Origin: Rickettsiales bacterium
Lineage (GTDB): Bacteria; Pseudomonadota; Alphaproteobacteria; Rickettsiales; SXRF01
Assembly: GCA_041396965.1 (NCBI GenBank)
Contig: JAWKXN010000001.1
Location: forward strand, 1,897,679-1,961,678
Length of the DNA stretch: 64,000 bases
Reading direction: 5' to 3'
In this document: piece after piece, positions 1 to 64,000 of the stretch
Layout of the letters: each line of letters opens with the position of its first letter
How positions within the stretch are numbered: position 1 is the first letter of the stretch
Notes under the pieces: generated by a model
The model's database searches: none
Seen by the model: the letters and a program-made list of their open reading frames with translations, nothing else
What the model was told of the DNA's origin: nothing
Position numbers and translations under genes: made by a program

Positions 1-326
1 AGGTAATACGCCGCTATAGCAGCCTAAGAGGCAAGAAGGAACTGGCATTTGACAAGCTGCCGATGCTGGTGCGGTTTAGAGATATTAACGATCCGAAAAC
101 GGTGGAGCTTGTTGACCCGAACGATTTAGCGGCGAGTTTTGGCGAGGGTGTTAAGCTTAAATCCGCTAGCATTGAGATAACTGATGACGCCGTGACCACA
201 GGAGTGGAGAAGTATTTACCTTCATTTGGAAAAGAAACTGGTTATTTAGAATGGTTTAGAAGTTTACCTTACGGTGATAGTCGTAAGATTGGTCCATATG
301 ACTTTAAGAAAGGGACAAAAAAATGA
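1..326 (+). CDS. 3' end of a putative immunity-type protein (5' end upstream of window); paralog of 1405..2100
   Basis: Frame is open from the window edge. The last 87 aa (MLVRFRDINDPKTVELV...) align with the C-terminus of ORF 1405..2100 (MLVRFRDINDSTTVERV...). Its stop overlaps the next start (ATGA at 323). Confidence 0.5.
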   Translation, partial: VIRRYSSLRGKKELAFDKLPMLVRFRDINDPKTVELVDPNDLAASFGEGVKLKSASIEITDDAVTTGVEKYLPSFGKETGYLEWFRSLPYGDSRKIGPYDFKKGTKK

Positions 327-1414
327 CAATAAGTAATAAATTATTCAATGCTATATTAGCGATGGACTCCTATAATCGTGGTTACGATGAAGGTATTAAG
401 TTAACTGGAACTAAAGTTGGCAATGCTACGATAACGAAAGATTCAGAAGATCTTGGATTTGTTTCTGGCACTCAAGATAGGCTGGATCAAGCAGCCGGCT
501 TTTACGCTGTGGCATACACCATGCCATCCGGCAAGAAGATCATTTCTTATCGTGGCACGGACGGCAACCCTCTGGATATTGCCACCGGCTGGGTGATCGG
601 AGGTGGCTTGCTTGGCACACCTTATAACCAATCCCAGCTTGCCGTTGAGTTTTTTAACGCGGTAGCAGGCAGTGAAGATCCATATACCGCCAATATGTTC
701 ACCACCGGTCACTCTCTCGGTGGTGGGCTTGCCGGATTAGTCGCCGCCGCTTATGGTCAGCCCGCTGATATTTTTGATAATATGCCGTTTGAGTTTGCTG
801 TTTCTACCCTTATTCCTTTATTATTCGCTAGCGGTTATCCTCTTCCTGATTATTCAGCAATAACCGGCTACGCGACCACCGGCGAAGCGTTAGAATCTAT
901 CCGACTCCTGCAATCCACCCCCGTAACCGAATATAATTCATATAACAACTCGCTCGGTTCCATTGATTTACACAGCCAATCATTGCTGGTTACTCTGATG
1001 TACGGAGCTGAGAATAATCACACTGATTGGCAGGTATTTGGCGAAGAGTTCATAAATTCATTGTTTGATAATAATATCGCCCTTGCCGCCGGAGCGAACT
1101 CAATAGAAGGTACCAGAAAAGAGAAAAGTGATTTTTCAGAAATAATGAGGTCCGCCATCGCCTATAGCGTTATAGACGAAGGGACACGGGTGTTTGGCGA
1201 TACCGCTATTCGCGCTCTGTTTGATGACGCGAACGAGCTGGGCAAGGTGCTGAAGGCGGATGACCACTCAACAACTCTTAAGGATTTATCGGGTTACATC
1301 TCCGACATATTCACCCAATATGCTGGACAGTTGGCTCTGGGTAAGATATTGCAATCCACAAACCCTACCGCCGCCAACGATAATTATGAACCAAACATAA
1401 AGGTATGCGCATGA
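323..1414 (+). CDS. Orphan toxin module 1: class-3-lipase-like alpha/beta hydrolase, truncated before any RTX repeats
   Basis: N-terminus MTISNKLFNAILAMDSYNRGY and the GHSLGGGLAG nucleophile elbow are paralogous to 2103..4487. Near-identical DNA to 2985..3195 runs up to GKILQS, then a degenerate ANDNY cap and stop. Confidence 0.6.
   Translation: MTISNKLFNAILAMDSYNRGYDEGIKLTGTKVGNATITKDSEDLGFVSGTQDRLDQAAGFYAVAYTMPSGKKIISYRGTDGNPLDIATGWVIGGGLLGTPYNQSQLAVEFFNAVAGSEDPYTANMFTTGHSLGGGLAGLVAAAYGQPADIFDNMPFEFAVSTLIPLLFASGYPLPDYSAITGYATTGEALESIRLLQSTPVTEYNSYNNSLGSIDLHSQSLLVTLMYGAENNHTDWQVFGEEFINSLFDNNIALAAGANSIEGTRKEKSDFSEIMRSAIAYSVIDEGTRVFGDTAIRALFDDANELGKVLKADDHSTTLKDLSGYISDIFTQYAGQLALGKILQSTNPTAANDNYEPNIKVCA
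1373..1414 (+). repeat. Degenerate copy of the ANDNY cap element
   Basis: gccaacgataattat encodes ANDNY in frame, and the rest has diverged (EPNIKVCA*). It overlaps the start of the next small ORF. Confidence 0.45.
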
Positions 1415-2100
1415 AGAAGTTTTTAATTATCATTAGCATTGTGATACTATGCCTGTATGGAACTTATCATGCAGTTTTACCATCATCAACGGTTCGTTAT
1501 AAGCTAACCTTAAATATTGATGATAACGGCAAGCTAGTTACAGGTTATAGTGTTGTAGAAGTTTATAGGCAGGATACAACAAGAGTTTTTGGCTCTTCGT
1601 TGGGTGGCTATGGTGCCCATATTAAAGGTGAAGCGGTAGCTGTTGATTTAGGAGATAAAGGTGTGTTATTCGCCTTGCTAAAAGGTGACTCTGTTCGTAA
1701 TCCTGATAGCTATAGTAACAGTGAGCCACCATATATTATTGTTCATGCGTTTAAGTCATATTTTGAGAATAATGGTTCTATCATTGATAATATGAACAAA
1801 CTAAAACAAGACAAACCGAAAACTAGATTATCTAATAAACTCATACCTATGCTTGTAAGGTTTCGTGATATTAATGATTCCACAACGGTAGAGCGCGTTA
1901 ATCCCAATAATTTAGAAAAAGCTTTTGGTAAGGGAGTAAGGTTGGTTTCAGCAAAGCTAGAGATTACTAATGAGTCGGTTACTAGGAAGATTGAAAATGT
2001 TTTGCCGGTCTGGAATGGTAAGAAATTTTCTGAATGGAGAAAAAAAATACCGTATGGAAATTCTTTGGCTATTGATAGAATAGATTTTGAAAGGAAATAA
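1405..2100 (+). CDS. Putative immunity protein for the lipase-like module (N-terminal signal/anchor)
   Basis: Hydrophobic N-terminus (KKFLIIISIVILCLYG). The stop lies 2 nt before the ATG of 2103. A paralog sits in front of the other lipase-like gene. Confidence 0.45.
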   Translation: MRMKKFLIIISIVILCLYGTYHAVLPSSTVRYKLTLNIDDNGKLVTGYSVVEVYRQDTTRVFGSSLGGYGAHIKGEAVAVDLGDKGVLFALLKGDSVRNPDSYSNSEPPYIIVHAFKSYFENNGSIIDNMNKLKQDKPKTRLSNKLIPMLVRFRDINDSTTVERVNPNNLEKAFGKGVRLVSAKLEITNESVTRKIENVLPVWNGKKFSEWRKKIPYGNSLAIDRIDFERK

Positions 2101-2102
2101 AA

Positions 2103-4487
2103 ATGACAATAAGCAACGAACTATTTAACGCTATTTTATCTTTAGACTCCTACAATCGTGGTTACGGTACAGGAATTAATTTAACTGGCACCAAAATTGG
2201 TAATATAACTCTAGTTAGAGATTCATCCATATTACTTGGCTTAGACGGCACAACACGTTTAGATATAGACGCTGGTTTTTATGCTTCCGCCTATCAAACA
2301 AGCTCTGGTGATATTATTATTTCCTATCGTGGCACAAATGCCGAAACCGCCGCTAATTTTTTAACTGATGCAATCAATGGCTACATATTAGGTGGTGGCA
2401 TACCGGGTGATGATCAATCTGTTCTTGCTGTTCGCTTTTATAATGAGATTAAAAATCAATATCCAAACGCTAATATAAGTCTAACAGGACACTCTCTCGG
2501 CGGTGGACTAGCCGGTTATGTAGGCGGACTATACGGTAAGTCAGTTAATTTGTTTGATAACATGACATATGAAACAAGTACCATCAATGCCTATGCTAAA
2601 TCAGTTAACGCTTACATTGATCCAACTAGCGAGTATGGAGACACAAACTTATTGGCAGCTATTTATGGAAACAATCAACCTTGGGATCCAGTCTTTAGTG
2701 GCAAAGCCTTTTATTTGGAAGGTGAATTATTAGAAACTTTGTTACCTTTAAGATCTGGTCAAACTCTAACACCAGAAAAACTTGATATAACTAGCACACG
2801 TGGCGCAGTTGATTTACATAGTATCGCATTGCTCGCCTCATTGATATATGCAAAGGATAACAGCTTCATCGATTGGAAAAGCATAGGTTCTCCATTTATA
2901 GATTCTTTGTTTGATAATGAGATTGCTGGAGCTTTAGGTTTACAAGCTAATGTTAATGGATTTTACGACGCTGCGCAAAAGATGCTTTCAGCCATCGCCT
3001 ATAGCGTTATAGACGAAGGGACACGGGTGTTTGGTGATACCGCTATTCGCGCCCTGTTTAATGACGCGAACGAGCTGGGCAAGGTGTTAAAGGCTGATGA
3101 CCACTCAACAACTCTTGAGGATTTATCCGGTTATATATCCGACATATTCACCCAATATGCTGGTCAGCTTGCTTTGGGTAAGATATTGCAATCAGCGGCA
3201 TCTGTTGTGCTCGACGGAGTGCTAACATTATCAGCCGATGAGAAACTGCTTACGGTTAGTTTCAACCAAGCATTATGGCCAACTGTTAGCGGCGCTCCTG
3301 ACCAAATAGTCGGCAAAGACCGATTGCTAGACGCTCTTGCCATACCCGTATTAAAATATGTTAAGGGCGAAGGATTCTCGGCTTTACCTGGTGTTCGTGA
3401 CGCTATGAAATGGCTGTGGGATGATGAGACTGGTAGCAAGATAGATAATATAAAACTCGCCACCAAACAAAACGCTGATAACATCACCCTTGACGCGCGA
3501 GTCATAGCATCCGACAATGTCGCTCTATATGTTGATAGTGGCAATGGCAATCACGTCACCGGCTCCGCTGATAATGAGTTTATTTATGGCGGCAAGGGTG
3601 ATGATAATCTTAAGGGTGGCGGCGGCGATGATTTGCTTATCGGTGGCGCGGGAAATGACCGCATGTCTGGTGGCACAGGTAAGGATTATTATATTGGCGG
3701 TGATGGCACCGACATAGTATATTACAGCGGCAGCGCGCCACTTAACATTAATATCCAAGCCGCTGATTCCGGCAAGGTTCTAGATATTACCGCCGCCGGT
3801 GAGACCGACCGCGCGGTTCGGGTAGAAGTAATAGAAGCCGGAGTGGGAGGCGACACCATCACCCTGTCTAAGACCATTCAGCATCTTGGCGCGATAATGA
3901 TTGATGGTAACGCCGGAGTTGACACTCTTAATTATGAAAATGGTGGTAACGGTGTCGCAACTAAAATAGAAGAGATATTATCCACCTACGCCGGAGCTGA
4001 TTGGAATGGTAAAAAAGATTATATCGGCAGTATAGAAAAAATCAACTTCACCAGCCAGAATGATAAGGTAGATATTAGATTACTTGCCAACACCAAAGTA
4101 CAAGAAATCCACACCGGAGCGGGTAACGACACTGTGACAATCACCGGCTCGGCGACTGCCTTTAAGCCGGTTATCTACCTAGAAGATGGCAATGACGTGT
4201 TAGTCTCCGCGCCGAGGGGTAGTATTGTTTATGGTGGCGCGGGCGAGAATCATTACGAGGCGGGAATGGATTATATAATCGCCGATGCCGATGCTGATGA
4301 CCATATATATTATGGTGCCCGCCCGATATATGGTGGCGTGAGCTTCAACACCCAAGAATCACCATGGGCAAAGGGGATTTATGGCGAAATCATTCCCGCA
4401 CCCGCCCGTGGATCTGGAGCTGCTTGCCGCAACCCAGCCAACGATAATTACGTTGACATAAGCGTTAACACTGCTATTGCTAGTTAA
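2103..4487 (+). CDS. Orphan toxin module 2: class-3-lipase-like domain + RTX repeats + backbone, truncated and ANDNY-capped
   Basis: YRGT...GHSLGGGLAG lipase motif. GGxGxD nonapeptides are present (GGKGDDNLKGGGGDDLLIGGAGNDRMSGGTGKD). Backbone runs to ESPWAKGIYG, then IIPAPARGSGAACRNP-ANDNYVDISVNTAIAS*. No C-terminal secretion domain. Confidence 0.7.
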   Translation: MTISNELFNAILSLDSYNRGYGTGINLTGTKIGNITLVRDSSILLGLDGTTRLDIDAGFYASAYQTSSGDIIISYRGTNAETAANFLTDAINGYILGGGIPGDDQSVLAVRFYNEIKNQYPNANISLTGHSLGGGLAGYVGGLYGKSVNLFDNMTYETSTINAYAKSVNAYIDPTSEYGDTNLLAAIYGNNQPWDPVFSGKAFYLEGELLETLLPLRSGQTLTPEKLDITSTRGAVDLHSIALLASLIYAKDNSFIDWKSIGSPFIDSLFDNEIAGALGLQANVNGFYDAAQKMLSAIAYSVIDEGTRVFGDTAIRALFNDANELGKVLKADDHSTTLEDLSGYISDIFTQYAGQLALGKILQSAASVVLDGVLTLSADEKLLTVSFNQALWPTVSGAPDQIVGKDRLLDALAIPVLKYVKGEGFSALPGVRDAMKWLWDDETGSKIDNIKLATKQNADNITLDARVIASDNVALYVDSGNGNHVTGSADNEFIYGGKGDDNLKGGGGDDLLIGGAGNDRMSGGTGKDYYIGGDGTDIVYYSGSAPLNINIQAADSGKVLDITAAGETDRAVRVEVIEAGVGGDTITLSKTIQHLGAIMIDGNAGVDTLNYENGGNGVATKIEEILSTYAGADWNGKKDYIGSIEKINFTSQNDKVDIRLLANTKVQEIHTGAGNDTVTITGSATAFKPVIYLEDGNDVLVSAPRGSIVYGGAGENHYEAGMDYIIADADADDHIYYGARPIYGGVSFNTQESPWAKGIYGEIIPAPARGSGAACRNPANDNYVDISVNTAIAS

Positions 4488-4517
4488 TAAATTATTTACT
4501 CTGGGGTGTGTGGGTAG
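4437..4517 (+). repeat. ANDNY cap element, long form (tag-like codons + TAATAA + spacer)
   Basis: gccaacgataattacgttgacataagcgttaacactgctattgctagttaataaattatttactctgg... is conserved with copies at 7190, 12637 and 15583. Confidence 0.85.
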
Positions 4518-4544
4518 ATTATATAGAATATATAAGGTTTAGAT

Positions 4545-5102
4545 ATGTTGTATAAATATATAAAAAAAATATCCTTAGTTATTGTTTGTTACTTTATGGT
4601 TTCACAATCTATAGCCGCAGAGATAAGCAAGTCAGATGGCATAGAGATTTTTTCTCAAACAGAAAAGGATAGCGAAATAATACACAAAATAAAAAAACAA
4701 TTATCTATAGGAATAGATGATAAACTGCTTGCTCATCTAATTGATAAGAACAATACTAGTTACTACATAGTTGATGCACCACACTTAGTGAGACATGGTA
4801 TTGGCTATAGGAAATTAATCTTGTACAGATACTACGATAATCAATCCCAGAAATTATGGTCTTTAGAATTATCTTTTGATGCCGAATCTGGAGGATGTGG
4901 TAGCATTAGTAGAGCGAAAGCTATAGGAATTCAGACTGGTCTGCTAGGATATAATATGAAATCATTTTCCCCGCAAGATTACAATGTAAAAACTGGTACC
5001 GTTCAAATAAAACTAAATATCATGGACTGTGAGACAAGAAAAGATAAAGAAAGTCAGATTCTATTTGAAATAGGGAATAATTTTATAACTATCATAGAGT
5101 AA
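4545..5102 (+). CDS. Putative periplasmic immunity protein (signal peptide)
   Basis: Signal-like N-terminus ...VCYFMVSQSIAAE. It sits immediately upstream of toxin module 3, in the same position as the other small ORFs in the array. Confidence 0.45.
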   Translation: MLYKYIKKISLVIVCYFMVSQSIAAEISKSDGIEIFSQTEKDSEIIHKIKKQLSIGIDDKLLAHLIDKNNTSYYIVDAPHLVRHGIGYRKLILYRYYDNQSQKLWSLELSFDAESGGCGSISRAKAIGIQTGLLGYNMKSFSPQDYNVKTGTVQIKLNIMDCETRKDKESQILFEIGNNFITIIE

Positions 5103-5125
5103 ATTAGCTAATGGAGACTAAATAA

Positions 5126-7240
5126 ATGGTGTCAGTAACAGATAATTGGATTGGAATCACTAAAATTATTGGTGTGGTTTTAGCAAAAAATGAAGTTGGT
5201 AACGATTCAATTAATAATGAAGAACCTTACAAGCTATCTTATGCTGGCGGAAACAGCGGGTATAGTTTTGGCTGGAATCAACTTGATCTATCAAAAAATT
5301 CAAAGGCTATTGATCACCTCACTAATATATTAACCAATGCTATAGATCCTAATACTGGAAATCTAGTAGTAGATGATATTAACACGTTCCTTGCTAATTA
5401 CAGAAATGCGTTAATTACACATGGAATCCTTCCAAATTCTGTTATTACCCAAATAGAATTGGCACTGAGTAGTGCATATGGCAAGACATACCTTGCCAGT
5501 TTATTTGAACAGACAACATTGGAGAATATTAATTATGTACTTTCTGAGTTATACAAAGCTGGAGAGAAATATGTTTCTGCTGCTTTAGAAGATCCAAAAA
5601 TACTTATACAACTTACTGATTATCATAATCAGTTCAATATAAGTATTGGTGGAAAAATGGAGCAGTTTCTGCAAGGTAAATCTGTCACACTTACTGGAGG
5701 TACGGTACAAATATCTGGTGATTTAGATATAGATGATATTAGAAATTTTATAACTAGTACAGAATGGGCTACTAGTGGTCATATGGATGATATAAACCGC
5801 CGTTTTGGGAATATAGATGACACAGTGACACAAAATATCCCTATTGATTTAGTGGACAAGACGATAGGCGGAAGTAATAGTAGCTTTAATTTACTTGGAG
5901 CTGTTGGTTCAGCCAATATTACTTTTGGTGGATCAGGTAATGATAAATTATATGGTAGTTATCAAAGTGATGTGCTTTCTGGGGGTTCTGGAAATGATGA
6001 GTTAAGTGGTAATGATGGTGATGATCGTTTATTTGGTCATAGCGGCAATGATTTGCTGATCGGCGGCAAAGGCAATGATATTTTAGACGGCGGTGAAGAT
6101 GCCAGTAAACTAGATATTGATACAATTAGCTACGAAGACAGACTATTTGGTGTTGATGTAAAAATCACAGAACGAGGTGATAACGAAGTTGTTAACCCAT
6201 CGCTTATAATTAGCCGTGAAAATGATATAATATTAAACATAGAAAAAATCAACTTCACCAGCCAGAATGACACTGTGGAAATCAGGTTACTAGCGAGTAC
6301 ACAACTACAAGAAATCCACACCGGAGCGGGTGACGACACTGTGACAATCACCGGCTCGGCGACTGCCTTTAAGCCGGTTATCTACCTAGAGGACGGCAAT
6401 GACGTGTTAGTCTCCGCGCCGAGGGGTAGTATCGTCTATGGTGGCGCGGGCGAGAATCATTACGAGGCGGGAATGGATTATATAATCGCCGATGCCGATG
6501 CTGATGACCATATATATTATGGTGCCCGCCCGATACATGGCGGCGTGAGCTTCAACACCCAAGAATCCCCATGGGCGAAGGGGTTATATGGCGTGCGCTA
6601 CGGCAGGAACGAGGATGACGAGCTGGTTATCGTAACTCCTGACGGCAGACAAACATTCATCGCCAACTTCAACTTTGACCTAGCGGGCGAGCGCACCGCT
6701 GGCTTGCTGGTTGGTGAGGGAACGCTGGAGTTTCACCGCCTGTTGGAATCACCGAAAGGCTTTAATCTTTACGGCACGTTTGAGACGATATTCGGCTATT
6801 ACATGAAGGCGATATTCGGCATCTCGTTCTTTCCGGGCATTGACCCGCTGATACTGGATATGGATGGTGACGGGGTGGAACTGAATGCCCGTCTTGGTGT
6901 CTCCCCTTTTTATGATATTGACGCTGACGGCTTCGCCGAGCAAACGGGCTGGGCACGGGGCGATGACGCTTTCCTCGTGCGTGACCTCAACGCTAACGGG
7001 ATTATTGATGATGTCTCGGAAATGTTCGGCGATGTCACCACCTCCGGCTTTGACGCGCTTAGAGTGCTAGATAGTAATAATGACGGGGTGATTAACGCCG
7101 CTGATAATGAGTTCTCCACCCTGCTATTATGGCAAGACGTAAATGAGAATACGCTAACCGACGCCGGTGAGCTGACAAGCCTTAATGCTGCCAACGACAA
7201 TTACGTTGACATAAGCGTTAACATTGCTATTGCTAGTTAA
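5126..7240 (+). CDS. Orphan toxin module 3: unknown N-terminal domain (weak lysozyme/SLT-like motif) + RTX + backbone with most of the Asp-Pro self-processing module, ANDNY-capped
   Basis: The N-terminal ~250 aa are unique (EEPYKLSYAGGNSGYSFGWNQLDL). RTX repeats present (GGSGNDKLYG...GGKGNDILDGG). Backbone includes GIDPLILDMDGDGVELN and ends at TSLNA-ANDNYVDISVNIAIAS*. Confidence 0.65.
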   Translation: MVSVTDNWIGITKIIGVVLAKNEVGNDSINNEEPYKLSYAGGNSGYSFGWNQLDLSKNSKAIDHLTNILTNAIDPNTGNLVVDDINTFLANYRNALITHGILPNSVITQIELALSSAYGKTYLASLFEQTTLENINYVLSELYKAGEKYVSAALEDPKILIQLTDYHNQFNISIGGKMEQFLQGKSVTLTGGTVQISGDLDIDDIRNFITSTEWATSGHMDDINRRFGNIDDTVTQNIPIDLVDKTIGGSNSSFNLLGAVGSANITFGGSGNDKLYGSYQSDVLSGGSGNDELSGNDGDDRLFGHSGNDLLIGGKGNDILDGGEDASKLDIDTISYEDRLFGVDVKITERGDNEVVNPSLIISRENDIILNIEKINFTSQNDTVEIRLLASTQLQEIHTGAGDDTVTITGSATAFKPVIYLEDGNDVLVSAPRGSIVYGGAGENHYEAGMDYIIADADADDHIYYGARPIHGGVSFNTQESPWAKGLYGVRYGRNEDDELVIVTPDGRQTFIANFNFDLAGERTAGLLVGEGTLEFHRLLESPKGFNLYGTFETIFGYYMKAIFGISFFPGIDPLILDMDGDGVELNARLGVSPFYDIDADGFAEQTGWARGDDAFLVRDLNANGIIDDVSEMFGDVTTSGFDALRVLDSNNDGVINAADNEFSTLLLWQDVNENTLTDAGELTSLNAANDNYVDISVNIAIAS

Positions 7241-7275
7241 GGAATTATTTACTCTGGAGTATATGGGTTGTGATG
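7190..7275 (+). repeat. ANDNY cap element, long form
   Basis: 86-nt copy with a single TAA followed by ggaattatttactctggagtatatgggttgtgatg. Confidence 0.85.
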
Positions 7276-7307
7276 AGGAAAGTAACAAAAAGAAAGTTAT
7301 AGCACAC

Positions 7308-8282
7308 ATGAAAAAAACGTTTTTTATTTTCGTAGCAATAAATATTTTTTTAGGGCTGTGTTTTTTATCCTTTCAAACATTTGCTAATAAAGTCACGGTC
7401 AGACAACTATTTATTGAGTATTATAATCCTATCAACAGAGAATATTATACGCTTCGGCAAGGATCACCTCAGTTGAAGGAAGAGCCATATAATTATATTT
7501 TGACATCGCTCAAAACTCAGTTAGTTGCTATAGATCAGGAAACAGTTGAGTATGATAATGACCAAGCAGATTATCATGTAATATTTATAGATATACCTTA
7601 TACCTATCAAAAGGAATTTAGAAATAGAAAATTTGAAGTTCCAAATATAGATCCTCCGCTTCCAAAAAATAAATATAAAGATGATAAGAATATAACATCA
7701 TACAGGTTTGTGTCTCCATGGGTACGTGGAACTATTTACATTAAGGGTAAAAAACCGATAGGTGGAACTATTATATTCCCTATCTCTAATATGCTTCGTA
7801 TGAAAGAGTTATATTATGCTTCTCATGGCGATTGGAATAAATTCTCTAAAGGTAATCCAACTAATCTAGATGATGTAACAATGTCTTATGAGAATATTTA
7901 TCAACCAGCACTAGAGAAATACATAAGAATATTCTTAGACAGCTCTAGCGGACGTCCTACAGAGGAGCAAATTGATAAAGTATTCTCTCCTGATGGTATA
8001 CAGACATTATTTTGGGCAAGAATAGCAAGATTAGCTCCTCAAACTACAATAGTTAGATTTACTGGTGGAGGGAAGATAGTAGAGTGTTTAAGAAGATCTA
8101 AGGTTTATTATATTAACATTTATAAATATATATTAGAAGAAATATTAAAAAAAAGTATTACTGAAACTGATAATAATATTATATACAGTATAACCCCACC
8201 TGTAGAATTATTGAAGTCTATACATAACTCCAGTGGTGATTACAATTGCTTTTCAAAATACATTAAGGAGACCTCAAAATGA
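7308..8282 (+). CDS. Putative immunity protein (signal peptide), ~324 aa
   Basis: I prefer the internal start MKKTFFIFVAINIFLGLCFLSFQTFA over the track start at 7224, which reads through the cap repeat. Its stop overlaps the ATG of 8279 (ATGA). Confidence 0.45.
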   Translation: MKKTFFIFVAINIFLGLCFLSFQTFANKVTVRQLFIEYYNPINREYYTLRQGSPQLKEEPYNYILTSLKTQLVAIDQETVEYDNDQADYHVIFIDIPYTYQKEFRNRKFEVPNIDPPLPKNKYKDDKNITSYRFVSPWVRGTIYIKGKKPIGGTIIFPISNMLRMKELYYASHGDWNKFSKGNPTNLDDVTMSYENIYQPALEKYIRIFLDSSSGRPTEEQIDKVFSPDGIQTLFWARIARLAPQTTIVRFTGGGKIVECLRRSKVYYINIYKYILEEILKKSITETDNNIIYSITPPVELLKSIHNSSGDYNCFSKYIKETSK

Positions 8283-9775
8283 CGATTCAAACTTTGTTAA
8301 GCAATATAATTTTTAATGGGTTTTCTTCAATAGATGAAGCGAAGGTACGCCTTGCTATAACAGATTTATATAATGTTTCAACAACTGCACGTACTATGCT
8401 AGATAAAGTGACCCCTCAACAGCAACTGACAATTAATTTTTTGTCTGGTCATTTTCAAGCACATGGAGCCGGAGCATATCAATTAGAAATTGACCCTAAT
8501 TATAACGATAAATTATTCTTCGTCACTCCAACAGGTAAAGCTATACAATACCCTCTTTCTGTTAACATAGCTCACGAGCTTGAACATGCAATAAACGGCA
8601 CCCTTGAAAACCCTAGAACAGACATTAACTTAGCTGGACCAACAGTAATTGCCACTAATGTTATTCATGACGAAATGGGAATAGCACGCAGGTTAACTTA
8701 TGAAGGAGCGGCAGATATAACAGATACCTCAGTTCAAATCAATAAGGATTATACAAATGGAACCGTGATTGATGTAGCTATAGTCATGCTAACAAGTGAA
8801 GGAACTACAAATTATGATGTTATTTCAGCTAATCATATTACAGATAGTAGAGATTTAATAATAGGTAACAATAGTACTAATTTCATATATACTGGTGATG
8901 GTGATGATTTTATATACGGTTACGGTGGAAATGATAACTTAGAAGGAGGAAATGGAAATGATTTTCTCGACGGTGGAGATGGTATAGACACGGCTGAATA
9001 TGATGGGAGTGTTGTAAGTATAGAAATAAGAGTATCATCCCCTAACTCAAGTAATCTTGGTACTATAGAGATAGATGCTGGTTCTGGGAATATTGATCAT
9101 ATAAAAAATATAGAAAGAATTAACTTGAGTGCCTTAGACAATACTATAACTGTCACTCGTAGTTCCAATATACACTATCCAAACAATATCATGATTGATG
9201 GCGGAGCTGGTGAAGACACATTGATATACGCTGGTGCAAGCGTCATAACAGCCATAAAGGAAATATCTTCTGTTAGTGAATCTGATTCACAAAATAAATT
9301 TAGAATGGAGCTTATAGGCAATATAGAAAATATTAAAGGGACATCTGGTAATGATACGTTAGGAATAGTTCTCCTGCCCACCACCAAAGTACAGAAAATC
9401 CACGCCGGTGACGGAGATGATGAGGTATCGGTGGTTGGTTCACTGGTTGCTTTCAAGCCGACGATATATCTTGAGAATGGTGATGATACTCTGGTCGCCG
9501 CTCCTCGTGGGAGTATCGTCTACGGCGGCGCAGGCGCTGACAAGTTTGAACTTGGCAGTGACTATCTGATAGCCGATGCTGACACCAGCGACACCATCAC
9601 TTACGGCGGCAGAACAATCCATGGTGGTATCAACTTCAACACCCAAGAATCCCCATGGGCGAAGGGGATTTATGGTAGTATTATTCCCGCACCCGCCCGT
9701 GGATCCGCTGCTGCAAACGATAACCCAGCCAACGACAATTACATTGACATAAATATTTATGCTAAGGTGGGTTGA
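8279..9775 (+). CDS. Orphan toxin module 4: HExxH metallopeptidase-like N-terminal domain + RTX + backbone, capped with the short ANDNY variant
   Basis: NIAHELEHAING contains HExxH. RTX repeats present (GDGDDFIYGYGGNDNLEGGNGNDFLDGGDGID). Backbone runs to ESPWAKGIYG, then SIIPAPARGSAAANDNP-ANDNYIDINIYAKVG*. Confidence 0.6.
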   Translation: MTIQTLLSNIIFNGFSSIDEAKVRLAITDLYNVSTTARTMLDKVTPQQQLTINFLSGHFQAHGAGAYQLEIDPNYNDKLFFVTPTGKAIQYPLSVNIAHELEHAINGTLENPRTDINLAGPTVIATNVIHDEMGIARRLTYEGAADITDTSVQINKDYTNGTVIDVAIVMLTSEGTTNYDVISANHITDSRDLIIGNNSTNFIYTGDGDDFIYGYGGNDNLEGGNGNDFLDGGDGIDTAEYDGSVVSIEIRVSSPNSSNLGTIEIDAGSGNIDHIKNIERINLSALDNTITVTRSSNIHYPNNIMIDGGAGEDTLIYAGASVITAIKEISSVSESDSQNKFRMELIGNIENIKGTSGNDTLGIVLLPTTKVQKIHAGDGDDEVSVVGSLVAFKPTIYLENGDDTLVAAPRGSIVYGGAGADKFELGSDYLIADADTSDTITYGGRTIHGGINFNTQESPWAKGIYGSIIPAPARGSAAANDNPANDNYIDINIYAKVG

Positions 9776-9779
9776 GATG
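9728..9779 (+). repeat. ANDNY cap element, short form
   Basis: gccaacgacaattacattgacataaatatttatgctaaggtgggttgagatg. It shares both ends with the long form and matches the minus-strand copy at 54190..54240. Confidence 0.8.
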
Positions 9780-10370
9780 CTATTAACTGAAACAAAATTA
9801 CTGCTAAAAACGGTCGCTGACTTACGGGCTAAGGGTGAGTTGGATGAGGAGAAGTGGGGAAGGATAAGTAAATATATACTAAGTTTCTATGGAGGTGTTT
9901 TTATAATAGCTTCGTCATTTATATTGTATGATTACTTTTATACAAATTTACTAATAAAGTTGCCGTTATTTGCCATAATAATGGCGTTTGTTTTTTTCTT
10001 AACGTTTATGATAATTAATAAAATATTCGTGAAAAAGGTAGTTAACTTTATATTACTATATACGATAGGTAAGAAAGCAATGGCTTCATTAATTAGGTGT
10101 GATTGGACTGAAGGTATGTACTTTGTAAAGCGATATTCTTTAGATTATTCGTACAAAAATAACATTGGAAAGATTTATATAAAGAAAAATGAAAATTGTA
10201 GTGATTTGGGCTTTTTAGGGGCAAACATCAATATATTAACATCCTTAAAAGCAGGAGACAATATTAATATTCTATATTTAGAGAAATACCCTATAACCTC
10301 TACAATTTTTGTTGAGGAGCTAAATGAAAAATATAATTTAAGGAGAGGAACTAATCATGCCACGCTATGA
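9777..10370 (+). CDS. Putative integral-membrane immunity protein
   Basis: Start taken at the conserved cap ATG (MLLTETK...). Hydrophobic segments FYGGVFIIASSFILY and LPLFAIIMAFVFFLTFMII. The 3' end overlaps the start of 10357. Confidence 0.5.
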   Translation: MLLTETKLLLKTVADLRAKGELDEEKWGRISKYILSFYGGVFIIASSFILYDYFYTNLLIKLPLFAIIMAFVFFLTFMIINKIFVKKVVNFILLYTIGKKAMASLIRCDWTEGMYFVKRYSLDYSYKNNIGKIYIKKNENCSDLGFLGANINILTSLKAGDNINILYLEKYPITSTIFVEELNEKYNLRRGTNHATL

Positions 10371-12687
10371 AGATTACGGAACTTATATTAGACGAGATGA
10401 TGCAATAGTCGGAGCTTTCGCTAGTACGATTAATCCTCTTATAGATGATTGGTTATCAAACGCTAAAGTAAAAGTGTTAGCCCAAGAGGTTGTGGAGTCA
10501 ACAAAATTTTTCTTAAAAACAGGTCTTCCTGGAGCAGTAATTGGAGCCTCAGCACAAGCTATTGATGTAACTATTAATAGCGATGGTGACATATCGCTAA
10601 TATATAATACATCAAAATTAAACGTAGGTAATATTTTAGTTGATACTGGAGCAACTTTTTTAATAGCAGCAGGTATTTTAGGTCTGTTAGCGGCGGCAGA
10701 TGTTGCGATTGGAGTTGTTGCTTTAGTAGGGGTTTCTATTGGTGCCAGTTTGTTATGGAGTGGTATAACCGGTGGATTTAATAGTGTTCAGGATATTATA
10801 ACCGATAGCAATGACATCCAAGTCCGCATATTCACGGATGGTGGCACGCATGTGGCTAGTTATATTTATCCGGAGGGGCAGGATTATCCGGACAGTCCGG
10901 CGGAAGCGGTTCAAGGGTTGTTATTTAACTTCGCCCATGCCATCCCTAACAATAACTTCACCATCAACATCAGCGGTGGCAGTGATAGCGGCGCTGAGTT
11001 TAAGATAGACTCCCAACCCTATCAGAATATCGCCGGCAGGGTTGGTGTTTCTGTGGATAATATGATGAGCGTAATCCACTCACCGGAGTATGATAACTCC
11101 AACTACACCGCCAGCAACGCCGTTATGGGTAAGGTGTATTATTACCCAACTAATTATAAACTAAAATTAGTGGTTCCAGTTGTAATTGATGGTGTTACTC
11201 AGAATATATTGGTTAATAATATTTATGATTCCACCGGCAAGATAGCGGGCATAGATTCCAGCCAGTCAACTGACTCCAACCTGATATTAGCGGCAGCCGG
11301 TAATAGCAATGTTTTTGGCACTACCGGCAAGGATTTGATATTGGGCAGTAGCGGCAATAATACCATCAACGGCATTGGTGGTAGCGATATAATCTTCGGC
11401 TATGGTGGTAACGATATAATACATGGCGGAGTTGGGGTAGATAATATATTGGTCGGCGGCAGCGGTGATGACCAGTTGTTCGGACATGGCGGCATTGGTG
11501 GAACTAGCAGCTTTTACGGAGATGGTGGTAATGACATAATAGTTGGCAGCGATGGTAACGACCTGATTCGTGGTGGCGCTGATAACGACACACTGACTGG
11601 TGGTATCGGCAACGACATTATGGATGGTGGCGCTGGTTATGACACTATTAAATACGAAGCCAGTTTTTTTGGTTTAATCGGGCGAGATATAACATTATCA
11701 GAAAGAGCGACAGTACCGGCGGTCTCTAATGCTAAAACCAGCATAGAGGTTGACTTGATGATTGACGTGGAACGGGTTGAGGCGACTTCCGCCAGCGACA
11801 ACATAGGAATAGTTCTCCTGCCCACCACCAAAGTACAGGAGATACACGCCGGTGACGGAGATGATGAGGTATCGGTGGTTGGTTCACTGGTTGCTTTCAA
11901 GCCGACGATATATCTTGAGAATGGCGACGATACTCTGCTCGCTGCCCCTCGTGGGAGTATCGTCTATGGTGGGTCTGGAGCGGATACGTTTGAGCTGGGC
12001 AGTGACTATCTGATAGCCGACGCTGACACCGGCGACACCATCACTTACGGCGGTAGAACAATCCATGGTGGGATTAACTTCAACACCCAAGAATCCCCAT
12101 GGGCAAAGGGGTTATATGGCGTACGTTACGGCAGGAACGAGGATGGTGAACTGGTAATAGTCACTCCTGACGGCAGACAGACTTTCGTTGCTAACTTCAA
12201 TTTTGACCTGGCGGGTGAGCGCACCGCCGGCTTGCTGGTTGGCGAGGGCAGTTCAGAGTTTTACCGCCTGTTGGATTCACCGAAAGGCTTTAATCTTTAT
12301 GATACTTTTGAGGCGATATTTGGCTATTACATGAAGGCGATATCTGGCATATCGTTTTTTCCGGGCATTGACCCGCTGATACTGGACATGGATGGTGACG
12401 GGGTGGAGCTTAACGCCCGTCTTGGTGTCTCACCTTTTTATGATATTGACGCTGACGGCTTTGCCGAGCAAACGGGCTGGGCACGGGGCGATGACGCTTT
12501 CCTCGTGCGTGACCTCAACGCTAACGGGATTATTGATGACGCCTCCGAGATGTTTGTATTATCCCCCGCCCCTGAGCGGGGGTCTCATCCCGTAGTCACA
12601 AAAGCCGTCAATGACAACGTAGCAACACCCACCGCCACCAACGACAATCACCTTGACTTAAGCATTAACACTGCTATTGCTAGTTAA
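10357..12687 (+). CDS. Orphan toxin module 5: glycine/alanine-rich membrane-inserting (pore-former-like) N-terminal domain + RTX + backbone truncated inside the self-processing module, ANDNY-type cap
   Basis: AGGAG SD lies upstream of the ATG. The hydrophobic stretch GATFLIAAGILGLLAAADVAIGVVALVGVSIGASLLWSGITGG is homologous to the N-terminus of 16054..23694. A long RTX block follows. Includes GIDPLILDMDGDG and ends ...IIDDASEMF + VLSPAPERGS...TNDNHLDLSINTAIAS*. Confidence 0.65.
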   Translation: MPRYEDYGTYIRRDDAIVGAFASTINPLIDDWLSNAKVKVLAQEVVESTKFFLKTGLPGAVIGASAQAIDVTINSDGDISLIYNTSKLNVGNILVDTGATFLIAAGILGLLAAADVAIGVVALVGVSIGASLLWSGITGGFNSVQDIITDSNDIQVRIFTDGGTHVASYIYPEGQDYPDSPAEAVQGLLFNFAHAIPNNNFTINISGGSDSGAEFKIDSQPYQNIAGRVGVSVDNMMSVIHSPEYDNSNYTASNAVMGKVYYYPTNYKLKLVVPVVIDGVTQNILVNNIYDSTGKIAGIDSSQSTDSNLILAAAGNSNVFGTTGKDLILGSSGNNTINGIGGSDIIFGYGGNDIIHGGVGVDNILVGGSGDDQLFGHGGIGGTSSFYGDGGNDIIVGSDGNDLIRGGADNDTLTGGIGNDIMDGGAGYDTIKYEASFFGLIGRDITLSERATVPAVSNAKTSIEVDLMIDVERVEATSASDNIGIVLLPTTKVQEIHAGDGDDEVSVVGSLVAFKPTIYLENGDDTLLAAPRGSIVYGGSGADTFELGSDYLIADADTGDTITYGGRTIHGGINFNTQESPWAKGLYGVRYGRNEDGELVIVTPDGRQTFVANFNFDLAGERTAGLLVGEGSSEFYRLLDSPKGFNLYDTFEAIFGYYMKAISGISFFPGIDPLILDMDGDGVELNARLGVSPFYDIDADGFAEQTGWARGDDAFLVRDLNANGIIDDASEMFVLSPAPERGSHPVVTKAVNDNVATPTATNDNHLDLSINTAIAS

Positions 12688-12722
12688 TAAATTATTTACT
12701 CTGGAGTATATGGGTTGAGATG
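12637..12722 (+). repeat. ANDNY cap element, long form (diverged 5' codons: TNDNHLDLSINTAIAS)
   Basis: The 3' 60 nt match the other long copies: ...gctattgctagttaataaattatttactctggagtatatgggttgagatg. Confidence 0.85.
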
Positions 12723-13226
12723 AAGAAGATACTATATTGGATAGGAAGACACTGGATATTATCACTTTTTTTATTAATTGGTAGTGTTTCTTCAGGGCTT
12801 AACTATTCTGGATTTTGTATTGAGCAGGGTAGATGGCTTAGCGATGAGGAGTTTTTATTGGCTATGTTGGGTTACACAGAAGGAGATACTATACGCAATG
12901 AAGAAAGAAAAAAATTCCTTAGAGAAAACCCTGAATGCTGCCGTTTGTACAGAGGAGATACAGGTATGGTGTCAAACATAGACTGGTTGAATAGAATAAC
13001 AGGTTCTATTTATGCATCCGGTGAAGTAGACTCTAAACTTCCTGATACAGAAATATGGTATGGAACAAACCCACCTCTAGATTACTATAGAAGATACATA
13101 ACTCTAGATACTTGCGGGAAGTCATATAGTAAATTTAGCGATAAAATTACAAAACAAGACAGTGAATTATCTTACGAAATATATTTAAGAAAGAAACAAA
13201 AAGGAGTTGCTCATGACAGTTTATAA
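12720..13226 (+). CDS. Putative immunity protein (N-terminal signal/anchor)
   Basis: Starts at the cap ATG. N-terminus has HWILSLFLLIGSVSSG. The 3' end overlaps the start of toxin module 6. Confidence 0.45.
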   Translation: MKKILYWIGRHWILSLFLLIGSVSSGLNYSGFCIEQGRWLSDEEFLLAMLGYTEGDTIRNEERKKFLRENPECCRLYRGDTGMVSNIDWLNRITGSIYASGEVDSKLPDTEIWYGTNPPLDYYRRYITLDTCGKSYSKFSDKITKQDSELSYEIYLRKKQKGVAHDSL

Positions 13227-15633
13227 TTGGAATCAGCTTGGCATTGAAGAAGTTACCAATCTCTACCTTTACGGTTCGTTAAACACTCCGGATAATTTGG
13301 CAAGCGATACATTGATTCGTCCAAAGGTAGTGCGTCAAAATGATGTTTACATGTTTGAAGACGGAACACCTCTTGCATCCATTACTTTAGATACTGTGTC
13401 CTTTATGTCCAGCGGTCCTGGATATTTTGCAAAAGCCTCTAATTCGGCATTAATTCAGCAATTTTTTAATAACACTACGTTGCTTTCTACTAGTGGTGTT
13501 CGCCAAGAATTTAGCCTCGCAATGATAAAAAGTATTCTAGGTTTAAACGATATTCAAAGTAATATTTCTATTCAACAATATGCTTATGATGTTGGAAGCG
13601 CAGATTTTTTACAAAGAAGTTATATCTATAATACTTCTGGGTTTACAATTACGGATAATCATTCTCCAGCCGATAGAAAAATTAAATTTATCATTGAAGC
13701 GGATGGTACAAGACATATACAAAATATGCGAATTCTTCCACTAAGTGATAATTTTGACTTTGACTCATCTGATAAATCAACTGTTCTTGCAAACACTGTT
13801 TTGCAGCCAAATATAGACCCCTCTAATATTGGAAGAAGAGCAAATATTATATTTGACGAAGCAAGTAAAGCCAATGTCCCACTAATAACAGACTATTATA
13901 AAGCTGATTATGATAATGATGTTGCCGCTACGAACAGCTGGTTTGATGCCGCCGCTGGTCTTGCTAAACTTTCTACACTTAGTAGTTCCCTTATTTCTGA
14001 TCTATGGGATTCTGGTGTCACTAAATTCCTTACAGCAGATAACCGCCCTATAATATATGGCACGAATGATGGAGACACATTTAATGCCAGTATATTTAAT
14101 GATTCCAGCCTTCCAACACTTGCTCCCTACGCAAAAAATGGGATTGTATTTATCGGCGGAAAAGGTGATGATACTTTCGTAAATAGCACTCATAATAGCG
14201 ATAATAATGATATATTTGATGGTGGAGAAGGTGTTGATACTGTTAAGTATAGTTCATTTTTATTTGGTAAAGATATTGCAATATCAGAACGTTCTTCCAT
14301 TCCAGAGTTGCCGAGTCCAAACGCTAGTATTAATACCAGTATAGAAGTTGACTTAATTGTTAATATAGAAAAAATAGAAGCAACCAGCAATAGCGACAAC
14401 ATAGGAATAGTTCTCCTGCCCACCACCAAAGTACAGGAGATACACGCCGGTGACGGAGATGATGAGGTATCGGTGGTTGGTTCACTGGTTGCTTTCAAGC
14501 CGACGATATATCTTGAGAATGGTGATGATACTCTGGTCGCTGCCCCTCGTGGCTCCATCGTCTATGGCGGGTCTGGAGCGGATACGTTTGAGCTGGGCAG
14601 TGACTATCTGATAGCCGACGCTGACACCAGCGACACCATCACTTACGGCGGCAGAACAATCCATGGTGGGATTAACTTCAACACCCAAGAATCACCATGG
14701 GCGAAGGGGATTTATGGCGTGCGTTACGGCCGGAATGAGGATGACGAGCTGGTTATCGTAACTCCTGATGGCAGACAGACATTCATCGCTAACTTTAACT
14801 TTGACCTAGCGGGTGAGCGCACCGCTGGCTTGCTGGTTGGCGAGGGAACGCTGGAGTTTCACCGCCTGTTGGAATCACCGAAAGGCTTTAACCTTTACGG
14901 CACGTTTGAGGCGATATTCGGCTATTACATGAAGGCGATATTCGGCATCACCTTCTTTCCGGGCATTGACCCGCTGATACTGGATATGGATGGTGACGGG
15001 GTGGAACTGAACGCCCGTCTTGGTGTCTCGCCTTTTTATGATATTGACGCTGACGGTTTCGCTGAGCAAACGGGCTGGGCACGGGGCGATGATGCTTTTC
15101 TCGTGCGTGACTTAAACGCCAACGGGATTATTGATGATGTCTCGGAGATGTTCGGCGATGTATCAACCACTGGCTTTGACGCGCTTAGAGTGCTAGATAG
15201 TAATAATGACGGGGTGATTGACGCCGCTGATAATGAGTTCTCCACCCTGCTATTATGGCAAGACGTAAATGAGAATATGCTAACAGACGCCGGTGAGCTG
15301 ACAAGCCTTAATGCCGCCGGAATTACCTCCATTGATTTAAGCAGCACGCCAAGCGGTGAGCTGGTCGCCGGTAACTATGTTGACTCTGTGGGCAGCTTCA
15401 CCCTAAGTGATGGCAGCACGCGTGAGATAGCCGACGTTACCTTCCGCGCCAATCAACGTGATACTATCTGGCTGGGTGATGATACGATAGACGCGGTGGC
15501 GGCAACCCTGCCCGAACTTAAAGGATTCGGCACACTAACCGACCTGAGAATAGCCATGACCGATAGCGCGAGCTTGAAGGGGGCAAATGATAATTACGTT
15601 GACATAAGCGTTAACACTGCTATTGCTAGTTAA
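13213..15633 (+). CDS. Orphan toxin module 6: unknown ~330-aa N-terminal domain + backbone with a complete self-processing module, ANDNY-capped
   Basis: I prefer ATG 13213 (AAGGAG 6 nt upstream) over the TTG at 13207. The backbone from HAGDGDDEVSVVG to MTDSASLKG is collinear with the main gene. It ends with G-ANDNYVDISVNTAIAS*. Confidence 0.65.
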   Translation: MTVYNWNQLGIEEVTNLYLYGSLNTPDNLASDTLIRPKVVRQNDVYMFEDGTPLASITLDTVSFMSSGPGYFAKASNSALIQQFFNNTTLLSTSGVRQEFSLAMIKSILGLNDIQSNISIQQYAYDVGSADFLQRSYIYNTSGFTITDNHSPADRKIKFIIEADGTRHIQNMRILPLSDNFDFDSSDKSTVLANTVLQPNIDPSNIGRRANIIFDEASKANVPLITDYYKADYDNDVAATNSWFDAAAGLAKLSTLSSSLISDLWDSGVTKFLTADNRPIIYGTNDGDTFNASIFNDSSLPTLAPYAKNGIVFIGGKGDDTFVNSTHNSDNNDIFDGGEGVDTVKYSSFLFGKDIAISERSSIPELPSPNASINTSIEVDLIVNIEKIEATSNSDNIGIVLLPTTKVQEIHAGDGDDEVSVVGSLVAFKPTIYLENGDDTLVAAPRGSIVYGGSGADTFELGSDYLIADADTSDTITYGGRTIHGGINFNTQESPWAKGIYGVRYGRNEDDELVIVTPDGRQTFIANFNFDLAGERTAGLLVGEGTLEFHRLLESPKGFNLYGTFEAIFGYYMKAIFGITFFPGIDPLILDMDGDGVELNARLGVSPFYDIDADGFAEQTGWARGDDAFLVRDLNANGIIDDVSEMFGDVSTTGFDALRVLDSNNDGVIDAADNEFSTLLLWQDVNENMLTDAGELTSLNAAGITSIDLSSTPSGELVAGNYVDSVGSFTLSDGSTREIADVTFRANQRDTIWLGDDTIDAVAATLPELKGFGTLTDLRIAMTDSASLKGANDNYVDISVNTAIAS
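14443..15584 (+). repeat. 1.14-kb direct repeat of main-gene segment 17356..18497 (constant offset 2913 bp)
   Basis: Collinear by eye. The last ~300 bp (about 15277..15584 vs 18190..18497) show no mismatch I could find. Confidence 0.85.
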
Positions 15634-15669
15634 TAAATTATTTACTCTAAACTGTGGATGGGTGAGATG
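15583..15669 (+). repeat. ANDNY cap element, long form
   Basis: gcaaatgataattacgttgacataagcgttaacactgctattgctagttaataaattatttactctaaactgtggatgggtgagatg. Confidence 0.85.
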
Positions 15670-15683
15670 AAAAAAGCAACAAA

Positions 15684-16061
15684 ATGGTACAGACGATGAC
15701 AGAAAAAATATTCTTGATTTCTATTCAGATTATAGGAGTCCTATTACTATTATTCTTAACTTTTTATATCCCCTATCGCTTGGCTCTTAGAAATAAAGAA
15801 AAAAGAACAATCTTTATTAAAAATGCAGTAAGAACTGAAGGGACTATAGAAGGAATAGTTTTAGCGAATATAAAGCCTATACATTTTTCCTTGAAATATT
15901 TTTTTACCGATAAGCACGGTGGAATATACAAGGGAACTGATGATATAGGGCTATCTATATTCAAATACAAAAAAGGTCAAAAAATTACTATTTATTATGA
16001 CCCTAATAAACCAGATAAAAATATTATAGAGCACAAAGGAAAGAAGGATAGTTATGTCTAA
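15684..16061 (+). CDS. Putative membrane immunity protein of the expressed toxin
   Basis: One clear TM segment (IFLISIQIIGVLLLLFLTFYIPY). Its stop overlaps the main-gene ATG by 8 nt. Confidence 0.5.
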   Translation: MVQTMTEKIFLISIQIIGVLLLLFLTFYIPYRLALRNKEKRTIFIKNAVRTEGTIEGIVLANIKPIHFSLKYFFTDKHGGIYKGTDDIGLSIFKYKKGQKITIYYDPNKPDKNIIEHKGKKDSYV

Positions 16062-19000
16062 CATATTTGGATATTATAAAGCAGAAAATATGCCTAGAGT
16101 GACAAGCAGTGGTACAATCTCTGGGTTAAATGCATATATCGCAGCATTAGAAACTGGTCTCATAGAAGTATTAGAGTATAATAAAACTTTACCGGGCATA
16201 GCTTTACGATTTGCTTTGATCGGTGATGGTATAACAGGAGCTTCGAGCCAAACCTTAAACATAATATATAATGACGATGAAACGTTTAGCATAGATGGTT
16301 ATCTTAACAATGCTAAATTTGCGCTAACTCAAACTGCTGCTTCTACCGCTATAGCTGGAGCTATATTTCTTATAACTGGCACCTCTGTCGGTATAGCCGG
16401 AGTTATCGGTATATCCGCCGCTACCTCTTTGGTGTTTTCCGTAATAGATGGTGTAACAGATAGCTTCTATGGAATGGGAAGACCAGTTAACGTTAAATTC
16501 TACGATCAGTCTGGAGAACATGTTTCTGGTTTTTTATATCCTGATGGGTTGGACGGTTCTGCCAATCAAAAAACGACTGCCGTTCGCAATTTAATTTTTG
16601 CCGCTGGTTCAGAAATAGCCAATGGCGGCACCATTGAGATTGAGACCTCATATTTTGACACATTGCTGGATAGCTCATACACTCTTTACGATGGTTCTTT
16701 TACTAATTTTATTGTAGGAGCAAGCGCCGCAACCAGCGTTACGGATTTTTTAACAACTGGTGATGGTAAAAATCTTGAAGCGCACGCCTTCGCGCCAAAT
16801 AATCCCTCAACCGCTAAAGAATATTACTTCTTTGAGGATAATGAAGTGGCTCTTGATATACCGGTATTTATTAACGGTGTTAAAGAGGTAATAACTGTCA
16901 ATAATATTTATGAAGGGAATACAAGTAACGCCCCTGATTCAATTTATATCGGAGATGGTACAGGCAAAAACTTAATAATAAACACTGGTTTCTCACCGAC
17001 TCTTGTCGGTAATGAAAATGATGATTTAATACTTGGTGGCGGTGACGCTGAGGTGTTAAACGGAAAAGAAGGAGACGATATTTTAATCGCCGGTGGTGGC
17101 AATGACTTTCTCATCGGTGGCGAAGGCAACGATTATATAGATGGTGGTGATGGAACCGATACGCTGCAATATCTTCATAGCAATAGTTTCTTTAACAGAA
17201 CAATAAATATAAAGGAAGGTGTCGGACATGTTCCTTCCTCATTATTTCGTTTTAGTGAAACAGATTCAATATTAAATGTAGAAGAAATAGATTTTGCTGA
17301 TTCAGCGGACAACATCAATATTACATTACTCGCTAACACTGCCGTTCAGAAAATCCACGCCGGTGACGGAGACGATGAGGTATCAGTTGTTGGTTCACTG
17401 GTGGGGACATTCCCGAGAATCTTCCTTGAGAATGGCGACGATACTCTGCTCGCCGCTCCTCGTGGGAGTATCGTCTATGGCGGTAGCGGTGCTGACAAGT
17501 TTGAACTTGGCAGTGACTATCTGATAGCCGACGCTGACACCAGCGACACCATCACTTACGGCGGCAGAACAATCCATGGCGGGATTAACTTCAACACCCA
17601 AGAATCGCCATGGGCAAAGGGGTTGTATGGCGTGCGTTACGGCCGGAATGACGCTGACGAGCTGGTTATCGTCACTCCTGATGGCAGACAGACTTTCGTT
17701 GCTAACTTCAATTTTGACCTGGCGGGTGAGCGCACCGCCGGCTTGCTGGTTGGCGAGGGCAGTCTGGAGTTTTACCGCCTGTTGGAATCCCCGAAAGGCT
17801 TTAATCTTTACGGCACGTTTGAGGCGATATTCGGCTATTACATGAAGGCGATATTCGGCATCACCTTCTTTCCGGGCATTGACCCGCTGATACTGGACAT
17901 GGATGGTGACGGGGTGGAACTGAACGCCCGTCTTGGTGTCTCGCCTTTTTATGATATTGACGCTGACGGATTCGCCGAGCAAACAGGCTGGGCACGGGGC
18001 GATGACGCTTTCCTCGTGCGTGACCTCAACGCTAACGGGATTATTGATGATGTCTCAGAGATGTTCGGCGATGTCACCACCACGGGCTTTGACGCGCTTA
18101 GAGTGCTAGATAGTAATAATGACGGAGTGATTGACGCCGCTGATAATGAGTTCTCCACCCTGCTATTATGGCAAGACGTAAATGAGAATATGCTAACCGA
18201 CGCCGGTGAGCTGACAAGCCTTAATGCCGCCGGAATTACCTCCATTGATTTAAGCAGCACGCCAAGCGGTGAGCTGGTCGCCGGTAACTATGTTGACTCT
18301 GTGGGCAGCTTCACCCTAAGTGATGGCAGCACGCGTGAGATAGCCGACGTTACCTTCCGCGCCAATCAACGTGATACTATCTGGCTGGGTGATGATACGA
18401 TAGACGCGGTGGCGGCAACCCTGCCCGAACTTAAAGGATTCGGCACACTAACCGACCTGAGAATAGCCATGACCGATAGCGCGAGCTTGAAGGGGGCGGT
18501 ACAGACCGCGCTTACTCAGCTGGGAACGATTGACCTTGGGGCGATGATTAGCGCGATAACTCCGGTACTTAATGAATGGCGGGACGCGGTGCCCGCTCCT
18601 GCGGACGTACCGGGTATGGTGGCGCGCTCGGATGTGCCGATTCTCGCGATAAATGATATTAACGGCGCGCAGGTGATTGATTTTGCCTATCAAGTCAGTG
18701 ACGAGCAGGGTTCGTACTGGAAGCTGGCTAGTGGTGAGGCAGTGAAGGATTCCGGCGGGGTGGTGATTGACCGTCCGCAAGTCGCTGATGTTATGGCGCA
18801 GACTCCAACAAGCGGCACGTGGCAGACATTTTCCGGTGAGCATATCCAGTTTCTGGAGCGTTATTTAAGTGTTGAGTTGCCGCTTGGGGTGGATAATTTA
18901 GCCGGCAGTACGGCGATTGCCGCCGCCGGTGATATGCTTAACGATATGTGGGATATGCTTGGTGGCATAGCGGTGCGGCTTGCGGCGCAAGGACCACTTG

Positions 19001-22000
19001 CCTCATATTTCGCCGGAGTTGAGTATAACGCCGCTGATGACCGTTTTGTGGCGACCACTGACCAATCACTAACCCCGACTATGGAAGCGATTTTCACAGC
19101 GGCTCCGGCGGGTGACGCGACAAGCTGGCTTGCCGCGTGGAAGCCGATAATCAATGTATTCCTGCAAAGCTTTGATCGTGGGAGTGACGGGCTTAAGGTG
19201 AGTTATGGTTTTCTGTTCAGTCATATCGTGGCGGCCTATGAGAATGTCGGGCTTTCGGCGACACTCACGCAAGCGGCGGATGCTTTTGACGTGCCGGTGG
19301 ATTTAATCCGCGCCAATAGTGATGACATAAACGGAGATGGCGAGGCTAACCTTATCTATCTTGGCGCGGGAGACCAGATAGCGCGCGGCGGACATGGACC
19401 GGATAATTATATTGTCGGCAGGAATTTCGGACATGACATAATAGATGACCTTGAGAACCCGTTAAATGGCAGCCCAGACTGGCTGCGTTTCGCTCATCTT
19501 AACTCTGATGAGGTGACTATGGAGCGCAGCGGGATTGACCTTATAATCAAGGTAAACGGCACTGCTGATGAGCTGAAAATAATCGGACAATTCGCTAGGC
19601 AGCTTTCCGGCTTTGGTATTGGTGGGCTGGACGCTGATCGTGGTGTACTAGAGATAATTTTCGCTAATGGTGAGGTTTGGGACAAAATTGACATAGCGAA
19701 AGCGGTAGAAAGACACACTGATGGTGATGACCTAATTATCGGTACTGATACCATAGATTTTTTTGACGGCGGACTTGGCAATGACCGGCTTATTGGTGGC
19801 GCGGAAGGTGATATTTATCAGTTCGGGCTTGGTGATGGTCAGGACATAATAGAAGATAATATGAGCTATATAACTATGGATGCTCCTGATGTAGTTGTTT
19901 TTAAGGATGGCATAACTTTTGATATGGTGTCATTTACCCGTGATGGTTACTCACAGGATCTGGTGGTCAAAATAAACGGAACTAATGATCAGATAACCAT
20001 AAAAAACCAGTTTACTGGTACTTATACTGGTGTTTATGGTTTGCATTTCCTTACTCGTATAGAAAATTTTATATTTAGTGATGGCACTAACATATCGTGG
20101 GACGATGTTCAGGACATAATCCTAGAGTCCAACCAAACGGATGGTGATGACGAGATTTACGGCTTTACCCGTACGGATATAATTGATGGTGGTGCCGGTG
20201 ATGATTTTATGTCCGGTGGTGATGAAGGCGATCTGTACATAATGGGACTTGGTTATGGGAAGGATGTTATTGAGGACGGTAGAAGTAACGTATTAAGTGG
20301 TGATAATGATACTATACAATTCTTGGAAGGAGTTAATCCTAACGAGGTTATCATGTCACGACCAACAGTTGATGACCTAAAGCTTACCCTTATAGATGGA
20401 AGTAGTGTTCTGATAAAAGGACATTTCTACAATATAGACCAATTTACTTTCAGCCAAGATCGCATAGAATATTTTACCTTTGCTGATGGAACAGAGTGGG
20501 ATTTTAACTTTATTAAGCAACGAATGCTAGAAATCAGCTCAACTGATGGTGACGATATTATTTATGGTTATTACTTTACTGATGATGTGATCAATGCCGG
20601 AGCTGGCAATGATATAGTAAATTCTTTGAGCGGCAACTCCACCATTACCGGAGGTCTGGGTGATGATCTACTTACTGGAGGAGGAGCCGATACTTACATT
20701 TATAATCAAGGTGATGGTGTTGATACCATAGATGAGGCAGTTTTTGCCGGAACTGACCAAATAATATTTAGCGGAGACGCACTTACTTCTACTAACGTCG
20801 TTCTTACTCGCTCCTCTGATTTTAACTCCGCAACGCTTACTTTTGGTGGAGTGGATGATACTATAATACTTCCTAATCAATTTTATAATTATAACGCGGG
20901 GATTGAATATATAGTATTTTCTGACGGAGTGACTTGGACTAAACGCGACCTGCAGGATAAATATCTATCAGATAACTCAACTGATGGTGATGATATTATA
21001 ACAGGATTTGGTAGTAACATAACTCATTATGAAAATGACATAATTACTGGTGGGCTTGGCAATGATCAGATGAATGGTCTAGTTGGTGACGATATTTATA
21101 TCCATAATCAGGGCGATGGTGTTGATACAATAATTGAGGATCAGTATAGTGGGAACGATACGGTAAGATTAACCGGAGCGGCTCTTACCTCAACCAATGT
21201 GACAGTTACTCGCTCCGCAGATTTTACCAGCGCTACGCTTAGCTTTGCCGGAGTATCTGATCAGATAATACTTAAAAATCAATTTGGCTCGCATGGTGCC
21301 GGTGTAGAGTATATAGAGTTTTCTGATGGCGTGACTTGGACAAAAGATGATTTACAAATAAAATATTTAAGTGACGCATCTACTGATGGAGATGACATTA
21401 TAGTTGGTTTTGGCTCCGAGTTTAATCATAGAGTAGATGATATAATTACCGGTGGGCTTGGTAATGATGTGATGGATGGTCTTAATGGTGATGATACTTA
21501 CATTTATAATCAAGGTGATGGTGTTGATGATATATATGAAGGTCTATTTAATGGATTAGACACATTAAAGTTATATGGTGATCTACTTACTATGGATAAC
21601 GCTTTAATCACCTATTCAGAAAATTATACTAAAGTGACATTAAGCTTTAATGGCATAGATGATAAAATAATCATGAGTGGAGAACAATATCCATGGCCAG
21701 GTCTAGAAAGAATAGAATTCTCTGATGGAAAAATATGGAACACACCGAACTTTTTTGGTGGTGCCGCTTATGTTGATAATCAAGAGACATTTAACGGTAC
21801 CGTAAATAATGATGTATTTATGAGCTTTGGAGCAAATGATACATTATATGGCAATGCTGGTGATGATTATTTTGAGGGTGGAGCTGGCGCGGATACGATA
21901 GATGGTGGAACTGGTGTGGATACTGTATCTTATTTTGGCTCTATTTCTGGAGTTGCCGTTAATCTTAGCACCAATGTCAATAGTGGTGGCGATGCGCAGG

Positions 22001-23694
22001 GTGACTTGCTCTATAATATTGAAAATATTATAGGTTCTAGTTTTGCTGACAATCTATCTGGTAATCCTAGTAATAATGTTATTCATGGTGGTCTAGGTAA
22101 CGATACTCTATCTGGGGCAGTTGGCAACGACACTCTATTTGGCGATGGTGGCAATGACGTTCTTGATGGCGGTGCTGGTGGTGATTACATGGATGGTGGT
22201 GCTGGTGTTGACACTGTGTCTTATGCTTCGTCTGCGGTTGTTGTTGATATAGATCTTAGCCGTACCGGTCTGCAGGGCTGGGGAGCATCTGGTGATACGA
22301 TAGTTAACGTGGAGAATATTATCGGCTCTGACTTTAGTGATCGCCTAGCAACTTCGGTGGTTGGTGGCACTATTCATGGCGGTTTGGGTAATGACATTAT
22401 CAATGGTAGAGACGGTAGTGATACTCTTTACGGCGAGGATGGCAATGATACTATCTATGCTGGTGGTGGTGATGACATTATTGATGGCGGCGCTGGCGAT
22501 GACACCATCTATAGTAATGGCGGCACTAACCTACTGATTGGTGGTGCTGGCGCGGATTACATGAATGGTTTTGGTGGAACCGCGATTGCTAGTTACGCTG
22601 ATTCAATAGCAGCAGTAAATATTATTCTCTCCACTAATGTAAATACCGGTGGTGACGCACAGGGTGATAGCCTTGTTGGCGTACCGAACATTATCGGATC
22701 AGACTTTGATGACACTATTATCGGTGATGGCTTTGCTAACAGCCTGTATGGTGGCTTGGGAGATGACTTGCTTGCCGGTAGAGGCTTTGGTGGCAACCAT
22801 ATGGATGGTGGTGATGGTGTTGACACTGTATCTTACGCTGAATCATCACAAGTGGTAAGCATCAATCTTGATAGCACTGGCTCACAAGGCTGGGGAGCGT
22901 CTGGTGATACTCTGGTCAGTATAGAAAATCTTATCGGCTCAGCTTATAATGATACTCTCGCCGCAAAAAGCAGTGGTAGTGTCATCCATGCTGGCAGCGG
23001 TAACGACACCATCAATGGTAGAGCTGGCAGTGATACTATTTATGGCGAGAATGGTAATGATACTATCTACGCGGGAGCTGGCAATGATACTGTCTATGGT
23101 GGTGCTGGCGATGACCTTATTTACAGTCAAGCTGGAGATAATCTGATAGTTGGTGGCGCGGGAGCTGATACCATTAACGGTTTTACTGGAATATCCACCG
23201 TATCTTACGCTGATTCATCTGCGGCGGTAAACATCAATCTTGCCACTAACGCCAACACAGGTGGCGACGCGCAGGGTGACGTTCTGCAAGGTGTAACTAA
23301 CATCATCGGCTCTGACTTCGCCGATAACCTCACCGGTGATTATAAAAATAATACTATAACCGGTGGCAGCGGTGTTGACACCATAACCGGTGGTAGTGGC
23401 TTTGATATATTCAAATATCTGGCAGATACCGATTCCGGCACTGGCGCGGGCAATCGTGATATAATCACTGACTTCAGCCACGCGCAAGGCGATAAGATTG
23501 ACCTGTCAGCCTTCGCCGGTGACTTCATATTCATGGGAACAAATAACTTCTCCGCCACGGCAAATGAGGTTAATTACTCACAATCCGGTGGTAACACAAT
23601 AATCGCCGTAGACTCCGACGCTAACGGACTCACCGACTTCGAGATACAACTCGCAGGGTTGCATGCGATGGTGGCTGGCGATTTCTTATTGTAG
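16054..23694 (+). CDS. Full-length 2546-aa RTX type I secretion substrate with a pore-former-like N-terminal domain, self-processing module, tandem HCBP-related repeats, a large RTX block and a C-terminal secretion signal
   Basis: The N-terminus is homologous to 10357..12687. Many GGxGxD nonapeptides. Contains [13 protein letters not shown]. The C-terminus ...[19 protein letters not shown] is typical of T1SS substrates. A hairpin terminator follows. Confidence 0.9.
   Translation: [2546 protein letters not shown]
17881..18420 (+). other. Putative Ca2+-dependent Asp-Pro self-processing module (FrpC/ApxIVA clip-and-link type)
   Basis: [17 protein letters not shown]...[40 protein letters not shown]...[23 protein letters not shown]...LWQDVNEN...[17 protein letters not shown] matches my recollection of the SPM consensus. 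Asp codon 17881, Pro codon 17884. The extent is approximate. Confidence 0.6.
19476..21750 (+). repeat. Six tandem ~125-aa haemolysin-type calcium-binding-related repeats within the main gene
   Basis: Recurrent pattern D.(I/L).F......(D/T).V...R.G.DL.I...G..D.I.I.N.F......IE.I.F(A/S)DG..W. Units 4 and 5 are the most similar pair. Confidence 0.7.
21800..23415 (+). repeat. C-terminal RTX nonapeptide region organised as alternating higher-order units
   Basis: Five units of the form VSY..S...V.(I/L)....(NVN(S/T)GGDAQGD or G.[9 protein letters not shown])...(I/V)(E/P/T)N(I/L)IGS.(F/Y).D.L, separated by GGxGxD runs. Confidence 0.75.
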
Positions 23695-23814
23695 GAGGGG
23701 CAGAAAGGGAGAATTGCGGTGGAGACAAGTTGTATCAGATTAGGGTGTCCAGCGACTCATATAAAACTTACTACAAAACTACGAAAATATACTAAGTCGC
23801 TGTCGAACGCAAAA

Positions 23815-23843
23815 GAGGTGTGTCTTGAGACACACCCCTTTAT
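23815..23843 (+). terminator. Rho-independent terminator after the RTX gene
   Basis: GGTGTGTC-TTGA-GACACACC hairpin followed by CCTTTAT, preceded by AAAAGA, so it may act in both directions. Confidence 0.6.
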
Positions 23844-24108
23844 GGCTTGTGAGAATATTTTTTATAAAAGTTTTTCAGATAATTTATAGCGACAGTGCGA
23901 ACCTGTTTGCCTTCTCCTCCCGATACAAACATTTTTTCAAACGGAATATTTTTTAGTCGCCTGAATATTAAAAAAGTTGTGTTTTGAGATAGTGCTACGC
24001 TTGTGTGTTTATAGGAGTTATCATAAGAAAAAAGCGGTAATTTGTGCAAAGTATATCAGATTAGATTAGGGTGTCCAGCAGCAACTCAAAAACCGACACG
24101 AAACGAAG

Positions 24109-24729
24109 CTACTTCAGAAAATCCACTTCACCTGTTTTTATATCCAGAAGAGCGCCAGATATTTTTAGTTTTTTCTTCTCTATCAATCCCTCCATAATTC
24201 TACTGGAATGCGCGAGATGGTCAACCGAAGCACGCACATTAGCTATCGCCGCCTGCTTTGATTTTTCTTCCGGTGACAAATCAGCAAGACGTGATATAGC
24301 GAATATATGTGGTCTTATTCGGCTTACAATATCATGTATATTCTCTGATTCTATCGCCTGTGGGTCTTCTATATGGTCAAGAGTAGCGCCAATAGCCCCG
24401 CACAACGTATGTCCCATCACCAAAACTGTGTTTGTGCCAAAGGCACTGGCGGCGAATTCCACACTCCCAACCAATGAGGGAGCCACTATATTCCCAGCCA
24501 CCCTGATTACAAATAAATCACCAACATCTTGATCAAAAATCATTTCAACCGGCGCTCTTGAATCAGAACAACAAAGTACTATAGCTTTTGGAAACTGTTT
24601 CTTATCGGCGAAATCTTTCAACTTTTTTATTGACGATTTAGACAACTGTATAGACTTGCCTTTTACAAACCTACTATTACCATCTTTTAACTCTTGTAAT
24701 ATCTGTTTAGGCGTTTTTTTACTCTTCAT
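24109..24729 (-). CDS. Beta-class carbonic anhydrase
   Basis: CCSDSR and GHTLCGA zinc-ligand motifs. Confidence 0.85.
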   Translation of the reverse strand: MKSKKTPKQILQELKDGNSRFVKGKSIQLSKSSIKKLKDFADKKQFPKAIVLCCSDSRAPVEMIFDQDVGDLFVIRVAGNIVAPSLVGSVEFAASAFGTNTVLVMGHTLCGAIGATLDHIEDPQAIESENIHDIVSRIRPHIFAISRLADLSPEEKSKQAAIANVRASVDHLAHSSRIMEGLIEKKKLKISGALLDIKTGEVDFLK

Positions 24730-24751
24730 ATTACTTCCTTAAAAATAAATT

Positions 24752-25450
24752 TTAATGACCATAATTCATAATATCACCATTTATCACACCATCAACTATG
24801 GTTATACTTCTTTGTGCTTTTTCAGCGAAATCTTGATCGTGAGTTACCACTATAATTGTACGATTATGTTGTTCTGATAGTCTTTTAAGGATATTCTGAA
24901 CATTCTTGCTGGAAGAAGTATCAAGATTTCCAGTCGGCTCATCAGCAAGAATTATTTGAGGATCATTGGCAAGAGCGCGCGCTATAGCGACACGCTGACT
25001 TTGCCCGCCTGATAATTGTCTTGGTAGTTTATTTATCTGATCTTTAAGCCCTAAATCCTCCAACAACTCACTTGCTCTATTTTTTATTTTTCTCTCACTC
25101 AGTTTGGAAAGTCTCCTCATTGGCAACATCACATTTTCCAAAGCGGAAAATTCCGGAAGAAGAAAATGGAATTGGAAAACGAACCCCATATCTTTAAGAC
25201 GTATCCTAGCGAGCTTTCTCTCACTATGAGTAGATACATCTTCCCCATCCACCCATATTTTACCCTGCGTAGGTTTATCTAGCAAACCAAGCAAATATAG
25301 AAATGATGATTTACCAGAACCTGAAGGTCCGGTAATCGCCACAAATTCACCACGCTTAATTTCTACATTGGCGTTATTTACCAATGTAACCTGTAACTCA
25401 GATTGTAATTTTCTAGTCAGATTTTCTGTCTTTATAATAATATCAGACAT
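24752..25450 (-). CDS. ABC transporter ATP-binding protein (MacB/LolD-type)
   Basis: Walker A GPSGSGKSS, signature LSGGQSQR, Walker B ILADEPT. Confidence 0.9.
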   Translation of the reverse strand: MSDIIIKTENLTRKLQSELQVTLVNNANVEIKRGEFVAITGPSGSGKSSFLYLLGLLDKPTQGKIWVDGEDVSTHSERKLARIRLKDMGFVFQFHFLLPEFSALENVMLPMRRLSKLSERKIKNRASELLEDLGLKDQINKLPRQLSGGQSQRVAIARALANDPQIILADEPTGNLDTSSSKNVQNILKRLSEQHNRTIIVVTHDQDFAEKAQRSITIVDGVINGDIMNYGH

Positions 25451-26695
25451 CTAACTACCTCTTAAGATGTCAACAGGCTTCACGTCAGCGGCCTTTCTAG
25501 CTGGCAGTAAAGACGCGAGCATAGAGGCAACCATAGCAAAACCATATGCTATTAAAAACTGAGAAACACTCCAATCAACAGGTATATTTATTTCCTCTGA
25601 GGCACCGGGTGGTCTTAAGCGAATAGTGGAAAGAAGCTTTATCATAATACTTCCTAAAGGTATGCCAAGCGCACAGCCGACAGTTCCTAATATCACACCT
25701 TGCGTAAGGAATATTTTTTTAATATCTGAGGCGTAAAACCCCATAGATTTAAGGATAGATATATCTTTTCTCTTTTCCATTATTATGGTGGAAATAACAT
25801 TATATATGCCAAGAGCGGCGACAAAAAGCAGTGTGCTTACCACACTGTACATGATCACGTTTCTTACAACCAAGCTGCTTAATATATCCTGCGATGTTTC
25901 CTGCCAAGAAACAGATTTATAACCAACTATATTCTCAATATTTTCCGCTATCTCTCTTGCTGCGTAAGGATCTTTTACTTTTATTATAATATTATTTATC
26001 CGATTAGGACGATCCAGTAAGGTCTGCGCTTTTTTTAACTGAATGAAAGCCTGCCTTTCATCATAGCTTGAGCGACCAACATGAAAAAGCCCTACTATTT
26101 TGAAAATTCTTACCTGTCCGGTATTTGAGGTAAGGGTTATATTATTTCCCATCTCAAGAGCTAATTTCTTAGCCAGAGCCCTACCCATTATTATACCGTT
26201 AGAATTAGTATCAAGATTTTCAATATTGCCAGCAATCATATATTTTTTTATCGTGGTAACTTCTAAAATATCTGATGGTATCATACCATTTACGGTAATC
26301 GCGTAATTCTTACCGGCACTACTTATTAATGCTTGCTCAGCTAATGTTGGTGACGCTTTTATATCAGGATATATTGATTTCAAAGTTTTAATAATATTCT
26401 TGAACCCTCTTACCCCCCTATTTTCCGTAACAGGTTTCACGTTGCTTATTTCTACCGCTCCCCGCTCATACACCATTAAGGCGGGTTGTTTTCGTGAGTT
26501 ACGAAATTCATCAACAATATTTATATGTGGCAAATTATCAACTAAGCGATTTATGAAATCACGCTCAGATCCTCTCATAAGCGATGATATAGCGAGAAAA
26601 AATGATACTCCTAAAATAATACCAGTAAGAGACACTATGCTCTGCCTTTTGCGGGCAAGTAAGTGACGAACGGCGATAAAAGTAAGCAGCTTCAT
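25451..26695 (-). CDS. ABC transporter permease, FtsX/MacB-type
   Basis: TM1, a large periplasmic loop and three C-terminal TMs. Adjacent to the ATPase gene. Confidence 0.8.
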   Translation of the reverse strand: MKLLTFIAVRHLLARKRQSIVSLTGIILGVSFFLAISSLMRGSERDFINRLVDNLPHINIVDEFRNSRKQPALMVYERGAVEISNVKPVTENRGVRGFKNIIKTLKSIYPDIKASPTLAEQALISSAGKNYAITVNGMIPSDILEVTTIKKYMIAGNIENLDTNSNGIIMGRALAKKLALEMGNNITLTSNTGQVRIFKIVGLFHVGRSSYDERQAFIQLKKAQTLLDRPNRINNIIIKVKDPYAAREIAENIENIVGYKSVSWQETSQDILSSLVVRNVIMYSVVSTLLFVAALGIYNVISTIIMEKRKDISILKSMGFYASDIKKIFLTQGVILGTVGCALGIPLGSIMIKLLSTIRLRPPGASEEINIPVDWSVSQFLIAYGFAMVASMLASLLPARKAADVKPVDILRGS

Positions 26696-27723
26696 TACTC
26701 TTTTATTTCTGTTTTTATTTCTGTTTCAATTACATTTACCGATACGCTCTGCCCTTCCTTAAAATTTTTGTTGCTTTTTATTACAACAAGTGAGTCTTTT
26801 GGCAGCTCATCCTCTATCTCGGTAAGCTCAACACCTTTTGCCCCAACGACAACTTCTCTATTTTTTAACTTACCGTCCTCTACCAACCACACTTTACTAT
26901 CATTTATAGCACCACTTGGAATAAGCTGAGCATCATCCTGCTCATTAGTTATAATATTGGTTTCTGTAGTCATCCCTATTTTAAGAGGATTATCATCAGT
27001 AAATCCTACTCTTACCCTATAACTTCTTGCAACCGGATCACCTTTTGGCGTAATTTGCTGAACTTTACCGTGAAAGACTTTACCAATAAAAGCGTCAGCC
27101 CTTATTAACACCTTCTGTCCAACCTTGACACTTGCTATATCTTCCTCGTCAACTTCAGCGGTGATTCTAAGCGGTGAATTCTCTGACATCCAAAATATCG
27201 CTTCTCCCGCTGGAATGAACTGCCCTTCCTCACCATCACGCTTTATAAGCAAACCATCAGCTGGCGCTTTTATATTAAGATAATCAAACTTAGCCTGCGC
27301 CTCAAGAGTAGCCGCGATCGCCGTCTGCATATCAGCTTTTGACTGATCATACATTTTCTGTGAAATTGTTTTCTTTTTAAGCAGAGATTCATTTCTCTCA
27401 AATTCCTTTTTAGCGAATTCCCCACGACTTTTTAGTTGCTGAATAAGATATTTAAGCTCATCACTTTCCATTTCCGCTAGAATCTGTCCCTTTTTTACCA
27501 CAGCCCCTTCATCAGATAATAACTTTACAATCCTTGACGATACATGAGGTGATAAAGGCATCATAATACTAGGCTCAACCGTACCCGTGGCGTAAACGGC
27601 GCGTACAGCTTGCCCTCTTATCGGACGAGTAACATCAACTCTTTTACTTTGAGAATAACTATAAAAACCATACCCAGCTAGCACACAAAACCCCACTGAG
27701 ATTATAGCAAAATATTTTTTCAT
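26695..27723 (-). CDS. HlyD/MacA-family periplasmic adaptor of the efflux pump
   Basis: N-terminal anchor, coiled-coil centre and beta-barrel C-terminus. First gene of the three-gene operon. Start taken at MKKYFAIISVG. Confidence 0.75.
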   Translation of the reverse strand: MKKYFAIISVGFCVLAGYGFYSYSQSKRVDVTRPIRGQAVRAVYATGTVEPSIMMPLSPHVSSRIVKLLSDEGAVVKKGQILAEMESDELKYLIQQLKSRGEFAKKEFERNESLLKKKTISQKMYDQSKADMQTAIAATLEAQAKFDYLNIKAPADGLLIKRDGEEGQFIPAGEAIFWMSENSPLRITAEVDEEDIASVKVGQKVLIRADAFIGKVFHGKVQQITPKGDPVARSYRVRVGFTDDNPLKIGMTTETNIITNEQDDAQLIPSGAINDSKVWLVEDGKLKNREVVVGAKGVELTEIEDELPKDSLVVIKSNKNFKEGQSVSVNVIETEIKTEIKE

Positions 27724-27820
27724 TATTTTTATGACCAACAATTACAATACTCAAATATGCCATACCGAAAATCATCGGCAGCCAGAGAATACTATGTAAA
27801 TAACCATAAAAAGACAAACG

Positions 27821-27854
27821 GTTTGTTTACATTCTCTGTTTGTTTACATTCTCT
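27821..27854. promoter_or_regulatory. Perfect tandem 17-bp direct repeat upstream of the efflux operon
   Basis: gtttgtttacattctct occurs twice, head to tail, ~100 bp upstream of the adaptor gene start. Confidence 0.35.
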
Positions 27855-27980
27855 TCTGGATAGTTTTACAGAAACCGGCTGGAAATAATGAAAACACAAC
27901 CCACCGGAGAAAGCAGCACCCCCACCGGTACATCAACAAACATTTTATAAAACAAGAACCATGCAGCTCAAACTTAGGAA

Positions 27981-28229
27981 TCAATATAATTGATCAAAAT
28001 TAGGTTCTTGATTTCTAGAAACATAATTACAGCAGGTAAAATCCTTTGTCTCACTATCATAGTAAAAATTCTCAGCCCTAAAATAAGGACAAGGCTCTTT
28101 TTTATGACAAATCCTACTTATTACACTGTTTTTATTATAATGCATACACCCTTCACACACCTTTTCAGATAGCGCTATGGCAGCGGTCTTCGATAGCTTT
28201 TTAGACATAACTACCCCCCCTAGTGTCAA
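27981..28229 (-). CDS. Small cysteine-rich hypothetical protein
   Basis: ORF only. Several paired Cys residues (CEGC, CHKKEPC, CC). No recognisable family. Confidence 0.3.
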   Translation of the reverse strand: MTLGGVVMSKKLSKTAAIALSEKVCEGCMHYNKNSVISRICHKKEPCPYFRAENFYYDSETKDFTCCNYVSRNQEPNFDQLY

Positions 28230-28269
28230 ACACTAGAAACATACCACATTATAAACGAAATAGCACTAA

Positions 28270-28635
28270 TTATTTACATCTGCTAACTGGTGAGTACCAC
28301 ACGGAACACCCACTGGCGAATTTCAACCCATCACAAACACGGTTATAACGAGTATTAGCTCTTATTGGACACTCATCATTAGCATTACAATCAAATTTAC
28401 GAACATTTCCAACCGGATTTTCCGACTGACACATAGTATCGCTACAACGCAATATAGCGTCACTCTCACCTGAGCTTGATATTGTAGCCTCACATTCTTT
28501 CGCGGCAGCTTTTACTTCCTTGCTATATTCTCTGGATAAGTCTTTTTCTTCTGGGTGTGGTATTCCCTGACTTACACCGCTACAACCAGCCATTAACATC
28601 GCTACCGCAACACCAAGTAAATAAATCTTTTTCAT
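28270..28635 (-). CDS. Cysteine-rich lipoprotein
   Basis: Lipobox LMAGC after a signal peptide. GGAG SD upstream. Confidence 0.6.
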   Translation of the reverse strand: MKKIYLLGVAVAMLMAGCSGVSQGIPHPEEKDLSREYSKEVKAAAKECEATISSSGESDAILRCSDTMCQSENPVGNVRKFDCNANDECPIRANTRYNRVCDGLKFASGCSVWYSPVSRCK

Positions 28636-28751
28636 TAATCATCTCCTTTAGCTGACAATAAATACATAATCAAAAAAACAGACGAAATATATACTATAAT
28701 TTATAAAAATACTATTAATGAATAATTTAACCCATCTACTAGTGCTCGTGC

Positions 28752-29744
28752 TTAAGCTACTTTTTTATTTAGCGCGAACCTATAATGACCATCTTCTTCC
28801 TTCTTCGCTTGATACATAGCCTCATCAGCGAGCTTGATTAAATCTTCAGGATACTCTCCTGAACCGCTATAAATCGCTATACCTATGCTCACACCAATAT
28901 TTATTATAATATCTTTAACAACAAACGGCTCTCTTATTGAGTTAATTATTCGCTCCGCCACAATCTTACATGATTCCTCTCCCTGGTTATCAATCTCTTC
29001 CAAAATAATCGCAAATTCATCACCACCGAATCTCGCGGCTATATCGGAATCACGAATACACTTATCAATACGCAACGATGCTTCTTTCAAGACTTTATCA
29101 CCAAAATCATGTCCATAGGTGTCATTTACTGATTTGAATTTATCAAGATCAAGGAACATAACAGCGAAATTATGTGAGTGTCGCTTACTTCTCTGGATAG
29201 TTCCACTTAAATGCCGCTCAAAATAAAAACGATTAAACAAACCAGTTAGCTTATCATAGTGAGCGTTCTTATATAAATCAGCTTCAATATTCGCACGCTT
29301 GAAAGAATCTTTTACCACACCAAGAAAATCAATTTGCGGTATATTATGTTTAGTAAGATAATCACAGGCACCACTAGTAATAGCGCTTGCCGCAATCTCT
29401 TCACTACCCTGACCAGTTAACATTATAATCGGGGTAAAACACCCACGCTCTTTAACTTTATTAATAAAGTCTATACCATCACCATCAGGCAACATATAAT
29501 CAACGAATATACAATCATATCTCCCTTTGTTAAACTCCTCAAACCCAGAGCGTAAATCATCAGCTTCCACATAACTAGCATTAAATCCAGCTTTGGATAC
29601 GCATCTCCTGATATTAAGTCGGTCAACTCTATCATCATCTATAATCAGAAGACGTAAATTCGCCCCTTTTTCTGGTATACGTATGGATTGTGAATATTGG
29701 TTCATACTATTTCTCCCTATTGTGGCATTTCCACTATACGCCAA
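28752..29744 (-). CDS. Response regulator with GGDEF diguanylate cyclase output
   Basis: Receiver domain (LLIIDDD...DYMLPDGDG) followed by RFGGDEF. Confidence 0.85.
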   Translation of the reverse strand: MAYSGNATIGRNSMNQYSQSIRIPEKGANLRLLIIDDDRVDRLNIRRCVSKAGFNASYVEADDLRSGFEEFNKGRYDCIFVDYMLPDGDGIDFINKVKERGCFTPIIMLTGQGSEEIAASAITSGACDYLTKHNIPQIDFLGVVKDSFKRANIEADLYKNAHYDKLTGLFNRFYFERHLSGTIQRSKRHSHNFAVMFLDLDKFKSVNDTYGHDFGDKVLKEASLRIDKCIRDSDIAARFGGDEFAIILEEIDNQGEESCKIVAERIINSIREPFVVKDIIINIGVSIGIAIYSGSGEYPEDLIKLADEAMYQAKKEEDGHYRFALNKKVA

Positions 29745-30169
29745 TAACTATCAAGCAAATCAATCAATCTTATAAAATCATCGCCAGCATTTTCTTTTAG
29801 TATATAACCGGCTATGTTTAGATTATAAGCAGCAGCCATGTCTTCATCATGCTTAGATGTAGTAAGCACAAAAACGACAGATGATTTTAACTCTTCATCA
29901 TTTCTTATCTCAGTAATAAGCTCAATACCACCCATACGCGGCATATTAAGATCTACTAACAACAGATAAGGCTCAGAAACTAATTCCACACCTTCTCTGC
30001 CCTTTAGCATATTCAGCGCTTCTATACCATCACGCGCTCTATGCACTGGGTTTATAATTTTGGCGTTCTTCAATGCCCTCCGTAGACCTGATGCGTCTAC
30101 ATCATCGTCTTCAACAAGCAATATATGAACGGTTCTGTTATTGCAGTCCGTATAGCTATTTTCCTTCAT
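29717..30169 (-). CDS. Single-domain CheY-like response regulator
   Basis: ILLVEDDDVD...DLNMPRMGG. Start moved to MKENS (AGGGAGA SD), which overlaps the kinase stop. Confidence 0.8.
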   Translation of the reverse strand: MKENSYTDCNNRTVHILLVEDDDVDASGLRRALKNAKIINPVHRARDGIEALNMLKGREGVELVSEPYLLLVDLNMPRMGGIELITEIRNDEELKSSVVFVLTTSKHDEDMAAAYNLNIAGYILKENAGDDFIRLIDLLDSYWRIVEMPQ

Positions 30170-31844
30170 TATTTTTTCTCCCTTTGATTTTTGACCAAGT
30201 AAAGCGGAAAACCGCGCCACTACCTTCCGTTGACTCAATATAAATGTTACCGTTCATGGTTGTTACTATCTTAGATACTAATGCCAGCCCCATACCATTC
30301 CCCTCAACCTTGTCTCTTGGCTGTAGTGTCTGAAACATCTCAAATATCTTTCTGTGGAACTTCTCAGCTATACCCGGACCGTCATCCTTCACAGAAATTT
30401 CATAATGAGTATTCATTTCCTTTGCGGAAACTTCTATATGCCCATCATCCTTATCGTGATGTTTAATAGCGTTATTAATCAAGTTAAGCATTACCTGATG
30501 CAACGGCATTCTATATACAAGTAATCCATTGAATGTATCGTCAGCTGATATGGTAAAGTCTTTAGGTGGGTTCAAAAGCTGTTTTATATCAGTTATTAAA
30601 TCACTTCCTTTTATCACTGGGTTATCTTTATTATTGATTTTTACTCCAATCCGTGAATATTCAAGCAAACTATCCAAGAGATTATTCATACGTCTTACTC
30701 GTCCGCGTAGAGTTTCCATGTTTTCTTTATTGTCACCATCCAGTAACGGACCCAAATCTTCTTCCAACCAATTAGATAACTGATCAATAGCACGAAGAGG
30801 AGCCTTAAGATCGTGAGATGCTACATAAGCGAAACGTTCTAGCTCTTCATTAGAGCGTTTTAAGGCTATAGTTTGCATCTTTACTATATTCTGTATACGT
30901 ATATTCTGATTTACTAGAGAAAATACGAACATACTTAGAACTATAGTAACTAGTGTTCCAGCCACCAATACTATCCATGGCAAAAAGTCAACAGCCTGAG
31001 CCAGATATTGTTGTGTGGGAACAAATAATATTTTCCACTCACAAGTTAAAAGTTCTACTGTCTCCTCTCTATAGAACGGTGATTTTCTTATCACATTATC
31101 ATAAGATAATTCAGGAGTTGATGAAAAATGATGTCCCTCTATATCGCTATAATAAAATAGCCTTCTTTTATCACCATCATTTTTATATACATACACTGAT
31201 AAATCTTCGTTATTATCTTGCCAATTCATAGTAGCAGAAAATGTTTTCATTAAATCCAGTATACTTACCAAATATCCTTTTATGTGCCGCTTATCGTATA
31301 CAGGAAAAATAAACGCTAAATCGCTACTATTGTGCTCACCAGTAAAAAACTTAAACGGTCCTACGACAGTATTTTTTTTCTGCTTAGATGCTTTTTCAAT
31401 AGAATTTACTATTGCATCACTATTTTTAATAGGCACGTTTTTTGGGTTTATATCCTGACCAAGCTTTATGAATTCCATGTCATTATATTTATTATCACTA
31501 GGAATCAAGAAGGACGCGGCAAACTCCCCTCTTGAGAACAAAGGTGAAATAATCTGGAAGAACTGTTCTTCTTTAAGAGCATTAACAGAAGCAATCGCTC
31601 CTGCTGCTATTTCTTGTCCCCTTATGTACGCATTAAAACGATGAACTAGTTGTGTATATTGACTTTGACTATAATTATGAAAGTCATGCTCCAGCTTATC
31701 AACTTTGTAGTGCAGGGTGACGATGAAAGCGGCAGCAGAAAGACTTATACCAACCATAGTTACTAATATAGGAAAAATATACCTCCTCAATAACGGTGCC
31801 AGTGTCAATATTTCATCGCGTTTCTTCTTGTAGCCATCTTCCAT
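30156..31844 (-). CDS. Sensor histidine kinase with a periplasmic sensing domain
   Basis: Two TM segments flank a ~250-aa loop. H-box SHDLKAPLR. ATPase N/G boxes LNLINNAIKH and GNGMGLA. Confidence 0.85.
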   Translation of the reverse strand: MEDGYKKKRDEILTLAPLLRRYIFPILVTMVGISLSAAAFIVTLHYKVDKLEHDFHNYSQSQYTQLVHRFNAYIRGQEIAAGAIASVNALKEEQFFQIISPLFSRGEFAASFLIPSDNKYNDMEFIKLGQDINPKNVPIKNSDAIVNSIEKASKQKKNTVVGPFKFFTGEHNSSDLAFIFPVYDKRHIKGYLVSILDLMKTFSATMNWQDNNEDLSVYVYKNDGDKRRLFYYSDIEGHHFSSTPELSYDNVIRKSPFYREETVELLTCEWKILFVPTQQYLAQAVDFLPWIVLVAGTLVTIVLSMFVFSLVNQNIRIQNIVKMQTIALKRSNEELERFAYVASHDLKAPLRAIDQLSNWLEEDLGPLLDGDNKENMETLRGRVRRMNNLLDSLLEYSRIGVKINNKDNPVIKGSDLITDIKQLLNPPKDFTISADDTFNGLLVYRMPLHQVMLNLINNAIKHHDKDDGHIEVSAKEMNTHYEISVKDDGPGIAEKFHRKIFEMFQTLQPRDKVEGNGMGLALVSKIVTTMNGNIYIESTEGSGAVFRFTWSKIKGRKNNEGK

Positions 31845-31984
31845 AATTTATTTAATATTATTATTGGTTATCTTCTTCTGTAAATATATCTAAAAGTCTG
31901 CGGATAAGTGGAATCATCAATATAGCGGTAGCAATAGAAAACACAGCCGTTACGGCTTTTATTATTCCTTGAAAATAGTGAATC

Positions 31985-32512
31985 TCCGCCAGCTTACGCA
32001 GGCGGTTTCACTCTAGTTCAAGCTTCGCTTGGCCACAATCTTCCTGCCCTTGTTTTTCTATATAACGCTGTATAATCTTTTCATTTATCCCCACCGTAGA
32101 AACAAAATAACTGCCCGACCATATACTATCTGTACCCCAATACACCTTTTTGAGAAACGGAAACTTTACCTTGATTTTGCGTGCTGTATTCGTCTTAATT
32201 ATTCGTACAACATCTCCTACGCTCATCTTTGGAGGAATAGACACAAGAATATGTATATGATCTTTATCATCATTATATTCCATAATATCTATTTCTGGAT
32301 AATGTTCCGTTATTTCATAGAGTCTATTCCTCAAAAATTCGCTAACACCTTCGTTGATAATCTTACGACGGTATTTAGTCGCAAAAACAAGGTGATAGTG
32401 ACATAGATAGATGCAGTTATTTTGTTTCCTGTAACTCATATATTATTTGTAGCAGGAAGATTGTAGCTGCGCTACATCCGCCAGCTCACGCAGGCGGTCT
32501 TAGAACGCGGAT
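31985..32512 (-). mobile_element. IS200/IS605-family insertion (tnpA only)
   Basis: A Y1 HUH transposase gene is flanked by near-identical subterminal hairpins: ccgccagcttacgcaggcgg (31988) and ccgccagctcacgcaggcgg (32478). Boundaries are approximate. Confidence 0.75.
32008..32439 (-). CDS. tnpA: IS200/IS605 family transposase TnpA (Y1 HUH)
   Basis: HYHLVFATKYRRK (HUH motif), a 143-aa size, and SYFVSTVG near the C-terminus. Confidence 0.9.
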   Translation of the reverse strand: MSYRKQNNCIYLCHYHLVFATKYRRKIINEGVSEFLRNRLYEITEHYPEIDIMEYNDDKDHIHILVSIPPKMSVGDVVRIIKTNTARKIKVKFPFLKKVYWGTDSIWSGSYFVSTVGINEKIIQRYIEKQGQEDCGQAKLELE

Positions 32513-33035
32513 AAATAGGATGCCACAACACTACAACCGACAGTAAATGTGTTACCCCACACGACACAATGAACAGGGCAAACATTACGAATGCCCAAGA
32601 AAAAGGAATATTTTGCTTTCGTTTAATAAGTAAATACATGATGGTGAGTGGAATAATAAAATAGGCGAGCGCTATCGCTACATCAGCTACAACATGCATC
32701 CACACCAATTCAGGTTGCCACAAAAGACAATATCCATGTGGCATATAACGACTTATATCAAATAATCTTTCCATGTTTGCCATCTATATTTATAATTTTT
32801 ATACATATACTTATGATAGCAAAAATATATTTTTTAGTAATTAAAACATTGCATGATTCCCATATTATGACGTAACATTAATATATTGCGTCAATTTAAG
32901 AAGCCACCGCAAAAAACAACTATAAATCACGATAAAGTGTTGATAAATAAGCCAACAATTAAAATTGCCTTAATTGTTCCTCTAAAGAAAATCCCAAAAT
33001 AAAACTTACAATGAAATTACATATTAAAATACAAA

Positions 33036-34277
33036 TTAATTTTTTTCATTAATACTATCTTTTAATGAATTATCATCGCTATTTTTTTTCGTCATTGAAA
33101 GAATAATAAAACCTAATATAGCCGATAACACTGAACCAGTTATAACTCCTATTTTAATTTCATCCTGCACTGATTCAGGAAACGCGAGTATCCCAATAAA
33201 TAAACTCATAGTAAAACCAATGCCGGCAAGGGCGGAAACCCCGTAAACATGCAACCAACTAGTTGAATCTGGAAGCTTTGCGAGATTACACTTTATAGCA
33301 ATCCATGTAGTCCCAAAAATACCAATCTGTTTGCCAAAAAATAATGATAAGGCGATACCTATAGGTATCGGATTCAATAAATGTTGTAATGTAAGTCCGG
33401 CAAAACTTACTCCCGCGCTAGTAAAAGCAAATATCGGCAGAATAACAAAAGCAACCCAAGGATGTAAAAAATGAATAGCTTTATTTACCGGTGACTTCTC
33501 ATTATTCTTGCCAGCCTTCATAGGAATAAACAATCCTACTAAAACACCTGCTATTGTCGCGTGAATTCCTGAGATATGGAAACAGAACCATAAATATATA
33601 CCAACGACAATATACGGCGTTATCATGCCTATACGCATACGGTTCAAAATAAACAACGCCAATACACCAATAACAGCCAAGCCAAGAGCACTTAAATTAA
33701 GAGCGCCACTATAAAACAAAGCTATTATCAAAATAGCTCCTATATCATCAAAAATCGCTATCGCTAGCAAAAATATCTTTAACGCCGGAGGCACACCACG
33801 CCCTATCAACATTAATATGCCAAGCGCGAAAGCAATATCAGTCGCCGAAGGTATCGCCCAACCATGCCAATTTTCAGGATGTTCATAATTAAACAAAAGA
33901 AAAATAGCCGCCGGTGCCAACATTCCACCAATAGCCGCTAACATCGGTAATATTATCTGATCCTTCTGCGATAAAAATCCACTTACCGCCTCCCGCTTTA
34001 ACTCAAGTCCGATAAGCAAGAAAAACAAGACCATCAATATGTCTTTTACCCATGTCTTAAGAGGCTCAGTCGCGCTATTTTCTGAAAAACCAAACATTAC
34101 AGGAATATTGATAAAATCCTTGTAGCTATCATGTAAAAAACTATTAGCCGAAAACAACGCGAGAGCCGTAGCGATAATCAGAACTATGCCACCTGACGCT
34201 TCCATATTGAGGAAACGTTTCACTATTTTGGGAATAGAAAATCTTTTAGGAATTATACTATCTGGTAGATTTGTCAT
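33036..34277 (-). CDS. nhaA: Na+/H+ antiporter NhaA
   Basis: FLNMEASGGIVLIIATALALFSANS and AIFDDIGAI motifs. About 12 TM segments. Confidence 0.9.
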   Translation of the reverse strand: MTNLPDSIIPKRFSIPKIVKRFLNMEASGGIVLIIATALALFSANSFLHDSYKDFINIPVMFGFSENSATEPLKTWVKDILMVLFFLLIGLELKREAVSGFLSQKDQIILPMLAAIGGMLAPAAIFLLFNYEHPENWHGWAIPSATDIAFALGILMLIGRGVPPALKIFLLAIAIFDDIGAILIIALFYSGALNLSALGLAVIGVLALFILNRMRIGMITPYIVVGIYLWFCFHISGIHATIAGVLVGLFIPMKAGKNNEKSPVNKAIHFLHPWVAFVILPIFAFTSAGVSFAGLTLQHLLNPIPIGIALSLFFGKQIGIFGTTWIAIKCNLAKLPDSTSWLHVYGVSALAGIGFTMSLFIGILAFPESVQDEIKIGVITGSVLSAILGFIILSMTKKNSDDNSLKDSINEKN

Positions 34278-34389
34278 CGCTATAATCTTGAATTAGGTTA
34301 CTGAGCTATATATAAAACTATTATTGGTTATAAAAACAGCGATGAACTGTCAATGTAAATGACTGTTTTATACTATAGGAAATATTTTT

Positions 34390-35478
34390 ATGGCGGATTT
34401 TTGGAACGAACTAGTTTTAATTATTAATAAAAATAGCGAATGGCTAGTACAGATATGTTTAGTTCTATCAGCGACTCTACTTGCTAGCATAATACTACAA
34501 AGGATAATACACCGTATTTACGGAACAATATCTGGTGATAATCCCGCTTCATGGCGCTATGTGATAATCTCATCATTATCTTTACCGGTTAGAGTTTTTG
34601 TCTGGGTTGGCGGTATCACCCTTTCACTCTCAGTATTATACGAGCAATTCCACATAGCGATAATTAAATCACTTCTCGGTTTTCAACCAGCCATTCACAC
34701 CGCTGTTGTCGCATGGTTCCTCGTAAGATTTTCCAGCCGTTATTTTAACTTTGCCGCTATCAAATATGAAAATGTCAGCAACTCAGCGGCTCTTACTATG
34801 GAGAAAGTCGCTAAAACTGTCATATTAATAGCGATGATTCTGCTTATCCTACCAAGTCTTGGCATAAGCATAAATGGTCTACTTACTTTTGGTGGTATCG
34901 GCGGAATAGTAGTAGGGCTCGCTGCTAAAGATATGATCGCTAACCTGTTTGGCGCGATTATGATCCATTTTGACCGCCCATTTGCCATCGGTGACTGGGT
35001 CGCCATACCAGAAAAAGACGTGGAGGGAACTGTGGAAAATATCGGCTGGCGACAGGTCGTTATCCGCCGCTTTGATAAACGTCCAGTTTTTGTGCCTAAT
35101 TCCATGTTTGGCAATATGGTAGTCATAAACCCCAGCAGAATGACCCATCGCCGCTTTAATGAAATTATCGGTATTCGTTATGATGATATAAAACTGGTTT
35201 CTCAGATAGTAAACGATATAAAAGATTATCTGTTAAACCACCAACAAATAGATAAAAAAGCTGCGCTTTTGGTTAATCTTGATAAATTTTCCGCCTATTC
35301 TGTGGATATTTTTGTCTACGCTCTTTCAAGAAACACCGATTGGGCTGGATTTCTTGATATAAAACAAGAGATATTGCTTAAAATAAGCGACATAATATCA
35401 GCGCATGGCGCGGAAATCGCCTTTCCAACACAACTTGTACAACTTTCTAGTAATGCTGATATTATTCCTAATAACTAA
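34390..35478 (+). CDS. Mechanosensitive ion channel (MscS family)
   Basis: TM N-terminus followed by the conserved segment ...FDRPFAIGDWV...GTVENIGWRQVVIRRFD. Confidence 0.85.
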   Translation: MADFWNELVLIINKNSEWLVQICLVLSATLLASIILQRIIHRIYGTISGDNPASWRYVIISSLSLPVRVFVWVGGITLSLSVLYEQFHIAIIKSLLGFQPAIHTAVVAWFLVRFSSRYFNFAAIKYENVSNSAALTMEKVAKTVILIAMILLILPSLGISINGLLTFGGIGGIVVGLAAKDMIANLFGAIMIHFDRPFAIGDWVAIPEKDVEGTVENIGWRQVVIRRFDKRPVFVPNSMFGNMVVINPSRMTHRRFNEIIGIRYDDIKLVSQIVNDIKDYLLNHQQIDKKAALLVNLDKFSAYSVDIFVYALSRNTDWAGFLDIKQEILLKISDIISAHGAEIAFPTQLVQLSSNADIIPNN

Positions 35479-35786
35479 TATATACCAACTACAGGACAAG
35501 TCAGGTCGTGTTAGCCTTTAGCTATGCTCTGCACAGGCGACAGTAGTCCCGTAGTAGGAGTGAGATAAATTTATTTTTATGAATAAAGATAAAATTGAAT
35601 TACTATAGCTTCTTATCTACGATTATTGTAGTTGACTGTTTAACGTAATTGTTTTACTTTAGCTGCTTGTTTATATCCTTACCCCCTCCTAATATTTTAA
35701 GTTATTTATAAAATGAGCGCATAGCTGTTTTTTGTCCCCTGTAATCTCTCAATATAATATTATCAACTTTTTAATCCGGTATAATT

Positions 35787-37046
35787 ATGAATATACAAGA
35801 ACTTAAACTGAAAAGTCCTGACGAACTCCTAAAACTAGCGGAAGAAGGGCAAATTGAAAATGCCAGCACCATGCTCAAACAAGAAATGATTTTCGCTATC
35901 CTAAAAAAGAAAGCGGAAGAAGGGGAGGCTATTCTTGGTGAGGGGGTGGTGGAAGTATTACAGGATGGTTTTGGGTTTCTGCGTTCCCCACTTGCTAATT
36001 ATCTAGCTGGTCCTGATGATATTTATGTATCTCCCAGCCAAATACGCCGCTTCGCGCTGCGTACTGGTGATACGGTAGAAGGTGAGATTCGCGCGCCAAA
36101 GGATGGTGAGCGTTATTTCGCTATGCTCAAAATCAACAAAATTAATTATGACGACCCTGAACAAGTTCGGCAACGTATAAATTTTGATAATCTTACGCCT
36201 TTATATCCTGAAAAAAGGATTAAGCTTGAGATAGAGGACCGACCAGACAAAAAAGACCTATCAATGCGAGTGGCGGATATTGTCGCCCCAATAGGTTTCG
36301 GACAACGCGCTCTTATTACCGCACAGCCAAGAACTGGTAAAACGGTATTCCTACAGAATATAGCTCACTCAATTACCGCTAATCACCCCGACGCTTATCT
36401 AATAGTTCTGCTAATTGACGAACGTCCTGAGGAAGTAACAGATATGCAACGCACGGTAAGAGGAGAAGTAGTATCCTCAACTTTTGATGAACCGGCAGTT
36501 CGTCACGTGCAGCTTGCAGAAATGGTTATAGAAAAAGCCAAAAAATTGGTTGAGCATAAAAAGGATGTAGTGATATTGCTGGACTCTATAACTCGTCTAG
36601 CGCGTGCTTATAATACGGTAGTTCCATCATCAGGAAAAGTACTTACCGGTGGTGTTGACGCTAACGCGCTGCAACGTCCGAAAAGATTTTTTGGAGCCGC
36701 TCGTAACATAGAGCACGGTGGCTCCCTTACCATAATCGCCACCGCTCTTATTGATACCGGTTCACGTATGGATGAAGTTATTTTTGAGGAATTCAAAGGA
36801 ACCGGTAACAGCGAAATAGTACTAGATCGTAAAATGGCTGATAAACGCATATTCCCTTCTATTGATATTACTAAGTCCGGAACTCGCAAAGAAGACCTGC
36901 TTGTTGATAAATCTACGCTTACTAAAATGTGGGTGATGCGTAAAATACTCGCTCCAATGGGAGCTATGGAAGGAATAGAGTTCTTGATAGAAAAACTCAC
37001 TGAGACAAAAACTAATTCCGAGTTTTTTGATAAGATGAATTCGTAG
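35787..37046 (+). CDS. rho: Transcription termination factor Rho
   Basis: Full-length 419 aa with the N-terminal RNA-binding region and Walker A PRTGKT. Preceded by a long untranslated leader. Confidence 0.95.
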
Positions 37047-37072
37047 CCTAAAAATAATCTATGAAATAATCT

Positions 37073-37930
37073 CTAAAAGAACCAATTAACAAAGAATATT
37101 GTATCCTCTCTAACCTTACCGCTTAGAAAGCGCTTATTGACGCTGTATTTGACCCCTGGCTGGAAAGTAATCTCATTACCTATGGGAATACGCAATTTAC
37201 TGCCAACACTAAATGTTACATGGTTATTGTATGAATATTCTTCCTTATCAGCTATATATTTCAATTCTATATAGCTATTTATCGTGACAGCGTCGGTATG
37301 ATACCAGTCCACCCCCTGCTCAACCGCGCCTTCTACAATAATGTTGCTCTCTTCTTCATCATCCTGAGAACCCGGATATCTCACCCCACCCCAAGTAAAT
37401 CCAGGAAATGCTGTATTACGTTTTTTCAGAGAATCAAAAAAAGGTAAATTCCAACCGGCAAACCAATTGGTAAAAAATTGCCCTCCATGCAAAGTACGCT
37501 GAGTTCTCAATCTATAATCCAGCTCATATTTTATTCCATTTTCTACCACAATACCGGAAAATGGATAATATTGCAGAGCGACACCGACCGCTGGTCTTAA
37601 TTTATTATTAAAATCAAAACCCTCTGTATCAGAAACATAATTAACGCTGCCAAAAGCCTTAACAACAAAAGTTGATGAGTAATTCCTTAATATCACGTCT
37701 TTATTAAAAGCGCCCTCAACGATCAGATTGTCATTATCATCTAATTGCTCAGAACTGGGGAAACGTATTTCTCCCCATCCTCTTAGAGGTTGCCAAGCGC
37801 CACCCTTACCATCCACCGGAGGATTAACTTCATTCTTAAAAATAAAAGGCGTTATATCGGTACTTCTTGCCTCTTCCGCAAGTACAGTAACAGGAATTAT
37901 ACAGCACAAAAGAGCCAGTCGCCATTTCAT
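37073..37930 (-). CDS. Outer-membrane beta-barrel protein (possible exopolysaccharide porin)
   Basis: Signal peptide, alternating amphipathic strands and a C-terminal ...VNWFF. Last gene of the EPS cluster. Confidence 0.5.
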   Translation of the reverse strand: MKWRLALLCCIIPVTVLAEEARSTDITPFIFKNEVNPPVDGKGGAWQPLRGWGEIRFPSSEQLDDNDNLIVEGAFNKDVILRNYSSTFVVKAFGSVNYVSDTEGFDFNNKLRPAVGVALQYYPFSGIVVENGIKYELDYRLRTQRTLHGGQFFTNWFAGWNLPFFDSLKKRNTAFPGFTWGGVRYPGSQDDEEESNIIVEGAVEQGVDWYHTDAVTINSYIELKYIADKEEYSYNNHVTFSVGSKLRIPIGNEITFQPGVKYSVNKRFLSGKVREDTIFFVNWFF

Positions 37931-40395
37931 GAATGGCTCAGCCCTATAGATTTAGCGCCTGTAATATCAAATTTATTATGGCAACCAGAACACTCAAAAT
38001 AGTCCCAGAACCAGTGTCCTAAAGTGTTAGCTCCACATTGATTACAACAAATCACTAAATGCTCCACCAAACGTTGATCTATAAAGTTTATTAGCTCAAT
38101 ACTATAACCATCTTCAACACTTTTTTCCAATAGATCTTTGCCTATACTGGTTATTGTTGCATTTCCAACACTATCAATTTTTATGTAACCAAGAACCCCT
38201 GCTTCTTCAATACGGCGTAAACCAGAGAGCATATTTGGCGAGGTAGCCATCTGTTTTTGTAATAATGAGACCGAAACCGGCTTATCCTTTACCATCTGCA
38301 AAAGACGCATTCTTCTAAAATGGCTAATGCGTTGTGGTCCCATAGATTTAAGAATCTCTGAAACTCTAGCAACCATTTCAGCGGGAATATCTCCGTTCGC
38401 GCTTATCTCACGCTCAAGCGTAGAAAAATCTACATCAGAAATATTTATCTCCAACTTACGACCATTATCTGAATCAACACTAATGCCGTGAATACGCTTC
38501 TTACGCAAGGTACGCCAACCTATTATAAAAATAACCGTAAGAGCCGCCCCACCACCAGCGAATAACAAATTATGAATCTTTGGTGATAAAATAATTTTAT
38601 CTTTAATGAACTTGCCTGAATCACCAGATAGTTTTTTGGCTTTATATAAAGGTATCTGTTTTTCAAGAAATTTAACCTGTGACGATTCCATGTTCCATTC
38701 TGGAATATCCCCGCGTCCAAACAAGTTAGCGTAATTATAAAAAACAACACCACCAGCTAGCTCGGCCGCGTATTTAAGCGATGTCTCAAACTCTCTTGCG
38801 GTCATCTTCCATGATTGTGGTTGCTGATACGCTGAAAGACCAGTAAATAATTTACGGCTTCCTGTAGCGGAACGTACCGCGAAATTCACTCTTTTAATCC
38901 AATCTTCCTCTTTACGCTCATTCTTAAAATAAGCCATAGGAATTATGGTATCAATATAACTAGAAAGCATAGCGTAATTTTGCCCAAATTTTTCCTGAGA
39001 ACGATAATTTGTCGCCGCGTCTGCGATCAAGGCAGCGGATAATTCCAAATTACCATCTCCAGTTTTATGAACAATATCCGCTAGTTCTGATACAAAATCA
39101 GTAATCGTTTTCGCTCGATAATCTACCCAATCCATATAATATTTTGAAAGAAGCTCATTTTTTTTAATATTCTTCTCTTTCCTGTCAGCGACAAAGCCAT
39201 CAATAGCCGCTTGCGAAAAATCATGATCCAAATCAGGAAAACGAATATAATCCAAATGCAGCCCATCAAGATTATATTTTGTCATAAGTAATTTTACGGT
39301 CTCGGTAATATGATAACGAACTTCTTTATTATACGGTGACAACCAATGAATTGACGATGTGCCATTACTTGCTTTCATCGTCCATTCAGGATTAATCTGT
39401 GCCAATCTTGGATTCATAAATATAGGCATCCAAGCATGAACTTTAAGACCAGCTTTTTTTAGCTTAGCTGCCATTTCACCGAAAACATCCTCATCTTGAG
39501 GAGTACGACTAAAATATTCATGTCCTTCATGATCAGCGACCATTAAATATATATCAGTAGTTTTAATCCTACGAGCGTCCGCGATAAGAGTATCAGCATT
39601 CGGCTTGCTTACTGAATAATCAACCCAAAGACCTACATTATTAAAAGGTACATCATTATATTGTTTAAGCCACGAGTCACTGCTAAGAAACTCACCACCT
39701 TCTTGCTGAACAAATTTTATAAAATCATGCAATACAGAAGCGTGCTCAGAGATAATAGAAGGATGCAAAAGAATTACCAACGGCCGTTTTGTTTTCTCAC
39801 GCTCCTTATAACGTTCTTTCAACCAATTTAGAGCTTCTTCCTGCCTTAACTCATTACGTATAAATATATCATAATCAGAAACTACATTAGCCGTACCATC
39901 CTGTGATGATATTGGCATTTCTGGAAGTGTTCCCTGTTTGCGCCAACGTTCATGATCAGAACTGTCATAAAGATAACCTTGCTCTTTTACCTTTTGCATT
40001 ACATCATCACTATATTCCAGATATGGCGCGCGAAACCAAACCACTGGTCTGCCTGATAGTTCCTCAAGCAAATCCTTACTGGACTTAAGCTCCAATTCCG
40101 CTGTGTCAATTGGAATTTCTTTAAGATTAGCATGAGTATAAGCATGAGAGCCAATAGTGTTATACTCTGTCGCTAACCCTTTTACGAAATCACGATTTTC
40201 TTTAGCGAACTTGCCAAGCACGTAATAAGTAGCCGGAACTTTAATGTCTAAAGACTTAAGCTTTGCCGCATCCCCAATTTTCTCGACATCAAAAGTAAGT
40301 AGCACCGGTGCCGCGTAAACCGATTGCGATAGACCTATATATAACGTCACTACAACATAGGCTATAAATCCAAATGATAATTTTATCCGTTCCAT
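37927..40395 (-). CDS. PgaB-like polysaccharide deacetylase + GH-like (GHL10) domain, fused to a TM segment and a cytoplasmic wHTH/zinc-ribbon tail
   Basis: NodB-type motifs (TFDVEK, HAYTH, RAPY). (beta/alpha)8-like ...LDGLHLDYIRFP. TM segment LLFAGGGAALTVIFIIGW. C-terminal CCNQCG...CSGCH. Confidence 0.65.
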   Translation of the reverse strand: MERIKLSFGFIAYVVVTLYIGLSQSVYAAPVLLTFDVEKIGDAAKLKSLDIKVPATYYVLGKFAKENRDFVKGLATEYNTIGSHAYTHANLKEIPIDTAELELKSSKDLLEELSGRPVVWFRAPYLEYSDDVMQKVKEQGYLYDSSDHERWRKQGTLPEMPISSQDGTANVVSDYDIFIRNELRQEEALNWLKERYKEREKTKRPLVILLHPSIISEHASVLHDFIKFVQQEGGEFLSSDSWLKQYNDVPFNNVGLWVDYSVSKPNADTLIADARRIKTTDIYLMVADHEGHEYFSRTPQDEDVFGEMAAKLKKAGLKVHAWMPIFMNPRLAQINPEWTMKASNGTSSIHWLSPYNKEVRYHITETVKLLMTKYNLDGLHLDYIRFPDLDHDFSQAAIDGFVADRKEKNIKKNELLSKYYMDWVDYRAKTITDFVSELADIVHKTGDGNLELSAALIADAATNYRSQEKFGQNYAMLSSYIDTIIPMAYFKNERKEEDWIKRVNFAVRSATGSRKLFTGLSAYQQPQSWKMTAREFETSLKYAAELAGGVVFYNYANLFGRGDIPEWNMESSQVKFLEKQIPLYKAKKLSGDSGKFIKDKIILSPKIHNLLFAGGGAALTVIFIIGWRTLRKKRIHGISVDSDNGRKLEINISDVDFSTLEREISANGDIPAEMVARVSEILKSMGPQRISHFRRMRLLQMVKDKPVSVSLLQKQMATSPNMLSGLRRIEEAGVLGYIKIDSVGNATITSIGKDLLEKSVEDGYSIELINFIDQRLVEHLVICCNQCGANTLGHWFWDYFECSGCHNKFDITGAKSIGLSHS

Positions 40396-41684
40396 GTTAT
40401 TCTCTCACCTCTCATTTCGCGGTACATCGCAAGTAAACGTACCCATGTTTGAAAAAGATTATATGGCTTCATTATACAAGCAGCGAGTATTAGATTCATT
40501 TTCATACTACGCTCCATACCGAGTACAGCCACATACATTAAAATATTTACCACCTCAAACAACCCATATAAAATTACGGTTAACATCCCGAATTTCCATG
40601 ACGCATAGTAAAAAATAGATGGCACCAGCAATATAATCATTAACCCTTCTAGGCAGGCACTACCAAAACCAAAAATCAACAAATATGGCAGCCAAAACAA
40701 GCCAAGAAAACCGTATTTCATATTAAACAGCATATCTTTATGTAAGAGTAACGCTTGTAAATTACCACGATACCAACGCAAACGCTGATTCTTCAACGCC
40801 TTAAAAGTCTCCGGTGTCGTCGTCCAAGAAATAGCTGTAGGATCATAGGTAGCGTATTTACCTATACGAGCGATTTCCAAAGTAAGGTCAAAATCCTCTA
40901 CAATAGTACGATCCTTAAATCCACCAACCTCTAGCAATGTTTTCCGTTCATACATACAAATTGGTCCTGGACAAACTGTAATTGAAGAGCCACTGCCAAC
41001 CTGAGCTGTTTTTACTAAAGCCTGACTAAATATATACTCAATACTTTGCCACAACACTACCAACCTATGATTGCGTCTTACTATAAGTTTTCCACAGCTA
41101 GCTCCAATCTTTGGGTCAGAAAAATGACGAAGAAGATTACTAATAGCGTCTTTATGAAGATGTGAGTCAGAGTCAGAAAATAATATATACTTTCCTCTCG
41201 CCTCAGAAATAGCCTGATTAACAGCGGTCGCCTTTCCTTGATTCTGACTCATATGAACACTACGCACTTCAGGATTCTCAATTATAAGCGGAGTAAAATC
41301 TGAAGAACCATCATCTACGACAATTACCTCAAACTCTGGATAATCCTGAGCTAACGCACATTCAATACTACGTTTTACCGTTTCTTGTTCATTGAAAGCT
41401 GGAATAATAACAGTTACGAAAGGTAGACTTTTCATCTGCAATCCTACTTTACGACCAAAACAAAAATTCCATCCAACAAATAGGTAAAAAGGGAAAATTG
41501 TTAAACTCAGACAAAATCTAAATACATATAACAACCACATATGTGATTGTTCCCACCCATTATTCATCATGGCATAGATACGCAACGCTATATTTTCCAT
41601 CACAAGAACAGAAATTACCGTTAGAACGAACGAGCTTACAAAAATAGTAAGATGCCCGGTTTTAGATATATCTGTGCCATGCAT
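40383..41684 (-). CDS. Family 2 glycosyltransferase, PgaC/IcaA-like processive synthase
   Basis: VVDDGSSD, QNQGKA, FSDSDS and QRLRW (QxxRW) motifs, with flanking TM segments. Confidence 0.8.
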   Translation of the reverse strand: MHGTDISKTGHLTIFVSSFVLTVISVLVMENIALRIYAMMNNGWEQSHMWLLYVFRFCLSLTIFPFYLFVGWNFCFGRKVGLQMKSLPFVTVIIPAFNEQETVKRSIECALAQDYPEFEVIVVDDGSSDFTPLIIENPEVRSVHMSQNQGKATAVNQAISEARGKYILFSDSDSHLHKDAISNLLRHFSDPKIGASCGKLIVRRNHRLVVLWQSIEYIFSQALVKTAQVGSGSSITVCPGPICMYERKTLLEVGGFKDRTIVEDFDLTLEIARIGKYATYDPTAISWTTTPETFKALKNQRLRWYRGNLQALLLHKDMLFNMKYGFLGLFWLPYLLIFGFGSACLEGLMIILLVPSIFYYASWKFGMLTVILYGLFEVVNILMYVAVLGMERSMKMNLILAACIMKPYNLFQTWVRLLAMYREMRGERITWNG

Positions 41685-41690
41685 CTAATA

Positions 41691-43520
41691 TCACTCCACA
41701 GTAACCGATTTCGCTAGATTTCTTGGCATATCAACATCTGTGCCTTTAGCGAGCGCCACATGATAAGCTATAAGCTGAATAGGTATGGCGTAAAGAATAG
41801 GAGTAGCGAAAGGATCAGCTTGTGGCATTTCAATAGCGGTCTGAACAATAGAGCCAAGCTTATCTATACCTTTCTTGTCAGAAAGCAGGATAATTTTTCC
41901 GCCACGTGCCGCCACCTCATTGATATTTCCTGCTGTTTTCTCAAAAAGCTCATCCGAAGGAGCAATAGCGATAATTGGTGTTTTATCATCAATAAGAGCT
42001 ATAGGACCATGTTTTAACTCACCAGCTGCCGTCGCTTCCGCCGGAAGATAAGTAATTTCTTTAAGCTTTAACGCTCCTTCAAGCGCTAGTGGATATGACA
42101 AACCACGTCCTATATATACCACATTGCTTACATTAGTTAGTTGCTGACACAAAGCGCGAATAGCATCATCATGGGTTAATACAGCTTGCATTCTTGAAGA
42201 TATTTCAGATAGTGACACGGAAAGATTTGACTCTTCTAAATGAGAAATATTACCCTTACTTACACCAAGCGCCAAAGTAAAACAAGCAAGTGCCATAAGC
42301 TGAGCGGTGAAAGCTTTGGTAGAAGCGACGCCTATCTCAGGTCCGGCGTGTAACTCAAGAACAGCGTCCGCCTCACGCGCCATAGTACTAGTTCCAACAT
42401 TTACGAACGCCAGAGCATACTGACCATGTTCCTTAGCGTAACGCATAGCGGCTAGCGTATCAGCGGTCTCTCCTGACTGAGATATAACTATCGTAAGACC
42501 ACCTTTTTTCAGCACAGGGCGGCGATAACGAAACTCAGACGCTATATCAACCGAAACCGGTACTTTCGCCATCTGCTCCAACCAATATTCGGCGACCATT
42601 CCCGAATAATAAGAAGTTCCACACGCCACAATATTAATTTCTTCTATATCCTTTAGGTCAAAAGAAAAATCCGGCAAGCATATATGACCATCAACCGGAT
42701 GATAATAACCTTTAAGAGCCGTACCCACCACAGAAGGCTGCTCATAAATTTCCTTAAGCATGTAATGTTCATGATGCTCCTTAGCTATCAATACATCCTC
42801 AGTAGCGACCTCTTTCTTCTCACGGACAACAATATTTCCACTCCTATCAAATATTTCCACGCTATTTGTTGTAAGCATAGCTATGTCACCTTCTTCCAGA
42901 TAGGTGATAGTGCGTGTAAAAGGAGCCAGCGCCAAAGCGTCAGAAGCTAGATACATTTCATTATCACCATAACCAATCGCCAAAGGAGAGCCTTGACGAG
43001 CACCAAATAACACATCCTCGTGACCAGAAAAAATAACTCCTATAGCAAAAGCTCCTTCCAAACGTTCAACCGTCTTCTGAATAGCTTCTTTCGGAGATAA
43101 TCCTTCCCTAATATATTTCTGCAATAAATTGGGAATTACCTCTGTGTCAGTCTCCGTTACAAATACCGATCCTTCCGCCGTCAACTCACGACGTAATTCC
43201 AGAAAATTCTCGATAATCCCATTATGCACTACAGCGATATTTTCTGATATATGTGGGTGAGCGTTAATTATGGTAGGCGCGCCATGTGTCGCCCAACGTG
43301 TATGACCAATCGCCGTGCGGCCAACAAGTTTTTCGCTAGTAACAGCTTTTTCCAACTCAACCAGCTTGCCTTTGGCGCGTACACGATATATTGGAGTATT
43401 AGCTTCATTTACCGCTGCTATTCCCGCTGAATCGTACCCTCTATATTCTAAACGCTTTAATCCTTCCAATACCGGACTCACCACATCGTTCTGACTTATT
43501 ATACCAATAATTCCACACAT
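41691..43520 (-). CDS. glmS: Glutamine--fructose-6-phosphate aminotransferase
   Basis: MCGIIGI N-terminus, two SIS domains and a ...KSVTVE C-terminus. Confidence 0.95.
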   Translation of the reverse strand: MCGIIGIISQNDVVSPVLEGLKRLEYRGYDSAGIAAVNEANTPIYRVRAKGKLVELEKAVTSEKLVGRTAIGHTRWATHGAPTIINAHPHISENIAVVHNGIIENFLELRRELTAEGSVFVTETDTEVIPNLLQKYIREGLSPKEAIQKTVERLEGAFAIGVIFSGHEDVLFGARQGSPLAIGYGDNEMYLASDALALAPFTRTITYLEEGDIAMLTTNSVEIFDRSGNIVVREKKEVATEDVLIAKEHHEHYMLKEIYEQPSVVGTALKGYYHPVDGHICLPDFSFDLKDIEEINIVACGTSYYSGMVAEYWLEQMAKVPVSVDIASEFRYRRPVLKKGGLTIVISQSGETADTLAAMRYAKEHGQYALAFVNVGTSTMAREADAVLELHAGPEIGVASTKAFTAQLMALACFTLALGVSKGNISHLEESNLSVSLSEISSRMQAVLTHDDAIRALCQQLTNVSNVVYIGRGLSYPLALEGALKLKEITYLPAEATAAGELKHGPIALIDDKTPIIAIAPSDELFEKTAGNINEVAARGGKIILLSDKKGIDKLGSIVQTAIEMPQADPFATPILYAIPIQLIAYHVALAKGTDVDMPRNLAKSVTVE

Positions 43521-43737
43521 AAATTTTTATCTTTCTCTACAGAATGGCTTGATTAATATAATAATTAATAAAGGAAAAATATTATAGTAAAAAAATACTA
43601 TAGTCATTTAAGTTAACTTTACTAGAAATAACTATAATCAAGTCACAAATCTTGCATTTATTAGAATTATAAACTATCCGTATATGGCATTCACCTTGTT
43701 AGTAACAATCGCTCACATAAAATAAATTCACCTACTC

Positions 43738-45474
43738 ATGAAAAAACTACTTCCATTATTAATTATCACAGCTTTATTACCTAACAACAGCTTAGCGGCG
43801 GAAATGCCTCTTACCACACAAAAATATGGAATGCGAGCATATGTATCATCTCCTATAAACTGCCGCTCCACGATGGACGTAAATATTAAAGCAACGAACT
43901 CAAACGTTTTTACCGGCAGCAAAATTAACCTACAAAAAACTCTAGGTCTTGTTCGCACAGCGCTTAATTTTGAGTGTAACGGTCTGGTGTCAACTATTAA
44001 ACTAAACGGGATTGTTGGTAACAGATCTGTTTATCAGGGAACAGCCAACTCTTCAAATAACTGGGTGTTAAAAGATATAAACGTCAACTCCAATAGAGCG
44101 CATAATAGAAATGACAATAGCACAAGGAACCGGCGCTCCATTTTCGCAAGATCATCCTCTACTAAAGAACCCTCTACCCAAAAACCTGTAATAGAACTAA
44201 ACAAATGTGATAAACTGGCCGCGCACCCTAATGATAAACAAAAAAACAAATACGCTTATGGTGTTGGTGATAACTATGTCAAAATAGAAGAAGCAATAGA
44301 TGCCTGCATTGAGTCTTTATCAACAGAAAAGGATAATCCAAATTATAATTTCCAGCTTGGTAGGGTTCTATTCTTGTCTCAAATGTACGATGAGGCGATA
44401 GAGTATTTCACAAACGCTAATAATATCACCCCTTATCCGGCGGCGATATATTATCTAGCGATGATAAAACTACAAAAAGAACAAGCCAGTATTGACGACG
44501 TACTTCCCGAATTAAACAACATAGCAGCGAAATTTGCGCCAGCAGCTAGCTTTGTCGCTGAATATCAAGAGAAAATAGCCGCTGAGAAATCAGCTGCGGC
44601 ATTAAGCGAGATGAACAAGAATTTCATTTATATAGACAAGGATATAGCAGGAAATAACTATAATTATCCAGGCATATTTAATAATTTTGTATCTAGCAGG
44701 CTGTTAGAAGGTCCCGATTACTCTATCATGGCGGTCACCGCTGAGATGATAATGGGCGAAATACAGGGTTGGTGTCCAGGCTTAGTTAAAAAATCCGATG
44801 TTCGGCGTATAGCTAAATATATTGACTCCAGCCCCAACTCCGCCGCCTATAAAAAATACGCGCGCGCCAACTCTGTTGATTTTAGCAAGCAACCTCTTAT
44901 GATGTTAATGAGTGGCGGCAGAGGGCAACAACTTAACGAAGCTGTAGCATCCGCTCACATTAATAATAAGGTAAGAAATAGCGATGACGTAAGCTTCAAA
45001 ATATCATCAGATGTCACCAAATTAATGAAAAGCTATGATTGCAGTGAGCGGGAAATTACCGCTTTAACCAATAATATCAATAATTACATAAAAACTGCTC
45101 CACCATATAATACAGTATCAGAGTCCTACTGGAATGCCTGTATGAAAAGTTCCCTTAAATATTCAACAAACAAAAGCCAGTTCTGCGGTTGTTTTCTTGA
45201 TATGATGCGTGGAGGAGGTATCGGCACTATGCTAAGTAGTGGTGGAGAATTATTCAAAGGGTTCATGACCGGTGGCGCTTCATATGCTAAGAAACGCTAT
45301 ATTAACTATAAAATAGGACACGACCTTATTAGAGATTTCTCTACAACAGCGAGTACCTTAATAAAAAAACACAGAAATTTACAAAAATGTACCAAACCCA
45401 AAGATGATTCTTTCAGACGCTTCATGAATGGTGAGACTGATTCATACGGTAGACCTATTAGGCGGAGATATTAA
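43738..45474 (+). CDS. Secreted hypothetical protein
   Basis: Signal peptide ...LLPNNSLAAE. No family recognised by eye. Confidence 0.5.
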   Translation: MKKLLPLLIITALLPNNSLAAEMPLTTQKYGMRAYVSSPINCRSTMDVNIKATNSNVFTGSKINLQKTLGLVRTALNFECNGLVSTIKLNGIVGNRSVYQGTANSSNNWVLKDINVNSNRAHNRNDNSTRNRRSIFARSSSTKEPSTQKPVIELNKCDKLAAHPNDKQKNKYAYGVGDNYVKIEEAIDACIESLSTEKDNPNYNFQLGRVLFLSQMYDEAIEYFTNANNITPYPAAIYYLAMIKLQKEQASIDDVLPELNNIAAKFAPAASFVAEYQEKIAAEKSAAALSEMNKNFIYIDKDIAGNNYNYPGIFNNFVSSRLLEGPDYSIMAVTAEMIMGEIQGWCPGLVKKSDVRRIAKYIDSSPNSAAYKKYARANSVDFSKQPLMMLMSGGRGQQLNEAVASAHINNKVRNSDDVSFKISSDVTKLMKSYDCSEREITALTNNINNYIKTAPPYNTVSESYWNACMKSSLKYSTNKSQFCGCFLDMMRGGGIGTMLSSGGELFKGFMTGGASYAKKRYINYKIGHDLIRDFSTTASTLIKKHRNLQKCTKPKDDSFRRFMNGETDSYGRPIRRRY

Positions 45475-45501
45475 TAAGGTTTCGTATTAGAAAAAAACTT
45501 A

Positions 45502-45816
45502 TTAAGCAATGATCTTGAATTCAAAACCAGCTATAGGTTTAACTATTTCCGCTATTTTTTTTATAAATTCTATATCTTCTGTGCTCGGACTAAACTTACA
45601 TACCAAATCAATAATTACTCTTTTATTCATTGATTCCGGATATTTTTCCAATATTTCACCACTTTCTATAAATGAAATATAGCAATTCACTTTTTCTTGT
45701 AGCAAAAACAAATGTTGTTCATCTCCCCAAGATAGATGGTCAGATATTGTAAGACGGACATTCTTTTGTTCATCTAAACCAATAAAATCTACTATACTTG
45801 TATCTTCTATAGACAT
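45502..45816 (-). CDS. Small acidic cytoplasmic protein, immunity-like
   Basis: 104 aa, located 9 nt downstream of the toxin-like gene 45826..47010 on the same strand. Confidence 0.4.
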   Translation of the reverse strand: MSIEDTSIVDFIGLDEQKNVRLTISDHLSWGDEQHLFLLQEKVNCYISFIESGEILEKYPESMNKRVIIDLVCKFSPSTEDIEFIKKIAEIVKPIAGFEFKIIA

Positions 45817-45825
45817 AATATCCTA

Positions 45826-47010
45826 TTAATCCTCAGAGTCTTTTGGACGAATAATATCAATTTTTGTTGGTGGAATTACAGTCCCACCTTCAAAACCTGG
45901 TTTACCTTTACCGACAATAACAGCACCGTTTTTTTCTATATCAGGAAATGCAAGTTTTTGATTTTTGGTTAGCGGTGCAGTTTCTGAGCTTTTGCATTCA
46001 GTGCATTTCACTTTCCCATCGCTATCTCTTCCTAGAAGATCAACCCTTGTCTTAACCCCATTTTTTGCTCTCATAGTGACCTGCTCAACAACTCCGGTCT
46101 GTTCTTTTGTCACTTGATTTTTAACCTTTTTTTCAAAATCTCTTGCTGTTTTTTTATTTTCTTCTAATTGTTGCACCCTCTTATCAGGAGGTGAGTTTCC
46201 TGAATTTTTACCGCTTTTACGCTCATTCTGTTTAAGCTTTTCCAGCTTTGCCTTAATGTCAGCACGCTTTTGATTGATAGTAACAGTACCGGAGGAAATA
46301 GCGGTCTGACTTTTTAAGTTATTAAGCAACAACATACGGTTATGCTTAGCTTCTTTGTCTTTTGCCTCTTTATCTTTTTTCTGTTCTTGTAGTAGTTTTT
46401 TCTTTTTCTGATCCTGCAATTTTTTCAATTTATTTTTTAGATCCTGCTTTTTTTGTTTATCAAGCCTGTTCTGTTTTTGTTTACGCAACCTTTCATTAAC
46501 AATGCGCTTTGCTATTTCATCTTTGTTTTTCTTAACCTGCTGCTTTCTAATTCTTTCCTGATCACGGCGTAACTTACGGTTCTGTTCTAAATTTTGCTTA
46601 TTTTTCGTCTGTTGCTGTTTAAGATTTTGCTGCTGCCTTTGTATATTCTGATTCTGTCTTTGCAATTGCTGCTGAGATTGCTGTTGTTTTTGTAGCTGTT
46701 GCTGCTGATTTTTCTGCTGTTGCCGGCGTTGCTGATCTCGCATCTGCCGCTGGCGCATTTCCTGCTGGCGACGCTGTTGCTCTCGCATCTGTTGCTGACG
46801 CATTTCCTGCTGGCGACGCTGTTGCTCTCTCATCTGCTGCTGGCGCTGCATTTCTTGCTGACGACGCATCTGATCTTGCATCATTCTTTGTTGTTGCTGC
46901 TGCTGAATCAACCAAGAATTATTATTATAACCTTGCGCTATACCATTACTTGCTACAAAAGTTATAAGTAAAATAAAAACCAAAAAACTGGTGAATAATC
47001 GCTTAATCAT
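45826..47010 (-). CDS. Secreted Q/R/K-rich low-complexity protein with a C-terminal PD-(D/E)xK-nuclease-like domain
   Basis: Signal peptide, then ~250 aa of QQ(M/R)R(E/Q)QQRRQQE repeats, then RVDLLGRD...KCTECKSSETAPLTKNQ (D...ExK...Q pattern). Confidence 0.45.
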   Translation of the reverse strand: MIKRLFTSFLVFILLITFVASNGIAQGYNNNSWLIQQQQQQRMMQDQMRRQQEMQRQQQMREQQRRQQEMRQQQMREQQRRQQEMRQRQMRDQQRRQQQKNQQQQLQKQQQSQQQLQRQNQNIQRQQQNLKQQQTKNKQNLEQNRKLRRDQERIRKQQVKKNKDEIAKRIVNERLRKQKQNRLDKQKKQDLKNKLKKLQDQKKKKLLQEQKKDKEAKDKEAKHNRMLLLNNLKSQTAISSGTVTINQKRADIKAKLEKLKQNERKSGKNSGNSPPDKRVQQLEENKKTARDFEKKVKNQVTKEQTGVVEQVTMRAKNGVKTRVDLLGRDSDGKVKCTECKSSETAPLTKNQKLAFPDIEKNGAVIVGKGKPGFEGGTVIPPTKIDIIRPKDSED

Positions 47011-47433
47011 GCTCTCAATTTATACAATTTAATTAATACATATCAAACTTAAACTATATAGCTGAAAAAACAAGTATAGTCAGAAAATTTAGTAAAAAGC
47101 TTTATATAACAGGGAAATTGGCACACAGGAGAGCGCAGCGTCTCCTTTGCCAAGAGGGTTCTGATTAGAAATTTTTTTCAAAATTTGTAATACAAAACAC
47201 ATCTTGCGATTCACGGGAACCATACCCAAGTCAGCAATAACCAAAAGCGGGAGTAATTGGACGAACATAAATTCAGGTTGCAAATAATAAATTAACACCA
47301 GAAAGGAAAGTTCTTAGATCAAATCGTGACTAGTACACTTTACAATTCGTCATCGCCACCCTCCACACCTTACGAACAGAAAGGCGTGGTGAAGTTATCA
47401 TTTTTAGCAGATGTTTTTCTGAATCAAGCTCTC

Positions 47434-48864
47434 TCATTCTTCCTTAAAGGCTTTATGGAGGCTATCGGTTATTGGTGCTAGGAGGTAAGAGAAGAAGGAT
47501 CGGGAGCCAGTATTAATAAATACTTCTACGGGCATACCGGGATAGAGTTTTACTTTGTCAGTAAGTTCTTGGAGGGTTTTTCCATCTACTTCAACACGGG
47601 CAGTGTAGTAAGATATGTTTTGCAAGCCTTGCTGTTCATTAAAAGCATCGGCGGAAAGTTGTGTGACCTTACCACCAAGCAGTGGCATACGACGGGATTT
47701 ATAAGCTGAAAGCACGATGCGAGCATGCATTCCAACTTCTACCACATCAATATCGGTTGGTTTTATGTGAACTTCGGCAACCAGCTTGTCACTTTGCGGT
47801 ACTATATCCATAATCGGCTCACCAGCCATTATTACCCCACCAACAGTGTGTGATTTAAGACCAGTAACTATACCCTCTGATGGTGCAGTAACAATTGTGC
47901 GTTTTACCACATCAGTAGCGGCACGTAGCTTTTCTTCAGTATCGTTTATTTTTAGCCGCACCTCTTGTAATTCTTTTGCTATATTAGTTGCGAAGTCATT
48001 TTTAAGATTGATAACTTCCATTTGGGTTTGAGTGATATTTTGTTTGGCTTTGGCGATTTCTGCTGTGTATTGTCCAGCATTTCCCTTAAGCTCCTCTGCC
48101 TTACGTTGTAACTCAAGCAAACGTGATTTAGGGGCTAACCCTTTTTTTTGCAACTTCTCAACAGATTCTATTTCCTCATCTATAAGTTTTAACTGTCCAC
48201 GCGCGCTTGCAAGCTGTGAGGTAAGTCCAATAATTTCTTCTTTGATACTATCAATACGCTGGTTTAATGAATCTATCTTGCCTTTTTGGGTTTCATATTG
48301 ATTGGTAAATAAATCATGCTGTGATTTTATGGTTTTACTTAATTCAGGATGATTTTTGGCAGCATTGCCTAGCTCTTCGGGAAAAACCAGTTTCTCATCT
48401 CCGTCTTGCAACGTTTGCAGGCGAGACTCGGAGGCACGCGCCGCCCATAACTCATTTTGGATTATTCTATGGTTAGCTTTAGGCGCAACATCGCTTATCT
48501 CAAGCAGTGGCTGACCTTCTTTAACTAATTGCCCCTCCTTAACTAATATATTTTTTACAATGCCACCTTCTAAATGTTGAACAGTTTTTCTTTTTGAGAT
48601 AACCGCTACATTGCCACTGGCTATTGCCGCACTTTCTATTGGAACTAGTATTCCAAAAACTATAATGATAATAAAAATAGAGAGGATAACTATCGCGCTT
48701 ACCCTTAGCGGAGCGTAGCTACTAGCAATTGCTGGGTTATCACCTTTATAATTTTTATTAGTGATTATCTTTATAAAGCCATCAATAGACGCAAGAAGAG
48801 AGGCGATACGTGGATGTTTCTCTAGATTTTCAGCCTTATCTTTTATTAAGCTTACTATCCTCAT
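47434..48864 (-). CDS. Type I secretion membrane fusion protein (HlyD/PrtE family)
   Basis: N-terminal TM, long coiled coil and a conserved C-terminus ...GMPVEVFINTGSRSFFSYLLAPI. Overlaps the ABC gene stop. Confidence 0.9.
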   Translation of the reverse strand: MRIVSLIKDKAENLEKHPRIASLLASIDGFIKIITNKNYKGDNPAIASSYAPLRVSAIVILSIFIIIIVFGILVPIESAAIASGNVAVISKRKTVQHLEGGIVKNILVKEGQLVKEGQPLLEISDVAPKANHRIIQNELWAARASESRLQTLQDGDEKLVFPEELGNAAKNHPELSKTIKSQHDLFTNQYETQKGKIDSLNQRIDSIKEEIIGLTSQLASARGQLKLIDEEIESVEKLQKKGLAPKSRLLELQRKAEELKGNAGQYTAEIAKAKQNITQTQMEVINLKNDFATNIAKELQEVRLKINDTEEKLRAATDVVKRTIVTAPSEGIVTGLKSHTVGGVIMAGEPIMDIVPQSDKLVAEVHIKPTDIDVVEVGMHARIVLSAYKSRRMPLLGGKVTQLSADAFNEQQGLQNISYYTARVEVDGKTLQELTDKVKLYPGMPVEVFINTGSRSFFSYLLAPITDSLHKAFKEE

Positions 48865-50564
48865 GCTTCTACCTTATCACTTGCCATTTGAGGCTTATGT
48901 TTACTCGCATAAGCTGCTATAACATCACAGGCAGCACCAAACGCCGCCACTTTGCCATCACGTAAAACTAGAAGCTTATCAACGTGCGAGAGCAAAGCAT
49001 TACGGTGGGTTATAAGCAGAGTAGTTATTTTACGTTCCTTCGCAAATTTTAAGGCACTGGTGAGGGCTGTTATTCCTGCCTCATCAAGATTAGCATCTGG
49101 TTCATCAAGCGTTAGTAAGCACGGATTGCCATAAAATGCTCTTGCTAGACCAACACGCTGCCTCTGACCAGCCGAAAGCATTGCGCCACCATTTCCGATC
49201 TGGGTGTCATAACCATTCTGCAAACGTAAAATAAGTTCATGGGCATTTGCTAGCTGTGCGGAACCAACAACATCTTCCGGTAAAAAATTTTCATTAAAGC
49301 GAGCGATATTTTCTTTTACACTACCAGCAAATAACTCAACATCTTGTGGCAGATAACCAACGGACTTTCCAAATTGCTCTCTTGGCAGAGTTCTTATATC
49401 AGCTCCGTCAAAGCGGATTACTCCTTCACTTTGCTCATATATACCCATAAGCAGGCGGGCAAGTGTTGATTTACCGGATCCGCTCGCGCCAATGATGGCA
49501 AGACTTTCTCCAGCATCCAGTGAAAAACTTATATTTTTAAGAATCGCTTCTTCTCTATTTTCTACTAAGTAAGATAAATTCTCAACAGCTAGCGTACCTT
49601 CTGGTTTAGGAAGTTCCATATTCTCATCATTTTTTCCTTCCTCAGAAAATACTATCTTAAGGCGTTTATAAGCTGCTCTTACATCAGTAAATGAACGCCA
49701 ACTGGCAATCGCCGCCTCAAACGGTGCTAGTGCGCGACTAGCTAAAATAGAAGCGGCAATAATCGCCCCAACCGTAACATGACCATAAATAGCAAGCCAT
49801 GCTGACACGCAAGTTACCATTACCTGTAACGCTAGCCTGATAAACTTTGTTCCGCCCTGTATAACAGAGGAACGGCTTCCCGCTTGCATTTGAAGCTGCG
49901 ATATATTTTTCTGCAATTTACGCCAGCGTGATGATAAAGCTGCTTCCATCGCCATCGCTTTTGTAACTTCAGCATTACGGGTAGCAAGTTCTAACTCCTG
50001 CATTGCCATTACTTGCCTAGCCCCTGCCTCACCAGCAGGGCGGCGCATAGCTGCTTCATTTAGCCAGCCAAGTATAAGTAAAATAATAACACCAGCAACT
50101 ACCAAACTGCCTAAAATAGGGTGTACGATAAATAAAGCGATTATATAAAGAACTGACCATGGTGTATCAACCATAGTAACCAAGCCTTGCCCACCAATGA
50201 ACTGCTTGATTAATGAAGCGTCACGTAAATGTTGCGCGCCACTGCCACCTGACTTCCCCTGCACCAACACTAAAGGTAGTACAAACTCACTGATGGCCTC
50301 ATGTAGCCAGTCGGCAACTCTTTGTAAAGTTACACTACGAAGAGTTTGTAAAAGCCCAGCTGCCGCGAACATGGCAAGCATTATCAGGGTAAGCCATAGC
50401 AAAGTCTCAACACTGCCTGTACTCATCACCCTATCTAAAACCTGCAACGAATATATTGAGATAGGTAGTATAAGCAGGTTAATAAAAAAGCTACTTATCC
50501 CAACTGATAACCATACGGGTCTTAGTGAACGTAATATCTTATCTAGGCGGGTAAATTTAGACAT
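48861..50564 (-). CDS. Type I secretion ABC transporter (PrtD/AprD type, no C39 domain)
   Basis: 567 aa. A six-TM domain followed by GASGSGKST, LSAGQRQR and LLTLDEP. Confidence 0.9.
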   Translation of the reverse strand: MSKFTRLDKILRSLRPVWLSVGISSFFINLLILPISIYSLQVLDRVMSTGSVETLLWLTLIMLAMFAAAGLLQTLRSVTLQRVADWLHEAISEFVLPLVLVQGKSGGSGAQHLRDASLIKQFIGGQGLVTMVDTPWSVLYIIALFIVHPILGSLVVAGVIILLILGWLNEAAMRRPAGEAGARQVMAMQELELATRNAEVTKAMAMEAALSSRWRKLQKNISQLQMQAGSRSSVIQGGTKFIRLALQVMVTCVSAWLAIYGHVTVGAIIAASILASRALAPFEAAIASWRSFTDVRAAYKRLKIVFSEEGKNDENMELPKPEGTLAVENLSYLVENREEAILKNISFSLDAGESLAIIGASGSGKSTLARLLMGIYEQSEGVIRFDGADIRTLPREQFGKSVGYLPQDVELFAGSVKENIARFNENFLPEDVVGSAQLANAHELILRLQNGYDTQIGNGGAMLSAGQRQRVGLARAFYGNPCLLTLDEPDANLDEAGITALTSALKFAKERKITTLLITHRNALLSHVDKLLVLRDGKVAAFGAACDVIAAYASKHKPQMASDKVEA

Positions 50565-50885
50565 TCTTACAGCTAATTATAATTGCATTAATTAATATTT
50601 ATTAGCTATTTATAGAATATTATTAACTTATGTAAAGTAAAAGGTTAAGAGATGATACAAAATCATATTTTGATCCATTCATACGAATTGTACATATTTA
50701 TTATATTTCAGCAAACCATATTATTAGTATCCAACTGTTTTTTAATAATAATTACTCAATACTTACTGTAAAATATCAATAATAAGTTATAACATGGAAA
50801 AATAGTGCAAAATGTAATTTATTAGGATAGGATGATCATAATTATATATTATATGTAACAATAATTTTTTATTAGGCGGTGACGA

Positions 50886-51260
50886 TTGACAGATAGTAAC
50901 ATAAATATTCTAATAGGCAGAAATTTGCGTCTGAGGCGAATAGAGCTTGGATTAAGTCAAGAGGCTGTCGCAAGAGAGATCGGTATTAGCTTTCAGCAGG
51001 TACAAAAATATGAAAAAGGATCTAACGTTATAAACATAAACAGATTGATGGACTTTGCTGAAGTCTTACGGACGGACATAGACTATATTCTGAAGCAGAG
51101 TAAAACAGGGAAGTCTGACAAACATAATGATAGCTATGATAATCCAAATATAACCTCTGAACGTGAGATTCTAGAAATGATAAAAGTATTCAAGCAGATT
51201 AAAAGTCATGAGATACGCAAAAAAATAGTAGATCTAGCACGCACAGTAGTAGAAAAATGA
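50886..51260 (+). CDS. XRE-family HTH transcriptional regulator
   Basis: LRLRRIELGLSQEAVAREIGISFQQVQKYEKG. Divergent from the T1SS operon. TTG start in the track. Confidence 0.7.
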   Translation: MTDSNINILIGRNLRLRRIELGLSQEAVAREIGISFQQVQKYEKGSNVININRLMDFAEVLRTDIDYILKQSKTGKSDKHNDSYDNPNITSEREILEMIKVFKQIKSHEIRKKIVDLARTVVEK

Positions 51261-51264
51261 CTTA

Positions 51265-51603
51265 TCATCCAATATGATTGGAAGAATTTTCATATACTAG
51301 CAGTGTACTCTCATCAATGTTTTCTAAAAACTCTATTGCCTGCTTTCTTGTATTGTCATCCTTTATCAGACAGAATTTCGCAAATGACCTGAACGCATTC
51401 AATATATCGTAATACGTTGTATCATATTCACTATTGATATGTGCGTTATCGCGTTTAACTATTTCCGTAATAGAAGTCTTTATTATATCATGAATACAAG
51501 GCAATTCATTATCCATAGCATCCCGTGCTAGAAACTCTAGGCAATATATAATATTCTCAGATTTTAGTTTATTATTCTGTCTTTGAAAAAGCGTGGTATC
51601 CAT
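51265..51603 (-). CDS. Hypothetical protein downstream of luxI
   Basis: ORF abuts the luxI stop. No motif recognised. Confidence 0.4.
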   Translation of the reverse strand: MDTTLFQRQNNKLKSENIIYCLEFLARDAMDNELPCIHDIIKTSITEIVKRDNAHINSEYDTTYYDILNAFRSFAKFCLIKDDNTRKQAIEFLENIDESTLLVYENSSNHIG

Positions 51604-52302
51604 TTATATAGCCTCCATAATTCTATTTTTACTGGGGTTAATAGTCGTATATAAGTTCCTAATATTAACTGATTCCCTATGTAGAACTTCCTCATCTTCT
51701 ATTAATGAATGATATATCTCAGTTCTATTTTTTATATTATCAAGTATCTCACGATTCACGTTAATCCATCCCGCCACTACTTTTTCACCACTATCAAGAA
51801 TCGTAACCTCACCGATATTGTTTATTGGCCATCCAGAATTAACAAATACAGCTCGCCAAATAAGCGGTGGCATAACTCCAATCATTCCTTTTATATCTAA
51901 GGATAATGCGAACTCTATTTTTGCTTGTAAAATTTCTAATTTAACTCTTTGTCTCATGCTGGCAGATAGTTCACTGTCAATAGCAAATCTTGATGACTCC
52001 CATATACTATCTTCTTCAGGCATATTAATGCGTGTAACCATGCCTGGCCATATATCCTTTATCATATAAGGGCGGTCTGTAGGGGACATTCTTGAGCAGC
52101 CACGAACTATTCCATCGTCATCTTGCCACACAACATAAACAGCAGCCGGAGTATCATAGACATCATATTCCATCTCTTTAAAGACCGGTACATCATAATT
52201 CTGTCTTGCTTTGAATTCTTTATAGCGTAACCTCAGCATTGAAGGCATAACATCGCCATATTTGTGCATATTCTCTATTGTTATTATGCGTGTGTTCATC
52301 AC
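51604..52302 (-). CDS. luxI: LuxI-family acyl-homoserine-lactone synthase
   Basis: RYKEF...EMEYDVYD...RGCSRMSPTDRPYM...WESSRFAID match the conserved LuxI blocks. Confidence 0.8.
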   Translation of the reverse strand: MMNTRIITIENMHKYGDVMPSMLRLRYKEFKARQNYDVPVFKEMEYDVYDTPAAVYVVWQDDDGIVRGCSRMSPTDRPYMIKDIWPGMVTRINMPEEDSIWESSRFAIDSELSASMRQRVKLEILQAKIEFALSLDIKGMIGVMPPLIWRAVFVNSGWPINNIGEVTILDSGEKVVAGWINVNREILDNIKNRTEIYHSLIEDEEVLHRESVNIRNLYTTINPSKNRIMEAI

Positions 52303-52348
52303 AGTCCCTCCATGTTGTTTCGAGGGATGTTAAATATTTTTTGACAAA

Positions 52349-52378
52349 AGTAATGTCGCCCTGTTGGGGGACATTACT
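52349..52378 (-). terminator. 9-bp perfect inverted repeat between luxR and luxI (terminator or operator)
   Basis: AGTAATGTC-N12-GACATTACT overlaps the luxR stop. On the coding strand it is followed by TTTGTCAAAAAATATTT. Confidence 0.35.
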
Positions 52379-53129
52379 CAGACAAAATTTTATGATTATG
52401 ACATAGGTCAGGTGTTATCAGACCAAGAGAAATAGCTTTTACTACAGCCATTTGTATAGAGCTAACCTGCAGTTTTATAAAAATACGTTCTATATATGTT
52501 TTGACAGTTTCATCACTTATGTTCAATATATCAGCGATAACTCCTCTACTTTTACCAGATGCTGCCCAGTTCATGACCTCTTTTTCTCTTTTTGATAATT
52601 GTATTATCGGAGAAGATTTTTCTTCCATGTTACGATATAAAACATGAAATTGTGTGCATAAACTGTAGACAAGGCTAACCGTATTTCTATCTAAATCAAC
52701 TTGTCCAGAACTGCTGGCTACTCCCATCCCTACTATTTCACCGTACGCTCCATGTAACGATATACCAATTCCATCGAGAAGTTTTGCCTCTCTAGCTTCC
52801 TCCATTAGAACGTGCTCGTCTTTGTCCAAACCGTTTTTGAGTTCTGGTAATTTATTCCATAAAAATGGACCACTGGTTTGCTTAATAACTTTAATTACAG
52901 GATCCACCTCAAAATAGTCTTTTGAATAATAATACTTCATCCAATCATCTGGATAGTTTCTTAAAATTCCATGACCTTTTTTTAATTGTAGGCTCGGATG
53001 GTCTGTAATTAAAGAGTAAACTACTCTATCAAACCCTAGTTCTTTTAGGTTTTTTTCAAGTATGTTAAAGGCGTCTTCCACATTAACAGCCTTATTCATT
53101 TCCGATATAAATTTAATGAAATCTATCAT
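52374..53129 (-). CDS. luxR: LuxR-family autoinducer-responsive regulator
   Basis: N-terminal autoinducer-binding-like domain. C-terminal HTH LSKREKEVMNWAASGKSRGVIADILNISDETVKTYIERIFIKL. Confidence 0.85.
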   Translation of the reverse strand: MIDFIKFISEMNKAVNVEDAFNILEKNLKELGFDRVVYSLITDHPSLQLKKGHGILRNYPDDWMKYYYSKDYFEVDPVIKVIKQTSGPFLWNKLPELKNGLDKDEHVLMEEAREAKLLDGIGISLHGAYGEIVGMGVASSSGQVDLDRNTVSLVYSLCTQFHVLYRNMEEKSSPIIQLSKREKEVMNWAASGKSRGVIADILNISDETVKTYIERIFIKLQVSSIQMAVVKAISLGLITPDLCHNHKILSE

Positions 53130-53202
53130 TAATCATAAAAACAACTTACGGTTTATATATTCCTATTTTTTACATCTTTAGTATTAATAAATCAATATTA
53201 AG

Positions 53203-53424
53203 TTAAAAATTATCGTTTGATACGTTAATAATCTGCTTAGTAACAAACTTATTCTCTTTTAACCAACCAATTAATTTTTCTCCAGATTCCTTACTATCTA
53301 CTTCTATAATAGGCTCTATTACACCGGTATGGACTGATTCAACAAAAACAAAATAACCAACATTATAATAACTACAGTAATATTTTTTTCTATTTTGTTT
53401 TGACATATAAATAACACTAGCCAC
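53203..53424 (-). CDS. Hypothetical small protein
   Basis: ORF only. Confidence 0.25.
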   Translation of the reverse strand: MASVIYMSKQNRKKYYCSYYNVGYFVFVESVHTGVIEPIIEVDSKESGEKLIGWLKENKFVTKQIINVSNDNF

Positions 53425-53617
53425 TTTTCTTCTCTTAGGGATAAAATTTACGGTATTTTCTTACACAATCAATATACCATTAATTGCTAGATTCTAATTC
53501 AAAACTAAAATTATTGGAATAATTTTCATTTTATTTCCATAGTCGTGCTAATATTATACATTGGTACAAGATAAATATACTATATGTTTTGAGTTATAGC
53601 TTTCCTTACGCTCCACC

Positions 53618-53824
53618 CTACAACAGGAAATCGCCTGTTTCTAGCGCATGCAACCCAGCTAGTTGTATCTCGAAGTCGGCGAGTCCGTTAGCGTCGGAGT
53701 CTATAGCGATTATTGTGTTACCGCCTAGTTGTGAGTAGTTAACTTCGTTAGCTGTGGCGGAGAAGCTATTTGTTCCCATGAATATGAAGTCACCGGTGAG
53801 GTCTGATATATCTATTAGGTCTGG
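53618..53824 (-). pseudogene. Remnant of the last ~68 codons of a paralogous RTX toxin (T1SS signal region)
   Basis: The reverse complement translates as IDISDLTGDFIFMGTNSFSATANEVNYSQLGGNTIIAIDSDANGLADFEIQLAGLHALETGDFLL*. This is near-identical to the C-terminus of 16054..23694. Confidence 0.85.
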
Positions 53825-53830
53825 TTAACT

Positions 53831-54089
53831 TTAGAGAGGGTTTTTTCTTAAACTGGTGAGTAGCATATCATAGATATTCTGCTTACGCGAGTTGAATCTA
53901 AATTGACACTCGGTGAGATGGAGGCGCAGTTTTGCATAAATTACCTTGCAACTGCGGTGCGAAATGCCAGTCAGTTTGGATGCCTCCAGTTGCATTCAAA
54001 TCAAGTGCAAAACACCTGAGTAAATGACGAAATTTACCCTCCGTAATATGCGAACGGCGATAATACTTGTTTTTGCCAGCTTTTCTCAT
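53831..54089 (-). pseudogene. Internally deleted, frameshifted IS1595-family transposase remnant
   Basis: N-terminal YYRRSHITEGKFRHLLRCFALDLNAT. After a frameshift: SKLTGISHRSCKVIYAKLR...ECQFRFNSRKQNIYDMLLTSLRKNPL* (conserved family C-terminus). The catalytic core is missing. Confidence 0.6.
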
Positions 54090-54189
54090 GCCTTAGCTAC
54101 TATCAGAATTAGCTAAAGTTCGCTAGAACCTAAATAATATAGGAAGTGACCATATCCAGTGCCTTTTTAGTACGTTCAGTATCTCCTTA

Positions 54190-54240
54190 ATCTCAACCCA
54201 ACTTAGCATAAATATTTAAGCCAATGTAATTGTCGTTGGC
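54190..54240 (-). repeat. ANDNY cap element, short form
   Basis: The reverse complement gccaacgacaattacattggcttaaatatttatgctaagttgggttgagat matches 9728..9779. Confidence 0.8.
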
Positions 54241-56268
54241 TGACACCCTATCGCCCGCTTCGGGATCTGTGATGGTATCTAGCCCCTCGCCTTTATTTAC
54301 AACGAACCGGTCATCGCCATCATCAGATACTATGGTGTCATTGCCACCATCACCGAAAATAACATCATCATCCGCACCGCCAGAGATAAAGTCATCACCA
54401 TCACCGCCCGATATATGGTCACTACCAACATCACCCACCAGCGTATCATTACCCGCTTTACCTTCCAGATAATCAGAGCCACTACCGCTGAATATAGAGT
54501 CATCCGCATCTGTCCCCACAAGAACGTCTTGCCCAGTATTACCCAGAATAGTGGTGATACCTTGTGAGACAATAGTTGAGCCATTAGCGTTCACCGCCAC
54601 CAATGCAGGTATAGTTCCGCCATTGCCATCATCTATTTGCTGAACTTGATAAATGCTGTTAAGAACCAAATTCGGATCGCCAAACTCACCATCGTAGAAC
54701 TTCTTGCTACCAAAGAGTGAACCAAGAATTTTACCAGCAACAAGGGCGACAACAGCTGCTGCAACAATCGCAACAGGCCCTCCAGCGGCGGATGAGCCAA
54801 TTATCGCTGTTGCAATTGCATCACCGGCAATAACAGAACCAGCGGCTATGCCAACTTGCGCCCCTAAATTTAACCAATCACCACTATCAAAACCATTACT
54901 GTTTAGTAGCCCGCTTACGGCGGTAGTAATTGCCGCTACTGTGGCATTGGCATCTGTTACAGAATTAGGGAATATTTCTTTTGCGTAACGTGCGGCAACA
55001 ACGCCTGAAATAGTAGTTATCCCAGCATTGATATATTGCTGACTATTCCAGCCATCAGAATGTAAAGCGAAGTCCACAGCCATGCGTGAAAGCGCGGTTG
55101 CGAGATCGCCAGATAGAGTTTCCACCAGACCTGCGTCCACCCCTAATTCTTGCAATGAGTCCTGTATAACAGCAGAAGCATCATTTACGGTAACGATATT
55201 ACCAATTTGATCGGCAAGGATACGCTCACCAAAAAATTGAGCGAGGCTGATAAAAGCATCATCCGCACTTAGATTGCCATCAACCAAATTCTGCATATTA
55301 GCACCCAGCCATTGCGCGAATATAAGTTGCGCGCCTTCACCATTAGTGAACCATTGGGTTGCCTCATCCACCTGCGTGGATATAAAATTGGCTGTGGATG
55401 TGGCGAGGTTTTCTACAGAATCTATTACTTCATTAAAATAGTAAGAATCGTTAGCGACATTGATAATTTTGTTGTCATCCACAAGACTAATCGCATAGCC
55501 GCTATTGTAATCTTCTAAAATATCAATTCCATCCAGATTGGTAAATGTACCACCAATAGCATCAGAAATCTTAAACACATTCGTACCGCTGATAGATATG
55601 GTATTGGTATCTGTTATTTTGTTGGCACCAAAGCGGCTTTCTAAATAAGCATTCACACTGCCATCAAAATCAAATGATATTTCGTTGGCTAGCCCTTCAA
55701 TACCGTTAAATAAATGTATCCCGTTAGTGTCTGAGGAGCTAGTAAGTTGTATGAAAAATTCTTTAACATCCGTAATTACGGTCGTTCCAAATGACAGCCT
55801 CATATATATTTCAACTGGAGTGTCCAAGCCTATCGCCCCGTCAGAAAAATAATCCAATATAGTGCCACCAATGCCAGTGGCTTCTAATACATCCTGTGCA
55901 AAATCAACACAATTGTGGGCAAGAAACACATAATTTTCACGATCATCAACCAAACCTTTTGGGGGTATGATAGCATAACCATGAGCTTCATCCATTGCGG
56001 CGATATATTGAGCTTCTGTTAATTCTATCGGAATAGACTGGACATGCTCATAACCTTGATTATCAATATGCTGAGTAAAAGCAGCTTCATCATGTATAGA
56101 TTCATCACTATATAACGAGCCTATTCCATGATCTTCCGGCCATTTCCCACGATACACACTACTTGATGAGCCATCATTAATAGCTTTAAGTTCTACAAAA
56201 GTATGCCCGACATTTGGAAAACCTCCATTATCCGTAACGTGAAATATAAGCTGATAGGTTGTAGACAT
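54193..56268 (-). CDS. Truncated RTX toxin module: papain-like (His...Cys, PPPDE/LRAT-like) N-terminal domain + Gly/Ala-rich hydrophobic region + RTX repeats, ANDNY-capped
   Basis: VGHTFVEL ... YVFLAHNCVDFAQ. GIAAGSVIAGDAIATAIIGSSAAGGPVAIVAAAVVALVAG. GSGSDYLEGKAGNDTLVGDVGSDHISGGDGDD. It ends RVS-ANDNYIGLNIYAKLG* with no secretion signal. Confidence 0.6.
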   Translation of the reverse strand: MSTTYQLIFHVTDNGGFPNVGHTFVELKAINDGSSSSVYRGKWPEDHGIGSLYSDESIHDEAAFTQHIDNQGYEHVQSIPIELTEAQYIAAMDEAHGYAIIPPKGLVDDRENYVFLAHNCVDFAQDVLEATGIGGTILDYFSDGAIGLDTPVEIYMRLSFGTTVITDVKEFFIQLTSSSDTNGIHLFNGIEGLANEISFDFDGSVNAYLESRFGANKITDTNTISISGTNVFKISDAIGGTFTNLDGIDILEDYNSGYAISLVDDNKIINVANDSYYFNEVIDSVENLATSTANFISTQVDEATQWFTNGEGAQLIFAQWLGANMQNLVDGNLSADDAFISLAQFFGERILADQIGNIVTVNDASAVIQDSLQELGVDAGLVETLSGDLATALSRMAVDFALHSDGWNSQQYINAGITTISGVVAARYAKEIFPNSVTDANATVAAITTAVSGLLNSNGFDSGDWLNLGAQVGIAAGSVIAGDAIATAIIGSSAAGGPVAIVAAAVVALVAGKILGSLFGSKKFYDGEFGDPNLVLNSIYQVQQIDDGNGGTIPALVAVNANGSTIVSQGITTILGNTGQDVLVGTDADDSIFSGSGSDYLEGKAGNDTLVGDVGSDHISGGDGDDFISGGADDDVIFGDGGNDTIVSDDGDDRFVVNKGEGLDTITDPEAGDRVSANDNYIGLNIYAKLG

Positions 56269-56280
56269 TTTTCATTTCCC

Positions 56281-56754
56281 TTATCTATAAGATTTTCTAT
56301 ATTTTTCTTCTCTTTCTTGCCAGATGTGTGTAAGAGAATTTGCTTTATCGATTTCCTCTTTAGTCATATGTTTTTCAAGTGATTTTCTAGTCTTTCTGTA
56401 GCTAATTTTAAAGTTATCAGCTAACAGGAAGTGAGCATACGCTTTAACATAGCTAGTTTTGACACCAAGGCTACTTCTCCATTTAAAGGCTTTTAACAAT
56501 TTTTCTTTTCTCTCATCAGGTAGATTATCATTTGGAGTAAAGCAAACTTCACCACAAAAGACTTCCGCAAGAGCAACGTGAGAATCGCTATTACCCATCT
56601 TTGCTCCCTCAATATATTCAGCTAATTCCTTATCAGCCTTTGCTGAGCCTGTAGAATAGCTGGTATCCATCATTTCCATTAACTCTGCCTCTGAATATCG
56701 CGTGCATGCCGCCAGTAATATTGGCAGCATAAATATATATAAAAATTTTCTCAT
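56281..56754 (-). CDS. Lipoprotein, putative immunity protein
   Basis: Lipobox LLAAC. It sits directly upstream of the toxin module and overlaps the stop of the acyltransferase gene. Confidence 0.45.
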   Translation of the reverse strand: MRKFLYIFMLPILLAACTRYSEAELMEMMDTSYSTGSAKADKELAEYIEGAKMGNSDSHVALAEVFCGEVCFTPNDNLPDERKEKLLKAFKWRSSLGVKTSYVKAYAHFLLADNFKISYRKTRKSLEKHMTKEEIDKANSLTHIWQEREEKYRKSYR

Positions 56755-57254
56755 CCCTCCGCCTTCCTCTCATCTATCACATTCCCCTCACTAGCAAACA
56801 CCATCAGCTTCTTGCAGTTGGTTGCTGGGTTGAAGCGCACGGCGTGGGCTTTGTGGTTTGGGTAGTGTTTTTTCAGGTCGCTGATAATTCTTTTCGCGTG
56901 TCCGAACGGGGCGATAAACTCCATAATGTAGATAATATCACCACTTGCCCATTCTTCTAAAGTAAGCGGCTTGGACTCATTTAAGAATTTATCCTCCACC
57001 TCTTTAGAAAACTTCGCCCATGACACAAAGCCTACAGGTCTGTTACTTGCGTCATGATAAATACGATATTGATTTAACTGCACTGGCGGCAGAACAACTT
57101 CACTAAAATGCTTAATCTTATAATCAGCATGGGCGGAGGAAGCGGTCATAAGAGTTAAAATATCACCAAGCAAACGGCTGCGCTTATCAGGCGGCATAAT
57201 AGCCAGAATATTATTTTTGTTATTAACCATCTGAGGCTTTGCTAAACCAATCAT
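56751..57254 (-). CDS. RTX toxin-activating lysine acyltransferase (HlyC/CyaC family)
   Basis: LPPVQLNQYRIY...RPVGFVSWAKFS...EWASGDIIYIMEFIAPFGH parallels the E. coli HlyC blocks (QANQYVLL...YPVAYCSWANLS...DWTSGDRKWFIDWIAPFG). Confidence 0.8.
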   Translation of the reverse strand: MIGLAKPQMVNNKNNILAIMPPDKRSRLLGDILTLMTASSAHADYKIKHFSEVVLPPVQLNQYRIYHDASNRPVGFVSWAKFSKEVEDKFLNESKPLTLEEWASGDIIYIMEFIAPFGHAKRIISDLKKHYPNHKAHAVRFNPATNCKKLMVFASEGNVIDERKAEG

Positions 57255-57448
57255 AAATATTTTAACTTTTAATGACTAAAAAGAGTTAACAAAAAACTAT
57301 ATCAACCGATGGTTGTCAATGAAAAATTAGTACTATTAGATGGTTTTAATTATACCGCTTGTAACCAATAGCTATTGTAGGAAAAAAATCCTTATGCTAG
57401 AAACAGCCAAAAATGCCCTATATTAAAAGTGCTAAGGACAAGTAACTA

Positions 57449-58996
57449 ATGAAAAAGCTGTTTTTATATTCTCTTCCTATAGTATTTACACTAATTGCAG
57501 TAGTTCTATTAAAAAATGCTTTTCTCAAAGGTGAGGGGTTCCAAAAGCAATCATACGTGACTATGGAAACTCAAAAGTGGGAGTATGTTGAAAAAACTCC
57601 AGAAAACAAAATTTCTGTCCCGACTTCTGGCAATAAAATCACCATAAATGTTTCATCACCTACTAAGCTTATTGATTCTACTATTAGTGGAACGATAATA
57701 TCCGCTTACTCCAAAGACAATAAACTAGTTTTCTCAGCGGGCTTTCCACTAACTTGGAACACCTACTCCGCATCTAGCGCGCTTGGTGAGATTCATATGT
57801 TCGTACGAACCCCTAATATGGATTCAGAATTTATTGCCTTACCTAGAACTATAGAGAGTTTACGTAGTGCATACGTAATAAAGTCAGATGAGAAGCTGTT
57901 TTTATTTGATGCACCTGACGGTGATTATTATCCTCTAAAAGACTCTAAAATTGGCAAATATATTTTTGATAATAATCCCGTTAAAATATCTCCTGAGCCA
58001 TTCAAAAATATAGGTTATCAATACTCTTATGGAGCGGAGAAAAATGGAGACTGGGTAGTAAAGGCGTGTAAATTATCTAAGCCTAATGATTGTAATAAAA
58101 TTGCTACAACACCTAAATCCATAGTCTTTGCCTATGGCGGCAATGAGTTAAATACGGTTGCCGTTACTAATAGAGGCGATGTCTTGTTTCATAATAGGCA
58201 GGGATGGTGTAGAGGAAAAAAGACTTCTGACGGCGGAGTTAAATGTGACAAGCAAGCAAAAGACTTTGATGCTCTTTATAAAACACAATTATATTCTTCT
58301 ATAAGAGCTAAAGATGGAACATTGCTTGGCGAATACCCAACTGGTAGGTTCTGGAAATTGGGGGATGGAATTATAACACCAACACCTCTTAGCCCCTATG
58401 ATGATACGGAGCATAAGAATCGTGAGCTTCAATCTGTTTCAATGTTTTGCGGTGATTTATATGCTGGCTTTTGGCCACAAGGTGAGGTTTGGGAAAAGCC
58501 ATTAGAGAGTAACGGTTGGATAAAAACAAAAAGACTATTCTCACATCCAGTAGTAAAAGATGGAGATGTTCCCTATCTGTCTAATTTAGAATCTGGTAAT
58601 AATGGCAAATATCCTGCCTATTCATTTTTTGGACAGCGCGCGACATCTATGGTTAATTATAAAAACTCTCTATTTATATCTTCTTCAAATTTAGGTGGAT
58701 GGAGTAAAGATATTCCAAAACCATCCTTTATGACAGATTCTCAGGCCAATGAATATGGCAGGATTTATAGCAAAACTGATAGTAACTGTTTAACAACTGT
58801 CATTGACAGTAATGTAAATCTAGTAATCACGATAGATTCAAACTCTATGTCTGTTACCAACAACGGCAAAGAAATCGCTAAAACCAACCTTCATGATTTT
58901 GACATTAAACAGATAGATTACTTTACCATAGGAGATGGAATCTTTGGCAAGATTAGTGATGAAAATATAGATGTTAACTTTTTGAACAATAATTAA
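57449..58996 (+). CDS. Hypothetical exported/anchored protein
   Basis: N-terminal hydrophobic segment. No family recognised. Confidence 0.45.
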   Translation: MKKLFLYSLPIVFTLIAVVLLKNAFLKGEGFQKQSYVTMETQKWEYVEKTPENKISVPTSGNKITINVSSPTKLIDSTISGTIISAYSKDNKLVFSAGFPLTWNTYSASSALGEIHMFVRTPNMDSEFIALPRTIESLRSAYVIKSDEKLFLFDAPDGDYYPLKDSKIGKYIFDNNPVKISPEPFKNIGYQYSYGAEKNGDWVVKACKLSKPNDCNKIATTPKSIVFAYGGNELNTVAVTNRGDVLFHNRQGWCRGKKTSDGGVKCDKQAKDFDALYKTQLYSSIRAKDGTLLGEYPTGRFWKLGDGIITPTPLSPYDDTEHKNRELQSVSMFCGDLYAGFWPQGEVWEKPLESNGWIKTKRLFSHPVVKDGDVPYLSNLESGNNGKYPAYSFFGQRATSMVNYKNSLFISSSNLGGWSKDIPKPSFMTDSQANEYGRIYSKTDSNCLTTVIDSNVNLVITIDSNSMSVTNNGKEIAKTNLHDFDIKQIDYFTIGDGIFGKISDENIDVNFLNNN

Positions 58997-59058
58997 ATAT
59001 AAAGTAATCGTATATAAAATCTTGCTGAGATTATTTCAACTACAAATTATCCGTGTAA

Positions 59059-60180
59059 ATGAATAATAAGACAAACACAAAAAATAACTTTTACCTGTCC
59101 CTTGAGCTACTAAGAGGTCTATGTGCTTTAGAAGTCGTACTCTGGCATTGTTTTGCGCGCATTGATGATGTGTTTTTAAGAATTAGTCCCACATTTAAGT
59201 TCGTATATCACGCGTTTCTACGAGGGTCAGACATAGCAATTATTGGTTTTTTTGTGCTTAGTGGCTTTGTAACAACTGCCAGTTTTATTAAATATTTTAA
59301 TAAATATAATATAGCAAAAGCCGTAACCATATTCTATGCGGCACGTATGCTGCGTATATGGTCACTAACCTTCATAACAGTGTTGGTTTCTGTTGGTATC
59401 AGCTGGCACTACCGGACTATGTCGGGAAATTGGTCGGCATGGGAAAAATATGACCATTTTGATCTGAGTAACATTATAGGAGGGATGTTTGGTCTTAATC
59501 CACACTGGAACGCTCCGATGTGGACTCTTACATATGAACTCGCATTTTATAGCATATTACCCTTTTTTATGTTAGCGATATTACGAACTAACTACTTAAT
59601 AAAAGCAATCTCGCTAGTTATAACAGGTTTTCTTACTTTTTTTTTACTAAAAAGTGAGATAGTTCCTTTACCACATCTAGTTACTCCATTCTTATTTGGG
59701 ATCGCGATATATTTTATCAGAGACTTATCTTATTTGCGTATATTTTTTACATCAAATCTTAATAAGATTTTATTTTTTGCTGTCGCAGTAACCAGCGTAA
59801 TCTATGTGAGTTGGGAATATTTACCGCAAAACCCCTATAACATAAAAAAATATTTTCTTGTTACTCTGGTGGTGCTTGGTCTGGTTTTTAGTGAAAGTTT
59901 TTTTATAAAATATAAAGAGACAAAAGTAATAAAAATGCTCACTGGTCTATCTATGTGCTCATACAGCCTGTATTTATGGCATTATGTCATATTATGGTTT
60001 ACGGGAATGTATATGTTCGGCTCTATGAACGCACGTAGCACTACAGAGATCTTTGTATTATTTTCAATAGCTGTCCCTACAATTATCTTGGTTACTTGGA
60101 TGTCGTGGTATTTTATCGAACGTAACGCAAAGATGAAAAGAATATTGCCTCTTTTTGAAAAGAAATCGGCAAAAAGTTAA
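59059..60180 (+). CDS. Membrane acyltransferase family 3 protein
   Basis: About 10 TM segments with the N-terminal LRGLCALEVVLWH motif typical of Acyl_transf_3. Confidence 0.7.
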   Translation: MNNKTNTKNNFYLSLELLRGLCALEVVLWHCFARIDDVFLRISPTFKFVYHAFLRGSDIAIIGFFVLSGFVTTASFIKYFNKYNIAKAVTIFYAARMLRIWSLTFITVLVSVGISWHYRTMSGNWSAWEKYDHFDLSNIIGGMFGLNPHWNAPMWTLTYELAFYSILPFFMLAILRTNYLIKAISLVITGFLTFFLLKSEIVPLPHLVTPFLFGIAIYFIRDLSYLRIFFTSNLNKILFFAVAVTSVIYVSWEYLPQNPYNIKKYFLVTLVVLGLVFSESFFIKYKETKVIKMLTGLSMCSYSLYLWHYVILWFTGMYMFGSMNARSTTEIFVLFSIAVPTIILVTWMSWYFIERNAKMKRILPLFEKKSAKS

Positions 60181-60443
60181 TATCATAACTCTCTCCTATC
60201 CGTTGGCTAACGTTAAACGGTTAACGGCACTCTGGTGGTAAGTGGCATCCATTTCGATGCAGATCCACGAGCGGCGGAGTTGTTGTGCTGCAAGAGCGGT
60301 AGAGCCTGAAACAGCAAAACGGGCTGTTATTCAGCAGATGAAAATGATTCAGGAAGATTTGGACAACGCCGCTGGCAAGACATTGGAAACAGGTGATTAC
60401 CAGATGTCGTGTACTTTCCGATAGATATGTACCTCGGACTCAT

Positions 60444-60520
60444 TGGTTGCGGGGGCCGGATTTGAACCGACGACCTTTAGGTTATGAGCCTAACGAGCTA
60501 CCAGGCTGCTCCACCCCGCG
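60444..60520 (-). tRNA. tRNA-Met (CAU), initiator type, CCA encoded
   Basis: The reverse complement CGCGGGGTGGAGCAGCCTGGTAGCTCGTTAGGCTCATAACCTAAAGGTCGTCGGTTCAAATCCGGCCCCCGCAACCA folds as a cloverleaf. It has a C1:A72 mismatch and is nearly identical to E. coli tRNA-fMet. Confidence 0.9.
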
Positions 60521-60702
60521 TCAATATACCGAAATTCCAGAAGGGAATACCTTCTACAACAATTTTTCTGTTCGTACAAGCATTGATTAAGTAATTTTCG
60601 CTTGGAATAACTATCATCTAAATAACCACCAAGAACAAGCAATTCTCTGAGCAAAGCAAGTATTGTATCTAAACAAAACATTTTACACAGATATAACAAA
60701 GT

Positions 60703-62682
60703 CTATAGCAATAAATCTTCTTCTATCCTTAAACCATTTGATTTATCTGAAAAATTACCGTCTTTAATAATATGTCTATAAAGCTGTAAATTCTCTAATA
60801 CACGTTGCACATAATTCCTAGTCTCGGAAAAAGGTATTTTTTCAATCCAGTCTATTCTGGAATTAATATCACCAGTAGGTCTTCCCATCTGTTTTATCCA
60901 TTTATTAACATTACCCGGACCAGCGTTATAAGCGGCTATTGCTAAAATCAGTGAACCATCATAATTATCAAGCATCCGACTAAGATAAAGACTACCAATA
61001 TTTATATTATAATCCTCATCATACAACCTGTCTTTACTATATTTTATATCACTCTTACGAGCTGTGTGTCTTGCTGTTGCTGGCATTACCTGCATAAGCC
61101 CACGTGCTCCCGCGCTACTGGTTATCTCTCTGTTAAACTCACTTTCTTGACGAATTATGGAATGCACCAGCTCTGGCGGCAAAATATGCTCATCATACAA
61201 CCCAAGAATAGGATAGGTTTTATCAAGCAATATAATATTGTTAAGCATAGCTTTTCTGGAGCTACGAACACTAATATGTAATTTACCATATTTTACGCCA
61301 ATCTCACTTGCAAGTGCAGCTTCTTCTTTGCTTGCAGCATTCATCACCAAATGACCTAAAAGATAATCAGCTATTTCTTCCTCACCATAATTAAGACTAA
61401 CTATCGCCGCCTTCACAATATCCCGAGAATAAAATTTCTCCCTATCACGGGAATTTATTGAGATATTATCATCACTATTTATAGAAAATGAAACGCCAAG
61501 TGACTTAATAGCGAGCTGCCCATAAAAAGTAGTCGGATAATTAGCCGCTTTCTTAAAACAACTATTTGCTTTATCAGACTTACCAATTTTCTGATAAGCC
61601 CGCCCCGCCCAATAGGCAAATCTGGATTTACTTATCGGATAACCAACCTTGTCAAACATCCGCTCAAAAATACTAGCCGCCTTGCCAGCGTTGTTACCAT
61701 ATCTGAGTAATAACCAACCTTTAATCCATTCAGCATCCGCCTGCGACGCTCCATCAACTTGACCATGCTTACTGGCAAGCCGTAAAGCCAGCTTCATATC
61801 ACCTTTACTTATAGCGGAATATATAATTTTCTTGCGGTAATACCACCATTTCTCTGGATAAGGCACTTTACCAGAAACGCCAAGCAACATCTCTCTTACG
61901 CCTTTTTCATCCTTACGTCTGTCACGATAGCGCATCCGTTCGTAAATAATACCACTATCATTTCTCATTGACGCTGGCAGAGCGCGCAACATCTTAGACA
62001 CTCCTCTTTTATCCAACATCAAATACATTCTAGTTTTATAAAGATTAGCGTATTTTTTAGGAAGCCTGTCCAGCATGTGTTTAGCGCTGATTATCTTACC
62101 TTCCCACAAAAGACGATCCGTTCTTTTTATATCATCTTTATCGCTCAAAAATTTAGCGAACCGTGATAACAAGTATTTCTCCTCGTCATTATTAAAGTCA
62201 CCATAAATCCACGCTTCCTCTACCAGTTTTTTTATATCTTTTTGCTTATATCCACCCTTCTTAAGCATAGCGTCAGCAAGTGCCATTTTGCCAACACCAG
62301 TAATTGGCGGATTAGCGGTAAGCCATTTTATGACCATATCCTTATCCACCATATCGGCAAATATCGCTCTTTCGGCTTTTACCAAAATCCTATCACGTAG
62401 CGGCCAATCTGGGTATTTATTCAAAAAATCCACCGTTTCATAAAACCCAGGATCAGAATCTCTAGCTACCAAATAACGCCATTTGGTTAAAGTTAACAAA
62501 GCGCTATCACTGCTATTACTGAGTTTGTATAGAGCATCATCCCATCTTTTTTCTTTAGCTAGATTGAAAATTTTTCCTGTAAAATCAAATTCTTTTCTGT
62601 CTTCTGCGAAAGAATATGGCGACAGTGTACATACATACGCCATAAATAATATAGACAATAAAAACTTAAGGAAATTACTCAT
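60703..62682 (-). CDS. slt: Soluble lytic murein transglycosylase (Slt70-like)
   Basis: Signal peptide, a superhelical N-terminal domain and the catalytic block IRQESEFN...SSAGARGLMQVMPATA. Confidence 0.85.
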   Translation of the reverse strand: MSNFLKFLLSILFMAYVCTLSPYSFAEDRKEFDFTGKIFNLAKEKRWDDALYKLSNSSDSALLTLTKWRYLVARDSDPGFYETVDFLNKYPDWPLRDRILVKAERAIFADMVDKDMVIKWLTANPPITGVGKMALADAMLKKGGYKQKDIKKLVEEAWIYGDFNNDEEKYLLSRFAKFLSDKDDIKRTDRLLWEGKIISAKHMLDRLPKKYANLYKTRMYLMLDKRGVSKMLRALPASMRNDSGIIYERMRYRDRRKDEKGVREMLLGVSGKVPYPEKWWYYRKKIIYSAISKGDMKLALRLASKHGQVDGASQADAEWIKGWLLLRYGNNAGKAASIFERMFDKVGYPISKSRFAYWAGRAYQKIGKSDKANSCFKKAANYPTTFYGQLAIKSLGVSFSINSDDNISINSRDREKFYSRDIVKAAIVSLNYGEEEIADYLLGHLVMNAASKEEAALASEIGVKYGKLHISVRSSRKAMLNNIILLDKTYPILGLYDEHILPPELVHSIIRQESEFNREITSSAGARGLMQVMPATARHTARKSDIKYSKDRLYDEDYNINIGSLYLSRMLDNYDGSLILAIAAYNAGPGNVNKWIKQMGRPTGDINSRIDWIEKIPFSETRNYVQRVLENLQLYRHIIKDGNFSDKSNGLRIEEDLLL

Positions 62683-62768
62683 GAATTAATCTTATTTTAT
62701 ACCGATTATGCTATACATAAAGCCTGGGGAATGTAACATAGCGTAAATAACAAATAAAACCAAATAAC

Positions 62769-63545
62769 ATGTACGATCCTGATATAATAACACTACGCCG
62801 CTTTTACGCCACACAATTCGGTGAATCCGTGCGCAATCTGATAGCCCGCTGTATATTGCGTATTTGGCCAGAGGAAAAAGATAAATCTATGGTTGGGTTT
62901 GGCTACGCCACTCCTTACCTTTCACCATACATGGAACATTCAACTTCTCTTACCGCCTGTATGCCCGCTAGACAAGGGGCTGCCTATTGGCCAAATGGTA
63001 AGGATAATAAAGTAATAATCTCACATGAGCATATATTACCATTCGCTAGCGAATCAATTGATAGAATTCTCCTAATCCACGCTATAGAAAATAGTGAGCA
63101 ACTATCGGCGATGATTGAGGAATTATGGCGGGTATTATCTATAAATGGCAAAATACTTATAGTTATCCCCAATAGAAGAAGTTTATGGTCACGCTCCTCT
63201 AGCAGCCCGTTCGGTTATGGCAGACCATTTACTAAAGCTCAAATGTGTGAGCTGTTAAGTCAAAACCAGTTTAATGTCACAAAAGTAAAGTCTGCTCTAT
63301 TCATGCCACCAACCAAAATAAATATTTTATGGAAAGCCGCCACCAGAATGGAAAAAATTGGAGACTTCATATGCCGTTTTTTTGGGGATTTTTTGGAGGG
63401 AATACTAGGTGGAATAATATTGGTTGAGGCGGAAAAACAACTATACGCTCCAACCTGTCAGCCAGTGGTGGAAGCGAAAAAATACCGCACGGCGATAAAT
63501 AACCCTAAACCAGCAATGACCGTAAAAAAGGATATAGGAAAATAA
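62769..63545 (+). CDS. Class I SAM-dependent methyltransferase
   Basis: ESIDRILLIHAIE...LWRVLSINGKILIVIPN resembles post-I/II Methyltransf_11 motifs. Confidence 0.55.
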   Translation: MYDPDIITLRRFYATQFGESVRNLIARCILRIWPEEKDKSMVGFGYATPYLSPYMEHSTSLTACMPARQGAAYWPNGKDNKVIISHEHILPFASESIDRILLIHAIENSEQLSAMIEELWRVLSINGKILIVIPNRRSLWSRSSSSPFGYGRPFTKAQMCELLSQNQFNVTKVKSALFMPPTKINILWKAATRMEKIGDFICRFFGDFLEGILGGIILVEAEKQLYAPTCQPVVEAKKYRTAINNPKPAMTVKKDIGK

Positions 63546-63650
63546 TTCAGGAAAAACAATCTATTATTTATATAGCCTAGAACTGGGGGCATAGACTATT
63601 GTTAATAAAAATTAATGCACCCCCATAATGTTTATGCTATAAGATCATAC

Positions 63651-64000
63651 ATGGAAATTAATAAAACAAATTCAAAAAATACTCATAAATCCTCCCTGAC
63701 CCCTCAAGAACTGGCGGATAAGCTAGAAAAAATTATGGATTTTAACAGAGTATCATTTCCCTTTTCCAACATAAAAGAAATACATCCGGAACTTTATGAA
63801 CAACTTATCAAGCCTGGGCTTGAAGTGGCGTATGGAGCGGGGAAAATATGTAGGACCCCCAAACCATTATATGCCATCATGATAGATAAAGATCTTGATA
63901 ATATGAGTTATGATCCTACTTATCATGAGCTTATCATAGGATTGCCTTATTTACGTAAACAGCAATCCATGAGAGAGGCTATAGCCGTTATTTCTCACGA
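63651..64000 (+). CDS. Hypothetical protein, 5' part (continues past window end)
   Basis: The frame from ATG 63651 stays open to the window edge. Absent from the ORF track because no stop is reached. Confidence 0.35.
   Translation, partial: MEINKTNSKNTHKSSLTPQELADKLEKIMDFNRVSFPFSNIKEIHPELYEQLIKPGLEVAYGAGKICRTPKPLYAIMIDKDLDNMSYDPTYHELIIGLPYLRKQQSMREAIAVISH

Follow-up and report, generated by a model that had tools for sequence, protein, structure and literature searches.

Positions 1..23694 of the window (the whole stretch of DNA analysed here, 64 kb in length) carry seven co-oriented gene pairs on the + strand, each consisting of a small ORF (I1 to I7) followed by a large ORF (U1 to U7) that begins with a variable N-terminal domain (N-domain). 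The features of this 24-kb array are as follows.

1..326, +, I1: 3' part of the first small partner ORF, its N-terminus lying outside the window
323..1414, +, U1: short lipase unit, 363 aa, ending in the conserved NDN tail ANDNYEPNIKVCA and a stop
1405..2100, +, I2: small ORF, 231 aa, N-terminal hydrophobic anchor; putative lipase partner or immunity gene
2103..4487, +, U2: lipase N-domain, RTX block, backbone to ~U7 aa 526, long NDN tail
4545..5102, +, I3: small ORF, 185 aa, signal-peptide-like N-terminus
5126..7240, +, U3: unknown N-domain (~260 aa), RTX, backbone, Asp-Pro site, partial self-processing module (SPM), NDN tail
7224..8282, +, I4: small ORF, likely start at 7308 (MKKTFF, signal-peptide-like)
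8279..9775, +, U4: HExxH (HELEH) N-domain, RTX, backbone to ~U7 aa 526, tail ending in ANDNYIDINIYAKVG and a stop
9759..10370, +, I5: small membrane ORF, 203 aa, at least 2 TM-like segments
10357..12687, +, U5: U7-related N-domain with two TM-like helices, RTX, backbone, Asp-Pro site, NDN tail
12720..13226, +, I6: small ORF, 168 aa, homologue of the ORF 5' of apxIVA
13207..15633, +, U6: ApxIVA-N-like domain, backbone, complete SPM (to ~U7 aa 815), NDN tail
15684..16061, +, I7: small TM protein, 125 aa, DUF3592 (Pfam E=6.7e-6, above the cut-off)
16054..23694, +, U7: long-form unit of 2546 aa whose N-domain has two TM-like helices
17344..18497, +, shared backbone (homology arm) in U7, repeated in U2-U6 (blastn, sliding-window identity, repeat families D1-D6)
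17881..18369, +, U7 SPM, beginning with the scissile Asp610-Pro611 (17881-17886)
23458..23661, +, U7 T1SS C-terminal target domain (TIGR03661, 22 bits against a cut-off of 17.6)
12638..12727, +, junction repeat (repeat family D12; other copies at 4438-4527, 7191-7280 and 15584-15673)
1373-1414 and 9726-9778, +, shorter or diverged copies of the junction repeat

Within each pair the two ORFs overlap by 4-20 nt or are separated by a gap of at most 23 nt, and all 13 complete ORFs, the six short ones included, are intact. Because the window begins within I1, the array may contain more than the seven putative toxin-plus-partner pairs seen here. An N-terminal hydrophobic segment is present in every complete small ORF (I2-I7), that of I6 being slightly under the threshold used, and no N-terminal signal was found in any of the large ORFs (U1-U7). 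A preliminary description of this DNA had proposed that the seven units share one grammar and that each has a different N-terminal domain. The tightly coupled pairs bear out the first proposal except for U1, which is cut within its N-domain (it aligns to U2 aa 1-364) and has neither RTX repeats nor backbone. As to the second, the N-domains are indeed N-terminal and variable, but they fall into five families rather than seven: two lipases resembling the Tle effectors of type VI secretion (U1 and U2, 51% identical), an HExxH domain, a two-helix membrane domain present twice (U5 and U7), an ApxIVA-N-like domain, and one unknown. The assignment of U1 rests on matches to Mbeg1-like/Lipase_3 and on a GHSLGG motif, and that of U6 on similarity to ApxIVA (E=6e-29). 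No PDB or Pfam match was obtained for the U3 N-domain, and no known family was matched by the U4 N-domain or by I3, I4 or I5.

The small ORFs are likewise diverse. I1 and the C-terminal portion of I2 share 49% identity, and homologues of I1 lie immediately 5' of lipase domains in other loci. I6 resembles the ORF upstream of apxIVA in Actinobacillus pleuropneumoniae (L082:7496-7972, E=3e-5), with NPxCC and DxCGKS motifs in common, and a 75% identical copy of I6 is found in L001. L083 has an I4 homologue (E=9e-10) downstream of a tailed unit. I5 and I7 do not resemble each other significantly (E=0.2), nothing among solved proteins showed similarity to the I2 family, and no small ORF matched a known immunity family.

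What U2-U7 have in common is their backbone, whose DNA is 86-93% identical overall and 100% identical locally, far beyond chance; individual short units share 57-1157 bp with U7 at 86-100% identity. For example, 660 bp of U3 are 93% identical to U7, as are 1157 bp of U6, the final ~330 nt of which are 100% identical. Residues 608-772 of U7 match the FrpC SPM structures 6SJW/6SJX (phmmer, E=5e-31), and the alignment preserves the Asp-Pro site and the two Trp positions of FrpC. Since the backbone includes this FrpC-type SPM, the locus can be assigned to the FrpC/ApxIVA family and, as judged from its sequence, is a "clip-and-link" RTX locus with variable N-terminal domains. Downstream of its N-domain, U7 consists of a short RTX block, the backbone, the SPM, a ~1700-aa HCBP_related/RTX carrier (10 HemolysinCabind and 5 HCBP_related stretches) and the T1SS C-terminal target domain, which resembles a serralysin C-terminus and ends in GDFLL and a stop. 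The HMM matches to the long carrier and C-terminal signal are confined to U7, as the preliminary description had held, and the profile, alignment and TIGR03661 results together support its picture of variable N-terminal warheads on the conserved backbone of a T1SS substrate.

The six upstream units had been described as stopping inside the backbone. U2-U6 are indeed cut there and U1 within its lipase domain, but what follows in all six is an in-frame fusion to a conserved tail of 9-16 residues containing ANDNY(V/I)D and closing with a stop (the NDN tail). The fusion points, given as U7 positions, are ~aa 526 (twice), 671 (U5), 734 (U3) and 815 (U6), plus the one within the lipase domain. The backbone of U2 ends before the Asp-Pro site and continues into IIPAPARGS and, after further residues, ANDNYVDISVNTAIAS and a stop; the SPMs of U3 and U5, cut mid-module, cannot function. 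The tail belongs to the junction repeat (~50-90 nt), which comprises the tail, its stop, a promoter-like TTAACA-17-TAAATT (matches at 4465 and 12665), GGAG and the start of the next small ORF; no hairpin was detected in it (z=+0.97). The tail corresponds to no described secretion signal and to no recognized T1SS target domain.

The same tail terminates a second RTX gene elsewhere in the window, which is adjacent to the type I secretion genes and, like them, lies on the opposite strand.

54193..56268, -, second RTX toxin, 691 aa, Gly/Ala-rich hydrophobic region and RTX repeats, C-terminus SANDNYIGLNIYAKLG and a stop
56281-56754, -, small lipoprotein ORF (lipobox LLAAC), upstream of the 691-aa RTX gene
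56751-57254 (within 56281..57254), -, HlyC-family toxin acyltransferase (Pfam HlyC E=1.1e-34), upstream of the 691-aa RTX gene
53617..53806, -, remnant of a U7-type 3' end (GDFLL and a stop), downstream of the 691-aa RTX gene; 86% identical to 23506-23695 across 190 nt
48861-50564 (T1SS genes 47434..50564), -, PrtD-type ABC transporter (TIGR01842, 639 bits, cut-off 510)
47434-48864, -, HlyD-type adaptor (TIGR01843, 413 bits, cut-off 209)

The T1SS genes are 24 kb from the array, and no outer-membrane T1SS component was identified within the 64-kb window. The tail of the short units is homologous to the C-terminus of the 691-aa protein; at the DNA level, the U4 tail (9726-9778) and the 3' end of the RTX gene (54190-54242) are 94% identical.

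Are the short units, then, displaced and silent, as their earlier description as orphan stores implies? Under that alternative the upstream units would be non-exported 5' cassettes, with toxin parts serving as a reservoir activated by recombination with the full-length gene; only the immunity genes would matter from day to day, and the NDN tail would be the 3' end of the neighbouring RTX gene travelling with the cassettes. The truncation points do look arbitrary, mid-SPM and inside the lipase domain among them, homology arms spanning 290-1157 bp (88-100% identical) are present, and junction sites show short Ala/Gly-Asn microhomology to the tail start. Moreover, the tail always lies 5' of another unit or unit remnant, whose leader follows it, and the DNA of tail plus leader finds its homologue in the 3' end of the 54193-56268 gene and the flank downstream of it. 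None of the full-length SPM genes at 80 genome loci has the tail; being absent from these and always preceding a unit or remnant, it could thus be a passive inheritance from the cassette boundary. Truncated units of distant genomes (L045, L054, L065, L066 and the Kingella locus L087) have no NDN tail, and the Kingella array is frameshifted and decaying. Against this, six-frame scans of the window and related loci found 20 of 20 tails in frame with the upstream backbone, where ~1/3 would be expected if frame were irrelevant; each of the three frames of the tail DNA contains stops. From organism to organism the A-N-D-N codons differ synonymously (GCC/GCA/GCT/GCG, AAC/AAT, GAC/GAT), and in the window all six short ORFs, like their partners, are intact. 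No unrelated ORF carries the tail: the 17 matches among 1972 long ORFs are every one an array unit. U2 and U4 have the full layout of a classical T1SS enzyme (catalytic domain, RTX block, C-terminal peptide), and the HlyC-dependent 691-aa toxin has no possible export signal besides the tail. Since the tail is in frame, conserved at the protein level and common to a T1SS-linked RTX toxin, the short genes may be exported. We thus favour, without strong commitment, a tail that has a function as protein sequence; the simplest such function would be to signal export of the short forms themselves. An in-frame, conserved tail of this kind argues against mere silent stores, an alternative that we consider unlikely, if still a serious one.

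Stacks of truncated units upstream of such genes are not peculiar to this window. They were found in Limnohabitans, Azospirillum, Hydrogenophaga, Sulfurovum, Thermodesulfobacteriota, Kingella kingae and metagenome contigs, and comparison across genomes showed that related loci differ in unit content. This bears on whether the array might be a mere heap of decaying tandem duplicates or a product of repeat mis-assembly, a concern raised by its origin in a metagenome-assembled genome and by its 0.3-1.2-kb near-identical repeats. Yet each unit has its own junction position and an N-domain and partner sequence found in no other, the 13 complete ORFs are intact, and the same grammar recurs in independent assemblies, including the isolates K. 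kingae PYKK081 and Limnohabitans JirII-31, with identical unit order in two samples (L088 and L089). We regard this explanation as highly improbable.

The pairing of small gene with N-domain is also conserved. Three pairings recur in unrelated genomes: I2 homologues lie directly 5' of a lipase N-domain in seven loci (L001, L007, L010, L015, L016, L068 and L072), the I6/U6 pair recurs in L001 and A. pleuropneumoniae, and an I7 homologue precedes an N7-like gene in L088 (E=1e-6). Across the family, a small ORF lies next to and upstream of 69 of 77 SPM genes, and this ORF has a hydrophobic N-terminus in 52 of the 77, compared with 35 of 414 control ORFs. The small genes co-vary with the N-domains across genomes, in agreement with the earlier proposal that they are paired with the warheads. 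A likeness to an antibacterial effector is seen in at least one warhead family: the lipase family profile finds its nearest solved relative in the T6SS phospholipase Tle of Enterobacter cloacae (7UBZ_B, E=8e-9; fungal lipases, 5e-5), the similarity covering ~115 residues round the nucleophile elbow. The methods given for its partner Tli describe a signal-sequence-deleted form, implying an exported immunity protein (PMC11470151). In the related array L088 an N-domain is TseH-like (E=7.7e-6, slightly under the cut-off).

Toxin/immunity roles have in fact been suggested for this family. The Stenotrophomonas X-T4SS effector Smlt3024 is homologous to the N-terminal domains of many RTX proteins and its inhibitor Smlt3025 has an FrpD-like fold, and FrpC/FrpD was proposed in 2019 to be a T1SS toxin/immunity pair; unlike the present genes, these effectors use an X-T4SS, and arrays are not mentioned in that paper (PMC6759196). 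In line with the earlier remark that no T1SS system with such an array was known, the searchable literature has no description of one and, on toxin and immunity, contains no more than that 2019 hypothesis. The likeness to Neisseria meningitidis FrpC/FrpA is close: a variable N-domain (those of FrpA and FrpC are unrelated to each other) precedes an SPM with Asp-Pro and RTX repeats, export is by T1SS, and a small exported protein, FrpD, encoded directly upstream, binds the FrpC N-terminal domain. ApxIVA likewise combines a U6-like N-domain, an I6-like upstream ORF, an SPM and RTX repeats, although its locus is a single unit with no stack.

Both FrpC/FrpD and ApxIVA have, however, been published as adhesion or virulence factors, adhesion being the FrpC/FrpD model, and the available descriptions of that pair contain no upstream stack. 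The N-fragments here could accordingly be host-directed, with the small ORFs acting as surface anchors, chaperones or activators and the array diversifying host-interaction or antigenic types. FrpD is a surface lipoprotein that binds the FrpC N-terminus with a Kd of ~0.2 nM, the clipped FrpC fragment attaches covalently to host proteins, and deletion of the ApxIVA SPM attenuates virulence in pigs. The ORF upstream of apxIVA, homologous to I6 as ApxIVA is to U6, is reported as required for recombinant ApxIVA haemolytic/CAMP activity, rather than as an inhibitor. The tail is shared with an HlyC-activated RTX toxin, a class usually aimed at eukaryotic cells, and the genome is labelled Rickettsiales. 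On the other side, many lineages known chiefly as free-living (Limnohabitans, Hydrogenophaga, Sulfurovum, Bradyrhizobium, cyanobacteria) have this architecture, N-domains show similarity to T6SS effectors that are antibacterial (Tle, TseH-like), and it is the hallmark of immunity pairs that exported small proteins co-vary strictly one-to-one with enzymatic warheads; meningococcal frp and T1SS mutants are unattenuated, according to a review. Host-directed or adhesive modules seem to us improbable, more so than silent stores.

We consider it probable, though far from assured, that the array is a tandem battery of at least seven RTX toxin modules of the FrpC/ApxIVA branch, exported by type I secretion, with tailed short forms. 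In each module, the place of FrpD or ApxIV-ORF1 would be taken by a small protein, exported or in the membrane, that presumably serves as cognate immunity or partner protein; translationally coupled to it would be an RTX protein whose first 190-440 residues form the variable effector domain. U7 would be exported unfolded through the PrtD-type T1SS, whereupon extracellular Ca2+ would fold the SPM and the Asp610-Pro611 bond would be cut, freeing a 610-residue effector fragment with a reactive C-terminal anhydride. This fragment would act on the envelope of neighbouring cells, kin being shielded by their periplasmic or membrane partner proteins. The six short forms, each cut at its own point and provided with the tail, would be exported themselves. 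As they share near-identical DNA with the long gene, homologous recombination could move a stored effector and its partner gene onto the carrier. The array thus suggests a role for the long-unexplained self-cleaving FrpC/ApxIVA family, as a toxin system with swappable warheads that type I secretion exports.

Such a system would parallel CDI (CdiA-CT/CdiI), Rhs and MafB, which likewise combine a conserved delivery part with swappable toxin domains and an adjacent cognate small gene, keep extra truncated toxin/partner units with a recombinable conserved stretch, and release the toxin autoproteolytically. Set against these, the array is a mirror image, with a putative toxin at the N-terminus and with partner gene and extra units upstream; it differs further in its predicted T1SS route and Ca2+-triggered Asp-Pro self-cleaving release, and in the in-frame C-terminal tail on the extra units. 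Classical T1SS enzymes (serralysin proteases and LipA/PueA-type lipases) share with U2 and U4 an N-terminal hydrolase, an RTX block and a short C-terminal region, and the ABC transporter in the window is of the PrtD type; U2 and U4 differ from them in the unrecognized tail, in catalytic domains unrelated to serralysin or LipA, and in the upstream partner gene.

Finally, we note two further points. The source being a metagenome-assembled genome labelled Rickettsiales, host-directed effectors would be plausible there too. In N. meningitidis MC58, alternating "FrpC operon protein" and "FrpA/C-related protein" genes are presumably annotated upstream of frpC.

The array occupying positions 1-23694 of the forward strand consists, in the ORF map of the window, of seven successive pairs, each made up of a small ORF (I1 to I7) followed by a large ORF (U1 to U7). 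Seven is a minimum, as the window begins within the first small ORF and the 5' edge of the array lies outside it; the source is a metagenome-assembled genome, and its Rickettsiales label is NCBI's. The small ORFs encode 125-352 aa and either overlap the large ORF by 4-20 nt or are separated from it by at most 23 nt. All of the complete ones start with a hydrophobic segment of the signal-peptide, anchor or multi-TM kind; a hydrophobicity scan found an N-terminal signal in none of the large ORFs. Pfam identified RTX repeats in U2, U3, U4, U5 and U7 and scored none in U6. Only U7, the 2546-aa long form (16054-23694), continues into a long carrier of 10 HemolysinCabind (E=4e-67) and 5 HCBP_related (E=9e-42) stretches, and it alone scores above the cut-off of a curated model for T1SS C-terminal target domains (TIGR03661); its end, ...GDFLL, is serralysin-like. 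The G+C content of 18001-20000, a part of U7 beyond its self-processing module, is 0.51, as against 0.36-0.44 elsewhere in the window. The seven-unit arrangement reported in the preliminary description is real, subject to material corrections.

The first correction concerns the family. Residues 608-772 of U7 match the structures of the FrpC self-processing module (SPM; 6SJW/6SJX, E=5e-31) and are homologous to FrpC 415-591. The putative scissile Asp-Pro is at residues 610-611 (nt 17881-17886, the surrounding peptide being encoded by 17875-17913), and the SPM alignment shows conservation of the Trp positions equivalent to W451 and W519 of FrpC. As in FrpC and ApxIVA, an SPM following Asp-Pro is combined in U7 with C-terminal RTX repeats and a T1SS signal. 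When the SPM of those proteins binds Ca2+ it cuts the Asp-Pro bond and leaves a reactive anhydride on the freed N-terminal fragment (PMC7078468; PMC3034196). Conservation of the residues suggests that U7 may likewise undergo Ca2+-dependent Asp-Pro cleavage and Asp-Lys cross-linking. The SPM is also present in U6 (complete) and in U3 and U5 (partial). Judged by homology, the array belongs to the known FrpC/ApxIVA family of self-processing ("clip-and-link") RTX proteins.

DNA homology among the units begins at U7 nt 17344 (aa 431) and extends to the truncation point of each; the RTX block and N-terminal domain 5' of nt 17344 are unit-specific.

Shared DNA and truncation points of the short units, relative to U7
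U6: 1157 bp shared, 93% identity (last ~330 nt, 100%); truncated at about U7 aa 815, past the SPM
U5: 725 bp shared, 90% identity; truncated at about aa 671, mid-SPM
U3: 660 bp shared, 93% identity; truncated at about aa 734, late in the SPM
U4: 290 bp shared, 88% identity; truncated at about aa 526, ahead of the Asp-Pro site
U2: 57 bp shared, 86% identity (more with U3 and U4); truncated at about aa 526, ahead of the Asp-Pro site
U1: truncated within the lipase domain; no RTX repeats and no backbone

A single backbone in the window thus carries five families of N-terminal domain, and the same domains occur on other SPM proteins elsewhere. U1 and U2 are lipases, 51% identical to each other, with a GHSLGG motif and Mbeg1-like/Lipase_3 matches. 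A profile of the lipase family built from ten loci found as its best solved relative the Enterobacter cloacae protein 7UBZ_B (E=8e-9; fungal lipases, 5e-5), a Tle phospholipase with antibacterial activity delivered by the T6SS (PMC11470151). The U4 domain has an HExxH motif (HELEH), and an SPM protein of Azonexus begins with a homologue of it; a sequence search of the PDB returned no match for the U4 domain, and U3 matched neither a Pfam family nor, by sequence, a PDB entry. The U6 domain is homologous to the N-terminus of ApxIVA (E=6e-29). The related domains of U5 and U7 contain a hydrophobic helical hairpin: around residues 90-130 lie two internal TM-like helices. Among 1.8 billion representatives searched by profile, 27 relatives turned up in all, the domain being N-terminal in nearly every one; each of the nine relatives that were scanned for domains contains RTX repeats, with an RHS repeat besides in one. 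The AlphaFold model of the U7 domain, built from a 3-sequence alignment, had a pLDDT of 41 and was rejected as a basis for fold search. The N-terminal domain of one unit of a related locus (L088, 2764-4356) resembles the T6SS effector family TseH at E=7.7e-6 (26.3 bits, under the cut-off of 27). For the Tle-like lipase, the TseH-like domain and the TM-hairpin domains, activity against bacteria is suggested by resemblance only.

Do the small ORFs encode immunity proteins for these domains, as had been proposed? A small ORF of the exported type lies directly upstream of the large ORF in all seven units, in the position of FrpD and of the ORF upstream of apxIVA, and three types of pair combine adjacency with co-variation with the N-terminal domain. 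ORFs of the I1/I2 family lie directly 5' of a lipase domain in seven loci (L001, L007 of Afipia, L010 of Micavibrio, L015 of Bradyrhizobium, L016, L068 of Caulobacter and L072). I6 is a homologue of the A. pleuropneumoniae ORF that directly precedes apxIVA (E=3e-5, with NPxCC and DxCGKS motifs in both), and an I6-type ORF occurs with a U6-like domain twice in L001. Finally, U7 has a single close counterpart, in L088 and L089, and a homologue of I7 (DUF3592) lies 5' of it. In L083, an I4-like ORF comes after a tailed unit, and the similarity between I5 and I7 is not significant. Across the genome loci, 69 of the 77 SPM genes are adjoined by a co-oriented small ORF, and at 52 of the 77 this ORF has a hydrophobic N-terminus, versus 35 of 414 control ORFs drawn from those loci. 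The arrangement known from FrpD-FrpC and ORF-ApxIVA is here generalized to SPM genes. Family searches matched none of the small ORFs of the window to a known immunity family, and a profile of the I2 family matched no PDB sequence. The small ORFs behave as cognate partners, for which immunity is a putative role.

Stacks of such units are found well beyond the window. A genome scan for the SPM, run with a 4-sequence alignment, detected at least 551 genomic stretches, of which 80 loci were kept; 11 of the 80 contain a second SPM match, and the stacks described here come from several of these 11 together with loci retrieved by other means. Truncated units accompanied by small ORFs of their own precede a full-length gene in Limnohabitans (L045), Azospirillum (L054), Sulfurovum (L066) and L003; in Hydrogenophaga (L065) truncated units likewise lie upstream of a full-length gene, with T1SS-like genes downstream. 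A Thermodesulfobacteriota locus (L061) has three units, the contig end hiding whether the last is full length. In Kingella kingae PYKK081 (L087; JH621344.1, 134649-155335), a 1278-aa SPM-RTX gene is preceded by five small-lipoprotein/truncated-SPM units and a remnant, all in the same orientation, and IS fragments flank them. Four of the five share the end point ...INSFDISGSLKAD (then stop), and the fifth ends ...GYAELTSNVK (then stop); one unit has a frameshift, and sequence gaps break others. L088 and L089 contain at least six units, one with the TseH-like domain, in identical order in two samples; these contigs show no full-length gene.

Short units or SPM remnants next to partner ORFs also occur in L083, L084 and L001. 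In L001 (JGI 3300059061 contig, 3530-18678), three short units, one lipase and two ApxIVA-N-like, lie between large serine recombinase genes and beside ParB/RepB, Fic and HTH/M78 genes, with no long-form gene; this locus may be a mobile element carrying short units only. In L084 (6916-17280), a tyrosine integrase gene is directly upstream of SPM remnants, one ending ANDNFNISACAICA (then stop), together with a 255-aa small ORF and a metzincin-type N-terminal-domain gene split from its 1801-aa SPM-RTX continuation. Given these recombinase, integrase and ParB/RepB genes, some stacks are evidently carried by mobile elements. Relatives differ in which units they contain and in what order, and hence this type of locus is not fixed; the comparison found no invariant locus, in keeping with the preliminary description. 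Neisseria, Kingella, Eikenella and Suttonella contain many ORFs of 100-300 aa that comprise barely more than an SPM, some of them on complete genomes, and NCBI names one cluster of such ORFs in Neisseria meningitidis "bacteriocin, partial". The SPM-only ORFs of the Neisseriaceae are probably remnants of similar stacks.

A second RTX toxin locus lies elsewhere in the window.

47434-57254, reverse strand: in order, HlyC acyltransferase, small lipoprotein ORF, 691-aa RTX toxin (54193-56268), LuxR/LuxI, HTH gene, PrtD-type ABC protein, HlyD adaptor
53617-53806, reverse strand: U7-type 3' remnant of 190 nt, ending ...GDFLL (then stop), 86% identical to the final 190 nt of U7

The 691-aa toxin, which has a Gly/Ala-rich hydrophobic region, is preceded by the HlyC-family acyltransferase (E=1e-34) and the lipoprotein ORF, and it adjoins the LuxR/LuxI quorum-sensing genes and the PrtD-type T1SS ABC protein and HlyD adaptor. 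For an RTX cytolysin operon, it is unusual that hlyC and the toxin gene are separated by a lipoprotein gene. The remnant, ~385 nt downstream of the toxin gene with the start of an I6-like ORF in between, looks like what is left of a long-form unit after its deletion, which implies that this locus, too, once had a short unit followed by a long one. Downstream of the adaptor gene, a 394-aa ORF (45826-47010, reverse strand) has a signal-peptide-like start and consists mostly of Q/R/K/E-rich low-complexity repeats (QQQQRMMQDQMRRQQE...) without a family match.

The 691-aa toxin is connected to the array by its C-terminus. The short units lack both the carrier and the TIGR03661 domain, and every one of them passes in frame into a conserved C-terminal peptide, the NDN tail, ending ...ANDNYVDISVNTAIAS in U2, U3, U5 and U6, ...ANDNYIDINIYAKVG in U4 and ...ANDNYEPNIKVCA in U1, each followed by a stop codon; U2, U4 and U5 have a longer version beginning IIPAPARGS or LSPAPERGS. 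The identical type of tail ends the 691-aa protein (...SANDNYIGLNIYAKLG, then stop). Its DNA is 94% identical to that of the U4 tail over 53 nt, and the likeness of the 3' end of the 691-aa gene to other junctions extends beyond the stop. In the array, the tail sits in a junction repeat of ~50-90 nt that continues through the stop codon, a promoter-like TTAACA-17-TAAATT and GGAG to the start of the next small ORF. For U2 to U6 and the 691-aa protein, NCBIfam and Pfam gave RTX-repeat matches alone and no curated T1SS C-terminal signal.

Is the tail a protein feature or an incidental product of the junction? The window and every fetched locus, scanned in six frames for [AG]NDN, 7-13 residues and a stop, gave 20 instances, located in the window, L001, L003, L083, L084-86, L088/89 and L100; among 1972 long ORFs, the same pattern matched no unrelated one. 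All 20 are in frame with upstream backbone or SPM coding, one (in L001) with a later frameshift. Since each of the three frames of the tail DNA contains a stop, termination does not depend on the frame, and only about one third would be expected in frame by chance. The A-N-D-N codons differ synonymously between organisms (GCC/GCA/GCT/GCG, AAC/AAT, GAC/GAT). Within the window alone, purifying selection at the protein level is not evident, the U5 tail differing mostly non-synonymously, and the argument for constraint therefore comes from comparison across organisms. We conclude that the tail is, in all likelihood, translated and constrained as protein.

The simplest assumption is that a conserved extreme C-terminus would serve export, on RTX proteins that lack a signal and adjoin a T1SS. 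Against this, no full-length SPM gene in the 80 genome loci has the tail, the tail always precedes another unit or unit remnant, junction sites share a short Ala/Gly-Asn microhomology with its start, and more distant genomes have truncated units without it. The tail resembles half of an RTX repeat and matches no curated secretion-signal model. A metagenome scan with the tail DNA pattern found no match, and one with the backbone protein found distant relatives only, one with an NDN-tailed unit. Weighing these points, we give export of the short forms by the tail an even chance. The preliminary description regarded the upstream units as orphans. They do lack the carrier, as it held, and the TIGR03661 domain, but since all end in the tail of a T1SS-linked RTX toxin they are probably not silent.

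As to how the junctions arose, an integron-type cassette boundary was rejected: the junction repeat folds no better than shuffled sequences (z=+0.97), and, unlike integron cassette arrays, the window's junctions have no attC-like hairpin. No recombinase was found among the ORFs scanned downstream of the array, and there are no intrinsic terminators at the unit junctions, counts being at chance level.

FrpC, FrpA and ApxIVA have been known since the 1990s. The function of the family is listed as unknown (PMC3034196); a 2017 review put its N-terminal variability down to immune pressure and favored adhesion, and in 2019 Bayer-Santos et al. hypothesized that FrpC and FrpD are toxin and immunity protein (PMC6759196). 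A 2012 survey of polymorphic toxins names T1SS for classical RTX toxins alone. We found no description of the upstream stacks, of T1SS/RTX polymorphic toxins or orphan arrays of this kind, of a role for the SPM in releasing toxins or of the NDN tail in the searchable literature, which excludes most subscription journals. The partners, warheads and stacks appear to point in one direction, toward the toxin/immunity hypothesis. That hypothesis is directly testable, given co-varying partners, some warheads that resemble antibacterial effectors, and stacks in many phyla, including the pediatric pathogen Kingella kingae.

The logic of polymorphic toxins fits the array well, in mirror image. Like CDI, Rhs and MafB systems, it joins a conserved delivery region to unrelated, exchangeable toxin-side domains. 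Those systems have a C-terminal toxin, with immunity genes and orphans downstream; in the window the variable domain is N-terminal, and the partners and extra units lie upstream, as the preliminary description recognized. Their orphans lack an export part; the short units of the window lack the carrier and the TIGR03661 domain, yet end in the NDN tail, a candidate export signal. The mirror-image description thus stands for the seven co-oriented units and their polarity, and is amended by the tail and by membership in the FrpC/ApxIVA family.

Starting from the observed architecture, homologies and T1SS genes, we envision the following. The PrtD-type T1SS would export U7, and Ca2+ would fold the SPM, leading to cleavage at Asp610-Pro611. 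The freed 610-residue fragment, a presumed membrane-inserting domain, would act on neighboring cells, and I7, a membrane protein, would shield the producer. The other partners would guard against lipase, HExxH and other warheads, whether these come from kin or from short forms made by the cell itself. Through recombination in the 0.3-1.2-kb arms, a warhead from upstream could become joined to the carrier, the units in between being lost. More broadly, and tentatively, the SPM-RTX family might constitute phylum-spanning, mirror-image T1SS polymorphic toxins, in which the SPM releases the warhead outside the cell upon a Ca2+ trigger, the upstream exported proteins confer immunity, and the tail, a portable export signal of at most 16 residues, makes displaced 5' fragments independently secreted short toxins rather than a silent archive. 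If the toxin/immunity hypothesis holds, the polymorphic-toxin concept would extend to type I secretion with its polarity reversed, the clip-and-link module would gain a biological role as a toxin-release device, and a large catalogue of new toxin/immunity pairs would follow. If it is an export signal, the tail would rank with the shortest known T1SS signals and be useful for tagging proteins for secretion.

Finally, we note other genes of the window. Directly downstream of the array, on the opposite strand (24752-27741), are genes for a MacB-type ABC ATPase, an FtsX/MacB permease and an HlyD-family adaptor. A GGDEF response regulator and a histidine kinase are encoded at 28752-31844, and a polysaccharide deacetylase/glycosyl-hydrolase-like gene and a family-2 glycosyltransferase gene (PNAG-type exopolysaccharide genes) lie at 37927-41684 on the reverse strand, adjoining glmS.

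What the first reader, a model, noticed from the sequence alone, without database searches (positions are those of the whole stretch)
1373..15669. Every truncated toxin ORF is capped in frame by a conserved SsrA/tmRNA-tag-like peptide and a double stop
Orphans end with ANDNYVDISVN(T/I)AIAS-TAA(TAA) at 4437, 7190 and 15583, and TNDNHLDLSINTAIAS at 12637. A shorter form, ANDNYI(D/G)(I/L)NIYAK(V/L)G, occurs at 9728 and on the other strand at 54190-54240. A degenerate copy lies at 1373. The cap joins the backbone at several different backbone positions, yet it is always in frame. The peptide begins with Ala then ANDN, as alphaproteobacterial tmRNA tags do. For comparison, the Caulobacter tag is AANDNFAEEFAVAA and the E. 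coli tag is AANDENYALAA, with TAATAA stops in E. coli ssrA. Three copies carry an upstream extension ((I/L)(I/S)PAP(A/E)RGS...) with extra NDN units, which recalls the duplicated ANDN that I remember in some Rickettsiales tags. Hypothesis: a hard-wired degron destroys any translated orphan toxin lacking a secretion signal while the immunity genes remain expressed. Alternative 1: the cap derives from an RTX nonapeptide (compare GNDYIDGG). Alternative 2: it is an unrecognised C-terminal sorting signal. The C-termini (AIAS, AKVG) are not canonical LAA.
Basis: partly seen in the sequence, partly recalled or inferred. Interest (0 to 1): 0.85.

Follow-up and report, generated by a model that had tools for sequence, protein, structure and literature searches.

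The report
Degradation-tag-like caps on displaced toxin genes
Every truncated, non-secretable toxin gene in this bacterial toxin array ends in frame with a short conserved peptide that resembles the cell's own "destroy me" (SsrA) tag. The same occurs in distant bacteria, which suggests a built-in way to dispose of displaced toxins, though this is not yet proven.

Summary
All six orphan toxin ORFs at 323-15633, and a seventh at 54193-56268 (-), end in frame with A/T-N-D-N-Y/H peptides. These join the backbone at six different points (chance about 0.001).

The locus is a type I secretion array of toxins that vary at the N-terminus: RTX repeats plus an FrpC-type self-processing module, with each immunity gene upstream of its toxin.

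The cap is not a tmRNA gene fragment. It shows no significant similarity to RTX repeats or to the toxin's own secretion signal.

It appears to be selected as a peptide. In 18 caps from about a dozen unrelated contigs (GC 0.40-0.67), the N-D(-N) codons vary only synonymously. The Ala before them, where present, uses all four GCN codons.

Relatives carry 14-residue caps resembling the Caulobacter tag (AVNDNTIAEFARVA against AANDNFAEEFAVAA). Limnohabitans, Methylomonas and related metagenomic contigs carry 11-residue caps resembling the E. coli tag (AANDRDWKRAA against AANDENYALAA).

A hard-wired SsrA-like degron carried by each cassette is the best reading (about 0.5).

Caveats:
- This window's caps lack the canonical Ala-Ala end.
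- The genome's own ssrA could not be reached.
- Cap 3' ends overlap immunity-gene ribosome sites.
- Natural secretion signals in this family also often end in Ala-Ala.
- Only 3 of 7 caps have a double stop.

The parts
1373..1414 (+). Compact cap ANDNYEPNIKVCA plus TGA stop. The stop overlaps the ATG (1411) of the next immunity gene, and an AAGG ribosome site lies inside the K-V codons.
   Evidence: It resembles the L005 cap ANDNYENLRCVA.
4437..4490 (+). Long-form cap ANDNYVDISVNTAIAS plus TAA TAA.
7190..7240 (+). Long-form cap ANDNYVDISVNIAIAS plus a single TAA.
9728..9775 (+). Short-form cap ANDNYIDINIYAKVG plus TGA.
12637..12690 (+). Long-form cap variant TNDNHLDLSINTAIAS plus TAA TAA.
15583..15636 (+). 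Long-form cap ANDNYVDISVNTAIAS plus TAA TAA. Its A-N-D codons are GCA AAT GAT, differing from the other caps only at synonymous positions.
54193..54240 (-). Short-form cap ANDNYIGLNIYAKLG plus TGA, on an orphan of a second, decayed array.
4389..4436 (+). Upstream extension IIPAPARGSGAACRNP, a Pro/Ala/Gly/Ser-rich linker. Equivalent extensions lie at 9680-9727 (IIPAPARGSAAANDNP), 12556-12636 (VLSPAPERGS...ATPTA) and 1358-1372 (TNPTA).
   Evidence: Related 'IIPVLL...ATP' lies before the L004 cap.
4491..4527 (+). Non-coding 3' part of the repeated cassette-boundary element. Equivalents lie at 7241-7280, 12691-12727 and 15637-15673. Together with the last cap codons it holds a weak promoter-like TTAACA-17-TAAATT.
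   Evidence: (D12)
323..1414 (+). Orphan 1: class-3-lipase-like N-terminal toxin, truncated very early.
2103..4487 (+). Orphan 2: lipase-like toxin plus RTX repeats. Its backbone runs to residue 526 of the full-length protein.
5126..7240 (+). Orphan 3: unknown toxin plus RTX repeats plus most of the self-processing module. Its backbone runs to about residue 733.
   Evidence: (P0001, PF26745)
8279..9775 (+). Orphan 4: HExxH metallopeptidase toxin. The same module is the main, full-length gene in L003.
10357..12687 (+). Orphan 5: same N-terminal family as the main gene. Its backbone runs to residue 671.
13207..15633 (+). Orphan 6: backbone runs to residue 815, 93% nucleotide identity to the main gene over 1157 nt.
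16054..23694 (+). Full-length 2546-aa toxin: N-terminal toxin, RTX repeats, self-processing module, RTX blocks and a C-terminal type I secretion signal ending GDFLL. It contains no NDN tripeptide.
1405..2100 (+). Immunity-type gene with a signal or membrane anchor. Further immunity-type genes lie at 4545-5102, 7224-8282 (likely start 7308), 9759-10370, 12720-13226 and 15684-16061. Each lies upstream of its toxin, and most are close to or overlap its start.
54193..56268 (-). Orphan of the second array (691 aa, RTX repeats). It is preceded by a lipoprotein immunity gene (56281-56754) and a HlyC-type acyltransferase (56751-57254).
53617..53806 (-). Remnant, 86% identical, of the 3' end of a full-length toxin gene including its secretion signal. 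Between it and the cap lies a pseudogenised immunity gene of the 12720 type.
47434..50564 (-). Type I secretion genes: a HlyD-family adaptor (47434-48864) and a PrtD-type ABC exporter (48861-50564).

Best explanation
**Proposal.** The cap is the 5' boundary of a mobile cassette made of cap, immunity gene and N-terminal toxin domain. It encodes an SsrA-like C-terminal degradation tag.

**Why these orphans need one.**
- In this toxin family the secretion signal is C-terminal and the variable toxin domain is N-terminal. An incoming cassette therefore recombines into the conserved backbone and pushes the resident module upstream.
- CDI and Rhs orphans are described as lacking translation starts (general knowledge). 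These displaced modules keep their own start codon and upstream immunity gene. They would be made as truncated proteins that cannot be secreted.
- Their immunity proteins have signal peptides, membrane anchors or lipoboxes, so they could not protect the cytoplasm.

**Proposed mechanism.**
- The cap ends the displaced ORF in frame with a peptide whose first half (A-x-N-D-N-aromatic, or A-A-N-D-x-x-W in the shorter type) copies the part of the SsrA tag that SspB binds.
- In most relatives its last residues (V/A/C-A, often Ala-Ala) copy the ClpX-binding end. The truncated toxin would then be handed to ClpXP or related proteases and destroyed, while the immunity genes stay expressed.
- In this window the C-terminal halves have drifted to AIAS, AKVG and KVCA. 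If degradation occurs it would probably depend on an adaptor, as with the engineered DAS+4 tag.

**What is shown.** The anatomy, the constant frame, peptide-level conservation across taxa, and the end-anchored resemblance to published tags.

**What is inferred.** Translation of the orphans, binding by SspB and ClpX, degradation, and the recombination route.
For: **1. Frame.** All 7 caps in the window are in frame at six independent junctions, and no out-of-frame copy exists.

**2. Peptide-level selection.** In 18 caps with DNA in hand, from loci with GC 0.40-0.67, the codons vary only synonymously.
- N is AAC 9 times and AAT 9 times.
- D is GAC 10 times and GAT 8 times.
- The second N is AAT 12 times and AAC 2 times.
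- Where an Ala directly precedes the N-D, all four GCN codons occur.
- The sequence after the motif is free to vary.

**3. Recurrence.**
- Every orphan seen in the window-type arrays is capped. These are the window, L003, L004 (2 caps), L005, L006, L007 and L009 (3 caps).
- The caps also travel with one immunity family. Genes related to window 12720 follow different caps in the window, L005, L007 and L009.

**4. Resemblance to published tags.**
- Published sequences are AANDNFAEEFAVAA for Caulobacter (PMC1233412, PMC9393093) and AANDENYALAA for E. coli (PMC8138137, PMC3064785).
- Scoring was end-anchored and ungapped.
- Against the Caulobacter tag, 5 of 272 truncated family members exceed the 99.99th percentile of internal windows (0.02 expected). 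None of 131 full-length controls do.
- Against the E. coli tag, 4 of 272 exceed it (0.02 expected), again with no controls.
- Top hits are AVNDNTIAEFARVA, AVNDNFYSDVTKAA, AVNDNFSFLTRKAA, AANDRRWSLIA, AANDRDWKRAA and ADNDKHWRHAA.

**5. The two tag types sit in different lineages.**
- Limnohabitans (beta) has ADNDKHWRHAA.
- Methylomonas (gamma) has ENDDTWRMAA.
- Both have N-D at position -9, as in the E. coli tag.
- Window-type relatives have 13-16-residue A-x-NDN caps.

**6. Replication.** An independent search with a cap-free query returned 115 new proteins.
- The pattern A.{0,1}ND.{6,14}A at the C-terminus occurs 5 times against 0.06 expected.
- Ala-Ala ends occur 23 times against 1.43 expected.

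**7. Rationale.**
- The orphans have intact ORFs.
- Several start within a few bases of, or overlap, the stop of the upstream immunity gene.
- All immunity proteins have export or membrane signals.
- SspB binds the N-terminal part of the tag and ClpX the last three residues. Tags with weakened ends become SspB-dependent (PMC3064785).
Against: - The window's own caps end in AIAS, AKVG, AKLG or KVCA, not Ala-Ala.
- In compact caps the last 4-5 codons overlap the ribosome site and ATGA start of the immunity gene (L010, L012, L015, window 1373). This could shape the [R/K]-x-[A/V]-A ending at the RNA level.
- The long-form 3' half is conserved as DNA across the stop and carries promoter-like hexamers.
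- Natural secretion signals of full-length family members often end in ...DYFAA or ...DDFRFAA. Of 131 such proteins, 21 end in Ala-Ala. An Ala-Ala end alone is therefore not diagnostic, and is evidently tolerated on proteins awaiting export.
- In the Limnohabitans-type arrays only some orphans carry a tag (L008, L010, L015).
- The motif patterns were partly chosen after seeing the data. The tests against published tags and the replication set mitigate this.
- There are no expression or stability data.
Confidence: 0.5

Rival explanations
1. **Cassette-boundary DNA or RNA element.** The conserved unit is the 5' regulatory region of the next immunity-toxin pair (promoter, ribosome site or recombination arm). 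Its reading as a peptide would be incidental.
For: - The DNA repeat continues about 40 nt past the stop to GGGTTGAGATG (D12).
- The short and long forms differ by a 29-nt indel that changes the reading.
- A promoter-like TTAACA-17-TAAATT lies at 4465-4493 and 12665-12693.
- In compact caps the ribosome site and ATGA start of the immunity gene lie inside the last cap codons.
- The cap has stops in all three frames.
Against: - The A-N-D-N codons vary only synonymously across loci with GC 0.40-0.67.
- The caps are always in frame.
- In window-type loci the cap lies roughly 25-140 nt from the immunity start, so ribosome-site overlap cannot explain it there.
- No conserved RNA structure is present: -6.4 kcal/mol with no covariation.
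- No meaningful inverted repeats are present.
- The promoter match is weak (9 of 12) against a background of 75 found and 50 expected.
Confidence: 0.15
2. **C-terminal export or sorting signal.** The cap would be a minimal secretion signal, type I or other, that lets orphans still be exported or localised.
For: - Type I signals are C-terminal.
- Full-length relatives end in hydrophobic-Ala-Ala motifs such as DYFAA and DDFRFAA.
- The best local match of the long-form cap in the full-length protein falls in the signal domain: AND-NYVDISVNTAIA against ANEVNYSQSGGNTIIA.
- c15583 shares GCAAATGA...TAATTAC with that region.
Against: - That match scores no better than shuffled caps (P = 0.60).
- The DNA scores lie within the shuffle range.
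- The caps do not resemble the extreme C-termini of their own main genes. These end GDFLL in the window, SSDFLL in L003 and QMVVI in Limnohabitans.
- The conserved AAND/ANDN block is not conserved among the 131 full-length C-termini inspected.
Confidence: 0.12
3. **Captured piece of a real ssrA gene.** For example, DNA left behind by islands integrating at a two-piece alphaproteobacterial tmRNA gene. It would still act as a tag.
For: The A-NDN start and the occasional TAATAA double stop recall tmRNA reading frames.
Against: - ARAGORN finds no tmRNA in the window or in 10 related loci.
- Rfam finds none at gathering score, nor at E up to 10 across 1-16500.
- Cap lengths and sequences differ widely even within one genome.
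- The downstream sequence is an immunity gene, not tmRNA helices.
Confidence: 0.05
4. **Relic of toxin coding sequence.** The cap would be a leftover RTX nonapeptide (GNDxL, GNDYIDGG) or another backbone segment left after deletions.
For: DNYI occurs once in the full-length protein, and RTX repeats contain GND.
Against: - No cap variant aligns to any part of its own full-length protein better than shuffled controls. P ranged from 0.54 to 0.98. The one value at 0.024 was a cross-locus comparison and is not notable among 12 tests.
- The full-length protein has no NDN tripeptide at all.
Confidence: 0.03

Closest known systems
SsrA (tmRNA) degradation tag with the SspB adaptor and ClpXP
   Same: - Both are C-terminal peptides of 11-16 residues starting A(A)ND(N) with an aromatic residue at position 6-7. 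In many relatives the cap also ends in Ala-Ala or Val-Ala.
- The 14-residue caps match the Caulobacter tag at up to 8 of 14 positions by my count (top end-anchored scores).
- The 11-residue caps share the A-A-N-D-x-x-aromatic-x-x-A-A spacing of the E. coli tag.
- Both are attached to truncated, incomplete proteins.
   Different: - The cap is encoded in the gene itself, not added by trans-translation.
- No tmRNA gene lies nearby.
- Position 7 is usually Trp, and positions 8-9 are often basic rather than Ala-Leu.
- This window's caps end AIAS, AKVG or KVCA.
- Degradation is untested.
Orphan toxin-immunity modules of CDI (cdiA-CT/cdiI) and Rhs arrays
   Same: - Both are arrays of displaced toxin-immunity pairs beside one full-length gene.
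- Both share a conserved region with that gene that could support homologous recombination (86-93% nucleotide identity here).
- Both retain the immunity genes.
   Different: - The polarity is mirrored. Here the variable toxin is N-terminal, orphans lie upstream of the main gene, and immunity genes precede their toxins.
- These orphans keep their own start codons, so they are translatable.
- A conserved in-frame terminal peptide has not, to my knowledge, been described for CDI or Rhs orphans.
Engineered or natural adaptor-dependent degrons (DAS+4 tag AANDENYSENYADAS; RseA 1-108 ending VAA)
   Same: The N-terminal SspB-binding block is retained while the ClpX-binding end is weakened or altered. 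The window's ANDNYVDISVNTAIAS ends in Ala-Ser, as DAS+4 does (PMC3064785, PMC8138137).
   Different: Those are laboratory constructs or products of regulated proteolysis, not cassette boundaries. Whether an SspB homologue exists in this genome is unknown.
FrpC/ApxIVA-type RTX proteins with a self-processing module, secreted by type I systems
   Same: - The backbone carries PF00353 RTX repeats.
- It carries PF26745 (SPM) with the Asp-Pro site in GIDPLILDMDGDG.
- A C-terminal secretion signal is present.
- A lipoprotein gene lies upstream, as with frpD-frpC (PMC5233953).
   Different: Here the N-terminal domains are polymorphic toxins paired with immunity genes and arranged in orphan arrays. I found no description of the cap in this family.

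Membership tests
tmRNA (ssrA) gene or gene fragment | tRNA-like domain and pseudoknots detectable by ARAGORN or the Rfam tmRNA models | tested here: not met
   ARAGORN finds only tRNA-Met at 60444-60520. Rfam gathering finds tRNA only. A scan of 1-16500 at E up to 10 gives no tmRNA family. Ten related loci have none.
tmRNA (ssrA) gene or gene fragment | Tag reading frame matches the genome's own tag | not testable with these tools
   The window holds no ssrA.
SsrA-like C-terminal degron (ClpX C-motif-1 type) | Free C-terminus ending in Ala-Ala, typically L/V-A-A | tested here: not met
   The window's caps end AIAS, AKVG, AKLG or KVCA. The feature is met in relatives...TRKAA...VTKAA...WKRAA...WRHAA...WRQAA...WRMAA.
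SsrA-like C-terminal degron (ClpX C-motif-1 type) | N-terminal adaptor-binding block (AANDxxY in E. coli; the AANDNF start of the Caulobacter tag) | tested here: met
   By sequence only. A-x-N-D-N-Y/F/H occurs in all window caps. End-anchored scores against published tags are far above internal windows. Binding itself was not tested.
SsrA-like C-terminal degron (ClpX C-motif-1 type) | Tag-dependent degradation by ClpXP, ClpAP or Lon | not testable with these tools
   This needs reporter half-life measurements.
Polymorphic toxin orphan array | Truncated toxin copies with cognate immunity genes beside a full-length gene, sharing a recombinogenic conserved region | tested here: met
   Six orphans, each with an adjacent immunity-type gene, lie upstream of the 2546-aa gene. 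Backbone nucleotide identity is 86-93%. The same module is the main gene in L003.
Polymorphic toxin orphan array | Orphans lack translation initiation signals, as described for CDI and Rhs orphans (general knowledge) | tested here: not met
   Each orphan is a complete ORF with its own start codon. Several start within a few bases of, or overlap, the upstream immunity gene's stop.
RTX type I secretion substrate | RTX nonapeptide repeats plus a C-terminal secretion signal | tested here: inconclusive
   PF00353 repeats occur in 5 of the 7 orphans scanned. Only the 2546-aa protein has the signal (...GDFLL). The orphans end in the cap, which shows no significant similarity to that signal.
FrpC-type self-processing module (PF26745) | SPM domain with an Asp-Pro cleavage site | tested here: met
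   Precomputed PF26745 hits occur on P0001 (identified as window ORF 5126-7240 by length and C-terminal sequence) and on homologues. The motif GIDPLILDMDGDG is present. The local Pfam copy lacks this model.
RTX nonapeptide relic | Alignable to GGxGxDxUx repeats of the same protein | tested here: not met
   Smith-Waterman alignment of each cap against its own full-length protein does no better than shuffles.

The most novel reading that the evidence does not exclude
Toxin-immunity cassettes of type I secreted toxins that vary at the N-terminus carry, as their 5' boundary, a hard-wired mimic of the host lineage's own SsrA tag. Whatever resident toxin they displace is terminated in frame and sent to SspB and ClpXP. 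This would be a general device for silencing toxin orphans after translation. It would be widespread in the very large self-processing-module family (22,167 representative clusters at E up to 1e-3). It might also be tunable, since caps with weakened ends, as in this window, would need an adaptor.
Probability: 0.4. Interest if true: 0.85.

Novelty: new variant of a known kind. Interest (0 to 1): 0.74.

Why it matters
**If the caps are degrons**
- They would show a neat solution to a problem specific to toxins whose variable end is N-terminal. Such displaced modules stay translatable but cannot be exported, and their exported immunity proteins cannot protect the cytoplasm.
- This would be a natural, repeatedly evolved or horizontally spread use of SsrA mimicry encoded in genes.
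- It would supply dozens of natural tag variants for mapping what SspB and ClpX tolerate in different lineages.
- It would give a simple sequence signature for finding toxin-immunity cassettes in metagenomes.

**Side lead**
- FrpC-type RTX proteins with an upstream lipoprotein gene, such as Neisseria frpD-frpC, might be toxin-immunity pairs.

**If the caps are not degrons**
- A peptide conserved at the end of every orphan across unrelated bacteria still needs an explanation.

Tried and rejected
**Searches that led nowhere**
- Scanning 185,579 species genomes for the cap DNA pattern gave only 2 chance hits. The source genome is not among them.
- A metagenome scan for backbone relatives confirmed nothing: 600 pattern matches, none confirmed by tblastn. 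An earlier alignment was too diverse for the tool.
- P0018, the orphan that by its locus tag (R3D71_10000) probably lies just upstream of the window, is not on record for contig look-up.
- The Sphingopyxis, Phyllobacterium and Vibrio plasmid loci gave no clear capped orphans.

**Ideas tested and rejected**
- tmRNA covariance models do not match the caps.
- The cap as the retained natural C-terminus of a deleted gene is rejected. Main genes in the window, L003 and L010 end GDFLL, SSDFLL and QMVVI.
- Derivation from the secretion-signal domain or from RTX repeats is not significant.
- No structured RNA or inverted repeat is present.

**A test I had to downgrade**
- I first treated 'ends in Ala-Ala' as diagnostic.
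- A control set of full-length family members then showed that 16% of natural C-termini also end in Ala-Ala.
- I now rely on the end-anchored comparison with published tags, which the controls do not pass at the top threshold.

**Literature**
- Searches found no report of such caps.
- They found no table of alphaproteobacterial tags.
- Lessner 2007 and Keiler 2000 are not held.

Full report
**1. What the locus is**

The window comes from a MAG labelled 'Rickettsiales bacterium' (locus tags R3D71_100xx, contig 2.05 Mb).

Positions 1-23694 hold an array of gene pairs on the + strand. Each pair is a small gene with a signal peptide, membrane anchor or lipobox, followed by a large toxin gene.

- The last toxin gene (16054-23694, 2546 aa) is complete. 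It has an N-terminal domain, RTX repeats, a FrpC-type self-processing module (PF26745, with the Asp-Pro site in GIDPLILDMDGDG), further RTX blocks and a C-terminal type I secretion signal ending GDFLL.
- The six toxin ORFs upstream carry different N-terminal domains, including two lipase-like and one HExxH peptidase. Each has only part of the shared backbone.
- Exporter genes lie at 47434-50564.
- A second, decayed array lies on the minus strand at about 53617-57254.

This is a polymorphic toxin array with mirrored polarity. The constant, signal-bearing part is C-terminal, so the variable toxin is N-terminal and displaced modules accumulate upstream. One module shows this directly. Window orphan 8279-9775 is the main, full-length gene in a related genome (L003), with 57% identity over 466 residues.

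**2.

- A DNA search in any frame on both strands finds the motif only at the seven claimed places, plus one spurious hit. That is 7 matches against 0.49 expected.
- Each motif is in frame at the end of an orphan.
- The caps join the backbone at six independent points. Four map to residues 526, 671, about 733 and 815 of the full-length protein, and two lie in other backbones.
- By chance all six would share the ANDN frame with probability (1/3)^6 = 0.0014.

Corrections to the finding:
- The double stop is present in 3 of 7 caps.
- The cap DNA has stops in all three frames.
- The repeat extends about 40 nt beyond the stop.
- The short form is the long form minus about 29 nt, so its last residues are read from sequence that is non-coding in the long form.

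**3. The cap is selected as a peptide and is not confined to this genome**

Homologues from other assemblies and metagenomes end the same way.

| Source | Cap |
|---|---|
| L003 | AKNDNVIDWIYPKAMVC |
| L004 | STPANDNFITSAYAICA and ATPANDNNVDSIFTRVKVA |
| L005 | ANDNYENLRCVA |
| L006 (GC 0.53) | AVNDNTIAEFARVA |
| L007 | AVNDNFSFLTRKAA |
| L009 | ...AVNDNFYSDVTKAA, AANDNDKFGSVTNPLVKLAG, and a degenerate third |

- Each cap is followed by an immunity-type gene, and then another toxin gene where the contig continues.
- In 18 caps the Asn and Asp codons vary only at synonymous third positions. Where an Ala directly precedes them, all four GCN codons are used. That pattern is expected for a selected peptide, not for a DNA site.
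- The motif is never internal. The full-length protein has no NDN at all, and regex hits in homologues are all terminal.

**4. Resemblance to SsrA tags, tested against published sequences**

I scored every C-terminus against two published tags, without gaps and anchored at the end. These were the Caulobacter tag AANDNFAEEFAVAA (PMC1233412, PMC9393093) and the E. coli tag AANDENYALAA (PMC8138137, PMC3064785). About 480,000 internal windows served as background.

| Set | Above 99.99th percentile, Caulobacter tag | Above 99.99th percentile, E. coli tag |
|---|---|---|
| 272 truncated family members | 5 (0.02 expected) | 4 (0.02 expected) |
| 131 full-length controls | 0 | 0 |

- Window-type relatives have 13-16-residue caps of the A-x-NDN type.
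- Limnohabitans (ADNDKHWRHAA), Methylomonas (ENDDTWRMAA) and several metagenomic contigs have 11-residue caps with N-D at position -9. Examples from the contigs are AANDRDWKRAA, AANDRRWSLIA and AVNDEMWREVA.
- A separate search with a cap-free query reproduced the enrichment on 115 new proteins.
- In Limnohabitans the orphan is near-identical to the main gene over the shared backbone, up to ...ALPDVA. It then switches to DNDKHWRHAA-stop, while the main gene continues GMGNL....

**5. What it is not**

- It is not a tmRNA gene.
- It shows no significant similarity to RTX repeats, to any other part of its own protein, or to the secretion-signal domain. The best local match of the long form does fall there, but it scores no better than shuffles (P = 0.6).
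- It is not the retained natural C-terminus.
- It is not a structured RNA or an inverted repeat.

**6. Mechanism proposed**

SspB binds the N-terminal part of the SsrA tag and ClpX binds the last three residues. Weakening the end makes degradation SspB-dependent (PMC3064785).

- These orphans, unlike CDI or Rhs orphans, keep their start codons and would be translated.
- They lack the export signal.
- Their immunity proteins are exported or membrane-bound.
- A cassette that brings its own in-frame degron would neutralise the toxin it displaces.

Homologous recombination through the backbone (86-93% identity) would carry a junction and its frame from array to array. New junctions would be filtered for frame by selection. 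These steps are inference.

**7. Cautions**

- The window's caps do not end in Ala-Ala.
- In compact caps the last codons overlap the ribosome site and ATGA start of the immunity gene.
- The long form's 3' half is conserved as DNA and looks weakly like a promoter.
- Full-length relatives often end in ...DYFAA or ...DDFRFAA, so an Ala-Ala end alone proves nothing here.
- Only some orphans are tagged in the Limnohabitans-type arrays.
- The genome's own ssrA was out of reach.

**8. Verdict**

- The degron reading is the best available at about 0.5, and it can be tested directly.
- I found no prior description. Zhang et al. 2012 (PMC3482391) mention neither ssrA nor N-terminal type I polymorphic toxins.

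Noticed in passing
window 53617-57254 (- strand): A second, decayed toxin array. In order it holds:
- a HlyC-type acyltransferase (56751-57254);
- a lipoprotein immunity gene (56281-56754);
- a capped 691-aa orphan (54193-56268);
- a pseudogenised immunity gene of the 12720 type just after the cap;
- an 86%-identical remnant of the secretion-signal end of a full-length gene (53617-53806).
   Followed up: partly
proteins P0273-P0419: Natural C-termini of full-length proteins in this family often end in ...DYFAA...DDFRFAA or ...LAASAA. Of 131 such proteins, 21 end in Ala-Ala. ADDFRFAA resembles the end of the Caulobacter SsrA tag (AEEFAVAA). Whether type I secretion signals and ClpX degrons overlap functionally is open.
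   Followed up: partly
window 1-23694; L010 7003-13774; PMC5233953: A lipoprotein or signal-peptide gene directly upstream of each toxin mirrors Neisseria frpD-frpC, where FrpD binds the FrpC N-terminal domain very tightly. FrpD may therefore be an immunity protein and the FrpC N-terminus a toxin.
   Followed up: no
window 4465-4493, 12665-12693: A weak sigma-70-like TTAACA-17-TAAATT spans the last cap codons and the double stop of the long-form cap. It may drive the next immunity-toxin pair.
   Followed up: partly
window 12562-12581: A GC-rich hairpin-like sequence, CCCCCGCCCCTGAGCGGGGG, lies inside the upstream extension of the 12637 cap. It is absent from the other extensions, and the repeat tool did not pick it up.
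   Followed up: no
window 32008-32439 (-): An IS200/IS605-type TnpA-like ORF (HYHLVFATKYRRK motif), judged by eye. It is isolated and not obviously linked to the array.
   Followed up: no
window 51604-53129 (-): A LuxI-type autoinducer synthase and a LuxR-type regulator, judged by eye. They lie between the exporter genes and the decayed second array and could regulate toxin expression.
   Followed up: no
L008 9300-15700 (Hydrogenophaga borbori): A decaying array with three orphans. One ends AANDMLVKYVSRTI, one is untagged and one is frameshifted. The exporter genes beside it are fragmentary.
   Followed up: partly
The self-processing-module family is very large: 22,167 representative clusters at E up to 1e-3 and 13,334 at 1e-10. 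Many hits in the two word-index searches are proteins of only 150-420 aa, consistent with large numbers of orphan fragments in public data.
   Followed up: no

Follow-up and report, generated by a model that had tools for sequence, protein, structure and literature searches.

Bacterial warfare toxins are known to keep spare cassettes, and the locus considered here follows the same logic built back-to-front, since the variable toxin domain of its RTX protein is N-terminal. The question that it raises is whether a long direct repeat could transfer a spare N-terminal domain (head) to the sole complete gene, and whether transfers of this kind have happened before; we found no earlier description of such an arrangement in the literature on the RTX/SPM toxin family. 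The window analysed (the whole stretch of 64,000 nucleotides) comes from a metagenome-assembled genome of a representative of Rickettsiales.

A preliminary description had proposed two collinear segments at a constant offset, with the last ~300 bp free of mismatches as judged by eye. Both observations proved accurate: the two copies align without gaps 2913 bp apart, 1069 of the 1142 positions match over the whole length (93.6% identity), and the mismatch-free tract measures exactly 299 bp.

14443-15584, + strand: repeat copy A (homology reaching left to 14431 in blastn)
17356-18497, + strand: repeat copy B (homology reaching left to 17344 in blastn)
15286-15584, + strand: perfect tract in copy A, encoding the C-terminal half of the self-processing module (SPM) plus ~35 residues and stopping exactly at the truncation point of orphan 6
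18199-18497, + strand: perfect tract in copy B, identical to 15286-15584

The right edge of the repeat is abrupt, with identity falling from 100% to ~24% past 15584/18497, and divergence between the copies drops in the 5' to 3' direction (23.5%, 7.1%, 4.1% and 0%). When the 73 mismatches were permuted 20,000 times, no perfect run exceeded 183 bp. The copies share one codon phase, and their translations differ in only 14 of 380 residues. Third codon positions account for 53 of the 73 mismatches (binomial P = 8e-12), a bias indicating that the copies diverged while being translated rather than by decay in place. The 1.14-kb repeat joining a spare head to the sole complete gene for a putative secreted toxin is confirmed as real.

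The repeated segment encodes a conserved linker (~175 aa) and the FrpC-type SPM (precomputed Pfam label PF26745) of a 2546-aa RTX protein, in which a domain search detected RTX and HCBP_related domains and found no CPD or MARTX repeat domains.

16054-23694, + strand: full-length gene (2546 aa) with an N-terminal head, linker+SPM, a carrier with five HCBP_related units, RTX repeats and a C-terminal end
about 16054-17343, + strand: resident head, with a hydrophobic segment at aa 89-135 of the full-length protein
about 17884-18384, + strand: SPM of the full gene, matching the FrpC SPM (PDB 6sjw, E = 1.3e-31)
17881-17886, + strand: predicted self-cleavage Asp-Pro codons of the full gene (query residues 180-181, D-P in the FrpC SPM alignment)
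47434-48864, - strand: HlyD-family membrane-fusion protein of a type I secretion system
48861-50564, - strand: ABC exporter of the same system

We consider it likely that this is a polymorphic RTX toxin locus, in which heads are swapped via linker+SPM repeats left by cassette insertion. The product of the full gene would presumably be exported by the type I secretion system of 47434-50564; after export, extracellular calcium would cause the SPM to fold, to cut the Asp-Pro bond and so to release the head. Six head cassettes, all of them truncated, are found upstream of the full gene; a small putative immunity gene precedes each one, and all genes of the array are on the + strand.

1-12687, + strand: cassettes 1-5 of the array
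323-1414, + strand: head 1, lipase-like
2103-4487, + strand: head 2, lipase-like
5126-7240, + strand: head 3
8279-9775, + strand: head 4, with an HExxH motif
10357-12687, + strand: head 5, hydrophobic and homologous to the resident head
<1-326, 1405-2100, 4545-5102, 7224-8282 and 9759-10370, + strand: small ORFs of cassettes 1-5

Segments of the same repeat family occur in orphans 3, 4 and 5 (660, 287 and 722 bp, respectively, 88-93% identical to the full gene), and orphan 2 holds a divergent version of the linker+SPM segment. Every cassette boundary bears a conserved element of ~73-96 nt (84-92% identity), and the boundary repeat family D3 comprises 63 nt at 90% identity; in L002, a comparable locus of another genome, the boundary motif precedes the leftmost cassette and is non-coding there. 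Among the small ORFs, Pfam recognised no immunity family except for one DUF3592 match. The order within a cassette would be the conserved 5' element, a small ORF for an exported or membrane protein (putative immunity), the head and linker+SPM. Recombination within linker+SPM would bring new cassettes into the full gene at its 5' end, each insertion leaving the previous head upstream as an orphan with a truncated module copy, and the repeat shared by orphan 6 and the full gene would be the most recent and longest insertion scar. The 5' element is entered in one common reading frame at every orphan junction, which a model of insertion purely by illegitimate joining does not explain.

The consequences of an exchange between the two copies depend on what surrounds them.

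12640-12702, + strand: left-arm element upstream of cassette 6 (orphan-5 tail and conserved non-coding stretch), direct-repeat partner of 15586-15648
12720-13226, + strand: small ORF 6 (168 aa), putative immunity gene 6, overlapping the start of orphan 6 and having a hydrophobic N-terminus
13207-15633, + strand: orphan 6, with a type-6 N-terminal head, a short RTX-like block, linker, complete SPM and a 16-codon common tail
14968-14973, + strand: predicted self-cleavage Asp-Pro codons of orphan 6 (GID|PLILDMDGDG), from the FrpC SPM 6sjw/6sjx alignment moved by the 2913-bp offset
15585-15648, + strand: common tail ('NDNYVDISVNTAIAS*') and conserved cassette 5' element with promoter-like hexamers
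15684-16061, + strand: resident small ORF (125 aa), putative immunity gene, encoding a membrane protein (DUF3592, PF12158, 27.1 bits against a cut-off of 25.3)

Orphan 6 (NCBI start at ATG 13213, 806 aa; P0002) is devoid of the carrier, the RTX block and the C-terminal secretion signal. A structure comparison gave no significant match for its head. Nearly all homologues of this head are RTX-linked, and a type-6 head is borne by P0040, a 1137-aa RTX+SPM protein with a typical RTX C-terminus (32% identity, E = 1e-45). Small ORF 6 has no Pfam match; its immunity role is suggested by the conserved order of small ORF and head in L002 and in L001, a locus of a further genome. The resident small ORF, with a hydrophobic segment at residues 4-35, lies together with the resident head between the repeat copies. 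A simulated crossover behaves as had been envisaged: it deletes exactly 2913 bp, including the resident small ORF, the resident head and the segment 15585-15648, and places the orphan-6 head on the intact carrier and secretion signal in an uninterrupted ORF of 2524 aa, with the first 793 aa from orphan 6 and the last 1871 aa, including the RTX block and the C-terminus, from the full gene. The earlier terms 'pore-former' and 'immunity' are inferences from the hydrophobic segments, the DUF3592 membrane protein and the conserved gene order.

An in-frame repeat of 1.1 kb ending in 299 identical bases can serve as a substrate for ordinary RecA-type recombination, and heads could be swapped in this way between orphan 6 and the full gene. 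Head 6 would thereby gain the carrier and secretion signal, at the price of the resident immunity gene and head. No back-up for the lost immunity gene is detectable, the small ORF of cassette 5 (the nearest paralogue) showing no detectable similarity to the resident one, so the recombinant would be sensitive to the toxin of its parental siblings and harmless to them; this speaks against productive switching being frequent within a clone. An equal cost has been noted in Salmonella Rhs (PMC3967940). This favours the view that the repeat is a passive scar of cassette displacement, the orphans being kept for the immunity that their small ORFs confer against other strains, with switching incidental, rare and usually counter-selected. 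It would also fit that all six small ORFs are intact and that each cassette has its own 5' element with promoter-like hexamers, so that expression of the small ORFs need not depend on the full gene. However, the orphan heads are intact as well, recombinants of this kind have been selected in Salmonella (PMC3967940), and exchange at the locus appears to have been repeated (see below); we regard the passive scar as possible, though somewhat doubtful.

Three findings speak for past recombination among the copies: the mosaic structure of the modules, the chimeric orphan 3 and the occurrence of the orphan-4 head type in the full gene of two other genomes. The nearest relative of the full-gene module changes along its length in the order of orphans 4, 6, 5, 6, 3/5 and 6, and the module copies display all three four-taxon partitions in a clustered distribution (P = 0.035). 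At 17493-17508 the full gene matches orphan 4, and at 17691-17775 it shows three differences from orphan 5 as against 11 from orphan 6. In orphan 3, the divergence of the module from the full gene changes from ~42% to 7% at ~6533. The full-length genes of L001 and L002 carry the head type of orphan 4 (HExxH), and a lipase orphan precedes them. Head identity between orphan 4 and L002 is 78.5%, whereas the orphan-4 module is 91.7% identical to that of the full gene in the window and only 67.7% identical to that of the L002 gene. Across the compared genomes, the small ORF always accompanies its own head type. The mosaic modules and the occupation of the main or an orphan position by the same head types, depending on the genome, imply that exchange has been repeated.

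The perfect tract had been attributed to recent gene conversion. This is one possible reading, in favour of which the run is longer than in any permutation and patches have clearly been exchanged (the orphan 5-like 17691-17775 and the orphan 4-like 17493-17508); a recent duplicative cassette insertion, the divergent 5' part having been imported with the incoming head, explains the tract at least as well. We find it unlikely that the tract arose by recent conversion between two older, diverged copies, even though its length far exceeds the expectation from the 6.4% overall divergence. It stops exactly at the orphan-6 truncation point, towards which divergence declines monotonically, and conversion tracts have no reason to abut a junction. 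A perfect run abuts the junction also in L041, a 1323-bp perfect run in L063 stops ~100 bp short of the end of homology, and the repeat in L002 is likewise divergent in its 5' part and similar in its 3' part; such profiles are expected from a recent duplicative insertion with the crossover inside the module. Under the insertion scenario, the divergent 5' part probably came with the current head, the identical 3' 299 bp would be a true in-situ duplicate, and the copies would have swapped patches afterwards.

Since the source is a metagenome-assembled genome and polishing can homogenise repeats, mis-assembly of strain variants or mis-mapping of reads might in principle have created the array or the perfect tract. 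This is highly improbable: the junctions are unique, with differing truncation points joined to one 5' element, which in-register joins by an assembler would not yield; clusters of copy-specific variants persist right beside the perfect tract; and the same architecture is repeated in the independent assemblies L001, L002, L041, L047 and L063, the layout of L041 being a small ORF and truncated orphan followed by a small ORF and full gene. Elsewhere, about 10 metagenomic loci have similar SPM-centred repeats: of 80 metagenomic SPM loci, 16 contain two or more SPMs in the same orientation, nine of these 16 have direct repeats with ~79-98% identity at offsets of 1.8-4 kb, and L043 adds a further case at ~72%. 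Among SPM loci of species-representative genomes, arrays were encountered in only 3 of 80.

The closest analogue appears to be the Rhs/CDI (CdiA) orphan cassette system with its polarity reversed. There, as in the rhs-main/rhs-CT-orphan locus of Salmonella LT2 (PMC3967940), one full delivery gene is accompanied by truncated spare toxin cassettes, each with a small partner gene, and the spares share a homologous stretch with the full gene (in Salmonella 522 bp at 95%, compared with 1142 bp at 93.6% here). Recombination, demonstrated experimentally over those 522 bp (PMC3967940), joins the spare toxin to the delivery part with the loss of the resident toxin/immunity pair. In contrast, the toxin here is N-terminal, the spares and putative immunity genes are upstream, and the homology is 3' of the variable part; type I secretion via a C-terminal signal is predicted instead of T5SS or T6SS, and release is predicted to occur by the calcium-triggered Asp-Pro SPM instead of from VENN/PxxxxDPxGL-demarcated domains or by Rhs aspartyl autoproteolysis.

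With the 'clip-and-link' RTX proteins FrpC/FrpA of Neisseria meningitidis and ApxIVA, the protein shares a homologous SPM (E = 1.3e-31) with Asp-Pro at its N-terminal edge, RTX repeats, type I secretion (predicted here), a variable N-terminal region and a small gene for an exported protein directly upstream; the difference between FrpA and FrpC has been reported to stem from foreign DNA at the 5' end (PMC7078468, PMC3034196). FrpC has been described as an adhesin, and FrpD, an exported protein encoded by a small gene directly upstream, binds its N-terminal part with Kd ~0.2 nM (PMC5472700, PMC5233953, PMC3034196). In the literature on these proteins we found no description of toxin/immunity roles, upstream truncated cassettes or SPM-centred direct repeats, and a sequence search detected no resemblance of the heads here to FrpC residues 1-414, the SPM alone being matched. 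The FrpC precedent, and the signal-peptide or lipoprotein-like N-termini of several small ORFs, would suit N-terminal domains that serve in adhesion or host interaction and are freed and cross-linked by the SPM, with small ORFs as FrpD-like surface anchors and the array serving adhesive or antigenic variation in the manner of silent-cassette systems. We consider this improbable, as the heads look enzymatic or membrane-active: among them is a class-3 lipase/Mbeg1-like domain with GHSLGG, the HExxH motif is conserved in three genomes, and hydrophobic hairpins are paired with membrane-protein partners. The strict pairing of head and small ORF across genomes is moreover a toxin-immunity signature.

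MARTX toxins are RTX proteins of large size with type I secretion; they liberate modular effectors by self-processing, and their effector content varies by recombination (summarised in PMC3034196). To our knowledge, neither immunity genes nor orphan arrays are associated with them. They resemble the predicted product of our locus in size, secretion, self-processing and recombining modules, but rely on a cysteine protease domain activated by inositol hexakisphosphate inside the target cell, and their effectors are internal. A likeness also exists to Neisseria pilE/pilS and Anaplasma msp2/p44, where non-expressed variable cassettes bracketed by conserved sequence lie beside one expression site; the brackets here would be the 73-96-nt 5' element and linker+SPM. 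In those systems, non-reciprocal conversion generates variation of surface antigens and leaves the donors in place. Here, by contrast, each cassette combines a partner gene with a head that resembles an enzyme, the homology arm on the left side is very short, and the favoured event would be a deletion that loses the intervening cassette.

Six ORFs lie upstream of the full-length gene, each opening with a different N-terminal domain (head), and all relevant genes of the array are on the + strand. A small ORF directly precedes each head, usually overlapping its start codon, and the N-termini of the small ORFs are signal-peptide, lipoprotein-like or transmembrane. All of these truncated head ORFs (orphans) but the first run into a truncated copy of a shared segment, orphans 2-6 keeping homology to the full gene, and a common 16-codon tail ('..ANDNYVDISVNTAIAS*') closes all six. 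At least five unrelated head types are joined to one and the same linker and self-processing module (SPM).

Features of the cassette array and the full gene.
323-1414, + strand: orphan 1, lipase-like head (GHSLGG; Lipase_3/Mbeg1-like matches), ends within the lipase domain
2103-4487, + strand: orphan 2, lipase-like head (GHSLGG; Lipase_3/Mbeg1-like matches), module ends at full-gene position 17632
5126-7240, + strand: orphan 3, unknown head type, module ends at full-gene position 18231
8279-9775, + strand: orphan 4, HExxH head, module ends at full-gene position 17630
10357-12687, + strand: orphan 5, hydrophobic head homologous to the resident head of the full gene (27% identity, E = 8e-29), module ends at 18065
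13207-15633, + strand: orphan 6, 'type 6' head, module ends at full-gene position 18497
15684-16061, + strand: resident small ORF, DUF3592 membrane protein
16054-23694, + strand: full-length gene (2546 amino acids)

Among the orphans only orphan 6 retains the whole SPM. All six are devoid of carrier, main RTX block and C-terminal end and so should not be exportable. The array may extend further left, because the window starts inside the small ORF of cassette 1. Within the visible array (its left end lies outside the window) no recombinase gene was found, every ORF of at least 120 amino acids in 1-23694 being a head or a small partner, and Rfam detected no RNA elements there; a tRNA-Met gene (60444-60520, - strand) is the sole Rfam or ARAGORN match in the window. 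Head 6 (13207-14430) represents an uncharacterised domain family that is nearly always fused to RTX sequences. Its AlphaFold2 model is confident (pLDDT 81.5, pTM 0.82) and has no significant match among solved structures, the top one being the colicin-M-like bacteriocin PaeM (E = 0.7). The motifs NFDFD and IDPSxIGR are conserved in this head.

The preliminary description had read segments 14443-15584 (orphan 6) and 17356-18497 (full gene) as a collinear repeat with a constant offset of 2913 bp and without mismatches in the last 300 bp or so. Both readings are borne out by the alignment, which is ungapped with 1069 of 1142 positions matching (93.6%) and ends in 299 identical bases (15286-15584 and 18199-18497); shuffling the 73 mismatches 20,000 times gave no perfect run longer than 183 bp. 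The homology reaches leftwards to 14431/17344 (blastn), and its right edge is abrupt, identity dropping from 100% to ~24% after 15584/18497. Along the repeat, divergence falls stepwise from 23.5% through 7.1% and 4.1% to 0%. The two copies have the same codon phase, 53 of the 73 mismatches fall in third codon positions (P = 8e-12) and merely 14 of 380 residues differ, so the copies have diverged as selected translated sequence rather than by decaying in place.

The full protein of 2546 amino acids contains ten RTX calcium-binding stretches (HemolysinCabind, E = 4e-67) and five HCBP_related units recognized by Pfam. Its SPM matches the module of FrpC (residues 415-591) with a phmmer E-value of 1.3e-31 to 6sjw_A, chain residues 1-172 of 179 being aligned, and the precomputed Pfam label PF26745 (SPM) is carried by orphans 3, 5 and 6 and by relatives. 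A predicted Asp-Pro scissile bond (GID-PLILDMDGDG) aligns with D414-P415 of FrpC (PLALDLDGDG) at the N-terminal edge of the module, and the full gene shares this site with orphans 3, 5 and 6. The SPM match and the conserved Asp-Pro together define the repeat as a ~175-residue linker, a complete SPM and ~35 more residues, with the perfect tract covering the C-terminal half of the SPM. In FrpC, calcium binding folds the module after type I export, and the module then cuts the Asp-Pro bond, leaving a reactive anhydride on the freed N-terminal fragment (PMC7078468).

Features bearing on processing and export.
17881-17886 (full gene) and 14968-14973 (orphan 6), + strand: predicted Asp-Pro cleavage site, from the FrpC SPM alignment
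47434-50564: type I ABC exporter and HlyD-family partner genes

No gene for an outer-membrane factor was identified within the window. Some 1 kb past the toxin gene, the opposite (-) strand encodes an ABC ATPase, an FtsX/MacB permease and a HlyD-family adaptor (24752-27741). These three form a MacAB-like efflux system, separate from the type I secretion genes at 47-50 kb. In P0040, a 1137-residue RTX and SPM protein with a type-6 head from a JGI metagenome, Ser-Pro replaces Asp-Pro at the scissile position ('PPASPLILDLDG'), and some SPMs of the family may thus be devoid of cleavage competence.

The perfect tract had been taken as a sign of recent gene conversion. The event is recent whatever its nature, because 99 third positions have remained unchanged, and conversion is a possible origin of the tract. 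However, the tract stops exactly at the truncation point of orphan 6 and divergence declines steadily towards it; moreover, a perfect run of 166 bp abuts the junction in the comparison locus L041, one of 1323 bp stops ~100 bp short of the homology end in L063, and L002 likewise has a 5'-divergent and 3'-similar profile. Such a polarity is to be expected after a recent duplicative insertion: the 5' part of the module would arrive, already diverged, with the incoming cassette, and a crossover within the module would leave both copies with one and the same resident 3' part. We consider a recent duplicative insertion somewhat more likely than conversion.

Three lines of evidence indicate that exchange has occurred in the history of the repeat. 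The copies are mosaics: along the module, the sequence nearest to the full-gene copy is in turn orphan 4, orphan 6, orphan 5, orphan 6, orphans 3/5 and orphan 6; at 17691-17775, for instance, the full gene differs from orphan 5 at three sites and from orphan 6 at 11. All three partitions of four sequences occur, in spatial clusters (P = 0.035; 19 informative sites only). At 15057-15171 (full-gene positions 17970-18084) orphan 6 has private variants, with 12-13 differences from every other copy over 119 bp, and the other copies agree mutually there; this cluster looks like a patch from a copy absent from the window. The shared segment of orphan 3 (6290-7192) is an unmistakable chimera with a clean recombination breakpoint, its first ~228 bp being orphan-2-like (six differences) and ~42% divergent from the full gene and the remaining copies, and the sequence from ~6533 onward being 93% identical to the full gene.

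Comparison with other genomes adds to this picture. The loci L001 (GCA_040080715.1) and L002 (GCA_021733565.1) both consist of a small ORF, a lipase orphan, a small ORF and a full-length gene with an HExxH head, that is, the head type of orphan 4 in the window. Orphan 4 and L002 have heads of 78.5% identity, yet the orphan-4 module is 91.7% identical to that of the window full gene and just 67.7% to that of L002, and this disagreement means that the modules have different histories. One head can thus be joined to differing modules, depending on the genome, and the small ORFs go with their heads across genomes (40-59% identity). A genome-contig search with a single protein found neither the same species nor a recombinant arrangement elsewhere. 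The source is a metagenome-assembled 'Rickettsiales bacterium' represented by a 2.05-Mb contig. The orphan proteins occur on one contig apiece, and no exact-protein records were found for orphans 1 and 2.

The preliminary description had further predicted that a single crossover between the copies would delete the resident small ORF and head and place head 6 with its partner before the intact carrier. In silico the geometry proved correct: exactly 2913 bp are lost, comprising the orphan 6 tail and the resident pair of small ORF and head, and the product is a single intact ORF of 2524 amino acids, the first 793 of which are those of orphan 6 and the last 1871 those of the full gene. The putative immunity gene 6 (12720-13226) remains directly upstream of the fused head 6, and the 5' element before it is 90% identical to that of the resident cassette (family D3). 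From general recombination biology and a precedent in Salmonella Rhs, a 1.1-kb in-frame direct repeat with 299 identical end bases and a spacing of 2.9 kb would be expected to recombine spontaneously at a low rate; in that precedent 522 bp at 95% identity were enough, and recombinants were selected on passage (PMC3967940). The same recombination could be open to orphans 3, 4 and 5. Being direct and 1.1 kb long, the repeats point to general homologous recombination.

A simple deletion has a cost, namely the removal of the resident partner gene. Cross-protection by the partner ORF of cassette 5 after this loss was considered and rejected, the two having no detectable similarity (E = 0.23). The Salmonella study met the same problem of partner loss and suggested an earlier duplication (PMC3967940). 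A replacement free of such loss would need the short left arm (63-96 nt, 84-92% identity) and should be rarer. The repeat is a genuine and competent recombination substrate in a cassette-switching putative toxin locus, at which switching may be ongoing.

The left border of the cassettes is formed by a conserved 5' element, observed in the following stretches.

Stretches with the 5' element.
1374-1414, 4437-4500, 7190-7260, 9725-9775, 12637-12720, 15583-15683 and 54193-54240 (the last on the - strand): element in the window
5388-5450 in L001; 2114-2195 and 5723-5770 in L002: element in relatives

Every orphan ORF reads into this element (GCNGCNAAYGAYAAT...) in one frame, giving rise to '..ANDN..*' tails despite the differing truncation points. 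At least 10 independent same-frame junctions were counted (in the window, L001, L002 and the related proteins P0011, P0014, P0027 and P0046), which is unlikely to be due to chance (about (1/3)^9). The frame may be under selection because it couples translation of the following small ORF, or the joining mechanism itself may preserve it. The tail is not a remnant of the carrier coding sequence, alignment scores being equal to those of shuffled controls, nor is it native coding sequence, as the motif that precedes the leftmost cassette of L002 is non-coding and directly follows a stop codon. Orphans 2, 4 and 5 and the L001 orphan retain more of the element ('IIPAPARGS..'). The element also contains promoter-like hexamers, TTAACA-17-TAAATT (4465-4493 and 12665-12693, with an identical sequence near 15611-15639), a second pair noticed by eye, GTTGAC-N16-CTATTG, and a AATGATAAT motif that recalls a Fur box; FrpC is iron-regulated. 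Judging from these consensus matches alone, each cassette may have its own regulated promoter.

Similar arrangements recur elsewhere. Of 80 SPM loci obtained by a pattern scan of metagenome contigs, 16 contain more than one co-oriented SPM, and nine of these 16 have SPM-centred direct repeats (~79-98% identity, offsets of 1.8-4 kb), to which L043 can be added at ~72%. In L041 and L047 the order is small ORF, truncated ORF, small ORF and full ORF, the GC contents ranging from 37 to 68%, and spare cassettes with a partner gene are present in L001, L002, L041 and L047. Among 80 loci from species representatives (Nitrospira, many Alphaproteobacteria, Nostoc, Calothrix and others) multiple SPM copies were found in three. 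Given these counts (16/80 metagenomic, 3/80 representative), arrays are a recurrent minority state, and one of seven cassettes is unusually large. In L002 genes for a serine recombinase (Resolvase and HTH_7) and a Fic-domain protein (193-1925) flank the array on the left, suggesting a mobile-element context; in L001 a gene for a membrane protein takes the place of this pair.

Rhs, CDI and Maf toxins diversify by head swapping between spares and a single delivery gene, and to our knowledge all described cases have a C-terminal toxin and downstream spares. The orphan cassettes of these systems are the closest functional analogues of the window locus: common to both are a conserved delivery region, alternative unrelated heads joined at a defined boundary, and spares with partners. 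However, the polarity is reversed. In Rhs, CDI and Maf the toxin domain is C-terminal and the immunity gene directly downstream, whereas here the head is N-terminal, spares and partner genes are upstream, and the homology tract lies 3' of the variable part. The type I secretion signal is C-terminal, hence the mirror-image layout with a variable N-terminus and upstream spares and partners. The locus works like CDI, Rhs and Maf systems, yet is not a member of those families.

Its sequence places the protein in the FrpC/ApxIVA group of clip-and-link RTX proteins. It has only HemolysinCabind and HCBP_related units by Pfam, unlike MARTX toxins with their cysteine protease domain and A/B/C repeats. 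FrpC itself has a variable N-terminal region bound by the product of the upstream frpD gene, a lipoprotein (Kd ~0.2 nM); FrpA and FrpC are said to differ by foreign DNA at the 5' end, and both have been described as adhesins of unclear role (PMC5472700, PMC5233953, PMC3034196). A 2012 survey of polymorphic toxins mentioned type I secretion only for classical RTX toxins, and a 2025 paper took toxin domains N-terminal to RTX repeats to suggest type I export (PMC12419801). In our incomplete coverage of the literature we met no account that treats SPM-RTX loci as polymorphic toxins or describes SPM-anchored upstream orphan arrays.

By analogy with the FrpC family, the full protein would be exported unfolded through the type I system, calcium would fold the SPM, and the head would be freed, possibly bearing a reactive C-terminal anhydride. 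Gene order, head motifs and the analogy with polymorphic toxins suggest a toxin function for the heads and, for the small ORFs upstream, protection of the producer and its kin. Among the pointers are the lipase and HExxH motifs, the combination of hydrophobic heads and membrane-protein partners, and pairing conserved across genomes; the labels toxin, immunity and pore-former are to be understood as putative. It is quite possible, if on balance slightly less than probable, that SPM clip-and-link RTX proteins are, as a whole or in large part, unrecognised type I-delivered polymorphic toxins of reverse polarity. An interchangeable N-terminal head would then be freed extracellularly by calcium-triggered Asp-Pro cleavage, the cognate immunity gene would lie directly upstream, displaced heads would be stored upstream as orphans, and the SPM-coding DNA would double as the recombination anchor for head exchange. 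The self-cleaving SPM would thus be a release device and a DNA homology anchor at once, and Neisseria FrpC/FrpD would represent a toxin-like head and a partner that neutralises or anchors it with high affinity. Homologues of the SPM are plentiful (13,711 clusters at 50% identity with E <= 1e-10, 22,780 with E <= 0.001) and the role of clip-and-link RTX proteins is unsettled; the array therefore leads to a specific hypothesis on that role which can be tested, the seven cassettes serving as a natural test bed. Giant SPM proteins of 3,000-7,700 amino acids (among P0143-P0288) often have their best-matching stretch near the C-terminal end, with several matched stretches reported for each, a layout unlike the head-linker-SPM-carrier order of the window.

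A second, degraded locus of the same kind (53618-56754, - strand) is located near the type I secretion genes.

Features of the degraded locus.
56281-56754, - strand: lipoprotein-like small ORF
54193-56268, - strand: 691-residue orphan (hydrophobic head, RTX repeats) closed by the same tail
53831-54089, - strand: transposase-like fragment, from translation by eye only
53618-53779, - strand: remnant of a C-terminal secretion end (53 residues; 86% DNA identity to that of the full gene)

It is adjoined by LuxR-like (52374-53129) and LuxI-like (51604-52302) genes, judged from their translations only.
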